Of a DNA stretch of 64,000 bases, positions 1-64,000 are shown piece by piece. The DNA comes from Mustelus asterias. Its lineage: Eukaryota. The stretch's first letter is position 1. Each line of letters opens with the position of its first letter. The notes beneath the pieces are model-generated. The model was not told the origin of the DNA. It saw only the letters and a list, made by a program, of their open reading frames with translations, and made no database searches. The stretch spans positions 558,001 through 622,000 of the forward strand of contig NC_135823.1 of NCBI RefSeq assembly GCF_964213995.1, given 5' to 3'. The position numbers and the translations under genes are program-made.

Positions 1-1880
1 GGATCAAATATGAAGGTAGGCTAGCCAGTAACATTAGGAATGATAGTAAAAGTTTCTTTAAATACATTAAAAACAAACGGGAGGCAAAAGTAGACATTGG
101 GCCGCTCCAAAATGACGCTGGTAATCTAGTGATGGGAGACAAGGAAATAGCTGAGGAACTTAATAAGTACTTTGCGTCAGTCTTCACAGTAGAAGACATG
201 AGTAATATCCCAACAATTCAGGAAAGTCAGGGGGCAGAGTTGAATATGGTTGCCATCACAAAGGAGAAAGTGCTAGAGAAACTAAAAGGTCTGAAAATTG
301 ATAAATCTCCAGGCCGAGATGGGCTACATCCTAGAGTTCTAAAGGAGATAGCTGAAGAAATAGTGGAGGCGTTAGTTATGATCTTTCAAAAGTCACTGGA
401 GTCAGGGAAAGTCCCAGAGGATTGGAAAATCGCTGTTGTACCCCCACTGTTCAAGAAGGGAACAAGAAAAAAGATGGAAAATTATAGGCCAATTAGCCTA
501 ACCTCAGTTGTTGGCAAAATTCTAGAATCCACCGTTAAGGATGAGATTTCTAAATTCTTGGAAGTGCAGGGTCGGATTAGGACAAGTCAGTATGGATTCA
601 GTAAGGGGAGGTCGTGCCTGACAAACCTGTTAGAGTTCTTTGAAGAGATAACAAATAGGTTAGACCAAGGAGAGCCAATGGATGTTATCTATCTTGACTT
701 CCAAAAGGCCTTTGACAAGGTGCCTCACGGGAGACTGCTGAGTAAAATAAGGGCCCATGGTATTCGAGGCAAGGTCCTAACATGGATTGACGATTGGCTG
801 TCAGACAGAAGGCAGAGAGTTGGGATAAAAGGTTCTTTTTCAGAATGGCAACCGGTGACAAGTGGTGTCCCGCAGGGTTCAGTGTTGGGGCCACAGCTGT
901 TCTCTTTATATATTAACGATCTAGATGACGGGACTGGGGGCATTCTGGCCAAGTTTGCCGATGATACAAAGATAGGTGGAGGGGCAGGTAGTATTGAGGA
1001 GGTGGGGAGGCTGCAGAAAGATTTAGACAGTTGAGGAGAGTGGTCCAAGAAGTGGCTGATGAAATTCAACGTGGGCAAGTGCGAGGTCTTGCACTTTGGA
1101 AAAAAGAATAGAGGCATGGACTATTTTCTAAACGGTGACAATATTCATAATGCTAAAGTGCAAAGGGACTTGGGAGTCCTAGTCCAGGATTCTCTAAAGG
1201 TAAACTTGCAGGTTGAGTCCGTAATTAAGAAAGCAAATGTAATGTTGCCATTTATCTCAAGAGGCTTGGAATACAAAAGCAGGGATGTACTTCTGAGGCT
1301 TTATAGAGCACTGGTTAGGCCCCATTTGGAGTACTGTGAGCAATTTTGGGCCCCACACCTCAGGAAGGACATACTGGCACTGGAGCGGGTCCAGCGGAGA
1401 TTCACACGGATGATCCCAGGAATGGTAGGCCTGACATACGATGAACGTCTGAGGATCGTGGGATTATATTCATTGGAGTTTAGGAGGTTGAGGGGAGATC
1501 TAATAGAAACTTACAAGTTAATGAACGGCTTAGATAGGATGGACGTAGGGAAGTTGTTTCCATTAGCAGGGGAGACTAGGACGCGGGGGCACAGCCTTAG
1601 AATAAAAGGGAGTCACTTTAGAACAGAGATTAGGAGAAATTTCTTCAGCCAGAGAGTGGTAGGTCTGTGGAATTCATTGCCACAGAGGGCTGTGGAGGCC
1701 GAGTCGTTGAGCGTCTTCAAGACAGAAATTGATAAATTCTTGATTTCTCGAGGAATTAAGGGCTATGGGGAGAGAGCGGGTAAATGGAGTTGAAATCAAC
1801 CATGATTGAATGGTGGAGTGGACTCGATGGGCCGAATGGCCTTACTTCCGCTCCTATGTCTTATGGTCTTATGGTCTTAA
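1..1880 (+). mobile_element. CR1/HER1-type LINE, ORF2 reverse transcriptase and 3' tail (cut by window edge)
   Basis: [30 protein letters not shown]; one nonsense TGA at 1032-1034; (CTTATGGT)n tail. Confidence 0.95.
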
Positions 1881-2004
1881 ATGCAGGAGTAGGTCATTCA
1901 TCCCCTCAATCCTTCCCCATCAGCAAAAAAAAATCATGGCTGATCTGAACTTTCTTTTCGTGTCCGCCCGCCTGAATGCTTGACTCCTTTCACTGTCATT
2001 TTTT

Positions 2005-2310
2005 TATTCATTCGAGGGACATGGGCGTCGCTGGCTGGCCAGCGTTTATTGCCCATCCCCAGTTGCCCTTGGAATGCAGTTGAGAGTCAATCACCTTGCT
2101 GTGTTTCCAGTGTTACATGTAGGCCAGATCAGGTAAGGACGGCTGATAGGATATTAGTGAAAGAGATGGGTTTTTCTGTCGATTCTTAATTCCCACTATA
2201 TTACGTTGCTTTCATTTGCCGTGGCGGGATTCGAACCCCGGTCCCCAGACCATTAACTGAGTTTGTAGATTAATACTCTAGCGATAATATCACTAGGCCA
2301 TCGCCTCCCC
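2005..2310 (-). mobile_element. Second tRNA-like SINE family (head GGGGAGGCGATGGCCTAGTG, tail ...GAATGAATAA). Other copies at about 8363-8694(-), 25465-25585(+), 28870-29140(+), 46540-46875(+), 51990-52131(-)
   Basis: Dispersed ~300-bp homologous copies with A-box and B-box-like motifs (GGTTCGAATCCC). Confidence 0.75.
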
Positions 2311-2704
2311 TGTACAATTAGCCTTGAACATTATCAATCATCAAGTCTCCACTGCTCTCTGGGTAGATAATTCCAAACACTAATATTCATTGGACAGAAG
2401 TCATCCTTCCTCATTTAGATATGGGAGGCACCTTATTTCCTCTCCACCTACCCCCCCCCCCCGCCCCCACCTCCCCCCCCCCCCCGCAAAAAAAAACAAA
2501 GATAGAATCTGATTATATATTTACAACTAAACGATGCAAACCTGACGCTTACGTTTGAGTTTGGGAATACTCAACTTTGGGTGAGGAAATGTCCAATAAT
2601 ATGATTATTATCTGGTTCTATCAGCGTCACCCTGTGAAGGTGAAGATTGCATTAAATCATGATGCAGTAAAGTCCGCATGATTTACAGGTTATCTCGCTC
2701 ATCC

Positions 2705-3540
2705 TCACCCAATCTCAAACAATGACGAGACTGAGTACATGAATGAGATGGAGAATTTGGTGAACTTGTGTGACAACAATAATTTCTCCCTCAACGTCAA
2801 GAAAACGAAGGCGATTGTCATCGACTTCAGGAAGCATAGTGGAGGACTTGCTCCTGTCCACATCAACGGGGACGAAGTAGATATGTTCGAGAGTTTCAGA
2901 TTTTTAGGTGTCCAGATCACCAACAACCTGTCCAGATCCCCACATGCCAACACTATACTTAAGAAAGCCACCAACGCCTCTACTTTCTCAGAAGACTCAG
3001 GGAATTTGGCATGTCCACTGCGACTCTCACCAACTTTTACAGATTCAGCATGGGAAGCATTCTTTGTGGTTGTATCACAGCTTGGTATGTCACCTGCTCT
3101 GCCGAAGACCGCAACAAAACACAAGGCGTTGTGTATGAAGCCCAGTCCATCACGCATCCCAGCCTCCCATCCATTGACACTGTCTACACTTTCCGCTGCC
3201 TCAAGCAAAGCATCCAGCAAAATCAACGACCCCACGCATTCCGGGCATACTTTCTTCCACCTAATTCCATCGGTATAAAGATACAAATGTCTGAGATCAC
3301 GTACCAATCGACTCAAGAACAGCTTTTTCCCTCCTGCCATCAAACTTTTGAATGGGTGTACCTCGCACTAAGTCGATCTTTCTCGACAACAGAGCTTTGA
3401 CTGTAACAGTACATTCTGCCCCCTCTCCTTTACTTCCCTATTATGGTATGATGTATCTGCATAGCGTGCAAGAAACAATACTTTTCACTGTTTCCCAATA
3501 TATGTGCCGATAATGAATCAGATCAAATCGAATCAAATCC
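2705..3540 (+). mobile_element. Rex1/Babar-type LINE 3' fragment
   Basis: NNDETEY..NNFSLNVKKTKAIVIDFRK..FRFLGVQIT, HPGH..F.L.PSG-type C-terminus, (AATCA)n tail. Confidence 0.85.
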
Positions 3541-3784
3541 AGCAAAACTATCAACCTCAGTGTGCCATTTTCAATTTGCCAGCAACGCACCAGCACACCT
3601 CCCTCCCCAACACAGAACAACAACCACACTCTACACCATTTTCTTTTTAGAGGGTGTGTGCTCAAAATTTCCACTCCACTTGTGGGAGAAAATGGTTACT
3701 GGCATCACCCTGGACGGCCGATTTCCCATTTTAACTTTCTCTTCACTTGTTCTGGACTCTACCCCTGCAGAGGAAGTTAACAAA

Positions 3785-5870
3785 GAGCAAAGAGAACAGA
3801 GAACAGTACAGCACAGGAACAGGCCCTTCGGCCCGTTAAGCCAGCGCCGATCATGTTTACTTATCGAGACCAACCGCTTATATTCCTCTATTCCCCGTTT
3901 GTTCATATTCCTATCAAGATAAGTCTTAAATGTCGCTAACGTGTCTATCTTAACTACCTCGTTTGGCAGTGCATTCCAGCCCTGCATCACCCTCTGTGTA
4001 AAAAACTTCCGTTCCAATTAATCTTTCCCCTCTTCTCTTGAAATTGTGCCCCCTTGTAATTGTCATTGCTGCCTTGGGAAAAAGCTTCAAACTCTTCACC
4101 TTAGCCTATGTCCCTCAAAATGTTATAAACCTGAGAACCCGGAGAAAACCCACGCAGACAACGGGGGAAACATGCAAACTTCACACAGGCAGTCACCCAA
4201 GCTGGGAATAGAGCACTTGTCCCTGGTGCTGTGATGCAACAGTGCTAACCGCTGTGCCACTGTGCCGTGGATCTCAATCAAATCTCCCCTCCGCCTCTTC
4301 TGTTCCAAGGAGGATGACCTCAACCAATCGAATGTTGTCCGGTAGATGTAATCTTCCAGCCCTCCCAGGATCTCTGTAAATCTCGCCTATATCCTTTTCA
4401 ACAAAGTTATATCCTTTCAGTAATGAGATGACCTCAACTCCACACAGTATTCAAGTTGTGGACACCTAAGTGCACCTCATTCAGCTCCACCCTCAGAACA
4501 CCCACTCAGGCCCCTTTTCCCCTCAAACCACGCACTCAGGTCCCCTTCTCCCTCAGACCCCCGACCCCGTTCCCTTTTCCTTCACACCCTCCAGTTCATC
4601 CCCTTCCCGGTTCAGACCTGCTACTCAGCCCTCTTCTGGCTATGCGTCTTGGCAATGCTGCTCCAGGAAGGACACTGCATTCTTGGCAGGGCTGTCACCT
4701 GCACCATGCATCAGCACTGATACAATCACCTGAGTAGGAAATGTTACCAATTAGGAGTCTGGGACACTTCCTGCATATCGGGTGGAGAACAAAAAAGAAA
4801 AAAGAACAGTTAAGCGCAAGATCAGGCCCTTCGGTCCACCAAGCCTGCGTGGATCACGTTCTCCAATCTAGACCAGCGGCCTCTATCCCTCGATTCCCCG
4901 AGGTGTCTGTCCAGATAAATCTTAAATGTCGTGAATGTGTCTGCCTCAACCAGATCACTTGGTAGTTCATTCGAGGCCTCCACAACGTGTAAAATGACTT
5001 CCCCCGCACATTACTACTGAACCTTTCCCCCTGACGTTGAACCTGTGTTCCCTTGTAATTGTCATTTCTGTCCTGGGAAAAAACTTGCAACTTTTCACCT
5101 TTTCTGAACTCTATCAGGTCGCTCCTCAGCCTCCATCTATCCAGGGAGAACAATCCCAGTTTATTCAATCTATCTTCATAGCTAATGCCCTCCATGCCAG
5201 GCAACATCCTGCTAAATCTTTTCTATACTCCCTCCAAAGCCTCCATGTCCTTCTGTTAGTGTGGCGACCAGAATTGGACATAATATTCCAAATGTGGCCT
5301 AACCAGCGGTATATATAACAAATATAATTGCCAACATGTATACTCGTATATACTGCTTTCTTCACCACCTTTTCCAACTGGCTGCAACTTTTAAGAATCT
5401 GTGGACCTGCGCGCCCCGATCTCTCTGTGTGTCTTTGCTCCTGATGGTTCTGCCATTTATTTTATATCTCCCTCCAGAATTGATTCTACCAAAATGCATC
5501 ACTTCGCATTTGTCCAGATTAAATTCCATCTGCCATTTCTCCGCCCAATGTTCCAGCCTATCTATATCCTGCTGTATTCGCTGACAATCTTCATCACTAT
5601 CCACAACCCCAGTAATCTTAGTATCATCGGTAAACTTACTAATCTGACCAGCTACGTTTTCTTCCAAGTCATTCAGAAATATTACAAAAAGCTGAGGTCC
5701 CAGCACCGATCCCTGCGGAACACCACTAGTTACAGACCTCCATTCAGAAACACACCCTTCCTCTGCTATCCTCTGTTTTCTATGGCAAACCAGTTCTGAA
5801 ACCATTTGCTAGTTCGCCCCTGATCCCATGCGATTTAACCTTTTGCACTTGCCTGCCATGACTGACCTGG
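3785..5870 (-). mobile_element. Cluster of CR1 3' fragments (about 3785-4130 and 4800-5870) plus an HE1 SINE fragment (about 4130-4268)
   Basis: RT motifs [21 protein letters not shown]; FFTQRV C-terminus; SINE head. Confidence 0.85.
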
Positions 5871-5874
5871 TCAA

Positions 5875-6500
5875 ATGTCAGAACATCCAGGTGAACTAAC
5901 AGCCGGTGCCCTCTTGCCTCTCAAGAAGCAGCTGCCCGATGGGACATGTCGATCATTTGGGAACGCTCATCTCAGCACTGCTACAGATCCAGAACCAAAG
6001 CCATGCTTACCTGGAGTGGGGGGAGGGAGGGGGGAGGGGGTGGCGATGTCTGGAACATTCCTGCAACTGAAAGGCCATCTGAGGGAGTCCACCAGGCTCC
6101 CGGCAATGTATGCAACTCAGGCTGACACTGCAAGGGTAGTGGCCGGAGTGGAGAGCCTGGGGCATGATGTCCGAGCAATGACAGATGATGTCCAAGGACT
6201 GGCTCACTCAGTACTGTCCATTGCTGAGGGCGAAACTGCATTTACAGCATTCTAACCGGCGTGTCGAAGGTCCAGGCCACATTGCGGAATTGTTCAAGAT
6301 CTTGGCCCCCTCCTTGGCCTGAAGGGCTGTCGGCATCTGCGCCTGCGCATCAGCCCCCTGGACATCCACTTCCAGCTCCTTCCTGCAAAGTAATGCCCAG
6401 CTTGGCCCTGGCGCTCTCGGAACCTCCTGCTTCCCTCGGCACCAGCGACCAGAACTATTAATATCCGGAATGGCTTCAGTCCAAAATCCATCCTCAGTCT
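5875..6500 (+). mobile_element. Possible decayed DNA-transposon (Harbinger-like) accessory-gene remnant
   Basis: GC-rich, heptad-like peptide ATQADTARVVAGVESLGHDVRAM, no clear splice structure. The family assignment is recalled resemblance only. Confidence 0.25.
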
Positions 6501-6514
6501 TTGAGGAGATTCAA

Positions 6515-6521
6515 GGGAGAG

Positions 6522-6552
<31 letters not shown>

Positions 6553-6950
6553 CAGAGAGGGACTGAGAAAGACAGGGAGAGACAGAGACACAGAGAGGGA
6601 CAAGAAAACAGAGAGAGACAAAGAGCGAGACAGAGAGAGAGAGAGAGATAGGGAGTCAGAGAGAGAGGGGGATACAGAGAGACAGAGAGAGAGACGGNNN
6701 NNNNNNNNNNNNNNNNNNNNNNNNNNNNNNNNNNNNNNNNNNNNNNNNNNNNNNNNNNNNNNNNNNNNNNNNNNNNNNNNNNNNNNNNNNNNNNNNNNNN
6801 NNNNNNNNNNNNNNNNNNNNNNNNNNNNNNNNGAGGGACAGAGACAGTGAGAGAGAGAGAGACAGACAGAGAAAGAGAGATAGAGAGAAAGATAAAGAAT
6901 GTGAGAGAGAGACAGACAGTGAGAGAGAGAGACATGGGGGAGAGAGAGAG
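6515..6950. repeat. GA-rich simple repeat containing N gap 6698-6832
   Basis: (GA/GACA)n. Confidence 0.95.
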
Positions 6951-7613
6951 AGTTTTCAATCCTACCAATCATTGGACTCTAACGTCTTCCCTCATTCCAA
7001 TGTGATTCAATGGTTGGAGGGAGGCCAATCTTCAGCATTCCCTCACTGCAATCATGCATTACAGCAGCTGCTGTCCACACCATCCAGCTTTTACGGTGAG
7101 GACTTTGTCCCGTGTCCCCTCTACTTGCACCATGCCCTCCTGTCCCTATCATCCCTGACTTCACAGCACCTATAGAATTCTTCTGGATTTGCGGAAAGTG
7201 GAGAAGGCCAAAGGTTTCCTTCAGTCGGAGACGTGAACCTCCGGGGAAGTTGTGCTGCACTGAGTGACACTGGCACTGTTTAGAATCTGAACTTCCATCA
7301 CTCTCTTTCGTAAGTTCGAACAAATTTCCAGGGGCGTTAATGTCATCCAGTGAGATCTGGATAAGAAAGGAAGGAACAGCTGGCATGACTGGGTCGCGAG
7401 CATCGTTCTTTTTGCGGCTTCCCCTCTGTGTCTCAGGGCAGCGGCTGGTTCTGATATGGTTTACCTGGCTGCATTTCTTCCAGCTGCTGCTTGGGAGCCT
7501 GACCCTTGCGTGAACTCACCCTGCCCATTCCTCTCCCTGATCTGGCATGAGACTGTGAATGAAGGGAGTTCCAGGAGCTGTTCCAACATCCAACGCTGAG
7601 TTAGTTTGACGGG

Positions 7614-8331
7614 TGTGACGTCAGTGTCCCTTCAAGATCCTTTTTTTTATTTAAATCATGATCTCTGCAGCCCTCGCAGTCAGTGGTTTTCAGCTCACAG
7701 GTGATGTCATTGGTGAGAGGAGAAAAAAGAAAGTGTGCCAGTGAGGTGACAAGGTTTGGTTTTAAATTCGTTTTGGCTGCCGTGTTAGAAGCATAGCTAA
7801 ACGAGGTCTCTCTGTCTTCTGTTTTATTTTGCAAGTTTTTCCAGTTAGCTGGAGGCACATCTTGTTTGCCATCCTGCAGTAAAGAATCTGTGTTTTGGTT
7901 TTGGGTAGCTGATGACGACAAGCTGCTCTGAGTTTTCAAGATCATTTTAAATCAGCATTCAACGCAGGGAACTGGATTCCAGTATCAAGTGAGCTTTATC
8001 CTGTGCAGTCATACATCTGTTTAGAGGTTTATGCTTATTGGATATTACTTTTGATTGGAACATCTGATACATATTGGTTAAGGGTTATTCATTATTGTAG
8101 TTGTTTTGTTTTTGTTTGTGATTGTTAAAGGTTCGTGCTAATTTTCTTCACATACATGTTAACATTTTTCTTAAATAAACTTTGTTTGATAAAAGCTCCC
8201 TAGTGGATCACTTGAATTATACCTGAAGTGAAACATCGCTCATATTTATCCCAGCCAAATTCAAGATGCAAAACTAGTGGTTCCGAAAGGCTTCATGAAA
8301 CACTTTGGAGTTTCTGACCTGAACCATAACG
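7614..8331 (+). mobile_element. Solo LTR (Gypsy-like), same family as 55507-56223
   Basis: TGTGACG...CCATAACG termini, 718 bp, internal AATAAA, imperfect 4-bp TSD cggg/aggg. Confidence 0.7.
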
Positions 8332-9967
8332 AGGGAGAGGGGTCCTGGGTCTGTTACAGTTTTTTATTCATTGGTGGGACATGAGCATCACTGGCTGAGC
8401 CAGCATTTATTGCGCATCCCTAGCAACTGAGGGTAGTTGAGATTCTAGTACATTATTTTGCTCTGGAGCCACATGTGGGCGAGACCAGGTAAGGTCGGCA
8501 GATTTCCCAGTGAACCAGATGGGCTCTTCTGACAATGGTTTCATGGTCATCAGCAGATTCGTAATTCCCAATACTTTGTATTGAATTCAAATTCCACATT
8601 TGCCATGGCTGCATTCGAACCTGAGTCCCCAGAACATTAGCTGAGTTTGAGGATTAATATTCTAGTGATAATACCACGAGGCCATCACCTCCCCAGAAGC
8701 AATTGGATATGCTGAAAGTGATGAAGAATGAAGGTGCCCTTCAGTAGGAGATGTGAACGCTTGGGGGAAGTTGTGATGTACTGGTTGCTTTGAGATGTGC
8801 CAACTTCCAACACTGACCAAGGGTTTGTAGGGAGAGGGGTCCGAGGTCAGGGACAGTTGCTGTGTGTGAGGAGAGCTGAGGCAGGGCTGGCCTGTGTTGT
8901 GGGTGTTGGCATGAGGACGGGACTATGCCAGACTGTGAGAGGTTAACAGGTCCAGGTATGCAGTAGTCCAGATGTCCTTGGCGCGTGGTTTTCATGGAGC
9001 CAGAGTGTCAGAGTTCAGTTCGAACACAGAGGAGAACCAACACTTTTGACATTCCGCTAATGATATGGATCGGGTTCGCTGCAATACTTCAAAGAAGCAA
9101 TGGAAGCGGAAAAGGAAGGCTTCTGAAACACGGCGAAACTCCCGAAGTCACCCCCTACGCTCCAATTCCAGCCACAGTTGGCCTCATTGAGTCAGACACG
9201 TCCCCCAAGCAAGCCACAGGCGCTTGAAAATAAAGACCTATCTCCGATGCCTCGCCGCCAGTTCCTCGCTTGTCAAGACTTACACCAAACCCCGGTGATA
9301 TATGGGGGCGATGTGACTGGATATCACTTGGCGGCTGGATCTGGGGTCGTGTTTGGTTCCTGCTTTGCGTCACTGTCTGTGCAGAGTTTGCACCTTCTTA
9401 CCCTGTTTGTGTGGGTTTCCTCTGGAAGCTCCGGTTTCCTCCCACAGTCCGAAGGATGTGTTTTTTAGTTGGATTGGCCATGCCAAATTCTCCCTCAGTG
9501 TACCCGAACTGGCGTTGGAGTGTGGCAACTCAGGGATTTTCACTATAACTACATTGCAGTGTTAATGTAAGCCTACTTGTGACTAATAAATAAACTTAAA
9601 CTAATAAACTTATAACCTTCCAGTTAACGTATTTGCATCATTATTGTGTTGCCGCCTGCTTTGGGTCAGAATCCAATAGGGGCGGGGAAGGCAGTTCTGG
9701 TGAATCCCGAGAACCCTCACGCCCATCGGGAACCCCGACTATCCGCCGACGCCCCATTCACCGGGGCAGCGGGATTCCCGCCGGTCGTTTGAAGATGTGA
9801 GAGAGTCGCCCCCTACTGCTCAGGCAGCGAAACGCACCAGTCACAGAATCTCACAGGATTCATATTGATAATTAAATCAGATTTCAGTTCCACTCAGATT
9901 ATGTTTAATTATAACATAATTATTGGTCAATAGAAACATTTGGTGCAGCGTTATAATCGAAGAATGA

Positions 9968-9978
9968 TTTATTTTATT
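9968..9978 (-). promoter_or_regulatory. Candidate polyadenylation signal(s) of gene A
   Basis: Overlapping AATAAA hexamers on the minus strand about 340 nt after the stop codon. Confidence 0.45.
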
Positions 9979-10312
9979 TACGTAAAGAAATTTTCAAAAA
10001 AAGTTACAATCCCGTCAGTAACTGGAGTTAATATAATCCGTCATTGAAGGTTGAGAAATAAACAAAGAAGTCCCTAGTGTGTCGTTTCACACTTCAATGA
10101 CCTTAATATAGTAGAATATCTTTCACAATGCTGAAGAAAACTCGTTAGACATTTGACAAAATGACCAGTCTTTCTAATCTGCGGCCAGTATGCGAGGCAA
10201 GTTTAGCTGTTTGAGGGGAATGTACTTGCTCCCATGTTGATTTCTACAGGGCAGAGGTAATTGGTAATTCCACTCTCCTGCGCCATACATCACAGACAAA
10301 ACACCCCGATTT

Positions 10313-10545
10313 TCATTTCCGGTTCTTCTTTTTTGACTTTTTTTCCAATGCGAACAAATCCAGGGAGGCATAGAGAGGTCCACCCTGAGACTGGGAAATA
10401 TATTCAACATTAATGATCGAAATGGTTAAAATAATGATTTTTTCCCCCAAAGTTAACTCCAATGCATTTTGTCACAAAGGGTTCAATGCACTCACCTGAA
10501 TTCCCCGCTGCGCTTTTACGTTTACCTCTGTTTGACGATCATTCC
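10313..10545 (-). CDS. Gene A last two cytoplasmic exons (10545-10496, 10390-10313) with YASL motif
   Basis: cacag|GNDRQTEVNVKAQRGIQ|gtgagt, then ttcccag|SQGGPLYASLDLFALEKKSKKKNRK TGA. Confidence 0.8.
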
Positions 10546-13500
10546 CTGTGTGTTAATTTCACAATTATGAATTGAAATATCACCCAATCTATATAATCGA
10601 TAATTACATAAAGACATCGTGCGCCAATGGCCACCGATATTTCAGCAGTTTTAATTGGATTTAATAGTGTCACATGTGGGCTTACATTAACACTGCAATG
10701 AAGTTACCGTGAAAATCCCCCACTCTCCGGCGCCTGTTCAGCTGCAATGAGGGAGAATGTAACATCACCAACGCACTGAACTAGCAAATATTTCGGACTG
10801 TGGGAGAAAACAAGAGCATCCGGAGGAAACCCACGCAGACACGGGGAGAACGTGCAGACAGACTCTGCACAGATAGTGACCCAAACCGGGAATTGAACAC
10901 GGATCCTTAACGCTGTGAGGCAGCGGTGCTATCCTCTGTGCCAACGTGCCACCCCAATGTACTGATAGGCCACAATCGTTAACACACAGCCACTTAAATT
11001 TCGCCAAGGCGACAGATCTTCCACTACACTTCAGAGGCAGTGAGATATAGCACTGGAGGCGAAGGGGATCAAAGGATCTGGGTGGAAGCCGTGGTCAGGC
11101 TATTCAGTTTGGTGATCAGCCCGACCATCGTGAATGGCAGAGCAGAATCAAAGGAAGGATGGCCTCCTCCTGCTCCTATTTTGTATGTGTCTATGTTATG
11201 TGGCAAATGCTTGGATGAGGAAAATCTCACAACAGTACTTGTCACTTATTGCCCACCTGGCATACCACTACCTGTATTAATATCAGCAATTTTCCCTTTA
11301 CTGTAACCTTAAGAGTGATTGTTGAACTTGCTGAAGGACAGTGACACCCTGTGGACAGAAATAGTAAGCACACACATTGTGGCGTATTCAATGAAACAAA
11401 GTAGGGGACAGCCATTCCCCGGCTCATTGTTCGGGCCAATGCCTTGACCAATCAGTCAAACGACCTATTTTTAATTTTTCAGCAGGCAGTAAATAAGACA
11501 AGTGATTTGTTGGTCTTCATAGCGACAGGATTGCATAATAGGAATGGGATATTTTACTGGAATTGTATAGGGCGTTCGTGAGAAGTACTGTGTGCAGTTT
11601 TGGTATCCTTATCTGAGGAACGATGTTCCTGCTATAGAGGAAGAACAGCGAAGGTTTACCAGCTAATTCCTGGGATGGCACGTCTGTTATATGAGGAGAG
11701 ACTAAGTCGGTTAATTTTATATTCACTGGAGTTTAGAAGAGTGAGAAGGGATCTCATAAACCTTCGAAAGTTCTGACAGGATTCGATAGGGTAGACTGAG
11801 AAAGAATATTTCCGATGGTGAAGGAGTCCAAAGGAAGGGGTCATAGATTGAGGACACGGGGTAAACGTTTTGTAAATGAGGTGAGGTGAATATTTGGAAT
11901 TCACTGCCACAGAAATGAGTTGAGGACTTAACGTTATGCAATCTCAAGAAGAAATTAGATCGAGCTCCTGGAGCGAAAGGGATCAGAAGATATGGGGGCA
12001 AGACAGAATCAGGATATTGAATTTGATGATTAGCCAGAGCAGGTTCGAAGTGCCGAATGGCGTACTCCTCCTTCTAGTTTCTATGTTAACAAATGTAGGC
12101 AGGTAACTGGCAATCATCAATTAACTGCAGCATTCTCCATAAAACGACTGCAACCAGTCAGAGTCCTTTGGCTCACAGAGTAATATTCTTCTCAGGAAGA
12201 ATGCACAATTGCTCCCTTTATATATGTTATTCTTGTGGGGTTTTTTTTGCTGATGGATACAAGGCCAAAAGCCTCGATGATATGTTTTTTTGCCGGCAAA
12301 ACTCAAGTAGTTCAGTTCTTCAAATTTTCTTTCAAACATGTCTTAGAAGTTAACCGTCAGTACCAATCAACTGGTGCATTCTCCATAGGAACGCCTATAT
12401 CAAATCAACTTCCACTTCAATTCTTTCATTCTGACACTTCATCTCTACCAACAAATCAAAGAAACTTACCCATTGGTCGCCCCTTACGGCCCTCTCCTTG
12501 CCTTCTCTCGCTGAAGCTAAAATTGGATGTGGAAAAAGAACACCAAATAAATGTTAGATCTTGGATATTCTATCTCAGGTGGTGCACAGTGTTGAAAGTA
12601 GTATTGTCCAGTAATCTTATATAAATCATAGAAAATAGAGACTCACACCGCTGGAATCAGGTTGCGAATTGAAACAGGTCTGACAAAACGTAAAACAGAG
12701 AAAGATGGACGATGATGAAATTTGCACATGGTTCTACTCACGTTTCATTGTGGGATCCAATGTCTCTGTCCCCTAAAATAGAAGAACATATGATTAGCTA
12801 ATTAAAATCTCCAAGGAGGAAGTCGTAATGGAGAAACAGGAATTAAAGTGTCCCAGATAATCATGAATCCTCACCTGAACTTCCGTTTTTACAACTCCAA
12901 ATGGAAATAAGGACCAACAGTAGAATCAGTATGACCAGGACAGTAATTCCAACAGAAATCGTCTGTCTGCACCATTCTATAGAGATAAAACACTTAGAAA
13001 TTGCCATCGGTCAAATCATTCCTTCCCGGGGTTCTCTGAAGGGAAACGTGACCCAGTTAAAAAGGTGGAGTGACCAAAGCGGGGAGTGAATGCAGAAAAT
13101 AAAACACAGTTCGTGGGATGGATAGTGGAGAATGAACACACAGAATGGAATTGATGACACAATATTTGCGGAGATGGAGATGAACTAATTAACAACGCTA
13201 TCAGAGTTGTCCAATATTCACAGTGTATCAGTATGTATAATGCCATAAGACCATAAGATATAGGAGCCGAATTAGGACACTTGGCTAATCGAGTCTGCTC
13301 CGCCATTCAATCATGGCTGGTATTTTTCTCAACTACATTCTCCTGCCTTTTCCCATAACCTAGATCCCCTTATTAATCAATAAACGATCGATCGATATCT
13401 TAAAGACACTCAATGACCTGCCCTCCACAGCCTTCTGCGGCAAAGAGTTCCAGAGCTTCACCATTCTCTGGCTGAAGAAATTCAACCTCATCTCTGTTTT

Positions 13501-16500
13501 AAAGGATCTTCACTTAAACCTGTGGTTGTGCCCCCGGTTCCAGCTCTTCCTACTAGTGGAAACATCCCCTCCACGTCCATTCTATCCAGGCCTCGCAGTA
13601 TCCTGTAAGTTTTAATAAGATGCCCCCTCATCCTTCTAGACTCCAACGAGTACAGATCCAGAGCCCCCAACCGTTCCTCATACGACAAGTTATTCATTCC
13701 AGGGATCATTCTTGTGAACTTCCTCTCGACACTTTCCACGGCCAACACATCCTTCCTTAGATATGAAGAAAGCATAATAGAAAAATCTTATTTATGAACA
13801 GAATCATAGAAGGATAATGTCCAGGAAGAATCTAGTCGGCTCATCCTTCCAATTTTCCCTCTTTGATTGTCCCAACTCCAACTCCTCGTATCACCCATGG
13901 TCCTGGAAACTAATGCCCATCAAGTATTTGCTCAATTCTCCTTTTTGGAAATTCCAATTGATCTGTGCACACCATCTTTTCCAGACCCTCGTTCCAGATC
14001 CCTAAACGCCATTGTGTAAAAATAACCATCAGAGCATTGAGTACAGGAGTTGGGGCGTTATGTTACAACTGTACAAGACACCAGGAAGGCCACATCTGGA
14101 GTACTGCGTATAATTCTGGTCGCCCTGCGTCAGGACGGATGCTATTAAACTGGGAACGGTGCACAAAACGATTTACAATGATGTTACCGGGACTGGAAGG
14201 TTTGAATTATAAGCAGAGGCTGGACAAGCTGGGAGCTTTTTTCCTGAGTGTAGGAAGATGAGGGGTGACCTTGTAGAAATGTATAAAATCATGAGATGCA
14301 TAGATAAGGTGAGTAGCCAATGTCTTTTCCTCAGGACAGGGGAGTCCAAACCTAGAGGGGATAGATTTAAAGTGAGAGGGGAAAGATTGGAAAGAGAGGT
14401 GAGGGACAAGTTTTTCCACACAGAGGGTGGTGCATGTTTGGAATGAGCTGCCAGAGGAGGCGGTAGAGGTGGGAAGAATTAAAACATTTAAAAGACATTT
14501 GAACAGGTACCTGGATGGGAAAGGATTAGACGGATATGGGTCAAACGCTGGCAAATTGGACTAGTTCAGATTAGGAAGCCTGGTCAACATAGCTGAGATG
14601 GGCAGAAGGGCCTGTTTCGGTGCTGTATATCTCTCTGACTCGATGTCTCCCTCTCGCTCTTTGTACCAATCATATTCAGTCTCTGCCCCCTTGGTTACTG
14701 ACCCTACTGTCAATGGAAAGGATTCTCAGTTATTTTACTAATCAAATGCTCTCATGTTTGGAACTTCGAATAAATGTCTTAACCTTGATTGCTCGAAGGA
14801 GTACAAGCCCAGCTCCTCCCTTCTCTCCACTTTAACTGAATTCGCTTATTCCCAGTACCACCCTGGTAATTCTGCTTTGTGTCTCCTCCAAGCGTTTGAT
14901 ATTCTTCCCAAAATATGGTGCTCGCAACTGAAGACAATGCTATTAACGTGGCTAACCAATGATTCGAATATATTTAAATTAACGTCCTCGCTTGATTTCT
15001 CAACTTTAAAAGTTCAGGATACATGCTTATTTCTTCAACAGCCTCTTGAGTTTATCCTTCCATGTGCCAAGATTTATGGAATCTCAGAATGATTGCTGCA
15101 CACACGGAAACCATTTAGCTGGTGCTGGAAAGACGGAGGCTGAGGGAGATCTGATAGAAGAAGTTTATAAAATTATGAGAGCCATTGATGAGGTGAAGAG
15201 TTAGAAGCCTTTTCCGGAGGGCAGAAATGACAATTACAAGGGGGCACAATTTCAAAGTAAGGGGGAAATGTTTAGTGGAGATGTGCGGGGGAAGTGTTTT
15301 ACACAGGGGTGGTGAGGCCCTGGAATGCACTGCGATATGAGGTGGTTGAGGCAGACACGTTAGCGACATTTAAGACGTATTTGGATAGACACATGATCGT
15401 GGGTGGGCCGGGGGGGGGGGGGGGGGGAGGGGGGGCGGGGGGGGGGGGGGGGTGAGGGATACAGGCGGTTGGTCTAGATAGTACAACGTGATCCGTGCAT
15501 GTTGATGGACCGAAGGGTAGTTTCTGTGCTGTACTATTCTTTGTTGCTTGATATCTGCACTACAGGTCTGCAAGAACAACTAAGTCACATTCCTCTAACA
15601 TTCCCCTCGACCTTGCTTTTTTTACCCAACCCATTTAATTATCCAATTCGCTGTGGGCAGCCTCGAGTGATTGGGCCTCCAGTGCAGTTCCAGATACCGC
15701 ATTTCACATCCTCACCATTCGCTGCGCATTAAATGGCAGAATGAAAAAAGATGAAGTGGAAGTTAATTGGTGGAGGCGTTGCCATGGGCACCAGTGGAAA
15801 TGGTCGAGAGCTTTAGGTTTCTAGGTGTTCACATTACCAACAACCTTCCCTGGTCTCTCCACGCCGACGCTATAGTTAAGAAAGTCCACCAATGCCTTCA
15901 CTTTCTCAACAGTTGAAGGAAATTTGGACTTTCCGTTACGCCTCTCACCAATTTTCACAGATGCAGTATAGAAAACATCCTTTAGGGATGTATCACAGCA
16001 TGGTATGGCTCCTGCTCTATCCAAGTCCACAAGAATCTACAATGGGTTGTGAACGAAGTCCAATCCTATCACGCAAACCTGCCTCCCATCCATTGACTCC
16101 ATCTACACTTCCCACTGCCTCGGAAAAGCGGCCACCATCATCAAGAACCCCATTCTCCCCGGACATTCTCTCTTCCACCTTCTTCCGTAGGGAAAAATAA
16201 ATAAAATTTTGAGGTGACGTATCAATCCACTCAAGAACAGCTTCTTCCTTGCTGCATCAGACTTTTGAATGGAATTACCATATATTAAGTTGATCATTCT
16301 CGACATGTTAGCTATGACTGTAGCACGAGATTCTACACACTCCACTTTCCTTTTCCCCATGTACTCTATAAATGTGTGCTTTGTCTGTGTAGCACGCAAT
16401 ATACAATACTTTTCACTGCATCCCAATACATGTGACAATAATAAATCAAATCTATATACTCTATGAACGGTATGCTTTGTCTCTATATCGTGCAAGATAC

Positions 16501-19500
16501 AAAACTTTTCACTGTATCCCAATACATGTGACAATAATAAATCAAATCAAATCTATGTCCTCTACAAGCGGTATGCTTTGTTTGTATAGCGCACAAGAAA
16601 CAACAATTTTCACTGTGTCCCAACACATGTGACAATAATAAAGCAAATCAAATCTATGTCCTCTCCAAGCGGTCTGCTTTGTCTGTATAGCGCACAAGAA
16701 ACAACAATTTTCACTGTGTCCCAATACATGTCACAATAATAAAGCAAATCACATCTATGTACTCAATAAACGGTATGCTTTGTCTGTATAGCGCGCAACA
16801 AACAACACTTTTCAATTTATCCCAATACATGTGACAGTAATAAATCAAATCAAATCTATGTACTCTATAAACGGTATGCTTTCTCTGTGTAGCGCTCAAG
16901 AAACAATACTTTTCACGGTATCCTAATACATGTGACAATAACAAATCAAATCAAATCTATGTACTCTATAAACAGTATGCGTTGTCTGTATAGCGCACAA
17001 GAAACAATACTTTCCACAGTAGCCCAATACATGTGAAAATAATAAATCAAATCAAGTCAAATCAAGTCGATGGGGACTGACATTTCACGGTCATTCATGC
17101 CGCCATTGTTTCTTTTGCCAATCTATTTAAGTTGATGCCCCCTGGTTCTTGGCCCTCTCCGCCTTTGAGAATCGTTTCATCTTCGCTGCTCTGTCCAGAT
17201 AATTCACGATTTTCGCCACACTTCTCACATCTCCTCTTACCCTTCAGCTATTTCAGCAAACCAGCCCTCGCTTGTCAACGCTGTCCAGTTGACTGTAGTT
17301 CCTCATCTTTATGACCATTTAGTGAATTTTTTTTCTGCACTCTCTTCATATTTCTCATAAATAGTGGTGCTATTAACTGAACACAGTTAAGACAGAATCA
17401 GAATTCTACAAATGTTTAGCTGTTGATTTGATGTATCATTATTGTCACATCTATTGGTATGGAGTGAAACGTATTGTTTCTTGTGCACTATGCATACAAC
17501 ACATACATTTCAGAGCGTACATCGATTTGATTTGATTTGGTTTGATTTATTGTTGTCACACCTTTTGGGATACAGTGAAAAACATTCCCTCTTTCGCGCT
17601 ACAGAGACAAAACATACCGTTCATAGAGTACATAGGGGATAAATAAATGAGAGGATGCAGAATATATTGTCACCTTCATAGCGAGGGAGTAGAGGAAGAT
17701 CAGCTTGATATAAGGTAAAAGCAAAATACTGCGGATGCTGGAATCTGACAGAAAAATAGAAAATACTGGAAAATCTCAGCAGGTCTGAGGGGACAGAATA
17801 GAACCAAAGTTTCGAGTCTAGATGACTTTTAGTCAGAGCTTTGAAGAAGGGTCATCCAGACTCGAAATGGTGGCTCAATTCTCTACTCACAGATAGCGTC
17901 AGACTTTCTGAAATTTTCCATCATTTTCTGGTTTGGTACAAAGTATATCCATTCAAACGTCTGATGGCAGCCAGGGAGAAGCTGTTCTTGAGTCAAACTT
18001 TTGTAACTATTTCCCGACGAAAGAAGGTGGAAGAGATAATGTCCTCGATTATGCTGGCAGCTTTTCTAAGGCAGCGAGAAGTGTCGACTTGCTTCACTCC
18101 TTTTCGATTCTGTGACTCGATTTCGAAATCTCTGGATCTTCTGTGCTTTCCTAACAGCCTGTCATCTCCAATGATTTCCAGGTGACAGCATGGTCGTGCA
18201 GTGGTTAGCAGTGCTGCCTCACAGCGCCAGGGAACCACGTTCGATTCCCGCCTTGGGTCCCTGTCCGTGTGCTGTTAGCACATTTCCCCCCTCTCTCCAT
18301 GTCTTTCCTTCGGGTGCTCTGCTTTCCTCCCACAGTCCAAAGATGGGCAGGTTAGTTGGATTGGGCATACTAAATTGCCCCTTAGTATCCATCAATGTGT
18401 GATCTAATTGGATTGGCCAAGCTAAATTGCCCCTTAGTGTGCAGCAATGTGAGGTTTAGATGGACTAGCCATGCTAAATTGCCCCTTAGTTGTCCTGAAT
18501 GCCCATGTTAGGTAGATTTATCGTGCTAAATCGCCCCTCAGTGTCGCAAGATGTGTCGGTTAGAGGGATTTGCGCGTTAAATACGTGGGGTTACGGGGAT
18601 AGGGCCTGGGTAAGATGAGAGTCGGTGAAGACTTGATGAGTTAAATATCCTCCTTCTGCACTGTAGGATTGTATGATTTGTATAGATTCGCGGCCAGGTA
18701 ATTATTTACCGTGTGACGGGAGAGTTGGAATCGTTTCCAACAATCCAAGTTCAATATTTGCTCTTCATTCATGTAAAAGAGAAGCATTGGGGAAGTATCC
18801 ATTCAGCCCATCGAGCTGACTTCCATAAGATCATGGCTGATTAATAATGATATATAAAGTTACTGACATCACGATGCAAAATTTAAATGTATCTTATGTG
18901 TGAGGAGATAGTTACAAATTGATCAATCGGCTTTCTGGAGCAAAGTGAGGTAAATTAATTCACCGCCCTTCTGGGCAAAGATGTTAATTTCACCTCTTGT
19001 CTATAGTCTGTTTGTGAGATGCTTGCAGTGTAGAACTGATCTCACCTCCGTTCCTAGATTAACTTCCCGAAAAGGAAGGTGGGAGTAAATAATAAACTTC
19101 AAAAGGGAAGTCATTTCTTGACATGAAGGAGAAAGTTTGAAAGGGCTATGGGTAAAATGGTGGGCAGAATAGCATCGCTGTTTCGAAGAGCGAGTCTCGG
19201 CATATGGGCTGAATGAGATCTTTCTGAGAATCTTTGAGAATCTCAAAGATTTTTACATGTTTTCAGAAATATAAAGCGAAACGGGGAAGTGTGTATCAAA
19301 CACGAACCTATTCTGGGCAGGTGCAATCCAATGCAGTCTGACATATTTTAACAATTGAACGCACACACACGCTCAGACATATATCGATACACACACGCTG
19401 AGATAAATATTTATCCACACACACATACGCTCAGATATATAACCATATAGAAACGCTCAGATATTTATGTATACACAAATATAGACAAACACGCACCGAT

Positions 19501-21826
19501 ATTTCTCTATTCGTACACATTTACACACACACGCTCAGATATTTATCCATACATGCACATAGACATACAACATGCTCAGATATTTATCTATACACACACA
19601 TAGACACATACTCGGCTCAGATATTTACCTATACACAGACATAGACACACACATGCTCAGATATTTATCTATACACACATGCAAGCTCAGATATATATCT
19701 ATATATACGCGCTCAGTCCTATAACATTATCAACTCACGCTCAGATATTTATCTATATACACACACTCAGATATATAACTATATACACACACAAGCTCAG
19801 ATAGTTATCCGTATATACACGTTCAGATGTATGAGTAGAAATTCCGACGTTCAGATATATATGCATACACAAACGTCTAAGTCTTAGATCACCTACCAAC
19901 AGACTCAAGACAGCTTCTTCCATGCTACCATCAGGCTTTTGAATGGACCTACTTTATAATAAGCTAATCTTTCTCTAAATGCTAGCTATGACTGTAAGAC
20001 TACATACTGCACCCTCTCCTTTCATTCTCCCCTATGGACTCCATGAACGTCATGCTTCGTCTGTATAGTACGCAAGAAACTATACTTTTCACTGTATACT
20101 AATGCATGTACAATAATAAATCAAATGAAATCAAACGCACATACGCTCAGGGATATATNNNNNNNNNNNNNNNNNNNNNNNNNNNNNNNNNNNNNNNNNN
20201 NNNNNNNNNNNNNNNNNNNNNNNNNNNNNNNNNNNNNNNNNNNNNNNNNNNNNNNNNNNNNNNNNNNNNNNNNNNNNNNNNNNNNNNNNNNNNNNNNNNN
20301 NNNNNNNNNNNNNNNNNNNNNNNNNNNNNNGAGGATCTACTGAATTAATCCAATTGCCTCTAAAGTTGAATATAATCCTTCAATGTACAGAGTAGCATCT
20401 CACCTTTCCATTTTTCAGTTGCTTTGGGATTCGACACACTCTTCGTCCAATATTCCCCTGGATACCCCAGTTGAACAATACAAGTGCAGACAGCGCCGCT
20501 TTTCCAGGTTACCCCCGACACCATGACATGACTTCTGATGCTGTAGGTCCCGTCCCCCTCCATTGTCCCGGAATCACTCGATCCTTCAGTGACCATGCCG
20601 GAAATATTCCAGGAAACAGCAATCTGGTTGGAAGAAACTCCACTGACCAAACACACTAAGGGCACGGTATCATTCACATCCAGCTCAGCCGGCGGGACAA
20701 ATACCTGCAAAGCCATCTTGTTGGTGGAACTGTCTGGACAGAGATTTGGACACAGTTACCGATTTATTTATACCAAATGGTATTGTTGTGCACAATCCGA
20801 ATTCATTTCATTTGCTCTCTTACCTCCAACCAGTAGTGTGGGTCCATTCCGGAGCGTTGCATAGCCAGCCTTTTCAGCACAGTAGTAGGAACCCGTGTCA
20901 TTCACCTGGACATTGCGAATTTCCAGTATCAATTCACGCTTGCCTTGACCTTTTTTAGAAATAAACTTACAACCGTTCCCCTGCCAGGATTGGATGTCGA
21001 TTAGTTTCGGGATTTCACCAACTCGTTGTTTGTACCAGCAATAGCGAGCCACCAATTCCACCTCGTATGTGTGGTGACAGGTTAAATTCACCGTCTGGCC
21101 GACTTCAGCTGTCATTGTGAAGGGCCTTTGAGGTAGAGAGGGCTCAGAATCTGTAACTAGGGAGATTATTGACACATTACCACACATTATTTCGACATAG
21201 GAAGCAGCGGTTGAAAAAAAATCGCCTATAAATTAAGAACGATCTCATTAATGTCTTCAAAAGTACTTCCTTAGATTTATGTCCCAATTTGTGTTTTCTT
21301 CGCTTGAAAGGAGAAAACAGAAAAAAAAAACAAAATCCCTTCTAATGATCAATAAGTCGCATTTGCATTGCTGTAGCCAGGCGGCATGGTGGTTGTCACC
21401 ACTGCATCACAGTGCTCGGGACCCGGGTTCAATTCCTGGCTTGGGTCACTGTCTGTGCATGCTCTCCCCGTGTCTGCGTGAGAGTTTCCTCCCAGTCCGA
21501 AAGCTGTGCTGGTTAGGTGCATTGGCCGTGCTAAATTCTCCCTCACTGTGCCCGCATAGGCACGTGAGTGTGGCGACGAGGGGATTTTCACCGTAACTTC
21601 ATTGCAGTGTCGATGGAAAAGTAAAGTTTATTTATTAGTGACAAGTAAGGCTTTCATTAACACTGCAATGAAGTTACTGTGAAATTCCCCTGGAAGCCGG
21701 CTTGTGACACGAATGCTTAAACACTAATTTGGCTGATGGCAATTTAAATGTCTCACCTGGCACATACTCACCATAAACCCACAACAGTTGGGGAATGAGT
21801 GTCAGGGATAAAGATTGTTGGGGCAT
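10313..21826 (-). CDS. Gene A: non-rearranging VJ-C1-TM immunoglobulin-superfamily receptor with ITIM-like tail. Exons 21826-21772, 21156(or 21150)-20824, 20733-20404, 12976-12875, 12772-12742, [12679-12647 optional], 12516-12470, 10545-10496, 10390-10313
   Basis: All introns are GT-AG with compatible phases (1,1,1,1,2,2,1,0) and the spliced frame has no stop. The product reads leader MPQQSLSLTLIPQLLWVY, V, C1, TM, then a tail ending SQGGPLYASLDLFALEKKSKKKNRK*. Confidence 0.85.
10660..10950 (-). mobile_element. HE1-type V-SINE. Other copies at about 9350-9600(+), 21380-21700(+), 22270-22577(-), 31935-32162(-), 40198-40460(+), 40900-41083(-), 52445-52740(+)
   Basis: tRNA-like head followed by the V-domain core TTCTCCCCGTGTCTGCGTGGGTTTCCTCCGG...CCCACAGTCC. 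Confidence 0.85.
11530..12085 (+). mobile_element. CR1 3' fragment in a gene A intron
   Basis: Decayed EYCVQFW / LYSLEFRR-type sequence and CR1 tail. Confidence 0.8.
12470..12772 (-). CDS. Gene A small cytoplasmic exons (12772-12742, 12679-12647, 12516-12470)
   Basis: Each has a pyrimidine-AG acceptor and a gtgagt or gtaagt donor. They read GDRDIGSHNET / PVSIRNLIPAV / FSERRQGEGRKGRPM. The middle exon is symmetric (2-2) and follows only a 62-nt intron, so it is uncertain. Confidence 0.65.
12875..12976 (-). CDS. Gene A exon 4, stalk plus transmembrane helix
   Basis: ctctatag| (E)WCRQTISVGITVLVILILLLVLISIWSCKNGSS G|gtgag; 102 nt, phase 1-1, no charged residue in the helix. Confidence 0.88.
13245..15545. 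mobile_element. Several CR1 3' fragments: about 13245-13765(-), 14030-14640(+), 15125-15545(+)
   Basis: RGDL.E.YKI and FFTQRVV-type motifs with CR1 tails. Confidence 0.8.
15770..17065 (+). mobile_element. Rex1/Babar 3' fragment ending in about 7 tandem copies of a ~101-bp tail unit
   Basis: Units begin near 16359, 16450, 16552, 16653, 16754, 16855, 16956 (TCTATGTACTCTAT...GACAATAATAAATCAAATCAAA). Confidence 0.9.
17440..18085 (-). mobile_element. Rex1/Babar tail fragment interrupted by a Penelope-derived foldback element (about 17716-17935)
   Basis: Rex sequence resumes at about 17948; the insert is an imperfect inverted repeat. Confidence 0.7.
18185..18680 (+). mobile_element. HE1 SINE with about 4 tandem ~60-bp internal units
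   Basis: Repeated GGATTGGCC..GCTAAATTGCCCCTTAGTG. Confidence 0.85.
19360..20158. repeat. ~40-bp minisatellite (ACACACGCTCAGATATTTATCTATAC-like) with an inserted Rex tail (about 19880-20135), running into N gap 20159-20330
   Basis: More than 10 copies of the GCTCAGATAT core. Confidence 0.85.
20404..20733 (-). CDS. Gene A exon 3, C1-set domain
   Basis: Motifs VFVPP, PLVCLVSG, VSWN, DGTYSIRSHVMV and TWKSGAVCTCIV; 330-nt phase 1-1 exon (ctgtccag| ... G|gtgag); 90-nt intron to the V exon. Confidence 0.95.
20824..21156 (-). CDS. Gene A exon 2, V-set domain with joined J-like G strand
   Basis: Motifs GQTVNLTC, CWYKQ, LEIRNVQVNDTGSYYC and LRNGPTLLVG; acceptor ctccctag (alternative in-frame acag at 21150); donor G|gtaag. 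Confidence 0.95.
21772..21826 (-). CDS. Gene A exon 1, leader peptide
   Basis: aaaATG start, MPQQSLSLTLIPQLLWVY, then G|gtgagt phase-1 donor about 600 bp upstream of the V exon. Confidence 0.8.
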
Positions 21827-22579
21827 TTTGCAGAGGTGAGCAATATCTCCCTGTTTCCACTCGCACCAGTTTGTTTTTGCTGAGCTGTCAAGGACTGACC
21901 GGTCCAAGTTAATTGTTGCACTTTCAGAAACTATGACAGGAGGCACAATGGAAAGTATGACACGGTGCTGGGGGCATTGCCCTTCCGAATTCCACATGCA
22001 TTTGACGCACTGTTGTCACCGCCTACGTGTCACAATGGTCAATAGATAGAATATCCACACAGAGCTTGACTAGTTTGTCGTTCCGAGGTAATAACAAGCT
22101 AATCATAGTGGGGATGTATGCTGAATATGTAAGTTAAAGTTTACTTTATTGTCAGGGTGTGAGGTATGGCGCCTTAGTTTAGAAGGATGGGAGCGGGGAT
22201 CTCACTGAAACTGACAGAATACTGAGAAGACTGGGTAGAGTGGACGTGAAAAAGATGTTCACAGTAGAATGGAATAGAATCACCACAGTGCAGAAGGAGA
22301 CAATTTAGTCCATCAAGCCTGCAGTGGTAATAACCCCACCCACGTCATATCCCCGTAACGCCATGTTATACTCCGAGCCCCCTGACACCAAGGGCAATTT
22401 ATCATAGCCAATCCAACTAACCCATACATCTTTGAACTGTGGGACGAAACCGGAGCACGCGCAGGATTCCCATGCAGACACGGGGAGAATGTGCAAGCTC
22501 CACACATCACCCAAGACCTGAATTGAACCCGTGTCCCTGGTGCTGTGAGGCATCAGTGCTAACCACTCTGCCACCGTCC

Positions 22580-24495
22580 ATTCGTAGGAGCGACTAGGCT
22601 CCGAGTGCACAGGTTCAGAGTAAAGAGTTGACCCTTCAGCACCGAGATGAGAAGGAATTCCTTCAGCCAGAGAGTCGTTAATCTGTGGAATTCATTACCA
22701 CAGAAGGCCGTGGAGGCCAATTCATTGAGTGTATTTAAGACAAAGCTAGATTGGTTCTTGATTGGGAAGCGGTTCAAAGGTTTAGGGGGAAAAGGCGGAA
22801 GAATGGGGTTGAGAAACATATCAGACATCGATGGGCAGAATGGCATAATTATGGGCCTTTTTCCTATGGCCTTATGGCTCGGCCAGCATTTATTAACCAT
22901 CTCTATGGGCCGATTGATTGCTGGTGTTTAGTTGTCTTCTTAGAACATACAGCATATATCATAGAAGTGTACAGAACTGGAACAGGCCCCTTGACCCTCG
23001 ATGTTGTGCTGAACATGACAACAAATTAAACTAATCATTTCTACCTGCCCTTGGTCCATATCCCTCTATTTCTTGCATATTCATGCCCTTATCTAAAAGC
23101 CCTTAAACGCCCCTATCGCATCTGCCTCCAACACCATGCCAGACAGCGTGTTCCAGAAACCTACAATCCTCGGTGTAAACAATTTGCTCCTCACATCTCC
23201 TGTGAACTTTCCCCGTCTCACCTTAAGTGCGTGCCGCCTCGTATTTGATATTTCAAATCTGCGAGAAAAAGGATTTTGACTGCCAACACTATCGATGACT
23301 ATCATAATTTTATAGACTTCTTTCAGGTCTCCCCCCAGCCTTCACTGCTCCAGAGCAAATAACTTCTGCACCTTCTCTGTGGCAGTCCATGTGCTCCACC
23401 AAAAGCGCTACATAAGGAGCGAGGTCCACCATTTTGACCTCGCTGTAGCGAAGGAACGGCGATAAATTTCCAACATATTGTCTCTGATTTGGAGGGGAGC
23501 TTGATAGCGATGGTGTCCCCATGCGTCTGCTCTCTTTGTCCTTCTCGGTGAATAAGGTATGGATTTCCAAAGTGAATGACAGGAATATAGATTGAATGTA
23601 ATAGTACACACTATGAGCCATTCTGAAAAGAAATGCTTTATTTTCGCAATTATTGACATAGAAACATAGGCAATATAAGCAAGAGGATCTCTTTGGCTCC
23701 AAGAGCTATTTCTTCTAATTCCTCTAATTCCTTCTAATTACAAACTTGAAATCTTTGGCTTCAACAACTTTCTGTGGTCGTGAATTTCACACATTGGCCA
23801 CTCTCTGGGTGAAGAAATTTCTCTCCACCGAAGTTCTAAATGGTTCACCCCTGATCCTCAAACAATGACCTCTCGTTCTGGACTCCCCCAAAATCAGGAA
23901 CATTCTTTCTGAATCAACCCTGTCTAAACATGTTGGAATTTTATAAGTTACAATGAGATCCCCTCTCACTCTCCTACACTCTGAAGAATGCAATCCTAAC
24001 CGACTTAATCTCTGCTCACATGACGGACCAATTATCCCAGGAATCAGTTTGGTAAACCTTCGCTGTCCTCTCTGTGTTGCAAGGACATCCTTCCCTCAGA
24101 TAAGGACAAAACAAAATTGTACACGACACTCAAGGTTTATTTTTGAAATCACATAACGCTTTGGCCTCAACTACTTTCTGTGGGAGTGAATTCCACACAT
24201 TCACCACCTTCTGGGTGAACAAATTTCCCCTCTTCTCAGTCCGAAAACTGGGACGGCACGGTAGCACAGTGGTGAGCAAGAAGAAATCAAAATCTATGTA
24301 CTCTACGAACGGTGTGTTTTGTCTGGAAATTACGTTGAACGTAATATTTTTCAATGTGTCCCAATACACGTGACAATGATACATCCAATCAATGTACTTT
24401 ATTAACGGTATGTTTTGTCTGTGTACCACCCAAGAAACAATATTTTTCACTGTATCCCAATACATATGACAATCATAAATCAGATCAGGTCAAAT
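22580..24495. mobile_element. Nested CR1 fragments (about 22580-22875 +, 22960-23360 -, 23750-24240 -) and a doubled Rex tail (about 24290-24495 +)
   Basis: RRNSFSQRVVNLWNSLP and RGDLI motifs; Rex tail unit twice. Confidence 0.8.
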
Positions 24496-24933
24496 CAAAT
24501 TCTGCCGATGGTTGAAGTAAATTTCCCCAACTCAGCATTGCATGGAACTAGAACTTTCAGACTGTGGTTACCACTTGATTGAGAGGTTGGGAACAGAGAG
24601 TGAAGACAAAAATATTGCCGGGTTATGGGGAGTATCTTCATCAGTGAAGATTTGAGGTATATTTGTCCTTTGACCATATTTAATAATGGTTCAGATGAAA
24701 GATTAGAGAGTTGTATATTGGTGATTTTGTCAGTTCAGAGGGGATGTGAAGTCGTGGAGGGCGGGAACGATAAGTTCCAAACGGACTCGTACAAGTTGTG
24801 AGCGAGCTGATCTTTTGTGGGGGTCGGGGTGATGTTGGGAGACAGACTTTGTACACTATTCTGTTCCCGTGGTCCTGGAGTAAGTCCAGAAAGTTCTGCG
24901 ATGGAATAATCATGTCTGTCAACAGGTCATAGA

Positions 24934-25462
24934 AAGAAGGCTCACAATATCAGGTTAAAGTCCAACAGGTTTCTTTGGCAGCATGAACTTTCGGAGCGCT
25001 GTTCCTTCATCAGGTGAATGAAAAATTAGTTTCACAAACAGGGCATATATAGACACAAACTCAATTACAAAATAATGGTTGGAAATCAAGTCTTAACAGG
25101 TAATCAAGTCTTTACAGGTGCAGACAATGTGTGAGGAGAGAGGGTTAAGCATAGGTTAAAGAGATGGAAATTGTCTCCAGACAGGACAGTTAGTGAGATG
25201 TTGCAAGCCCAGGCAAATCGTGGGGGTTACAGGTAGTGTGACATGAACCCAAGATCCCGGTTGAGGCCGTCCTCATGAGTGCGGAACTTGGTAATCAGTT
25301 TCTGTTCAGCGATTCTGCGTTGTAGTGTGTCGTGAAGGCCGCCTTGGAGAACGATTACCCGAAGATCAGAGGCTGAATGTCCTTGACTGCTGAAGTGTTC
25401 CCCGACAGGAAGGGAACACTTCTGCCTGGTGATTGTCGAGCGGTGTCCATTCATCCGTTGTC
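24934..25462 (-). mobile_element. Penelope-like element 3' end: GIY-YIG endonuclease C-terminus plus pLTR
   Basis: QRMNGHRSTI...PVGEHFS..GHS..DL...RRIAEQKLITKFRTHEDGLNRD; downstream CTGATGAAGGAACAGCGCTCCGAAA. Confidence 0.9.
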
Positions 25463-26134
25463 GGCCGACATGTGACTCCAGAGCCACAGCAATGTGATTG
25501 ACTCTGAAATGCCTTCCAAGTTTAACTAGAGATGGGCAATAAATGCTGGCTAGCCAACGACGGCCATGTCCCACGAATGAAAGAAATATGTAGCTGAAAG
25601 TTAGCCGATCAAGTCATTAGCAAATTTCTGTTCTGAAGATCTTGTTTTTGGGAAGTCTATTACTGAGTACAAAAGGAGAAACGTCACTGCAGTTCTAAAT
25701 ATGCTTCACTTACTGTAAAGAACCATGAAACATCCTGTGGTCGTGGTTGTTTCGATATTAAGCAGGACGACCAACATCTCACTGAATCAATGACAAACAT
25801 GTCCTGTTGCAGACCGCAGAAAGCAAAAAGTCAGCACTAACTGCTTACACATCAGCCCTTCAATATCTCTGAAATGTACATCTTTCAATTCATAATTTTG
25901 TAGCACAATTGTATAAAACGCAGATCGCAGCTTGGGACCATTCGGCCCATTTGCTCGGTGCTGTTGTTAATGCCCCACGCGTGCTTCATCCTATTTCCTC
26001 TTCCTATCAGCCATTAACATATCCTTCATTCATTTCTCTCTGCTGCCTCTCTCCAACTTTCCAATTGCATTCATTTCCGCCATTCATCTCAATCATTCCC
26101 TGTGATAGTGTGTTCCACCTTGTTCCACTTTCTG

Positions 26135-26530
26135 TTAACCTGCTTCCGTCGGGAAAAAAAGATAGAAAAGTCTCAGAACAGGTAACAAGCGACTCAAGAA
26201 AAGCTTCTTCCCTGCTGCCATCAGACTTTGAATGAACCGACCTTAGGTTAAGCTGATCTTTCTTGACAACCTAGTTATGACTGGAACATTATGTTCTGCA
26301 CCCTCTCCTTTCCTTCACCCCATGTAATCTACGTGCAGTATGCTCTGTCATTATAGCATGCAAGAAACATTTCACTGTTTATCAATAGATGTGACAATAT
26401 TAAATCAAATCTATACACACTATGAACGGAATGGTTTGTCTGTTTAGCGCAAGAAAGGATATTTTTCACTGTATACCAATAATAGATATTCGCTGTGGCA
26501 ATAATAAATCAAATCAATTGGAATCAAATC
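26135..26530 (+). mobile_element. Rex1/Babar tail with doubled terminal unit
   Basis: Homologous to 16200-16550. Confidence 0.8.
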
Positions 26531-26802
26531 ACTCACATTCTCCCTAATCTCCTGAATTTTGTACTGCTTTAACAGGTGACTAGCTTAGATGGTGACCAAT
26601 CCATTAGAAATCCTACGTCTGTACTTTCAACAATTTCATAATTGTAATCGTCTCTTTCCTGTCAACCCTCAATCGTCACTTGTTTTAGAGAGAAGAGCTC
26701 CAGGCTATTCAATGCTCACTGATAGTGAGAAGCTATGAATTCTGCTGTCAATCTTGTGAGGTATTTAGAACAACTGTTCCATTGGCTCTGTATCATTACC
26801 AG

Positions 26803-27113
26803 ATTCGGGACAGCCGTGCTCTGTTCTCCAACAGTGGTCCAATTGATATGGGTAGATATGTGAGGTGTTTTGCAAAATGTGCTCAGTGCGTTGCTGCATT
26901 TGGACCTGCAGTAAACAGGAAAACCACAGAGAGCTTTCGACCTCAATTTTATTTTCTAACACCAATCGTGTATGTATTAATAAACACAGAAAACAGCATT
27001 CACTCTGCATATTTCACACGTCCTTCACAGAGAGGATAAGCGCGTGTTCGCAATGAGATTCGGATTGGCATTCAGAGTCCCACCTATTGGCTCAAGGAGA
27101 ATGAGTTTTCTCG
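26803..27113 (+). pseudogene. Gene B, possible heavily decayed V-domain exon
   Basis: After accag| it reads DSGQPCSVLQ..EVFC..IWTCSKQ..NRVCINKHRKQHSLCIF, and in shifted frames LHREDKRVF and IGSRRMSFL. V-exon length, but with stops and frameshifts. Confidence 0.3.
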
Positions 27114-27499
27114 GGGTCTTTGCATTGTTTCATCTCTTTTGGACACTGAGGGTAAGATATCCTTGATGATTTCAGGTCGAGTGCATAATGCTTTCGATAT
27201 AGTAAATAAGGAAATACTATTTCCACTGAGGGCCAGTAACTGGAGAGACACAGATTGAAGAAAAAGGTACAAGTATCATATCCAGAGCTGGGAAGAATTG
27301 TTTTAAACATATTATTGCCAAATGGAAGCCGCTGCCAAAATGGGCGGTGTAAGCAGATTCAATAGGAAATTTCAAAAGGGGGACTTGACGGGGACACAAG
27401 TTGCAGAGGTATGGGGGAAACAAGAAAAGAGGAAGCGGGACTAATTAGATAAATTTGTCAAAGGTCCAGCAGAGGCACGAATGGCAGAATTGTCTCCAA

Positions 27500-28012
27500 C
27501 TTGGAGGGAGTGCAGAGAAGGTTCACCAGGTTGATACCAGAGGTGAGGGGTGTTGATTATGAGGAGAGCCTGAGCAGATTGGGTTTGTATTCGTTGGAAT
27601 TTAGAAGGCTGAGGGGGGATCTTATAGAGACCTATAAGATAATGAAGGGGCTGGATAGGGTAGAGATGGAGAGATTCTTTCCACTTAGAAAGGAAACTAG
27701 AACTAGAGGGCACAGCCTCAAAATAAAGGGGGGTCAGTTTAGGACAGAGTTGAGGAGGAACTTCTTCTCTTAGAGGGTGGTGAATCTCTGGAATTCTCTG
27801 CCCACTGAAGTGGTGGAGGCTACCTCGTTGAATATGTTTAAGTCATGGATAGATGGATTCCTGATCGGTAAGGGAATTAGGGGTTATAGGTATCAGGCGG
27901 GTAAGTGGAACTGATCCACTTCAGATCAGCCATGATCTTACTGAATGGCGGGGCAGACTCGAAGGGCTAGATGGCCTACGCCTGCTCCTATTTCTTATGT
28001 TCTTATGTTCTT
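27500..28012 (+). mobile_element. Young CR1 3' fragment
   Basis: LEGVQRRFTRLIP...RRNFFS; (TTCTTATG)n tail. Confidence 0.9.
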
Positions 28013-28159
28013 AACTGCGCTCTGCGGTGAAATGATTATGCAGTTTGGCATGCACGTTGAATTTGGAACAAAACAAATATTAACGAAGAGGAAAACGTTG
28101 TGTAGCAATCAGTAACAATTAATGAAAAGGATAAAAGCCGAATTAGAATAAGCGAATGC

Positions 28160-28665
28160 CTACAGCGTAGAAATAGGATGTTCAGCCCATCGAACAAGCA
28201 CCAGCAATAATTTCCACATAATTCCTTGTATTTACCCCACTAATCTCCCTGACACTGATGGCAATTGAGCATGTCCAATTCACATAATCTGCATATTTTT
28301 GGACACTAAGGGCCAATGTAGTATGGCCAATCCACCTAACCTGCGCATCTTTGGACAGGAAGGGGGAAATTAGCATGGCCAATCAAGCCAAACTGCACAT
28401 CTTCAGACGCTAAGGGGCAATTTCGCATGGCCATTCCACCTCACCTACAAATCATTGGACTTTAAGGACAATGTAGCATGGCCAATCCACATAGCCTAAA
28501 AGTTTTGGACACTAACAGGCAACTCGCCATGGCCAATTCTCCCAACCTGCACATCTTTGGAGCGTGGGAGAGAACAGGAGCACCCGGAGGAATTACACGT
28601 CAACACGGGGAGGATGTTCAAACTCCACACAGGCACTCGCTCAAGGTTGGAATGGAACTCAAGGC
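28160..28665 (-). mobile_element. HE1 SINE with about 6 tandem ~55-60-bp units
   Basis: Repeated AGCATGGCCAATCCACCTAACCTGCACATCTTTGGAC. Confidence 0.85.
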
Positions 28666-29242
28666 TCGGGTTCAATGTCACCTTTCCCGGGATAAAAGCT
28701 GTGAGCTTTCTCCATTTACAATATGGGCATCTGTAGAGAGGAGGGCTTTTCAGTTAGAACGTTGGAATAAATGATCAACTCTGGATAAAATTTAAGTGCC
28801 CAAAGACAGCAGAGAAGAAGAAAAAAGCATCGAAAACAGAATATATTTTCTGAAAAATGGTGCTTTGTAGAAGTTGTTTAATTTATTAAATTCACAAATA
28901 TCTGGCATTAAGAATCGACTGATGACCATGAAATAATTCTCAATTGCCAGAAAACCCCATGCGGTTCACTGATGTTCTTTAGGCAAGGACATCTGCCGTC
29001 TTTATCTGGTCTGTGCTGTTGATGTCTCCAGAACCACTGCAATGTAGTTGGCTCTCAACTGCTCTCCAAGGGCATTTACGGATGGGTAATTGAAGCTAAC
29101 CAGCCAGTGACGCCCATGTCCCATGAATGAATAATAATAAAAAAGATAGTTCCCATGTGTCCACTCCGGTGTTTCAAACAGATTTACAGGAGAATTGAGT
29201 TGGATTCCGCCTTTAGAATGTGAGCATGAAAACGGCGCAATC

Positions 29243-30545
29243 ATAAGACCATAAGATCATAAGACATAAGAGCAGAATTAGGCCACTCGGCCCATCGAGT
29301 CTGCTCTGCCATTCAATCGTGGCTGACATTTGTCTCATCCTCATTCTCCTGCCTTTTCCCCATATCCCCTGATCCCCTTATTGATCAGGAACTTATCTAT
29401 CTCTATCCTAAAGACATTCAATGACCTGGCCTTCACAGCCTTCTGAGGCAAAGAGTTCCACAGATTCACCACGCTCTGGCTGAACAAATTCCTCCTCATC
29501 TCTGTTTTAATGGATCGGCCCTTTCGCCTGAGGTTGTGCCCTCTGGTTCTAGTTTTTCCTACCAGTGGAAACATTCTCTCCCCGTCCAATCTATCCGGGC
29601 GAAGCAGTATCCTCGAAGTTTCAATAAGGTCCCCCCTCATCCTTCTAAACTCCACCTAGTACAGACCCAGAGTCCGTAACAGTTCCTCATACGATAAACT
29701 GTTCATTTCAGGGATCATTCTTCTGAACCTCCTCTGGATCCTTTTCAATGGCAGCACATCCTTCCCAGGATACGGGGCCCACAACTGCTCATAATACTAC
29801 AAATGCGTCTGACCAGAGCCTTATACAGCCTCAGAAGTACAGCTTTGCTCTTGTATTCTCGCCCTCTCGACATGGATGCTGACATTGCATTTGCCTTCCT
29901 AACTGCCGAATAAACCTGCACGTTAACCTGAAGAGAATCTTGAACAAGGACTCCCAAGTCCCTTTGTGTTTCTGATTTCTAAAGCATTTCCCCATTTAGA
30001 AAATAGTCTATGCCCTCCTTGCTCCTTCCAAAATGCATAACCTGACACTTATCCACATTATGTTCCACCTGCCATGTCTTTGCCCACTCTTCTAACCTGT
30101 CCAAGTCCATCTGCTTCCACCCCTCCACCCTCCCCCCCACGCCCCGCTTCTTCAATACTCCCTGTCCCTCGACATATCTTTGTATCATCTGCAAACTTAG
30201 CAACAGTGTCTTCAGTTCCTTCTTCCAAATCGTTAATGTATATTGTGAAAAGTTGTGGTCACAGCACCGGCCCCTGAGGCACACAGCTAGTCACCGGCTG
30301 CCATCCTGAAAAAGACCCATCTATCCCCACTCTCTGTCTTATGCCAGTCAGCCAATCCTCTATCCATGCCGGGATCTTACCCTTAATACCATGGACTCTC
30401 AATCTATGCGGCACCTTGTCAAAGGCCTAATGCAAATCTAAACAAATCAGGTCCACTGGTTCTCCTTTATCTAACGTCCTTCTTATCCCCTCAAAGAACT
30501 CTAACAGATTTGTCAGACATGACCGTTCCTTGACGAAGCCGTGAC
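29243..30545 (-). mobile_element. CR1 RT and 3' fragment
   Basis: Decayed RT motifs; (CATAAGAC)n tail. Confidence 0.9.
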
Positions 30546-30638
30546 TCTATAAGTCCAATCAATCATTAATCCATCACAGGCTTCTCAAAGTTTCAGCGTT
30601 TCGCATTTTGAAAATGTACTTCCTCTTTTTGTACCCAG

Positions 30639-30846
30639 AGAGCCGTGGACGTTCAGTCAGTGAGATGGCGTTGTGGGCACCGGTGGATTCGTGGATTTGG
30701 GTGACGGGCGGGAAACTTGACGATTTGTTGAAGATTAACCATGATGTTTTGCATAGAGGAGAGGCCTGGAAAGTTGGGGTCACCTCCTGCTGCTTCTATT
30801 GCTTGTGTTCTTCTTTCGGACAGAGGCAATATTGACATTGTTAGTG
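30639..30846 (+). pseudogene. Gene B, internally deleted and frameshifted C1-like exon
   Basis: Strong acceptor tcctctttttgtacccag| and donor G|gttagt. HDVLHRGEAWKVGVTSCCF resembles SHVMVSGVTWKSGAVCTCI of the gene A C1. The 208-nt length breaks frame. Confidence 0.4.
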
Positions 30847-32632
30847 GTTAGTGGCTGATCTGGCGATGTATGAAATTGAAACGTCTGATTACATTCACAG
30901 AGTCACTTCATATCAAACTGCTTAGATGCAATCATTTATTTATCCGTTCATAAACCCCCTCTCTCATTCTCATTTAAATACTTTCATTCGAAATATGTTG
31001 TCTAACTGCCTAGCTGTTTATCTTTGCGCCATTGACGAACCACCACCTCTCTCTACTTCTCTATATTTTCTCTCTCAATCCATGTAATTATGTCCCAGCG
31101 CAGTTTACCCTATTTTTCTCGGTCGGTATGTCTTCTTATCGCACANNNNNNNNNNNNNNNNNNNNNNNNNNNNNNNNNNNNNNNNNNNNNNNNNNNNNNN
31201 NNNNNNNNNNNNNNNNNNNNNNNNNNNNNNNNNNNNNNNNNNNNNNNNNNNNNNNNNNNNNNNNNNNNNNNNNNNNNNNNNNNNNNNNNNNNNNNNNNNN
31301 NNNNNNNNNNNNNNNNNNNNNNNNNNNNNNNNNNNNNNNNNNNNNNNNNNNNNNNNNNNNNNNNNNNNNNNNNNNNNNNNNNNNNNNNTCTCCTTCTATC
31401 TGTATGTCTCTCTCTGTCACTCGCTGTCTCTCTGTTTCTCGCTCTATGTCTTCTTTCTGTCTCTCTATTGATCCCTCTAGTAATCTCTGTATCTCTGCCT
31501 CTCCCTTCTCTCTCATAGTTACATGGTTCTCCATCTAAATATCGACCAATTCCTCTTCATGTATATCGAATGCTCTGCATTGTTTTCTCTCTTTTCTCAT
31601 ATCTCTTTCACGCGATCATGCTGTGCTGATCGATTTCTCTATTTCTGTCCGAGTTGTACCATTTCCTTTAAGATCTCCTCTGCCCACGTTTCTATGTGCG
31701 TCCCTTTTAAACTGAGTTCCATCAAATTTCCGTTCCATTAATGAATATCTCCTGCTGTCGATCTGTCTCTTTATTTATCGTCTTATTTAACGGTTCTCTG
31801 TAAGATCTTCTTCTCTCTCGTTCTCTCCCTCTCTCTCTCTCTCTCGTTCTCTTTGCCGGGCACTTGATTCCTCTCTTCCTCTCTCTCCCTGTCCATGCAA
31901 CTCTCTCCGAATTTAATATAAGCCTTCCTGGAATCATAAAAACCCTAAAGTGCAGGAGGAGGCCATTCGGTCTATTGAGTCTGCACCGACAACAATCTCA
32001 ACCCAGGCCCTATCCCCACAACCCCACACATTTATCCCGCTAATCCCTTCTTCCTACACATCCTGGGACACGATGGGTAATTTAGGATGGCCAATCAACC
32101 TAACCTGCGCATCTTTGGTCTGTGGGAAGAAACTGAAGCACCCGGAGGAAATCCATGCAGACTTTCTTTTCTCTCTGTCAGTCTTTCTTTTCACCCCACT
32201 CTCTGCATCTCCTTCTCTCGCTCGCTCACTCTCTCCCTTTCTCTCTCGCTGTCTTTCTCTCTAACTCTTTCCATTGATTTCTCCTTCTTCTGTCCCAGTT
32301 ACACGGTGCTCCATTTAAACATCCGCCGCTGTCTCTCCATATTCCTGTGGCGCTGTCTCTCGTTTATCTTTCTCCATATTAATTTCACGCGATGATGCTC
32401 GCTCTAATTGTTTCTATTTTTCTATCCAAGTTGAACACTTTTGTATCAGCCCTGCACCGTCAATCTCTCTATTCGTGGCGTGTTTGACCGGATTTCCACT
32501 AATATTCCGTTATATCACACTTAAACACAAATAAAAACGTGGACAGAGATCTTAAAGAAAATGGTGGAACTCGGGTGGAAATAGAGAAATAGATCAGAAC
32601 AGCATGATCACGTGAAAGAGATATGAGATATA

Positions 32633-32636
<4 letters not shown>

Positions 32637-32702
<66 letters not shown>
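32637..32702. repeat. (TA)n microsatellite followed by a CR1 3' fragment (about 32715-33265 +)
   Basis: About 33 TA units; HLEYCAQFWSPHYRKD downstream. Confidence 0.95.
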
Positions 32703-32706
<4 letters not shown>

Positions 32707-33568
32707 TATATATCTCACTCGTCAGACCCCACTTGGAGTACTGTGCTCAGTTCTGGTCGCCTCATTACAGGAAGGATGTGGAAAAGATTGAAAGTTTACA
32801 GAGGCGACTTACAAGGATGTTGCCTGGATTGAGTGGCATGCCTTATGAGGATAGGCTGAGGGAGCTCGGTCTTTTCTCCTTGGAGAGACGTAGGATGAGA
32901 GGAGACCAAATAGAGGTATATAAGAAGTTGAGAGGCATAGATCGGGTGGACTCTCAGAGGCTTTTTCCCAGGGTGGAAATGGCTGCTACGTGAGGACACA
33001 GGTTTAAGGTGCTGGGGTGCAGGTACAGGGGAAATGTTAGGGGAAAGTTTTTCACACAGATGGTGGTGGGTGCGTGGAATTGGCTGCCACCAGTGGTGGT
33101 GGAGGCAAACTCAATAGGGTTTTTAAAGAGACTCCTGGATGAGTACATGGGACTTAATAGGATGGAGGGTTATAGGTAGGCCTAAAAAGTAGGGATGTGT
33201 TCGGCACAACTTGTGGGGCCGAAGGGCCTGTTTTGTGCTGCAGTTTGCTATGCTTCTATGTTTCTATATCTCGGATGTCTCCTTCTGTCAATCAATCTAT
33301 TTATTTATATCTCTGTTATTCTAAATGTTCTCTATAAGAGCTCTGTCAATTATCTCCCTCTCTCTCCCTCTCTCACCCCACCACCCCACCTCGTGTCCTG
33401 TTGAAAAAGTGGTATTTAGGATCTCTGCTCTAATAATGATAGTCTCATAGACAAAACTGATTTCTGTTTTCGGGTGAAATCAGGCAGGCAGAGTTGAGAA
33501 AATTCTCCACTTGTTTAATCATTTCCACAATTCATTATTTTAACTAAAAGTTATTTTTCCTTTTGCAG

Positions 33569-33688
33569 ATTCTCCGCTCCCGACCAATTGCACTTTCCTG
33601 CTTTCCAGGGCTGTGACGATGGCGACACTTCTCCTTCTGGGATTGCTTCTTGTGGCCGCAAGAAGGGGCTTCAGGAACCGGCAGAGAG
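33569..33688 (+). pseudogene. Gene B, stalk plus TM exon with intramembrane Arg (activating-type)
   Basis: ttttccttttgcag| (D)SPLPTNCTFLLSRAVTMATLLLLGLLLVAARRGFRNRQR G|gtagcg; 120 nt, phase 1-1, open. Confidence 0.7.
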
Positions 33689-33822
33689 GTAGCGATTGTT
33701 GGGAGACACTTCAACTTTTTGCGCTCTCAATCCGTCCATTTGAACCTCATTATTGGCACCTTGAGCGGTTTCAGTGTGAAATTAGGCCAATGAGATTCAA
33801 CTTAAATTCCTCTTCCTAACAG

Positions 33823-33881
33823 GCACCGTGAACAGTGGCGAGGAATAGACAGGTTCCAGAGAGCACAAACTGAATCAAGAG
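33823..33881 (+). pseudogene. Gene B cytoplasmic exon with in-frame TAG
   Basis: tcttcctaacag|GTVNSGEE*TGSREHKLNQE|gtgaat; TAG at 33846-33848; phase 1-0. Confidence 0.5.
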
Positions 33882-34194
33882 GTGAATGAATGGAATTATT
33901 GCCAGTAGAGACAGATAATTTTCAGAAAATTTTAATTAATTGTTTAGAATTCAAGAAATCCTGGAAAAAGTCAGCAAGTCGAGGAGCATATGTGGAGAGA
34001 GAAACAATGTGTCAAGTGTCATAGAACCGTAGAATCATACAGCGCAGGAAAGGCCCTTCGGCCCATCGAGTCCGCACTAACACGTTAGAAACACTTGGAC
34101 TCCCAGCTAATTCCATCACTTGGCCCTTAACCTTGAATGTTGTGATGTGCCAAGTGCTCACTCAGGTACTCAAGAATGTTAGGGAACCTGCCTC

Positions 34195-37100
34195 GACACG
34201 TGGCTGAGGAACTGATGTGGGGGGGCAGGGTTTCAGATTTCTAGATCAGTGGGACCTCTTCTGTGGCAGGTGGGATCTGTACAAGAGAGACGGGTTACAC
34301 CTGAACTATAAGGGGACCAATATATTTGCAGGGAGATTTGCTAGTGTTATTGGGGAGGGTTTAAACTAGATTTGCAGGGGGATGGGAACCAGAGTGCCAG
34401 AGCAGATAGTGGAGCGGGGGTGAAAATAAATGATTGTAATAGTTCATGCAAAATCACAAATAGAAGGGTTGTGTGTGGTGGTAATAATCTTCTGAGGTGT
34501 GTCTATTTCAATGTCAGGAGTATTGTGGGGAAGGCAGACGAGCTGAGGGCGTGAATTGACACATGGAATTATGACATTATAGCCATTAGTTAAACGTGGC
34601 TAAAGGAGGGGCACGACTAGCAGCTCAATATTCCAGGGTTCCAATGTTTCAGACGTGATAGAGGCAGAGGGATGAAGGGTGGGGGGTTGGCATTGCTAGT
34701 CAGGGAAAATGTTACAGCAGTGCTCAGGCTGGACAGATTAGAGGGCTTGTCTACCGAGGCCATATGGGTGGAGCTGAGAAACAGGAACGGTATGACCACA
34801 TCAATGGGGTTGTATTATAGACCACCCAATAGTCAGCGAGAATTGGAGGAGCAAATCTGCAGAGAGATAGCAGACAACTGCAGGAAACATAAAGTTGTGA
34901 TAGTAGGGGATTTTAATTTTCCACATATAGATTGGGACTCCCATACTGTTAAAGGTCTAGACGGGTTAGAGTTTGTAAAATGTGTTCAGGAAAATTTTCT
35001 AAATCAATATATAGCGGTACCAACGAGACAAGATGCAATATTAGATCTCCTATTTGGAAACGAGTTAGGACAAGTGACGGAAGTGTGGGCAGGGGAACAC
35101 TTTGGTTTCAGTGATCATAACGCCATTACTTTCAAGTTGATCATGGATAAAGATAGATCTGGAATAGATGGACAATGAAACTGGAAAAAGGCCAAAATTG
35201 AAGAAATGAGAAAGGATCTAAAAAACGTGGATTGGGACAGGCTGTTCTCTGGCAAGGGTGTGAATGGTAAGTGGGAGGCCTTCAAAGGAGAAATTTTGAG
35301 AGTGCAGAGTTTGTATGTTCCTGTCAGGATTAAAGGCAAAGTGAATAAGAATAAGGAATCTTGGTTCTCGAGGGATATTGGAATTCTGATCAAGACGAAG
35401 AGAGAGATGTATGACATGTATAGGCAACAGGGAGCAAATAAGATGCTTGAGGAGTACAAAAAGTGCAAGAAACTAACTTAAGAAAGAAATCAGGAGGGCT
35501 AAAAGGAGACAAGAGGTTGCTTTGGCAGACAAGGTGAAGGATAATCCGAAGATCTTCTACAGGTATATTAAGAGCAAAAGGATCGTAAGGGATAAAATTG
35601 GTCCTCTTGAAGATCAGAGTGGTCGGCTATGTATGGAACCAAAAGAAATGGGGGAGATATTAAATGGGTATTTTGCATCCGTATTTACTAAGGAAACTAG
35701 CATGGAGTCATTGGAAATACGGCAAACAAGTGGGGAGGTCATGGAACCTATACAGATTAAAGGGGAGGAGGTGCTTGCTGTCTTGAGGCAAATCAGAGTA
35801 GATAAATCCCCAGGACCGGAGAGGGTATTCCCTCGGACCTTGAAGGAAACTAGTGTTGAAATTGCAGGGGCCCTGGCAGATATATTTAAAATGTCCATAT
35901 CCATGGGTGAGGTGCCGGATGATTGGAGGATAGCTCATGTTGTTCCGTTGTTTAAAAAAGGCTCAAAAAGAAATGCGAGAAAGTATAGGCCAATAAGTTT
36001 GACGTCAGTAGTAGGTAAATTATTGGAAGGAGTACTAAGAGATAGGACCTACAAATATTTGGATAGACCGGGACTTATTAGGGAGAGTCAACATGGCTTT
36101 GTGCGTGGTAGGTCATGTTTAACCAATCTATTAGAGTTTTTCGAGGAGGTTATCAGGAAAGTGGATGAAGGAAAGGCAGTGGATGTTGTCTACATGAACT
36201 TCAGTAAGGCCTTTGATAAGGTCCCGCATGGAAGGTTAGTTAGGAAGGTTCAGTAGCTAGGTGTACATGGAGAGGTAGTAAATTGGATTAGACATTGGCT
36301 CAATGGAAGAAGCCAGAGAGTGGTAGTGGAGGATTGCTTATCTGAGTGGAGGCCTGTGACTAGTGGTGTGCCACAGGGATCGGTGTTGGGTCCATTGTTG
36401 TTTGTCATCTATATCAATGAGCTGGATGATAATGTGGTAAATTGGATCAGCAAATTTGCTGATGATACAAAGATTGGAGGTGTAGTGGACAGTGAGGAAG
36501 GTTTTCAAAGCTTGCAGAGGGATTTGGACCAGCTCGAAAAATGGGCTGAAAATGGCAAATGGAGTTTAATGCAGACAAGTGTGAGGTATTGCACTTTGGA
36601 AGGACAAACCAAGGTAGAACATACAAGGTAAATGGTAGGACACTGAAGAGTGCAGTAGAACAGAGGGATCTGGGAATACAGATACATAGTTCCCTAAAAG
36701 TGGCATCACAGGCCGATAGGGTCGTGAAGAGTACTTTTGGTACATTGGGCTTTATAAATCAAAGTATTGAGTATAGGAGTTGGAATGTTATGGTGAGTTT
36801 GTATAAGACATTGATGAGGCCGAATTTAGAGTATTGTGTGCAGTTTTGGTCACCTAATTACAGGAAGGATATTAATAAAGTTGAAAGAGTGCAGAGAAGT
36901 TTACAAGGATGTTGCCCGGACTTGAGAAACTGAGTTACAGAGAAAGGTTGAATAGGTTAGGACTTCATTCCCTGGAGCGCAGAAGAATGAGGGGAGATTT
37001 GATAGAGGTGTAGAAAATTATGATGGGTATAGATAGAGTGAATGCGAGCAGGCTTTTTCCACTGAGGCGAGGGGAGAAAATAACGAGAGGACATGCCTTA

Positions 37101-37352
37101 AGAGTGATGGTGGAAAAGTTTAAAGGGAACATTAGGGGGCGGGGGGGGGGTGGCTTCTTCACACGGAGAGTGGTGGGAGTGTGGAGTGAGCTGCCAGATG
37201 AAGTGGCAGAAAAACTTGGACAGGTACATGGATGAGAGGGGTGTGGAGGGATATGGTCTAGGCGCAGCTCAGTGGGACGAGGCAGAAAAATGGTTCGGCA
37301 CAGCCAAGAAGGGCCAAAAGGCCTGTTTCTGTGCTGTAATGTTCTATGGTTC
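34195..37352 (+). mobile_element. Long 5'-truncated CR1 LINE (end of ORF1 esterase, APE endonuclease, RT, tail), decayed
   Basis: DGLHLN, CVYFNVRSI, YYRPP, VGDFNFP, SDHN, YRPISLTS, KFADD; several stops and frameshifts. Confidence 0.95.
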
Positions 37353-37369
37353 CATGACACCCTCCCAGG

Positions 37370-38030
37370 CCGCGCATTCCAGACCATCACCACCCTCTGG
37401 GTAAAAAAAAAAGGTTTTCCTCAATTCCGCCATGAAGGCTCCTGCACTCACCTTGTACCTTGTCCCCTCCTAATTGACCCTTTAACTAAGGGGAACAGGT
37501 TCACCTTATCCACTATGTCCATATCCCTCATAATCTTGTACACCTCGATCAGCTCGTCCCTCAGTTTTCTCTGTTTCAACGAAAACAACCCAAGCGTACC
37601 CAACCTCACTTTATAACTCAAATGTTCTTTGCCAGGCAGCATCCTGGTGAACGTCCTCTGGACCCCCTTCATTGCAATCATGTCCTTCCTGTCATGTGGC
37701 GACCTGAACTGAAAACAGTACTCTGGTTGTGGCCGCCCCAAAGTTCTATAAAACTCCAACATGACCTCCCTGCTTTTGTAATCCATACCTCGACTGATAA
37801 AAGCAAGTTCCCATATGTCTTTTTCGCCTACCTACTAACATGTCCTTACACCTTGAGAGATCTGTGGACAAAAACGGCAAGGTCTCTTTGTTTCACGGTA
37901 CATCCTAGTGTCAAACTGTTCAGTGGGTACTTTCTCGTCAAATTGCTCCTTCCAAAATGTATCACCTCACACATTTCAGGGTTAAATTCCATCTGTCACG
38001 TCTCTGCCCATTTGACTATTCCGTGTGAAT
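37370..38030 (-). mobile_element. CR1 fragment
   Basis: YKSREVML..RPQPEYC motifs. Confidence 0.85.
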
Positions 38031-38524
38031 AAATCTTCTTCACAGCTATTGTAAACTCATATACTTTTATATGTGTCTACAAGACTTTGCATAATGTTCA
38101 TTACAACATAGCACAGACGAGGTTTGCATAACCTTCAGAATAGAAGATTTAAGAGTGATCATATTGAAATGTGTTAGACGATTACACAATTTTCTTGGGC
38201 AGGGATAGATAAAGGATGTCTTCTCTTCGCATGGGGGAAGTCCCGACAAGGAGGCAGAGAAGTAAAATGACAGACAGAATGTTCAGAGGTGAACTCGGGA
38301 AGTTCTTCTTTACAATAAGAGGAGTGGAATTCTGGAACAGTCGCGACCAAAAAGTCGTAGAGAGCAGTGATCAATTGGAACTATCAAAACTGAGAAGGAT
38401 AGATTATTGTCAGGGAGTGAATGAAGAATTCTAGAAACATGGCGGGGGGTGTGGGGGGTGGGGGGGAGGGGGGGAGGGGAGGGTGTTTGTAAGTAAGCTG
38501 CCTATCAGCATGATCTGGATTGGA

Positions 38525-39200
38525 TGGCACGGTGGCACAGTGGTTAACACTACTGCCTCACAATTCCAGGGACCCGGGTTCAACTGTGGCTTTGGGTGAC
38601 TGTCTGTCTGGAGTTTGCATATTCTCCCCGTGTCTGCGTGGGATTCCTCCAGGTGCTCTAGTATCCTGTCACAGTCCGAAGATGTGCAGGTTAATGGATT
38701 GGCCATGCCAAGTTGTCCTTTGGTGTCCAAAGATCCCGGGATAGGCCATGCTACATAAACACTTAGTGTCCAAAGATATGCAGATAATGTGGATTGGCAA
38801 TGCTAAATTGCCCCTTAGTGTCCAAGGATGTGTAGCTTAAATGGATTGGCCATGCCAAATTTGCCCATACTATCCAAAGATGCGGGGATTGACCATGTTA
38901 AATTACTCCTTAGTGCCCAAAGATATGAAGGTTAGATGGATTGGCCACGTTAAATTTCCCCTTACTGTCCGAATGTTTGCAAATTAGCTGGATTAGCCAG
39001 GCTAAATTCACTCTTAGAGTCCAAAGATTTATGCGTTAAATGAATTAGACATGCTAAATTGCCCCTGAGTGTCCAAACATGTGTAGGTTAGATGGATTAG
39101 CCATGGTAAACACACGGGTTAATGGGCATACGGTAGAGAGAGGATCTGGGTCAGATTCTCTTTCAGGGGTTCCATGGTTGTCTGGGTTCAATGACCTCAC
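38525..39200 (+). mobile_element. HE1 SINE with about 8 tandem ~60-bp units
   Basis: Repeated GTGTCCAAAGATGTG..GGATTGGCCATGCTAAATT between about 38690 and 39110. Confidence 0.9.
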
Positions 39201-39235
39201 CTCTCCCTATATTAGTGGTGCTGATTACATTACAG

Positions 39236-39298
39236 ATTACTTTGCACCCACAGGCACGTTATGCTCACCTGGCGTTCAAACAGGATTCAACATTCTAA
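39236..39298 (+). pseudogene. Gene B candidate terminal exon with YAHL motif
   Basis: Phase-0 acceptors at 39235 or 39253; ITLHPQARYAHLAFKQDSTF*, comparable to LYASLDL in gene A. Confidence 0.45.
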
Positions 39299-41269
39299 CT
39301 GGAGAGGAAAGAGAGAGTGCTCGCCTTGTGATTCCTGGATATCGAGTGTTGTAGAAACTTTGGCACTTGTTGCATGCGAAGTTTGAACATATGAACGTTC
39401 AACTGCAGGCGGATTTACCGTTGAATTTCTACGCTGGCCTACAAAGTGGTAACTGAATTTTCTCCGAATGCTAATTATTCTACAATTAAATATCACTTGC
39501 GGTTCAAATTGAGTCTTTCCACGTTTCTAATTTACGAATCGGCGTCGACAATTCCATGCTGCATTTTATACAGCACGTGAGGCAAAGCACAATGCAATCT
39601 ATTGAAACGGGGTTTGAAAAGCCGTGTGATTCCAGTTTCCCCAGGGGTTCAGACCGAATGTGTTTCGGGTGGCTCTCTAGCTCATTAAGCAAACCATTTT
39701 TGGAGTGAATGCGTCTGCTTTCGCAGTCGGGTTAAAGACTGCCAAGGCACCTTTGCAACTTGCGGGGAATTTCAGCTGCATGAATATGAAATCTTCAGTG
39801 TTGTAAGCATCCCAAGCCTTAACAGGTTGTATCCTGGTACTGGACACAGATATATTTAGTCTTGAAAAAACATTATCTGCAATCCATATTCCCGTCTGTT
39901 AACACGGTTAAGTGGATTTTATCCAGACGAATCATCGAACTGTGGCCATTTACATCGCAGAAAGAGGCCATTCTGCCCGTCACACAGGTGCCAACTGGAT
40001 GAATCTGCTCTCTGGTTGCACATCCTCGCTATCTCCCAAAGTCCCTGAAAATTACTCCTCTTTTAACACACCACCCTATTAATCCGTTTTATTCCCAGGA
40101 AATATTAATATCTGCACTGTTGGCAGAATAAGCCAGTGGCTTTTACTGAAAAGGCTTTGTAGGCGAAGTCTTTCATTCAAAATCGCGAACAGAATGTGGG
40201 CGGCACGGTCGCACAATGTTTGGCACTGCTGCCTCACAGCGCCAGGGACCCTAATTCGATTCCGGCTTTGGTCACTGTATGTGTGGCGTTTGCACGTTAT
40301 TCCCCCGAACTGCGTGAGTTTTCTTCCTCCCACAGTTGACAGGCGTGCTGCATTGACCCAAACAGCCGCCAGAGTGTGGCGACTAGGGAAATTCACAGCA
40401 ATTTATTTGCAGTGTTAATGTCAGCCTTACTTGTTGCTAATAACTAAATAAAATAAATAAAGAATTCTTTACTAACATTAGAAGTTCAGTCAAACGAAGG
40501 AGCAAATTTGAAACGCTGTTTCGCTGAGATGACGCATTTAATATCAGTAATATTAGGACTTATGTCTGGAAACCGCTGTGGTGATGATTACACGATAATG
40601 GAGCCGGTTGTTAAACTCTGGCCAATCAAGATTCTCGTGTGATTCCCATTATTAATGCATGGATTTTTTCCTAAAATTGAACATAGGCGTGTTCGGCTCA
40701 AACAAAAACATTCCACATGGAAATTGTGTGGATCATTTGGAGGCACGTGAATTTTCTTTCTGCAACAGGCAGAATGAAAATTCTGTTCTGCTTAACACCT
40801 TTCATGCACCCCATACGGCTTAGCCCTCACCATCCATCAGGACAATCATTGTTCCAACGATTATTTCTCGATTTTACCTCAGAACACCTCCAAATTACGG
40901 AGAATTTAGCATGGCTGAAGCACCTAAATAGCCCGTCCCTCGGACTGTGCGAGGAAACCGGTGCAGCCGAAGGAAACCCATGCAGACACGGGGGAGAACG
41001 TGCAGACTGCACACAAACAGTCACCCAAGCCAGGAATCGAACTCAATTCCCTGGCTGTGAGGCAGCAGTGCTAACCACAGTGTCATTATTTTGTCTGTGG
41101 CAGTAAAAACACGCCCACTCTACATTTGAAAGACTCTGTGTTCAAGCCACTCGAATTATTAGTTCTATTGTCCAAATTCAAACCTCTATTGTGTCAGAAA
41201 AATCATGTATAAAAACATGACCTCTGATGTAGGGTCATTCAGATTCGAAACGTTGCCTCTGTTCTCTCT

Positions 41270-44200
41270 GAGGCAGAGGATGGTTGGAAACGGTTGCTTT
41301 TCAAACTGCAGGCCTGTGACCAGTGGTGTGACTCAGGGATCAGTGCTGCGTCCACTGTTATTTGTCATTTATATTAATGATTTGGATGAGAATTTAGAAG
41401 GCATGGATAGTAAGTTTGCAAATGACACCAAGGTTGGTGGCCAGTGGACAGTGAAGAATGTTAACTAGGGTTGCAACGGGATCTTGATCAATTGGGCCAG
41501 TGGGCTGAGGAATGGCAGATGGAGTTTAATTTAGACAAATGGGAGATGATGCATTTTGGTAGATCAAACCAGGGCAGGAGCTGCTCAGTTAATAGCAGGG
41601 TGTTGGGGAGAGTTAGAGAGTAAAAAGGTCTACAGGTCATTAGCTCCTTGAAAGTGGAGTCACGGGTGGACAGAGTGGTGAAGAAGGCATTTGGCATGCT
41701 TGGTTTCATTGGTCAGAACATTGAATACAGGAGTTGGGACATCTTGTTGAAGTTGTACAAGACATTGGTAAGGCCACACTTGGAATAAATTTCTGGTCTC
41801 CCTGTTATAGAAAGGATATTATTAAATCAGAGGGGGGGGCAGAGAAAATCACTAGGATGCGACTGGGACTTGATGGTTTAATTTATAAGGAGAGGCTGGA
41901 TAGACTGGCATGTTTTTCTCTGTAGCGTAGGAGGCTTAGGAGTGATCATATGAAGGTCTATAAAATAATGAGGGGCACAGATCAGCTAGATCGTCAACAT
42001 TTTTCCCAAAGCTAGGGGTGCCTAAACATTGAGGGCATAGGTTTAAGGTGAGAGTGGAGAGATACAAAATGGTGCAGAGGGGATTTGTATCACACAGAGG
42101 ATGGTGAGTATCTGGAATAAGTTGCAAGAAGTAGTAGTAGAGGCGGGTAGAATTTTGTTTTAAAAATGCATTTAGACAGTGACATGGGTAAGATGGGTCC
42201 AGAGGGATACAGGCCAAATGTGGGCAACTGGGACTAGCTTACTGGTTAAAAAGGGGTGGCATGGACAAATTGGGCCGAAGGGCTTTTTTCCATGCTGTAA
42301 ACCTCTATGACTCTCCACAAAAGCTGTGAGATCTGATGAAATTTTGCAACATTTTCGGTTTTTGTTCCACCCCCACTCCCGTCTTTCCAGGACTGGGTGG
42401 CCTGATTAATAGGGAGCGGGTGGCCAGGTTACTGTTTTATTGCTCAGAAACGTAGGAAAATGTGGAAGCGATCTGATTGAGGTTTATAAAATTATAAGGT
42501 GAATAGATAAGATGAAAGGACATGGTCTTTTTCCCAGGGCAGGGAAATTGATGAGCAGAGGGCATAGGTTTAAGGTAAGGGGGGGCGGGGGGGGGGGCGG
42601 TGTGAACGTGGCGGGGGTGGGGGGGCGGTGAGGGGGGGGGGGCTGATATTTAAAAATAGACCAGAATGGAAACTTGTTCACAAAGAGTGTGGTGCGTATA
42701 TGGAATGAACTGCCAGAGAAAGTGTTTGAGGCAGGTTCAATAGCAACATTTAAAAATCATTTGGATAAGTACATGGATGAGGAAGCATGTGAGGGATCTT
42801 GGACAAATGTGGGCAGTCGGGACTGTCTGTGATGGCAAAATGGTTAGCTTGGACGTTTGACAAAGTCCCTCATGGTAGGCTGGTGAAAAAGGTTGGATCT
42901 CATGGGATAAAGGGGGTGGTGGCTAGATGGGTGGAGAACTGGCTTGGTCACAGAAGACAGAGGGTGGTAGTGGAAGGGTCTTTTGCCAGCTGGAGGCCTG
43001 TGACTAGTGGTGTTCCGCAGGGCTCTCTGTTGGGATCTCTGCTGTTTGTGATTTATATAAACGATCTGGAAGAAGGTGTAACTGGGGTGATCAGTAAGTT
43101 TGCGGACGACACAAAATTGGCAGGACTTGCAGATAGTGAGGAGCGTTGTCAGAAGCTACAGAAGGATATAGATAGGCTGGAAATTTGGGCAAAGAAATGG
43201 CAGATGGAGTTCAATCCTGGTGAATGCGAAGTGATGCATTTTGGTAGAAATAATGTGGGGAGGAGCTATACGATAAATGGCATAACCATAAAGTGTGTAG
43301 ATACGCAGAGGGACCTGGGTGTGCAAGTCCACAGATCCTTGAAGGTGACGTCACAGTTGGAGAAGGTCGTGAAGAAGGCATATGGCATGCTTGCCTTTAT
43401 AGGACGGGGCATAGAGTATAAAAGTTGGGGTCTGATGTTGCAGATGTATATAACGTTGGTTCGGCCGCATTTGGAATACTGCATCCAGTTCTGGTCGCCA
43501 CACTACCAGAAGGACGTGGAGGCTTTGGAGAGAGCACAGAGGAAGTTTACCAGGATGTTGCCTGGTATGGAGGGGCTTAGTTATGAGGAGAGATAGGGTG
43601 AACTGGGGCTGTTCTCCCTGGAAAGACAGAGGATGAGGGGAGACTTGATAGAGGTGTGTAAAATTATGAAAGGCATAGATAGGGTGAACGGTGGGAAGCA
43701 TTTCCCCAGGTCGGTGGTGACGTTCACGAGGGGTCATAAGTTCAAGGTGAAAGGGGGGAGGTTTAACACAGATATCAGAAGGACGTATTTTACACAGAGG
43801 GTGGTGGGGGTCTGGAATGCGCTGCCAGGTAAGGTGGTGGAGGCGGACACACTGGGAACGTTTAAGAGTTATCTAGATAGCCATATGAACGGAGTGGGAA
43901 TGGAGGGATACAAAAGAATGGTCTAGTTTGGACCAGGGAGCGGCACGGGCTTGGAGGGCCGAAGGGCCTGTTCCTGTGCTGTATTGTTCTTTGTTCTTTG
44001 TCACATGCTTTCGCATACAGTGAAAAATGTTGCTTCTTGCGCGCTATACAGGCAAAGCATACCATTCATAGAGTACATAGATTTGATTTATTATTGTCAC
44101 ATGTATTGGGAAACAGTGAAAATTATTGTTTCTTGCGCTCTATACAGAAAAGGCATACCGTTCATAGAGAAGGAAAGGAGAGAGTGGAGAATGTAGTGTT

Positions 44201-45365
44201 ACAGTCATAGCTAGGGCATAGAGAAAGGTCAACTTAGTGCGAGGTAGGTCCATTCAAAAGTCTGATGGCAGCAGGGAAGAAGCTGTTCTTGAGTCGGTTG
44301 GTAGGTGACCTGATACTTTTGTATCTTTTTCCCGACCGAAGAAGGTGGAAGAGAGTAAGTCCGGAATCCGTCGGGTCCTTAGTTACGCTGGTTGCTTTTC
44401 TGAGAGAGCGGGAATTGCAGACAGAGTCAATGGATGGGAGGCTGGTTTGAGTGATGGGACTGGACCAGTTCTTGTGGTCTTGGAGAAAGCAGGAGACATA
44501 CCAAGCCTATTCACTTTGGCAGGTTGTTCTTGCTCGCGAGAGAGTGCAGCGAATGTTTATCAGGCTCATTCCGAGAATGGCGGGACTGAAGTATGAGGAG
44601 AGATTGACGAGGTTAGGATTGTTTTTGCTGGTGTTCAGACGAAAGAGGGGGGATTTCACAAAGACTTATTAAAACTCTAACAGGGCAAGATGCAGGGAGG
44701 ATGTTCCCGATGGTGGGGGGCGTCCAGAACCAGGAGTCACAGTCTGAGATTTCGGGGTAGACCATGTAGGACGGAGATGAGGAGACATTTCTTCACCCAA
44801 AGAGTGGTTACCCTTTGGAATTCATTACCACAGGAAGTAGTTTGTGCCAAAACATTGAATGTATTTAAGAGGCGGCCAGATATAGCGCCAAGGGGCGAAA
44901 GTTAGGGGGAGAAAGGAGGTTTAGGCTATTGGGCTGGACAATCAGTCATGATCGTAATGAGTGGTGCAGCAGGCTCGAAGGGCCAAATGACCTCCTTCTG
45001 CTGCTACCTTCTATGTTTCTATGTAAAAAAAGAACCAGCACAATCAAGGACCCCACCCACCCTTGACATTCTCTTTTCCAACTTCTTCCTTCGGGAAAAA
45101 ATATACATAAGTCTGAGGTCACGTACCAACCGACCAAAAAGCAGTTTCGTCCCTGCTGCCATCAGACATGAGAATTGACCTGCCTCATATTAAGTTGATC
45201 TTTCTCTGCACCCGAGCTATGACTGTAACACTATCATTTGCACCCTCTTCTTTCATTCTCCATACACGGTATGCTTTGTCTGTACACTGGGCAAGAAACA
45301 ATACTTTTCAATGCACACAGATACATGTGGCAATAACAAGTCAAATCAAATCAAATCAAATCAAA
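41270..45365. mobile_element. LINE pile-up: CR1 about 41270-42312(+), 42470-42850(+), 42855-44000(+, young), 44540-45025(+); Rex tails about 44000-44470(-), 45030-45365(+)
   Basis: RT motifs (FDKVPH, GVPQGS, KFADD) and family-specific tails. Confidence 0.9.
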
Positions 45366-47720
45366 ACATTTTTTCATACAGCGCAGGGTTGAATTCTGGT
45401 CACTCAAAAGTTATACAGAGCATTGGGCAATTGTAACTCTCAAAATGAGACGGATGAATTTATGTTCGGGAGTGGATTAAGGATTATTCAATGTCGGTGT
45501 GTGTGTGTGTGAGTTGAGCAACCTGTCAGCCATGAACCGACTGAATAGAGTAGAGGGGTTAAATGGCCTCACCTATCCTAATAATAATGGTGTGGATTAC
45601 ACGAACAGATCACTTTTCATCCACAGACGCTGTGGGACACGACTGGCCTTTAACGAGGATCCAACAATCTAACTCGACAGGAAGGAGAGATAAATCACTG
45701 TGTGTTTCCTGGATGTCGAGTGTTGTCGAAATATTCTTCTTGTTGCACGGGAAATTCCGAAAGTGCAGCCGGTGCAAATTCAGGCGGATTGGCGGCTCAA
45801 TATTATGATGGCGCGCAAAGCGGAAAATAATTTTTTAAATTCATGTCCGCCATTCAATGACGGAATATCGCCTGCAGTACAATTTCACCTCTTCGTGCTT
45901 CTAATTTCTCATATCGGTTTTTAAAATTCTATTCTGCATTTTCTACCGTAATTGTGCAAGGAATAATTGAAAACGTATCTTTTCCGGAGTTACCTAAATA
46001 TTGAAACAGGTTTTGAATACCAAATGTAAACTGTGTGATTCCGGTTTTTATAAGAGTTGAGACTAAATATGTTTCCAGTGGCTCTTCAGCTAATTTACAG
46101 AGACATTTATCGGGTGAGTGTGTGTATGTTGGAAATAGGATTAAGGACCGACAAGGCATGTTAGCAACTGGTTTGGGATTTCGGCTGCATGAATATGTAA
46201 TCTGCAAGGTTAAATGTGCCCCGAGCCTTAACTGGATGTACCCTGGTATTGGACGCTGGAATATTTAATCCTGAAAGAACATTATCTGCAATCCATATTC
46301 CCGTCTGATAATGCAGGTAAATGGATTTTATAGACTCGAAGCTTAGCGCTGTGGCAATTACCAGCGCAGAAGGAGACCATTCTGCCCGTCAAGCCAGTGA
46401 CATTTGTTTGAACCGGCAATTTAGCCTAAACTCTCGGCTTTTTTCCCAATGCCCTTGAGAATTATTCCTCTTTCACCACACCACCCTTTTAATGGTGATT
46501 TTTTCCTTAATTCTTAGTGAATGTTCGCACCTGGGTGCCGAGGCGATCGCCGAGTTGTGTAATCGCTAGATTTATAATCCAGAAAGTTAGCTAATGGGGA
46601 CCAGGGTTCGTATCCCACCACGGCAGATGGTGAAATTTGGATTAAATAAAAGAAAAACCTGTAATTCAGAATCTACTGATGACCATTGGTGATTGTCCAA
46701 AAATAATACCTGGTTCACTAATATCCATCTGCCTCCTTACCCGGTCTGGCCGACATGTGACTTCAGACCGACAGCAATGTGGTTGATTATCAACTGTCCT
46801 CCAATGGCACCGAGGGATGGGCGATAAATGCTGGCCAGCTAACGATACTCATGTCCCACGAATGAATAAATAAAATCCATGCAGCTGGAAGCATAACCCA
46901 TTGGCTTTAACTGCAAGAGGTTTGCTGGCGAACTTTGCAAACGTCAATTCTTCAGTAACGTTAGAAGATGAGGCAAATGAGTGAGTAAATTTCAGATGAT
47001 TTTTCACTGACACGGTACAACAGAGAACACAGAACAGTACAGCACAGAACAGGCCCTTCGGCTCACGATGTTGTGCCGAGCTTTATCTGAAACCAAGATC
47101 AAGCTATCCCACTCCCTATCATCCTGCTGAGTGAGTAAATTTCAGATGATTTTTCACGGAGGTGGTGCGACTTTTTTCCTTAATATTTTTTTAACATCAT
47201 AACTATTATGAATCTGGAATGGTGTGTGATAATTTTTGAATGCATGGCTAGTTGTTAGTTTCTGAAGTAATATAGAATCTTGGACAATTCCTGATGCAAA
47301 TGCGTCGATGCATGTTCAAATTAACAACGCTTTACACTGGTCCAATAAACAATTCTGCACCGAATTTGCAAAGAGTTTGTGGAGCCATTTGCTACATTAC
47401 ACAGAATCATAGAATCATAGAGTGCAGAAGAGGCTCTTCGGCCCAGAGAGTCTGCACCGTGACCTGAACTCCCAATAATCAGGTCTACCAGCAGGTGCCC
47501 CATAGTCTTGGATGTTATGACGTCCCAATTGCTTATGCGGATACTTCTTAAAGGATTTGAGGCAACACACATCTACTACCCTCTCAGCCAGCGCATTCCA
47601 GACCGTCAGCATCTTCTGGGTAAAGTATTTTTAATAACATCCCCCCTCAACCTTCTGCCGCTTCCCTTGAACCTATGTCCCCTCGTGACTCAGCTTCAAC
47701 GAAGGGGAACGGCTGCTCCT

Positions 47721-50700
47721 TATAGAAGAGTACAGCACAGAACAGGCCCTTCGGCCCACGATGTTGTGCAGAGCTTTATCTGAAACCAAGATCAAGCTAT
47801 CCCACTCCCTATCATCCTGGTGTGCTCCATGTGACTATCCAATAACCGCTTAAATGTTCCTAAAGTGTCTGACTCCACTATCACTGCAGGCAGTCCATTC
47901 CACACCCCAACCACTCTCTGCGTAAATAACCTACCTCTGATATCCTTCCTGTATCTCCCACCATGAACCCTATAGTTATGCCCCCTTGTAATAGTTCCAT
48001 CCACCCGAGGAAATAGTCTTTGAACGTTCACTCTAGCTATCCCCTTCATCATTTTATAAACCTCGATTAAGTCTCCCCTCAGCCTCCTCCGCTCCAGAGA
48101 GAACAGCCCGAGCTCCCTCAATCTTTCCTCATAAGACCTACCCTCCAAACCAGGCAGCATCCTGGTAGATCTCCTCTGCACTCTTTCCAGCGCTTCCACA
48201 TCCTTCTTATAGTGCGGTGACCAGAACTGCACACAATATTCCAAATGTGGTCTCACCAAGGTCCTGTACAGTTGCAGCATAACCCCACGGCTCTTAAACT
48301 CCAACCCCCTGTTAATAAAAGCTAACACACTATAGGCCTTCTTCACAGCTCTATCCACTTGAGTGGCAACCTTTAGAGATCTATGGATATGGACCCCAAG
48401 ATCTCTGTTCCTCCACAGTCTTCAGAACCCTACCTTTGACCCTGTAATCCACATTTAAATTAGTCCTACCAAAATGAATCACCTCACATTTATCAGGGTT
48501 AAACTCCATTTGCCATTTCTCAGCCCAGCTTGGCATCCTATCTATGTCTCTTTGCATCCTACAACAGCCCCCTCCACCTCATCCACTACTCCACCAATCT
48601 TGGTGTCATCAGCAAATTTACTGATCCACCCTTCAGCCCCCTCCTCTAAGTCATTAATAAAAATCACAAAGAGCAGAGGACCAAGCACTGACCCCTGTGG
48701 CACTCCGCGAGCAACCTGCCTCCAGTCCGAAAATTTTCCATCCACCCCCACCCTCTGTCTTCGATCAGATAGCTAGTTACCTATCCAATCGGCCAACTTT
48801 CCCTCTATTCCACACCTCCTCACTGTCATCATAAGCCGACCATGGGGGACTTTATCAAACGCCTTACTAAAATCCATGGATATGACATCAACTGCCCTAC
48901 CTCATCAACACACTTAGTTACCTCCTCAAAAAATTCTATCAAATTTGTGAGGCACGACTTGCCCTTCACGAATCCGTGCTGACTATCGCGGATTAATCCG
49001 CATCTTTCTAAATGGTCGTAAACCACATCTCTAAGGACCTTTTCCATCAATTTACCAACCGCCGAAGTAAGACTAACCGGTCAATAATTACGAGGGTCAT
49101 TTCTATTCCCTTTCTTAAACAGAGGAACAACATTCGCTATTTTCCAGTCCTCTGGCACCATCCCCGTGGACAGCGAGGACCCAAAGATCAAAGCCAAAGG
49201 CTCTGCAATCTCATCCCTTGCCTCCCTAAGAATCCTGGGATACATTTCATCAGGCCCAGGGGACTTATCGACCTTCAGTTGATTCAAAACTGCCAGGACA
49301 CCCTCCCTCCGAACATCTATTTTCTACAGCCTATTAGCCTGTAACACCTTCTCTTCCTCAAAAACATGGCCCCTCTCCTTGGTGAACACTGAAGAATAGT
49401 ATTCATTCATCACCTCGCCTATCTCTATTGACTCCATACACAAGTTCCCACTACTGTCCTTGACGGGCCCTAACCTCACCCTGGTCATTCTTTTATTCCT
49501 CACATAAGAGTAAAAAGCCTTGGGGTTTTCCTTGATCCGAACCGCCAAGGACTTCTCTTGTCCCCTCCGAGCTCTCCTAAGCCCCTTTTTCAGCTCATTC
49601 CTTGCTAACTTGTAACCCTCAATCGAGCTATCTGAACCTTGTTTCCTCATCCATACATAAGCATCCCTCTTCCTTTTCACACGACATTCCACCTCTTTCG
49701 TGAACCATGGTTCCCTCACTCGGCCATTTCCTCCCTGCCTGACAGGGACATACCTATCAAGGACACCCAGTATTTGTTCCTTGAAAAAGTTCCACTTTTC
49801 ATTAGTTCCTTTCTCTGACAGTTTCTGTTTCCAACTTATGCCCCCTAATTCTTGCCTAATCGCATCATAATTACCTCTCCCCCAATTGTAAACCTTGCCT
49901 TGCCGTACGGCCCTATCCCTCTCCATTGCAATAACAAAAGACACCGAATTGTGGTCACTATCTCCAAAGTGCTCTCCCACAACCAAAACTAACACTTGGC
50001 CCGGTTCATTTCCCAGTACCAAATCCAATGTGGCCTCACCTCTTGTCGGCCTATCCACATATTGTGTCAGGAAACCTTCCTGCACACACTGCACAAAAAC
50101 TGCCCCATCCGAAATATTTGACCTACAAAGGTTCCAATCAATATTTGGAAAGTTAAAGTCCCCCATGAAAACTACCCTGTGACCACCACACATATCCATA
50201 ATCTGCTTAGCAATTTCTTTCTCCACATCTCTATTACTATTTGGGGGCCTATAGTAAACTCCTAACAACGTGACCGCTCTTTTCCTATTTCTAACCTCAG
50301 CCCATATTACCTCAGTGTGCAGATCCCCCTCGAAGTGCCTTTCCGCAGCGGTTAAACTATCCTTGATTAACAATGCCACTCCTCCACCTCTTTTACCAGC
50401 TTCCCTACACTTACTGAAACATCTATACCCCGGAACGTCCAACAAGAATTCCTTTCGTTGTTCTACTCACATCTCCGTAATGGCCACAACATCGTAGTCC
50501 CAACTACCAATTCACGCGCCAAGTTCATCTACCTTGTTCCGGATGGTCCTTGCATTGAAGTAGACACACTTCAACCTACCTTCCTGTCTACCGGTACCCA
50601 CCCTTGACCCTGATACCTTCCCCAATACCTCACCACCCTCACTAACTTCTGGACTACAACTCATTTTCCCACTCCCCGACAAGTTAGTTTTAACCCCCCC

Positions 50701-51985
50701 TGAAGAGCCGTAAAAAAATTCCCTCCTAGGATATTGGTGCCCCTCTGGTTCAGGTGCACCCCGTCCTGTTTGCACAGGTCCCACCTTCCCCAGAATGTGT
50801 TCCAATTATCCACGTATCTGAAACCCTCCCTCCTACACCATCCCTGCAACCACATGTTTAACTGCACTCTCTCCCTGTTCCTCAACTCGCTATCACGTGG
50901 CACCGGCAACGTACCAGAGATGACCACATGTTTTGTCTTGGCTCTCAGCTTCCAGCCCAGCTCCAGAAATTCCTGCTTTAAATCCCCGTCCCTTCTCTTA
51001 CCTATGTCATTGGTACCAATGTGTACCACGACTTGTGATTGTTTCCCCTCCCTCTTCAGAATCCGGAAAACACGGTCTGAGACGTCACGGACCTTGGCAT
51101 CCGGTAGGCAACATACCATCCGTGAATCTCTTTCGCTGCCACAGAACCTCCTATCTATCCCTCTAACTAACGAGTCCCCAATAACTATTGCCCTCCCGCT
51201 CTGCCCCTTACCCTCCCGAGCCACAGAGACGGACACAGTGCTGGAGATCCTCTCACTGCGGCTCAACACTGGTATGTCATCCCCCTCAACCGTATCCAAA
51301 GCGGAATACTTGTTGCTAAGGGGAACGACCAACGGGGATCCCTGCACGGACTGCTTCCTCCCAGCCCCTCTCACCGTCACCCATCTGTTTTCATTCCTCG
51401 GAGTAACTGTATTCCTAAAGCTTCTGTCTATGGCCACCTCTGCGTCCCTAATGATCCTAAGTTCATCCAACTCCAGCTCCATTTCCCTAACACGGTTTTG
51501 GAGGAGTTGCAGATGGGTGCACTTCCCACAGATGTAATCAGCAGGGACACTGTCGTCGTCCCTCACCTCAAACATAGTGCAAGAGGAACATAGCACTGCC
51601 TGCACACCCATCCCCTCGAGATACCTTGCCAGTACCAGGTAGAAACAGCAAAACTGAATTAAACTCACCCCTGCTCGCCCTGTCCCCCGAAGCCCTGTGA
51701 TCCAAAGCCTTATAGCTCACACTCTGCTTCCCACTCACTCCACTGCCCGCTCCCGACGCTGCCCGCTGTATACTGCAGCCTACCTTTTATACTTCGCGCA
51801 CTTGAAAAACCCTTCCCAGACTCCTTAGCAGCCCACTTCCAGTTTTCACTTTAAACTTAAAATACTACTACAAAAGTAAAGGCCAAAAATAAAACCACAC
51901 ACGAGCTGACTAATTAAATAAATAAACAATTCAATCAATCTCTCACCAGCACTGCTGCCTCTAATTACTCCCTCTCAGCTTGCCG
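47721..51985 (-). mobile_element. Near full-length CR1 LINE: 5' UTR, open ORF1, disrupted ORF2 (APE-RT), tail
   Basis: ORF1 at 50661-51668; ORF2 fragments between 50805 and 47792 broken by frameshifts and stops. Confidence 0.95.
50661..51611 (-). CDS. CR1 ORF1p (zinc finger, coiled coil, SGNH/GDSL esterase-like domain)
   Basis: CSSC...CGKC, LQLLQNRVREMELEL, VIGDSLVRG, HIGTNDI, DGVHLN; likely start MGVQAV. Confidence 0.9.
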   Translation of the reverse strand: MGVQAVLCSSCTMFEVRDDDSVPADYICGKCTHLQLLQNRVREMELELDELRIIRDAEVAIDRSFRNTVTPRNENRWVTVRGAGRKQSVQGSPLVVPLSNKYSALDTVEGDDIPVLSRSERISSTVSVSVAREGKGQSGRAIVIGDSLVRGIDRRFCGSERDSRMVCCLPDAKVRDVSDRVFRILKREGKQSQVVVHIGTNDIGKRRDGDLKQEFLELGWKLRAKTKHVVISGTLPVPRDSELRNRERVQLNMWLQGWCRREGFRYVDNWNTFWGRWDLCKQDGVHLNQRGTNILGGNFFTALQGGLKLTCRGVGK

Positions 51986-52121
51986 GTAGATTCTTCATTA
52001 CAGGTATTTTTTTAAATTAAATTCAAATTCCACCATCTGTGGCGGTGGGATTCGAACTTGGGTCCCCAGAACATTAGCTGAATTTCTGGATTAATAGCCA
52101 AGTGAAAATACCACTCAGCCA

Positions 52122-52300
52122 TCACTTCCCCATGTGGAGTTTAGTGCGAAGGGTAAATACCAGCCTGGAGGAGATTATCCGTGTTCCAATAATTAAGAGG
52201 ATAATTATACCACGCAGAGATAGACAGGGAAACAGGCACTGGATGAAACAATAACAAAAACCTTCACTCCTCTTTCTAGTTATCTTCAATCTGACACCCT
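52122..52300 (-). pseudogene. Gene C, connecting peptide plus TM exon with Arg residues and short tail
   Basis: tctgtttccaactag| phase 1, open for 58 codons: GVRLKITRKRSEGFCYCFIQCLFPCLSLRGIIILLIIGTRIISSRLVFTLRTKLHMGK*. The stop lies inside an abutting SINE head. Confidence 0.55.
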
Positions 52301-52889
52301 CTAGTTGGAAACAGAATTAATGAAGATGTTCGGAATGAATTCAATGCAACACTCGGTATTAGCGTGCGATCCCCTGTGCTCAGGTGAATGGCACAACCAG
52401 TAGTGCTGTTGATTTTAGCAACTTATCCACACTGCCCAACAAAGGCGGCAGGGGGGCCCACTGTTTAGCACAGCTGACACATAGCGCCAGGGACCCAGGT
52501 TCAATTCCCGGCTTGGATGTGTGGAGTCTGCACGTTCTCCCATGTCTGCATGGGTTTCCTCAGGATTCTCCAGTTTCCTTCCACAGTCCAAAAGATGTGC
52601 AGTTTAGATGAATTGGCCGTGCTAAGTTCACCCTCAGTGTACCTGAAAAGATGCCAGAATGTGGCGACATGGGGATTTGCACAGTAACTTCTTTGCAGTG
52701 TGAATGAAAGCATACTTGTGACCAATACAGAAATAAATAAATTTTGCCTTTCCGCCACAGTTTGAATGAGTCTGAAGCACGCAGTTAAGCATAAGCCGTG
52801 AGGCGTTTCTCTTTCCGTACTGAGATGCGAGTTGGCTCCTGAACTGGAAATAGGAAGGGCTGAGACAAAATAAACACAACACTGAATTT

Positions 52890-53150
52890 TCCAGTTCTTA
52901 ACCACTGCACGTAGCCTCTGCGAAACGTGCATTTCCACCATGTTTTCCAGTCCCCGGGTGCCGTGTACTCAGTTACCCGAGAGAAAAGCTGGTATGTGTA
53001 GAAGAGCAAAAAGACACGGGATCCCAGCCCATCCGTTCCTTTCGGCCCTAGGCACCTCCTTGAAGGTTTGGGTCATCCTCACTTAGAGTGGTACGTTCGC
53101 ATGGTTAGCACCATTGAAATAGCAGACAGTTGCTCCAGTTTATACTTTGT
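52890..53150 (-). pseudogene. Gene C, decayed C1-domain exon
   Basis: TGATVCYFNGANHANVPL* then, in a shifted frame, YTYQLFSRVTEYTAPGDWKTWWKCTF (C1 B, E and F strand pattern). The 5' side abuts a Rex-type insertion. Confidence 0.5.
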
Positions 53151-53169
53151 ACAACTGAACTTTTTGAGT

Positions 53170-54030
53170 TGATTTCAGTTATTATTGTCACATGTCTTGG
53201 ATACAGTGGAAAGTATTGCTCCTTGCGCGCTATACAGAAAGGCATATTGTTCATAGAGTACATCAGGGAGAAGGAAAGGAGAGGGTGCAGAATGTGGTGT
53301 TACAGTCATAGCTAGGTGTGCAGAAAGATCAACTTAATGCGAGGTAGTTCCATTCAAAAGTCAGATGGCAGCCCGGAACAAACTGTTTTTCATTCGATTG
53401 GTACATGACCTCAGACATTTGTATATTTCTCCTGACGGAAAAAAACTTGGAAGAGGGAATATCCGGGGTGCTTGGGGTCCTTAATTAGACTGGTTGCTTT
53501 TCCCGAGGCAGCGGGAAGGGTAGACAGAGTCGATGGATGTGAGGCTGGCTTGCGAGATGGGAACGGGCGACATTCACAACGCTTTCTAGTTTATTGCGGT
53601 CTTGGGCAGGGGAGGAGCCATCCCAAGCTATGATACATCTGGAAAGGATGCTTTCTACAGTGCGTCTGTAAAGTTGGTGAGTTCCGTAGCCGACATGCCA
53701 AATTTCCTTAGTCTCTTGGGAAAGCTGATGGGCTTTGTTAACAATAGCGTCGGCATGGGGGAACTAGGACAGATTGTTGGTGATCTGAACACCGGGAAAG
53801 TTGAAGCTCTCGACCATTTCCACATCATCCCCATTTGTATAGGCAGGGGCTTGCCCTCCACTATGCTTCCTGAAGTCGATGACTACCTCTTTCGTTTTGT
53901 CCTCCATTATGCTTCCTGAAGTCGATGACTACCTCTTTCGTTTTGTTGACATTGAGGGAGAGATTATTATCGCCTCACCTGTTCACCAGATTCTCTACCT
54001 TTCTTCTGTTACGAACCTCATCTTGAAGGA
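53170..54030 (-). mobile_element. Rex1/Babar 3' fragment with a ~46-bp internal tandem duplication (about 53855-53946)
   Basis: RLRKFGMSATELTNF; homologous to 2705-3540. Confidence 0.85.
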
Positions 54031-54399
54031 ATGAAGTATTTGCAGTTGATCATAATCAATCACGTGTCAATATTCTCCATTCAATTGTCTAATCACCGTG
54101 TCAAATCACCTCGGATTTAAAATATGCCATGCTTGCTGTGAGCAGGACAGCCGGAGAGTGGATGCACTTGTGCGCATATTTCTACCTCAAACACCATCAC
54201 TAAGAACGTTATCTGGATATGAACATACGAAGTCAGAAAAGGAGTAGGGCATCACGCTTCGAGCCTGCTCACCCAGTGAATCATGTCTGTCTGATCTTAT
54301 TGTAAATTCAACGCCAGATTCCCGCCAATTGTCAAGAATCTATCAACCTATCCTTGAAAATATTTTTAAAAACATTCGAAGAATTTGTTTTGGCCGGTT

Positions 54400-54776
54400 T
54401 CCTCTCTCNNNNNNNNNNNNNNNNNNNNNNNNNNNNNNNNNNNNNNNNNNNNNNNNNNNNNNNNNNNNNNNNNNNNNNNNNNNNNNNNNNNNNNNNNNNN
54501 NNNNNNNNNNNNNNNNNNNNNNNNNNNNNNNNNNNNNCTCCTACTCTCTCTCTCTGTCCCTCTCACTGGCTTTCTCTGTCTCTCTCATTGTCTCTCACTC
54601 TCTCTCTCGCTCTGTCCCTCTCTTTCTCTCTCTCTCTCTCTCGCTGTCTCACTTTATCTCCCTTTCTCTCTCTCTCTGTTTATCTCTCTGCCTCCCTATC
54701 TCTTTTTCTGTTTCACTCTCTCCTGCTCTCTCTCTCTCTGTCTCTTCCTCTCTTTCCCTGTCTCTCTCACTGGCTT

Positions 54777-54808
<32 letters not shown>

Positions 54809-54970
54809 CCCCCCCCCCCCCGTCTCTCTCTCTATCTGTCTCTCTCAACTCTGTCTCTCTCTGCCTCGTGTCGCTATCTCTGACTCCCTCTCTCTGTATC
54901 TCTCTCCCTTTCTCACTCCCCCCCTCTCTCTCTCTCTCTTACATTATCTGTCTCACTGTCTCTTTCTCTA
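54400..54970. repeat. CT-rich simple repeat with N gap 54409-54537
   Basis: (CT/CTGT)n. Confidence 0.95.
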
Positions 54971-55039
54971 AATAAACGTTTACTTGTTATGCTCTGAAAA
55001 CAATGGATTAGAGAAATATAAATATCTACATGGAAAAAG

Positions 55040-55460
55040 ACTATAAAACCATGAGGTTTATGAACAGAATTGGGACATTCAGCCCCTCGGGCCTGCTCCA
55101 CCATTCAATCATGGTTGATAGGTTTCTCAACCTCATTCCCCCGCCATTTCCTCTTAACCTCTGATCCCCTTACCAATCAAAAAACTATCTACCACTGTCT
55201 TCAATGGCCTGGCTGCCTCATCCTCCTGTGGCAATGAATTCCACAGATTCACCACCCTCTGGCTGAAGAAATTCCTCCTGATCTCATTGTAAAGGGTCGT
55301 CCCTTTACCCTGAGGCTGTACGCTCAGATCATAGTCTCTCCTATTAATGGAAACATCTGCCCCATATCTACTCTATCCAGGCCTTTCAGAATTCGGTAAG
55401 TTTCAATGTGATCCCCCTCATCCTTCTCAACGCCATCGCGTACAGACCCAGAGTTCTCAA
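55040..55460 (-). mobile_element. CR1 3' fragment
   Basis: RRNFFSQRVVNLWNS-type sequence. Confidence 0.8.
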
Positions 55461-55506
55461 ACCAACTCCCTTAAAGATCGCATTCTACCACCCTGGAAGT
55501 TGCATG

Positions 55507-56223
55507 TGTGATGTGAGTGTACCTTTAATATTTTTTCTTTAAATTCATGATGACAACCTGACTTGATTTCATTGTTGGGAGGAGTTTTTTCTCCTCCCAT
55601 TTCTAATCTGGGCACGTCAGGTGATAGGGATTTAATTTTCAGTTTGAGTTTGGAGCTGCTGTTTGGAGTTGAGTTTTAGAAGGGACAGCAAGCTAACAAG
55701 AAGTGTTTTCCCTCTTACCCTATTGTTTTGAAAATTATGTTGCTCTCCAGAAAGGTGAAAATCTGTTGTTCTTGGGGGCTGGACCAGAGTTTTAGGAAGC
55801 TGCCTTGTCTTCAAACTGTTTGGAGTGAATCCAGAGAACTGCAGACTTCAACCAAGGGATTCAAATTACCATTAGTCACGTGAGCTGTAGTCTGTGCTGT
55901 TAAACCTGTGAAAAGGGTGTTTTGTCTATGGGTGGTTTTGGTTTTGATTGGGAAATCTTACCTATATTCATTAAGGGTTATACATTATAGTGGTTGTTTT
56001 GTTTCTTGCTTGTAATTGATAAAAGTTCTTGCTACTTTTCTTACTATATATGTTAACTACATTCTTAATGAAACGTTTTTTGATAAACGCTCTCTAATGG
56101 GTCTTTTGAATCACGCCTGAAGGTAAACATCTCATGGTTACCCTAGCCAAATTCAAAATGCAAAACTTATGATTCAGGTGGGTTTCATAAAACACGTTGG
56201 CGTTTCTAACCTAAACCATAACA
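55507..56223 (+). mobile_element. Solo LTR (Gypsy-like)
   Basis: TGTGATG...CATAACA inverted termini, 717 bp, perfect 4-bp TSD CATG. Confidence 0.85.
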
Positions 56224-56502
56224 CATGACATAATCGTAATGCGGCTGGCATTGCGACAGATGTTAGCAGTATGTCGACAAAGGACACACATGTGGGCAGG
56301 GAATCCCTTAATCAGGGACTGGGTTGGAACAATAGCTCTGAGGTCACTTCTTCCTCCAAAACACGCAATTCTCACACTGTGGATCACACCTTCGCTTCAA
56401 GTTAAAAAGTTAAAAATCAAAACACACCGTGTAAAAAGTACTTTTTCCTATTTTTTATTGATAACACATCTCAAAGATCATGAAAAAGATGACAACATGG
56501 CC

Positions 56503-56518
56503 ACCACAGGAAGTGACG
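56503..56518 (+). promoter_or_regulatory. Candidate RUNX-ETS-CRE-half composite site
   Basis: ACCACAGGAAGTGACG in non-repeat DNA. Confidence 0.3.
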
Positions 56519-56809
56519 AAACATTCAGTGTGTTCTATGTAGATCATGTAGTATTCTGAGTTGCTTCAACGCAACGGAAAGGAAACTCGAGAAATTTCAA
56601 ATTGGTTAGAGCAGTAAGGGTAATGATATTCAGGTTTTCTGCGTGGGTTATGTTGCAATAAGAGAAATAATAAAGGCTTTTCAAAATACTCATCACATGA
56701 AGTGCTATCCAAGTAGGCTGCAGAGGACAGGTGCACTCTGAGTTGCTTCAATACAATTGTGATACGTGGAAAATTAATTGCATGTATTCAACGTTCATTC
56801 CATACATCC

Positions 56810-59580
56810 AAATATGTTACAGCTTGGTATGGCTCCTGCTCTCACCAAGACCACAATAAACCAGAAAGAGTTGTGAATGTAGCCCAATCCATGATGCAAA
56901 CCAACTTCCCCAGGCCATTGACTCCGTCGACACTTCCCGCTGCCTCAGGAAATGCAGCCAGCATAATCAAGGACTGAACGCACCCCAGAAATACTCTTTT
57001 CCACCTTCTTCCATTGGGAAAAAAGCATATAAGGGGCTGAGATCATGTACCAACCGAATCAAGAACAGCTTCTTCCCTGCTGCCATCAGACTTTTGAATG
57101 GACCTACTGAATATTAAGTTGATCTTTCTCTACACCGCAGCTATGACTGCAACGCTATATTTTGCTCTCTCTCCTTTCCTTCTCCCCTATGTGCTCTACG
57201 AACAGTATGTTTCGTCTGTATAGTGCGCAAGAAACAAGACTTTAAATTGTATGCCAATACATGTGACAGTAATAAATCAAATCGAATCCATTACTCTATG
57301 AACGGTAAGCTTTGTCTGTAGAGCGCGCAAGAAACAATACTTTTCACTGTATTCCAATACGTTTGACAATAGTAAATCAAATCAATTCAATGCTGGCTGT
57401 CTGAGATTAATTAGATGACGCCAATATCACGTGACTGTTCCATTTTCGTACTGTTACCAATAAAGCAAGTTACATTAATGTCAGATAAAGGCAAAATGTT
57501 AATACCAGAACTGAATCATAGAATTACAAAGACCAAACGGAGTACATTCGGCCCATTCCCGACAGTCTTGGCTCTTTCAAAGTGACATAGAATTTGTCCC
57601 TCGCTCACTGTTTTTTTGCCCCAATATTACAACAATACCTCCCCATCAAGTATTTATCTAATTCCCCTTGTGAACATGAGAACATAAGAACTAGAAGCAG
57701 GGGTCGGCCATCTGCCCCCTGGAGCCTGCTCCGCCATTCAATGAGCTCATGGCCGATCTTTTCATGGACTCAGCTCCACTTACCCGCCCACTCACCATAA
57801 CCCTTAATTCCTTTACTGTTCAAAAATTTATATATCCTTGCCTTAAAAACATTCAATGAGGTAGCCTCAACTGCTTCACTGGGCAGGGAATTGCTCCGAT
57901 TCACAGCCCTTTGTGTGAAGACGTTCCTCCTCAACTCAGTCCTAAATCTGCTTCCTCTTATTTTGAGGCCATGCCCCCTAGTTCTAGTTCCACCCGCCAG
58001 TGGAAACAACTTCCCTGCTTCTATCTTATCTGTTCCCTTCATAGTCTGATATATTTCTATAAGATCTCCCCTCATTCTTCTGAATTCCAATGAACACAGC
58101 CCCTGTCTACTCAGTCTCTCCTCGTACGCCAACCCTCTCAACTCCGGAATCTACCTAGTGAATCTCCTCTGCACCCTCTCCAGTGCCAGTATATCCTTTC
58201 AAGTAAGGCGACCAAAACTGTACACAGTACTCCAGGTGTGTGGCCTCACCAGCACCTTATACAGCTGCAACATAACTTCACTGCTTTTAAACTCCATCCT
58301 TCTAGCAATGAAGGACACAATTCCATTTGCCTTCTTAATTACCTGCTGCACCTGCAAACCAACTCCTTGAGATTCCTGCACAAAGACACCCAGGCCCCTC
58401 TGCATAGCAGCATGCTGCAATTTTTTACCATTTAAATCATAGTCCATTTTGCTGTTATTCCTGCCAAAATGGATGACTTCACATTTACCAACATTGTACT
58501 CCATCTGCCAGATCCTCACCCACTCATTTAGACTATCTATATCATTTTGCACACTTTCAGCGTCCTCTGCACACTTTTCTCTGCCACCCGTCTTAGTGTC
58601 ATCTGCGAACGTTGACACATTGCACTTGGTCCCCAACTCCAAATCATCTATGAAAATCGTAAACAATTGTGGTCCCAACACTGATCCCTGAGGCACACCA
58701 CTAGTCACTGATCGCCAACCAGAAAAACACCCATTTACCCCCACTCTTTGCTCTCTGTTAGTTAACCAATCCTCTATCCATGCTAATACATTACCCGTAA
58801 CACTGTGCACCTTTATCTTATGTAGCAGTCTTTGATGCGACACCTTGTCAAATGTCTTCTGGTAATCCAGATCCACCACATCCACAGGTTCCCCATTGTC
58901 CAAGGTATCAATTTAATCTGCATCCCCATTTCAAATACCATTCGAAGTCACAACCCACTGTGTCGTCAAAAAAAAACTTTCCCCTCCACAGTTCGTCATT
59001 TTTTAACCAATTATCTTGAATCTCTGTCCTTCTGGTCTCCGACCCTTGTGCCGTTGGAAAGGTATTCTCCGCACTTTCTCCGTGGACACTGTAGTGGGGA
59101 ATTCTGTTTTGGTAGCTGGATTACTTTAAACTTCCTAAAAAGTAAGAGAGGTTGGATAAACTCGGTTTGGTCACATTGGATGAGGAAGGTTGAGGAGGCG
59201 ACCTGAAAGAGGTTTACAAGATTATGAGTGGCATGGACAGAGTGGATAATTCGATGCTCTTTCCGCGGGTAGAACAGTCAAGTACTCGGGGACTTAGGTT
59301 TAAGGTGCGTGGGGAAAAGTTTAGAGCAGATGTGCGATGGAAGTATTTTATACAGAGCGCGGTGAATGTCTGGAATGTGCTGCCTGGGGAGGTGGTGGGA
59401 GCAGGTACAATAGCGGCATTTAAGGGGCAACTAGGCAAATACATGATTAGGATGGGAATGGAAGGATACAGACTCCTTAAGTGCATATGGTTTTTGTCTA
59501 GGCGGGCATCTTGTTCGGCGCAGGCCTGGAGGGACGAAGGGCCTGCTCCTGTGCTGTACATATCTTTGTTCTTTTTTCTT
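56810..59580. mobile_element. Rex 3' fragment about 56810-57390(+, doubled tail); CR1 about 57675-58903(-); CR1 about 59150-59580(+)
   Basis: RT and C-terminal motifs in the ORF track. Confidence 0.85.
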
Positions 59581-60719
59581 TGAACTCTTAATTGGTAAAT
59601 ATCGCAAAAGTGAATGAAACTGAGTTTTAAAAGCGGACAAAACTTATTTTCTAAACTAGTTTTGTTATAAACACACAAAAAGTTCAAAGAAGTGAAACCA
59701 TACAATAGACAAATATGATATTTCGGCCGAAGAGGGATCCGGTAATGCGGCCGCACCTTGAGTTGCCTCCGCTAATGTCCACTTTCGTGCCAGAAATTTG
59801 AGGAATTATACAGTTTAGTTATCTAGGATACTTCCCAACAATTAACTTAATATGATCTCGTCTCGTGTTTAACGTGCCAGTCTATTGATGACAACTCCAT
59901 AATTCGGATTATAACTTGCCATTTAACATACTGATCTTTCATTTGTTGTTTCAACTAATGGAAGTTCACTCCTTGAAGAAAATGGCTTCCTGGTTGCTTC
60001 GCAATACATAACAATAATTTCAAATTTCTCAGCGTTTTGTGGGGAAGTCAAAACTAGTTAATCTGCTGGATGAGGACCCGATCATCTGGTAGAATTTCCA
60101 GGTCTGTCTCCCAGTACCCGATACAAAATTAGATTATTTGTCCGTTTAAACAGTGCATGACTTCATAGTTATCTCAAAATTCAAGTTATATTTGTAGCAG
60201 AGTTTCATGTTTTAGATAACTTACTGACACAATCAGTCCTTGCGTTGTACAATTTAATACTGGCAGGCTTATTAGCTTAACATTCATTTTGAAAACATCA
60301 TTAATACATTATTTAAATGCCCATTTCATCCTAAAATCTTATATTAAAATATAAGCAGCTAGATATCCTTATGCTGGGTATTGTACGATTAAATATTCCC
60401 TTCCTCAGACATCTCTTCCATGATGTTTCACATCCCTACCGTATCTCCACTCAACTTCTCTGCTCTCAGTAGAACAATATCATTTCAATACCGACTCCCC
60501 CAGACTGTTCACTTTGACTGACATCACTCTCCTCTGATCTGCTCGAGAATTTCCCCAAACCCTTGACATCGTTCCAGAATTTTGGTGCTGGGAACTGAAG
60601 GGAATCCGGAAAACATATCCAAGTACTGTTTCATCAGTGCTTACCCCAAATTTGAAGGTTTTAGACTCGATGTCTCAATCAATAAACTCAGCGATTCACG
60701 TGGCTTTTGGCAGAGATTA

Positions 60720-61525
60720 AGTGTAAGTGTTTGGGTGTGTGTAAGTGTATGAGTCTGTGTTTGTACCTGTGAGTGTGTTAGTGTATGGGAATGTGTGTGA
60801 GGAGAGAGTGTGAGTAACTGTGTGCGTACATGCGTGTGTGACAGTGTATGAGCTTGTGTGTCTAAGTTTATGAGCGTGTGTGTAAGTGTATGAATATGTG
60901 TGCGTGTGAGTGTGTGCGAGTGTTTGTGTGTGTTTGTCTGAGTGTGTATAAGAGTGTGCATACGTGTGTGTAAATGTATGAGTGTGAGTGTGTTTGTGTG
61001 TGTGTCAGTGTGTATGTGTGTGTTTGTACGTTTATGTGTATCAGTGTGTATGTGTATGTGTGTGTTAGAGCATATGTGTGTCAGTGTATTTGTGTGTATG
61101 AATGCGAATAAAGAACAAAGAGCAGTACAGCACAGGAACAGGCCCTTCGGCCCATCAGGTCTGTGCCGACACAAATTCCACTCCAATCAAATATTTTCTT
61201 GTCAGTGTGTTCCTCTGTATGTGTGTGTGTGTCTGTGGGTGTGTGTATGTTTGTGTGTGAGCGTATGTGTATGTGTATACTCACACACTCACACACGTAG
61301 GTGTATGTGTATACTCACACACTCACACACAGATACTCACACACACGGACACATACACTCATACATTTACACACACACACTGTGTGTGTGTGTGTAAATG
61401 TATGAGTGTATGTGTCCGTGTGTGTGAGTATCTGTGTGTGAGTGTGTGAGTGAGAGAGCATGTGTAAGTGTATGAGTGCGTGTGTGTGTGTGTGTATGTG
61501 TGTGTGTGTGTGTGTGTGTGCGCGC
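60720..61525. repeat. Degenerate (TG)n/(CA)n tract with a short CR1 tail insert (about 61110-61190) and an internal palindrome
   Basis: Direct reading of the sequence. Confidence 0.95.
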
Positions 61526-62259
61526 ACCATTAGGAGATGCTGCTATTCAACACAATAAGAAGCGAGCTTGACCCTTTTAGCTCTCAAGATGTTTTATTTC
61601 AGTAATGTCCCGTGTAGAACAAATTATTCTCCCACCGCTAGGGGAGCCAGAAAACCGGTTTCCATTTGTTTAAAGCAATGAACTGAGTGAGAAATTGGGA
61701 ACCGTTCCCCTTCAACATGGGACGTCAGGGTGTGACAGGTATATAGAACTGTCTACTTGGAATGGTTGTTCTCGTCTGACAGCCAAATAGTCCAGTTTGC
61801 TGGTTGGATATTTTGATTTGAACAATTATCTTATTTAATTCTACTTTAATTATTTTCTTATTAACACATATCCCCAGTGAAACCAGATTCGTGTTTGATA
61901 CAGTATAAATAAACTGATACGAATCTAATTTTCATATCTATATATTTCCCCAAACTAAAATATTTTACAGGTTTAGGGCGGGGTTGCAGCACCGATGGGT
62001 GGATGTTGCTGTTTTGAAAACGCCGCCAAAAAGAGAGACGCGAACCACAGATGGATTCTAGCGGAGATTGAAATCTTACATTCAATGTAAAGCATTCGAT
62101 ACGCTCAACAAACATCTAAATAATCTTAAGCAAAGTTGCTTCCGTTAATATCACGTCCAATGAAATTCTGACAGTACTCAGGAGAGAGTATGGATCTGTA
62201 AATGTGCATATGTCAGTTTCTGACGTCATCCATTAGCGGTAAGAGTGGTAAAGGTTTGT

Positions 62260-62293
62260 CTGTGTGTGTGAGAGAGAGAATTCTGGCTGTCTT

Positions 62294-62382
<89 letters not shown>

Positions 62383-63345
62383 CAGATGATGTGGAGATGC
62401 CGGCACTGGACTGGGGTAAACACGGTAAGAAGTCTCACAGTACAAGGCTAAAGTCCAACAGGTTCATTTGTTAGCACAAATTTGGTATTGTGCTACCAAA
62501 TAAACCTGTTGGAATTTAACCTGGTGTTGTGAGACCCCTTCCTGTGTGAGAGAGAGAGACAGAGCAATTCTGGCTGTCTGTGTTTCTCAGTAAGACGTTT
62601 AACAACACCAGGTTAAAGTCCAACAGGTTTATTTGGTAGCAAAAGCCACACACCCATGTTTCTGCATGGGTGTGTGATTCTGACATTATCCAGCAAAGAG
62701 TAGATTGGTAAAAGTGTGTATGATTGTGTGTATGTGTGTATGTGAGAGAGAGAGATGATGTGGAGATGCCGGCGTTGGACTGGGGTAAACACAGTAAGAA
62801 TTCTCACAACACAAGGTTAACGTCCAACAGGTTCATTAGGTAGCACAAATTTGGTATTGTGCGACCAAATAAACCTGTTGGACTTTAACCTGGTGTTGTG
62901 AGACATCCTACTGTGAGAGAGAGAGAGACAGAGAACTTCTGGCTGTCTGCGTGGGTATGTGATTCTGACATTATCCAGTAAAGGGTGGATTGGTAAAAGT
63001 GTGTGTGTGTGGGTATTTGATTCTGACATGATCCAGCAGAGGAAAGATTGGTAAAGCTGTCTGTATGTGCATGTGTGTGTTTGTGTGTGTGAGAAAGAGG
63101 GAAAGATTGTATCTGTGTGTGTGATACAGAGAGAGAGAGAGAGAGAGAGATTCTGGATGTCAATGTGTGCGTGTCGGTGTGTGATTCTGGCATAATCCGG
63201 AAGAGTGTAGACTGGTAAAGGTGTGTGTGTTTGTATCTGTGCACGAGTGTGCGTGAGAGACAGCGAGAAAGATTCTGGTTGTGTGTGTGTCTGTGTATGC
63301 CTGTGTGAGAGAAAAGATAAATTCTGGCTGTGTGTGCGTCTATGT
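62260..63345. repeat. (GT)n/(GA)n complex repeat containing duplicated Penelope-pLTR-derived hairpins
   Basis: (GT)n at about 62299-62381; units at about 62384-62580 and 62754-62950. Confidence 0.85.
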
Positions 63346-63347
63346 GT

Positions 63348-64000
63348 TGATTTGATTTATTATTGTCACATGTATTGGGATACAGTGAAAAGTATTGTTT
63401 CTTGTGCACTATACAGACAAAGCACACCGTACATAGAGAAGGAAAGGAAAGGGTGCAGATTGTACTGTTACAGTCATAGCTCGGGTGCAGAGAAAGATCA
63501 ACTTAATGCAAGGTAGGTCCATTCAAAGTCTGATGGAAGCAGGGAAGAAGCTGTTCTTGAGTCGGTTGGTCCATGAACGCAGACTTTTGTACATTTTTCC
63601 CGACGGAAGAAGGTGGAAGAGAGAATGTCCGTGGTGTGTGGTTTCCTTCATTTTGCTGGCTGCTTTGCCGAGGCTGTGGGATGTGTAGACAGAGTCAATG
63701 GACGGGAGGCTGGTTTGCGTGATGGACTGGGCTACATTCACGAACCTTCGTAGTTTCCTGCGATCTTGGGCAGAACAGGAGCCATACCAAGCTGTGATAC
63801 AACCAGAAAGAATGGTGTCTATCTGGAAAATTTGATGAGAGTCGGAGCTGACATACCAAATTTCCTTACTCTTCTGAGAAAGAAGAGGCGTTGGTGGGCT
63901 TTCTTAACTGTAGTGTCAGCATTTGGGGACCAGGAAAGCTTGTTGGTGATCTGGACACATAAAAGTTAGAAGCTATCGACGATTTAAACTTCGTCCCCGC
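63348..64000 (-). mobile_element. Rex1/Babar 3' fragment (cut by window edge)
   Basis: HHGHSLFHLLPSGK..SLRSWTNRLKNSFFP. Confidence 0.9.

What the first reader, a model, noticed from the sequence alone, without database searches (positions are those of the whole stretch)
12875..33688. Head-to-head A/B pair, both with a membrane-proximal cysteine: a TCR-like disulfide-linked heterodimer?
Seen: gene A (minus, ATG 21826) and relic B (plus, from about 26800) diverge from a ~5-kb interval. Both TM exons carry a stalk Cys (EWCRQ; PTNCTF), and C has several. Established: TCR chains, CD8 and CD79 dimerise through extracellular cysteines. Inference: the ancestral unit may be two co-regulated VJ-C1 chains forming a non-rearranging two-chain receptor, one bearing the adaptor-binding Arg.
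Basis: inference. Interest (0 to 1): 0.7.

Follow-up and report, generated by a model that had tools for sequence, protein, structure and literature searches.

The report
Shark non-rearranging paired immune receptors
An intact shark gene for an antibody-shaped, non-rearranging surface receptor that likely dampens immune cells sits back to back with a dead relative; both gene types keep a cysteine that likely links two chains, but the back-to-back layout is likely a local rearrangement and the membrane arginine likely marks activating variants, not one half of a T-cell-receptor-like pair.

Summary
Both stalk cysteines and the divergent layout are real. Gene A is an intact 341-aa leader-VJ-C1-TM receptor with a neutral TM and a tail tyrosine motif outside the finding's bounds. 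B has lost V and C1 by deletion and has a frameshifted leader. No gene C was found. They lie in a cluster of about 48 copies in which A and B types alternate (37 of 47 neighbours). The types probably split before sharks and bony vertebrates did, and the cysteine is nearly invariant, so disulfide-linked dimers are likely and A:B pairing is plausible. Head-to-head layout is not enriched (8 of 37 A-B neighbours), and A's closest paralogues lack it. The arginine is not ancestral in B (2 of 27 database B chains). In both types it goes with loss of the tyrosine motif (motif in 1 of 11 with Arg, 60 of 67 without), and four shark A chains show the FcR-gamma-type NxxR. Best reading: a paired inhibitory/activating family, probably PRARP (paper not held). 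The scan reached similar readings on other sharks and one neighbouring window.

The parts
21772..21826 (-). Gene A leader exon, ATG at 21826
   Evidence: leader-to-V joint seen in contigs of a relative
20824..21156 (-). Gene A single-exon V domain running through the J-like G strand (NGPTLLV; canonical FGxG absent)
   Evidence: Pfam V-set E 7e-12
20404..20733 (-). Gene A C1-set exon
   Evidence: Pfam C1-set E 4e-11; V-to-C1 joint
12875..12976 (-). Gene A stalk and TM exon; Cys codon 12971-12969; no charged residue in the TM
12742..12772 (-). Gene A cytoplasmic exon 1
12470..12516 (-). Gene A cytoplasmic exon 2
10496..10545 (-). Gene A cytoplasmic exon 3
10313..10390 (-). Gene A last exon with ITIM-like PLYASL and stop (outside the finding's bounds)
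21827..27100 (.). 5,274-bp interval: about 21930-24280 matches the upstream DNA of A's paralogues, about 25460-27500 matches the upstream DNA of B-type copies; likely a rearrangement junction between
27101..27151 (+). Relic B leader exon, 51 nt and phase 0 (43 nt and phase 1 in intact copies); spliced to the TM exon it would run out of frame
30542..30543 (+). Deletion junction: leader-V intron joined to C1-TM intron, V and C1 lost (about 1.6 kb against the copy at C23:840 kb)
33569..33688 (+). Relic B stalk and TM exon; Cys 33589-33591; Arg 33607-33609 where most B copies have Gly
33823..33881 (+). Relic B cytoplasmic exon 1 with in-frame TAG at 33846-33848
39254..39298 (+).
45627..45672 (+). 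Second B-type last exon, frameshifted, in a tail-only fragment (about 43998-56000 matches the 3' end of B genes)

Best explanation
Gene A is an intact member, and B a deleted relic, of a shark cluster of non-rearranging VJ-C1 membrane receptors that likely form disulfide-linked dimers and likely work as a paired inhibitory/activating family. Shown: gene structure, two chain types, conserved stalk Cys, neutral TM plus tail tyrosine motif in most A and B chains, and Arg coupled to loss of that motif. Inferred: the stalk Cys links two chains (A:A, B:B or A:B); the default receptor recruits SH2 phosphatases through its ITIM-like (A) or ITSM-like (B) motif; copies with a TM Arg and a cut tail pair with an FcR-gamma or CD3-zeta type adaptor and activate. 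The window's head-to-head layout is likely a secondary junction at the centre of a local inverted duplication.
For: Intact A frame. Stalk Cys in 23 of 23 A and at the standard place in 16 of 19 B TM exons of this genome, in at least 90% of 35 aligned A chains and 25 of 25 B chains. Tail Yxx[LVI] in 60 of 67 database A and B chains without TM Arg/Lys against 1 of 11 with it. NxxR in 4 of the 9 Arg-bearing A chains (P0008, P0014, P0045, P0046), the motif tied to FcR-gamma association in PMC2413239 (passages). A near-identical couple here: B at C23:1,401 kb (Gly, motif intact) and C23:1,451 kb (Arg, mutated acceptor, stop 8 codons after the TM exon), V regions 98.9% identical. A at C23:901 kb has open V and C1, TM Arg, and its motif Tyr changed to a stop. 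Strands flip at the window: all 12 copies from 81 to 579 kb are minus, the next five plus, with A-B2-B1 mirrored on both sides. No B leader within 10 kb upstream of six close A paralogues.
Against: No dimer or signalling step was tested. The Arg-versus-motif table mixes isoforms, truncated gene models and close relatives, so its p (1.5e-7) overstates the case; 7 of 67 chains without Arg also lack the motif. Several Arg-bearing copies here are pseudogenes, where Gly-to-Arg and stops can be decay; this applies to relic B itself. Tails of most A2 copies without Arg were not found in the DNA fetched, so the link is untested there. Shark A's PLYASL is not a strict ITIM (Pro at -2). Divergent pairs are common in the A2 subgroup (7 of 15) and the outlying pair at 3.23-3.27 Mb is divergent with open V exons, so an ancestral divergent unit is not excluded.
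Confidence: 0.6

Rival explanations
1. A and B are obligate partners of one disulfide-linked heterodimer, like TCR alpha-beta or CD94/NKG2, encoded ancestrally as a co-regulated divergent pair; signalling sign is set by which variant chain is used.
For: A and B alternate (37 of 47 neighbours, permutation p 1.3e-4). Both types persist from sharks to sturgeon, lungfish, caecilian and reptiles; a shark-only A+B clade was rejected on V+C1 (p-AU 0.029). A and B proteins sit on records with equal longest-contig lengths in caecilian, sturgeon and several sharks. Both are spliced in the same four runs. The Cys aligns in A and B. Outlying pair is divergent.
Against: Divergent layout is at chance level (8 of 37) and at most 2 of 9 divergent pairs look open in both genes. 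Each type carries its own tyrosine motif. Shark A lacks the FGxG bulge. The V-only test did not reject a shark-only clade (p-AU 0.078) and the C1-only tree did not resolve A against B.
Confidence: 0.27
2. One reading: a TCR-like activating two-chain receptor in which B always supplies an adaptor-binding Arg.
For: The relic B has Arg six residues after the Cys; 5 of 19 B copies here do at +6 or +7.
Against: 25 of 27 database B chains lack it and 24 of those keep a tyrosine motif; the conserved NxxR is in A-type chains; three of the five B3 copies have Gly.
Confidence: 0.05
3. The TM arginines are neutral decay (GGG to AGG) in dying copies; the family is inhibitory only.
For: Many Arg-bearing copies here are broken; the change is one base.
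Against: NxxR at the same place in four shark genera; copies with open V and C1 carry Arg and a cut tail.
Confidence: 0.08

Closest known systems
PRARP (Fu et al. 2019, J Immunol 202:1992, PMID 30770416). Only the reference title and two passing mentions were seen; the paper is not held; its content is recalled.
   Same: Recalled: a pair of non-rearranging VJ genes with V-C1 in fish, amphibians and reptiles, ITIM or ITSM tails, forming disulfide-linked homo- or heterodimers. Here: two types, VJ-C1-TM, stalk Cys, ITIM-like A and ITSM-like B tails, relatives in the same groups.
   Different: About 48 copies, with Arg-bearing short-tailed variants. Not on the contig that holds all 140 MHC class I matches, whereas PMC10751288 lists PRARP among VJ genes in the MHC. 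No named PRARP sequence was available to compare.
T-cell receptor chains
   Same: V-C1-stalk Cys-TM layout (TCR features from established knowledge).
   Different: No rearrangement (single open VJ exon), neutral TM in most chains, long tyrosine-bearing tails, many whole-gene copies. TCR C domains were not in my outgroup set.
UrIg and UrIg2 (PMC12227049, parts 1-3 of 8 read)
   Same: Non-rearranging elasmobranch VJ-C1 genes forming disulfide-linked homodimers.
   Different: UrIg has three C1 domains and is secreted; UrIg2 has nine C1 domains in nurse shark. Here one C1, a TM and signalling tails.
Paired receptors with FcR-gamma-binding TMs: LILRA2, PIR-A, NKp46, GPVI, OSCAR, Fc-alpha-R, Xenopus XFL (PMC2413239, passages); KLRI1/2 and NKG2 (PMC3210942, passages)
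   Same: Inhibitory members with neutral TM and tyrosine tails; activating members with N-terminal TM Arg (NxxR), short tails and near-identical binding domains.
   Different: Those use other ectodomains; here it is an antigen-receptor-like VJ-C1 with a stalk Cys.

Membership tests
PRARP (features recalled) | Germline-joined single-exon VJ domain | tested here: met
   One open V exon through the G strand in A and in intact B with FGNG
PRARP (features recalled) | V-C1-TM architecture | tested here: met
PRARP (features recalled) | Two related gene types with ITIM or ITSM tails | tested here: met
   A: LYASL, canonical ILYAHL/VTYASL in bony vertebrates; B: TLYARL, TEYAAV in reptiles
PRARP (features recalled) | Relatives in bony fish, amphibians and reptiles | tested here: met
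PRARP (features recalled) | Orthology to the chicken genes by sequence or synteny | not testable with these tools
   No named PRARP sequence; no bird among the 30 representatives looked up by name; papers not held
PRARP (features recalled) | Disulfide-linked homo- or heterodimer | not testable with these tools
   Cys conserved; bond needs a gel
PRARP (as mentioned in PMC10751288) | Location in the MHC | tested here: inconclusive
   All 140 MHC class I matches are on C8, the cluster is on C23; the passage names no species for PRARP
T-cell receptor | RAG-rearranged V(D)J | tested here: not met
   Unsplit VJ exon
T-cell receptor | Conserved basic TM residues and short tail | tested here: not met
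   67 of 78 chains have no Arg/Lys at Cys+5 to +10; most have tyrosine tails
Immunoglobulin light or heavy chains | C1 domain within Ig C clades | tested here: not met
   35 family C1 domains separate from 14 other C1 exons of this genome, support 99/98; outgroup identities judged by appearance
Paired activating/inhibitory receptors | Charged TM residue coupled to loss of tyrosine motif | tested here: met
   1 of 11 against 60 of 67, non-independent rows
Paired activating/inhibitory receptors | Adaptor association and opposite signals | not testable with these tools
   needs cell assays

The most novel reading that the evidence does not exclude
A and B are the two chains of an ancient, non-rearranging, disulfide-linked VJ-C1 heterodimer kept from sharks to reptiles; sharks expanded both chains into a combinatorial germline repertoire in which swapping in an NxxR-bearing A chain turns an inhibitory receptor into an activating one, a living analogue of the pre-RAG two-chain receptor.
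Probability: 0.25. Interest if true: 0.75.

Novelty: new variant of a known kind. Interest (0 to 1): 0.42.

Why it matters
Non-rearranging VJ-C1 genes are the main candidates for relatives of the gene that the RAG transposon split (PMC12227049, PMC10751288). A large shark cluster of two old chain types with a shared stalk cysteine and opposite signalling forms gives a testable model of a germline two-chain receptor and a candidate shark NK-like or myeloid receptor system. My eight literature searches found no description of this shark expansion or its activating forms, but the two key papers (Fu 2019, Ohta 2019) are not held and may cover part of it. The window's own pair is weak evidence because B is dead.

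Tried and rejected
Complex prediction of A and B ectodomains (P0041 with P0018): verdict 'no answer', score 0.16 against a mark of 0.34, alignments not used, no controls folded; not evidence either way. No run on record as RNA holds the window's own A sequence (no RNA holder listed). Gene C sought by motif scan, TM-exon scan and tblastn: not found. MHC linkage: class I is on another contig. Flanking genes: 150 of 317 non-repeated ORFs from 390 kb near the cluster gave two rhodopsin-family GPCR frames and mobile-element pieces, no synteny marker. ESM Atlas with a turtle B chain returned only automatically named V-C1 clusters. Papers on PRARP, VJC1 and UrIg not held; a supplement search of PMC10751288 had no PRARP row. 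V-only and C1-only trees were weaker than V+C1. Orientation of A and B in other species could not be read, since only proteins were available. The automatic exon caller is rough and marked some stop-free C1 exons as broken.
Full report
Setting. The window is G000:C23:558001-622000 in a 3.7-Gb genome. All 12 and 14 named relatives of the A and B V domains are shark proteins with automatic Ig-like names.

Gene A. Eight exons on the minus strand (21826-21772, 21156-20824, 20733-20404, 12976-12875, 12772-12742, 12516-12470, 10545-10496, 10390-10313) have GT-AG sites and give one open frame of 341 aa: leader, V-set, C1-set, stalk Cys, uncharged TM and a tail ending in PLYASL. The V exon runs unsplit through the G strand, so the gene does not rearrange. 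Contigs of four RNA-like runs of a related organism (one study; RNA is the tool's guess) join leader to V and V to C1 at these sites.

Relic B. Leader (27101-27151) and TM exon (33569-33688) are present; V and C1 are not. Against two paralogues the window joins the leader-V intron to the C1-TM intron at 30542/30543. The leader is 51 nt and phase 0 instead of 43 nt and phase 1, and the first tail exon has a stop at 33846. B cannot make a receptor. No gene C was found.

The cluster. From genome searches and exon mapping on fetched DNA I listed by hand 48 units between 77 kb and 1.71 Mb of C23: 23 A-type and 25 B-type, relics included. I fetched only part of this stretch, around the hits. A and B alternate: 37 of 47 neighbours are A-B (permutation p 1.3e-4). 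Of the 37, 19 are tandem, 10 convergent and 8 divergent (p 0.74 against 25%). In A's own subgroup (labelled by eye) only the window's gene has a head-to-head B, 1 of 8; in the other A subgroup 7 of 15 do. An outlying pair at 3.23-3.27 Mb, left out of the count, is divergent with open V exons. The window lies where strands flip, with an A-B2-B1 run mirrored on either side. DNA upstream of A matches six close paralogues only to about 24280, and none showed a B leader in the 10 kb fetched. So this juxtaposition is likely secondary, while an older divergent unit elsewhere is not excluded.

Age of the two types. A profile search found single-V-C1 relatives in lungfish, coelacanth, sturgeon, paddlefish, gar, bowfin, bichir, eel, amphibians and reptiles (30 of 150 looked up by name). 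In a V+C1 tree of 56 proteins (2 of 58 dropped for lack of the anchor motif) shark A groups with bony-vertebrate A (98/91) and shark B with bony-vertebrate B (97/93). Holding shark A and B together was rejected at p-AU 0.029 (group named after seeing the tree, seven unnamed rows treated as elasmobranch by their place). On V alone it was not rejected (0.078); C1 alone did not resolve the types but separated all 35 family domains from 14 other C1 exons of this genome (99/98).

Stalk cysteine. Present in 23 of 23 A and at the standard place in 16 of 19 B TM exons here, in at least 90% of 35 aligned A chains and 25 of 25 B chains, in the same column in A and B. This favours an interchain disulfide but cannot tell homodimer from heterodimer. 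B-type spliced contigs occur in the same four runs as A-type ones, which shows co-presence in a sample, not in a cell.

The arginine. Among 78 database A and B chains with a detected TM (one dropped), 11 have Arg/Lys five to ten residues after the Cys; 1 of these has a Yxx[LVI] tail against 60 of 67 others. Rows include isoforms, cut models and close kin. Arg occurs in 9 of 51 A and 2 of 27 B chains. Four shark A chains have NxxR, the motif that PMC2413239 (passages) links to FcR-gamma association in LILRA2, PIR-A, NKp46, GPVI, OSCAR, Fc-alpha-R and Xenopus XFL. In this genome 3 of 23 A and 5 of 19 B TM exons carry such an Arg; 7 of these 8 show a lesion that removes the tyrosine motif and one (965 kb) was not settled. 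Several are pseudogenes, and some copies without Arg have also lost the motif. The clearest couple is B at 1,401 kb and 1,451 kb, V regions 98.9% identical, one with Gly and motif, the other with Arg and a short tail; near-identical binding domains in opposing pairs are described in PMC3210942 (passages). Relic B has both Arg and an early stop, so it may descend from an activating form or may simply have decayed.

How it likely works. Chains dimerise through the stalk Cys (inferred). Neutral-TM chains such as A signal through tail tyrosines to phosphatases (inferred from motif class). Arg-bearing, short-tailed chains pair with an ITAM adaptor (inferred). Ligand unknown. An obligate A:B heterodimer remains the main rival (0.27).

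Comparison. The best match is PRARP. I saw only its reference title and brief mentions (PMC10751288 passages, section 13 and a supplement search; PMC11599192 passages); its features are recalled, and orthology could not be tested. It is not TCR, Ig or UrIg (PMC12227049, parts 1-3 of 8 and passages). Earlier unreviewed scan notes reached similar readings on this genome and other sharks; I read them after forming and testing my own reading, and they are not independent support.

Verdict. Observation partly confirmed, interpretation partly supported, interest 0.42.

Noticed in passing
G000:C23:1401497-1407450 and 1451564-1457830 (L063, L065): Near-identical B pair, one with neutral TM and tyrosine motif, one with TM Arg and a cut tail: a ready test pair for opposite signalling.
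   Followed up: partly
G000:C23:901466-909030 (L043): A-type gene with open V and C1, two TM arginines, an altered tail acceptor and the motif Tyr changed to a stop.
   Followed up: partly
G000:C23:3229392-3230065 (-) and 3267572-3273574 (+): Outlying divergent B/A pair with open V exons; the A gene's last exon was not found in the DNA fetched. A broken B-type copy lies at about 3079 kb.
   Followed up: partly
G000:C73:1877065-1888327 and 4123310-4125555: Further A and B copies on another contig, 2.2 Mb apart, plus a B-type V fragment at 1870545.
   Followed up: no
Database proteins P0119, P0118, P0133, P0140, P0177-P0179, P0189: A third clade of V-C1-TM-tyrosine receptors in coelacanth, lungfish (expanded) and ray-finned fish, with no shark member in my tree.
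   Followed up: partly
P0046 against P0033 (catshark): An NxxR TM and a neutral TM appear in very similar A chains labelled as isoforms, which may mean alternative TM exons in one gene.
   Followed up: no
L128:4621-5601 and L124:996-1517: Single-exon rhodopsin-family GPCR frames 30-80 kb beyond the last A gene; no solved-structure match at 1e-8.
   Followed up: partly
L113:5340-6449: Env-like retroviral frame in the distal flank; observed only.
   Followed up: no
G000:C8: All 140 MHC class I matches, a light-chain-like V/C cluster at 50-51 Mb and single-exon VJ genes at 7.3 and 20.46 Mb share one contig.
   Followed up: no
window 16359-17058: Tandem array of about 100-bp units from the end of a common repeat, inside A's C1-TM intron.
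   Followed up: no
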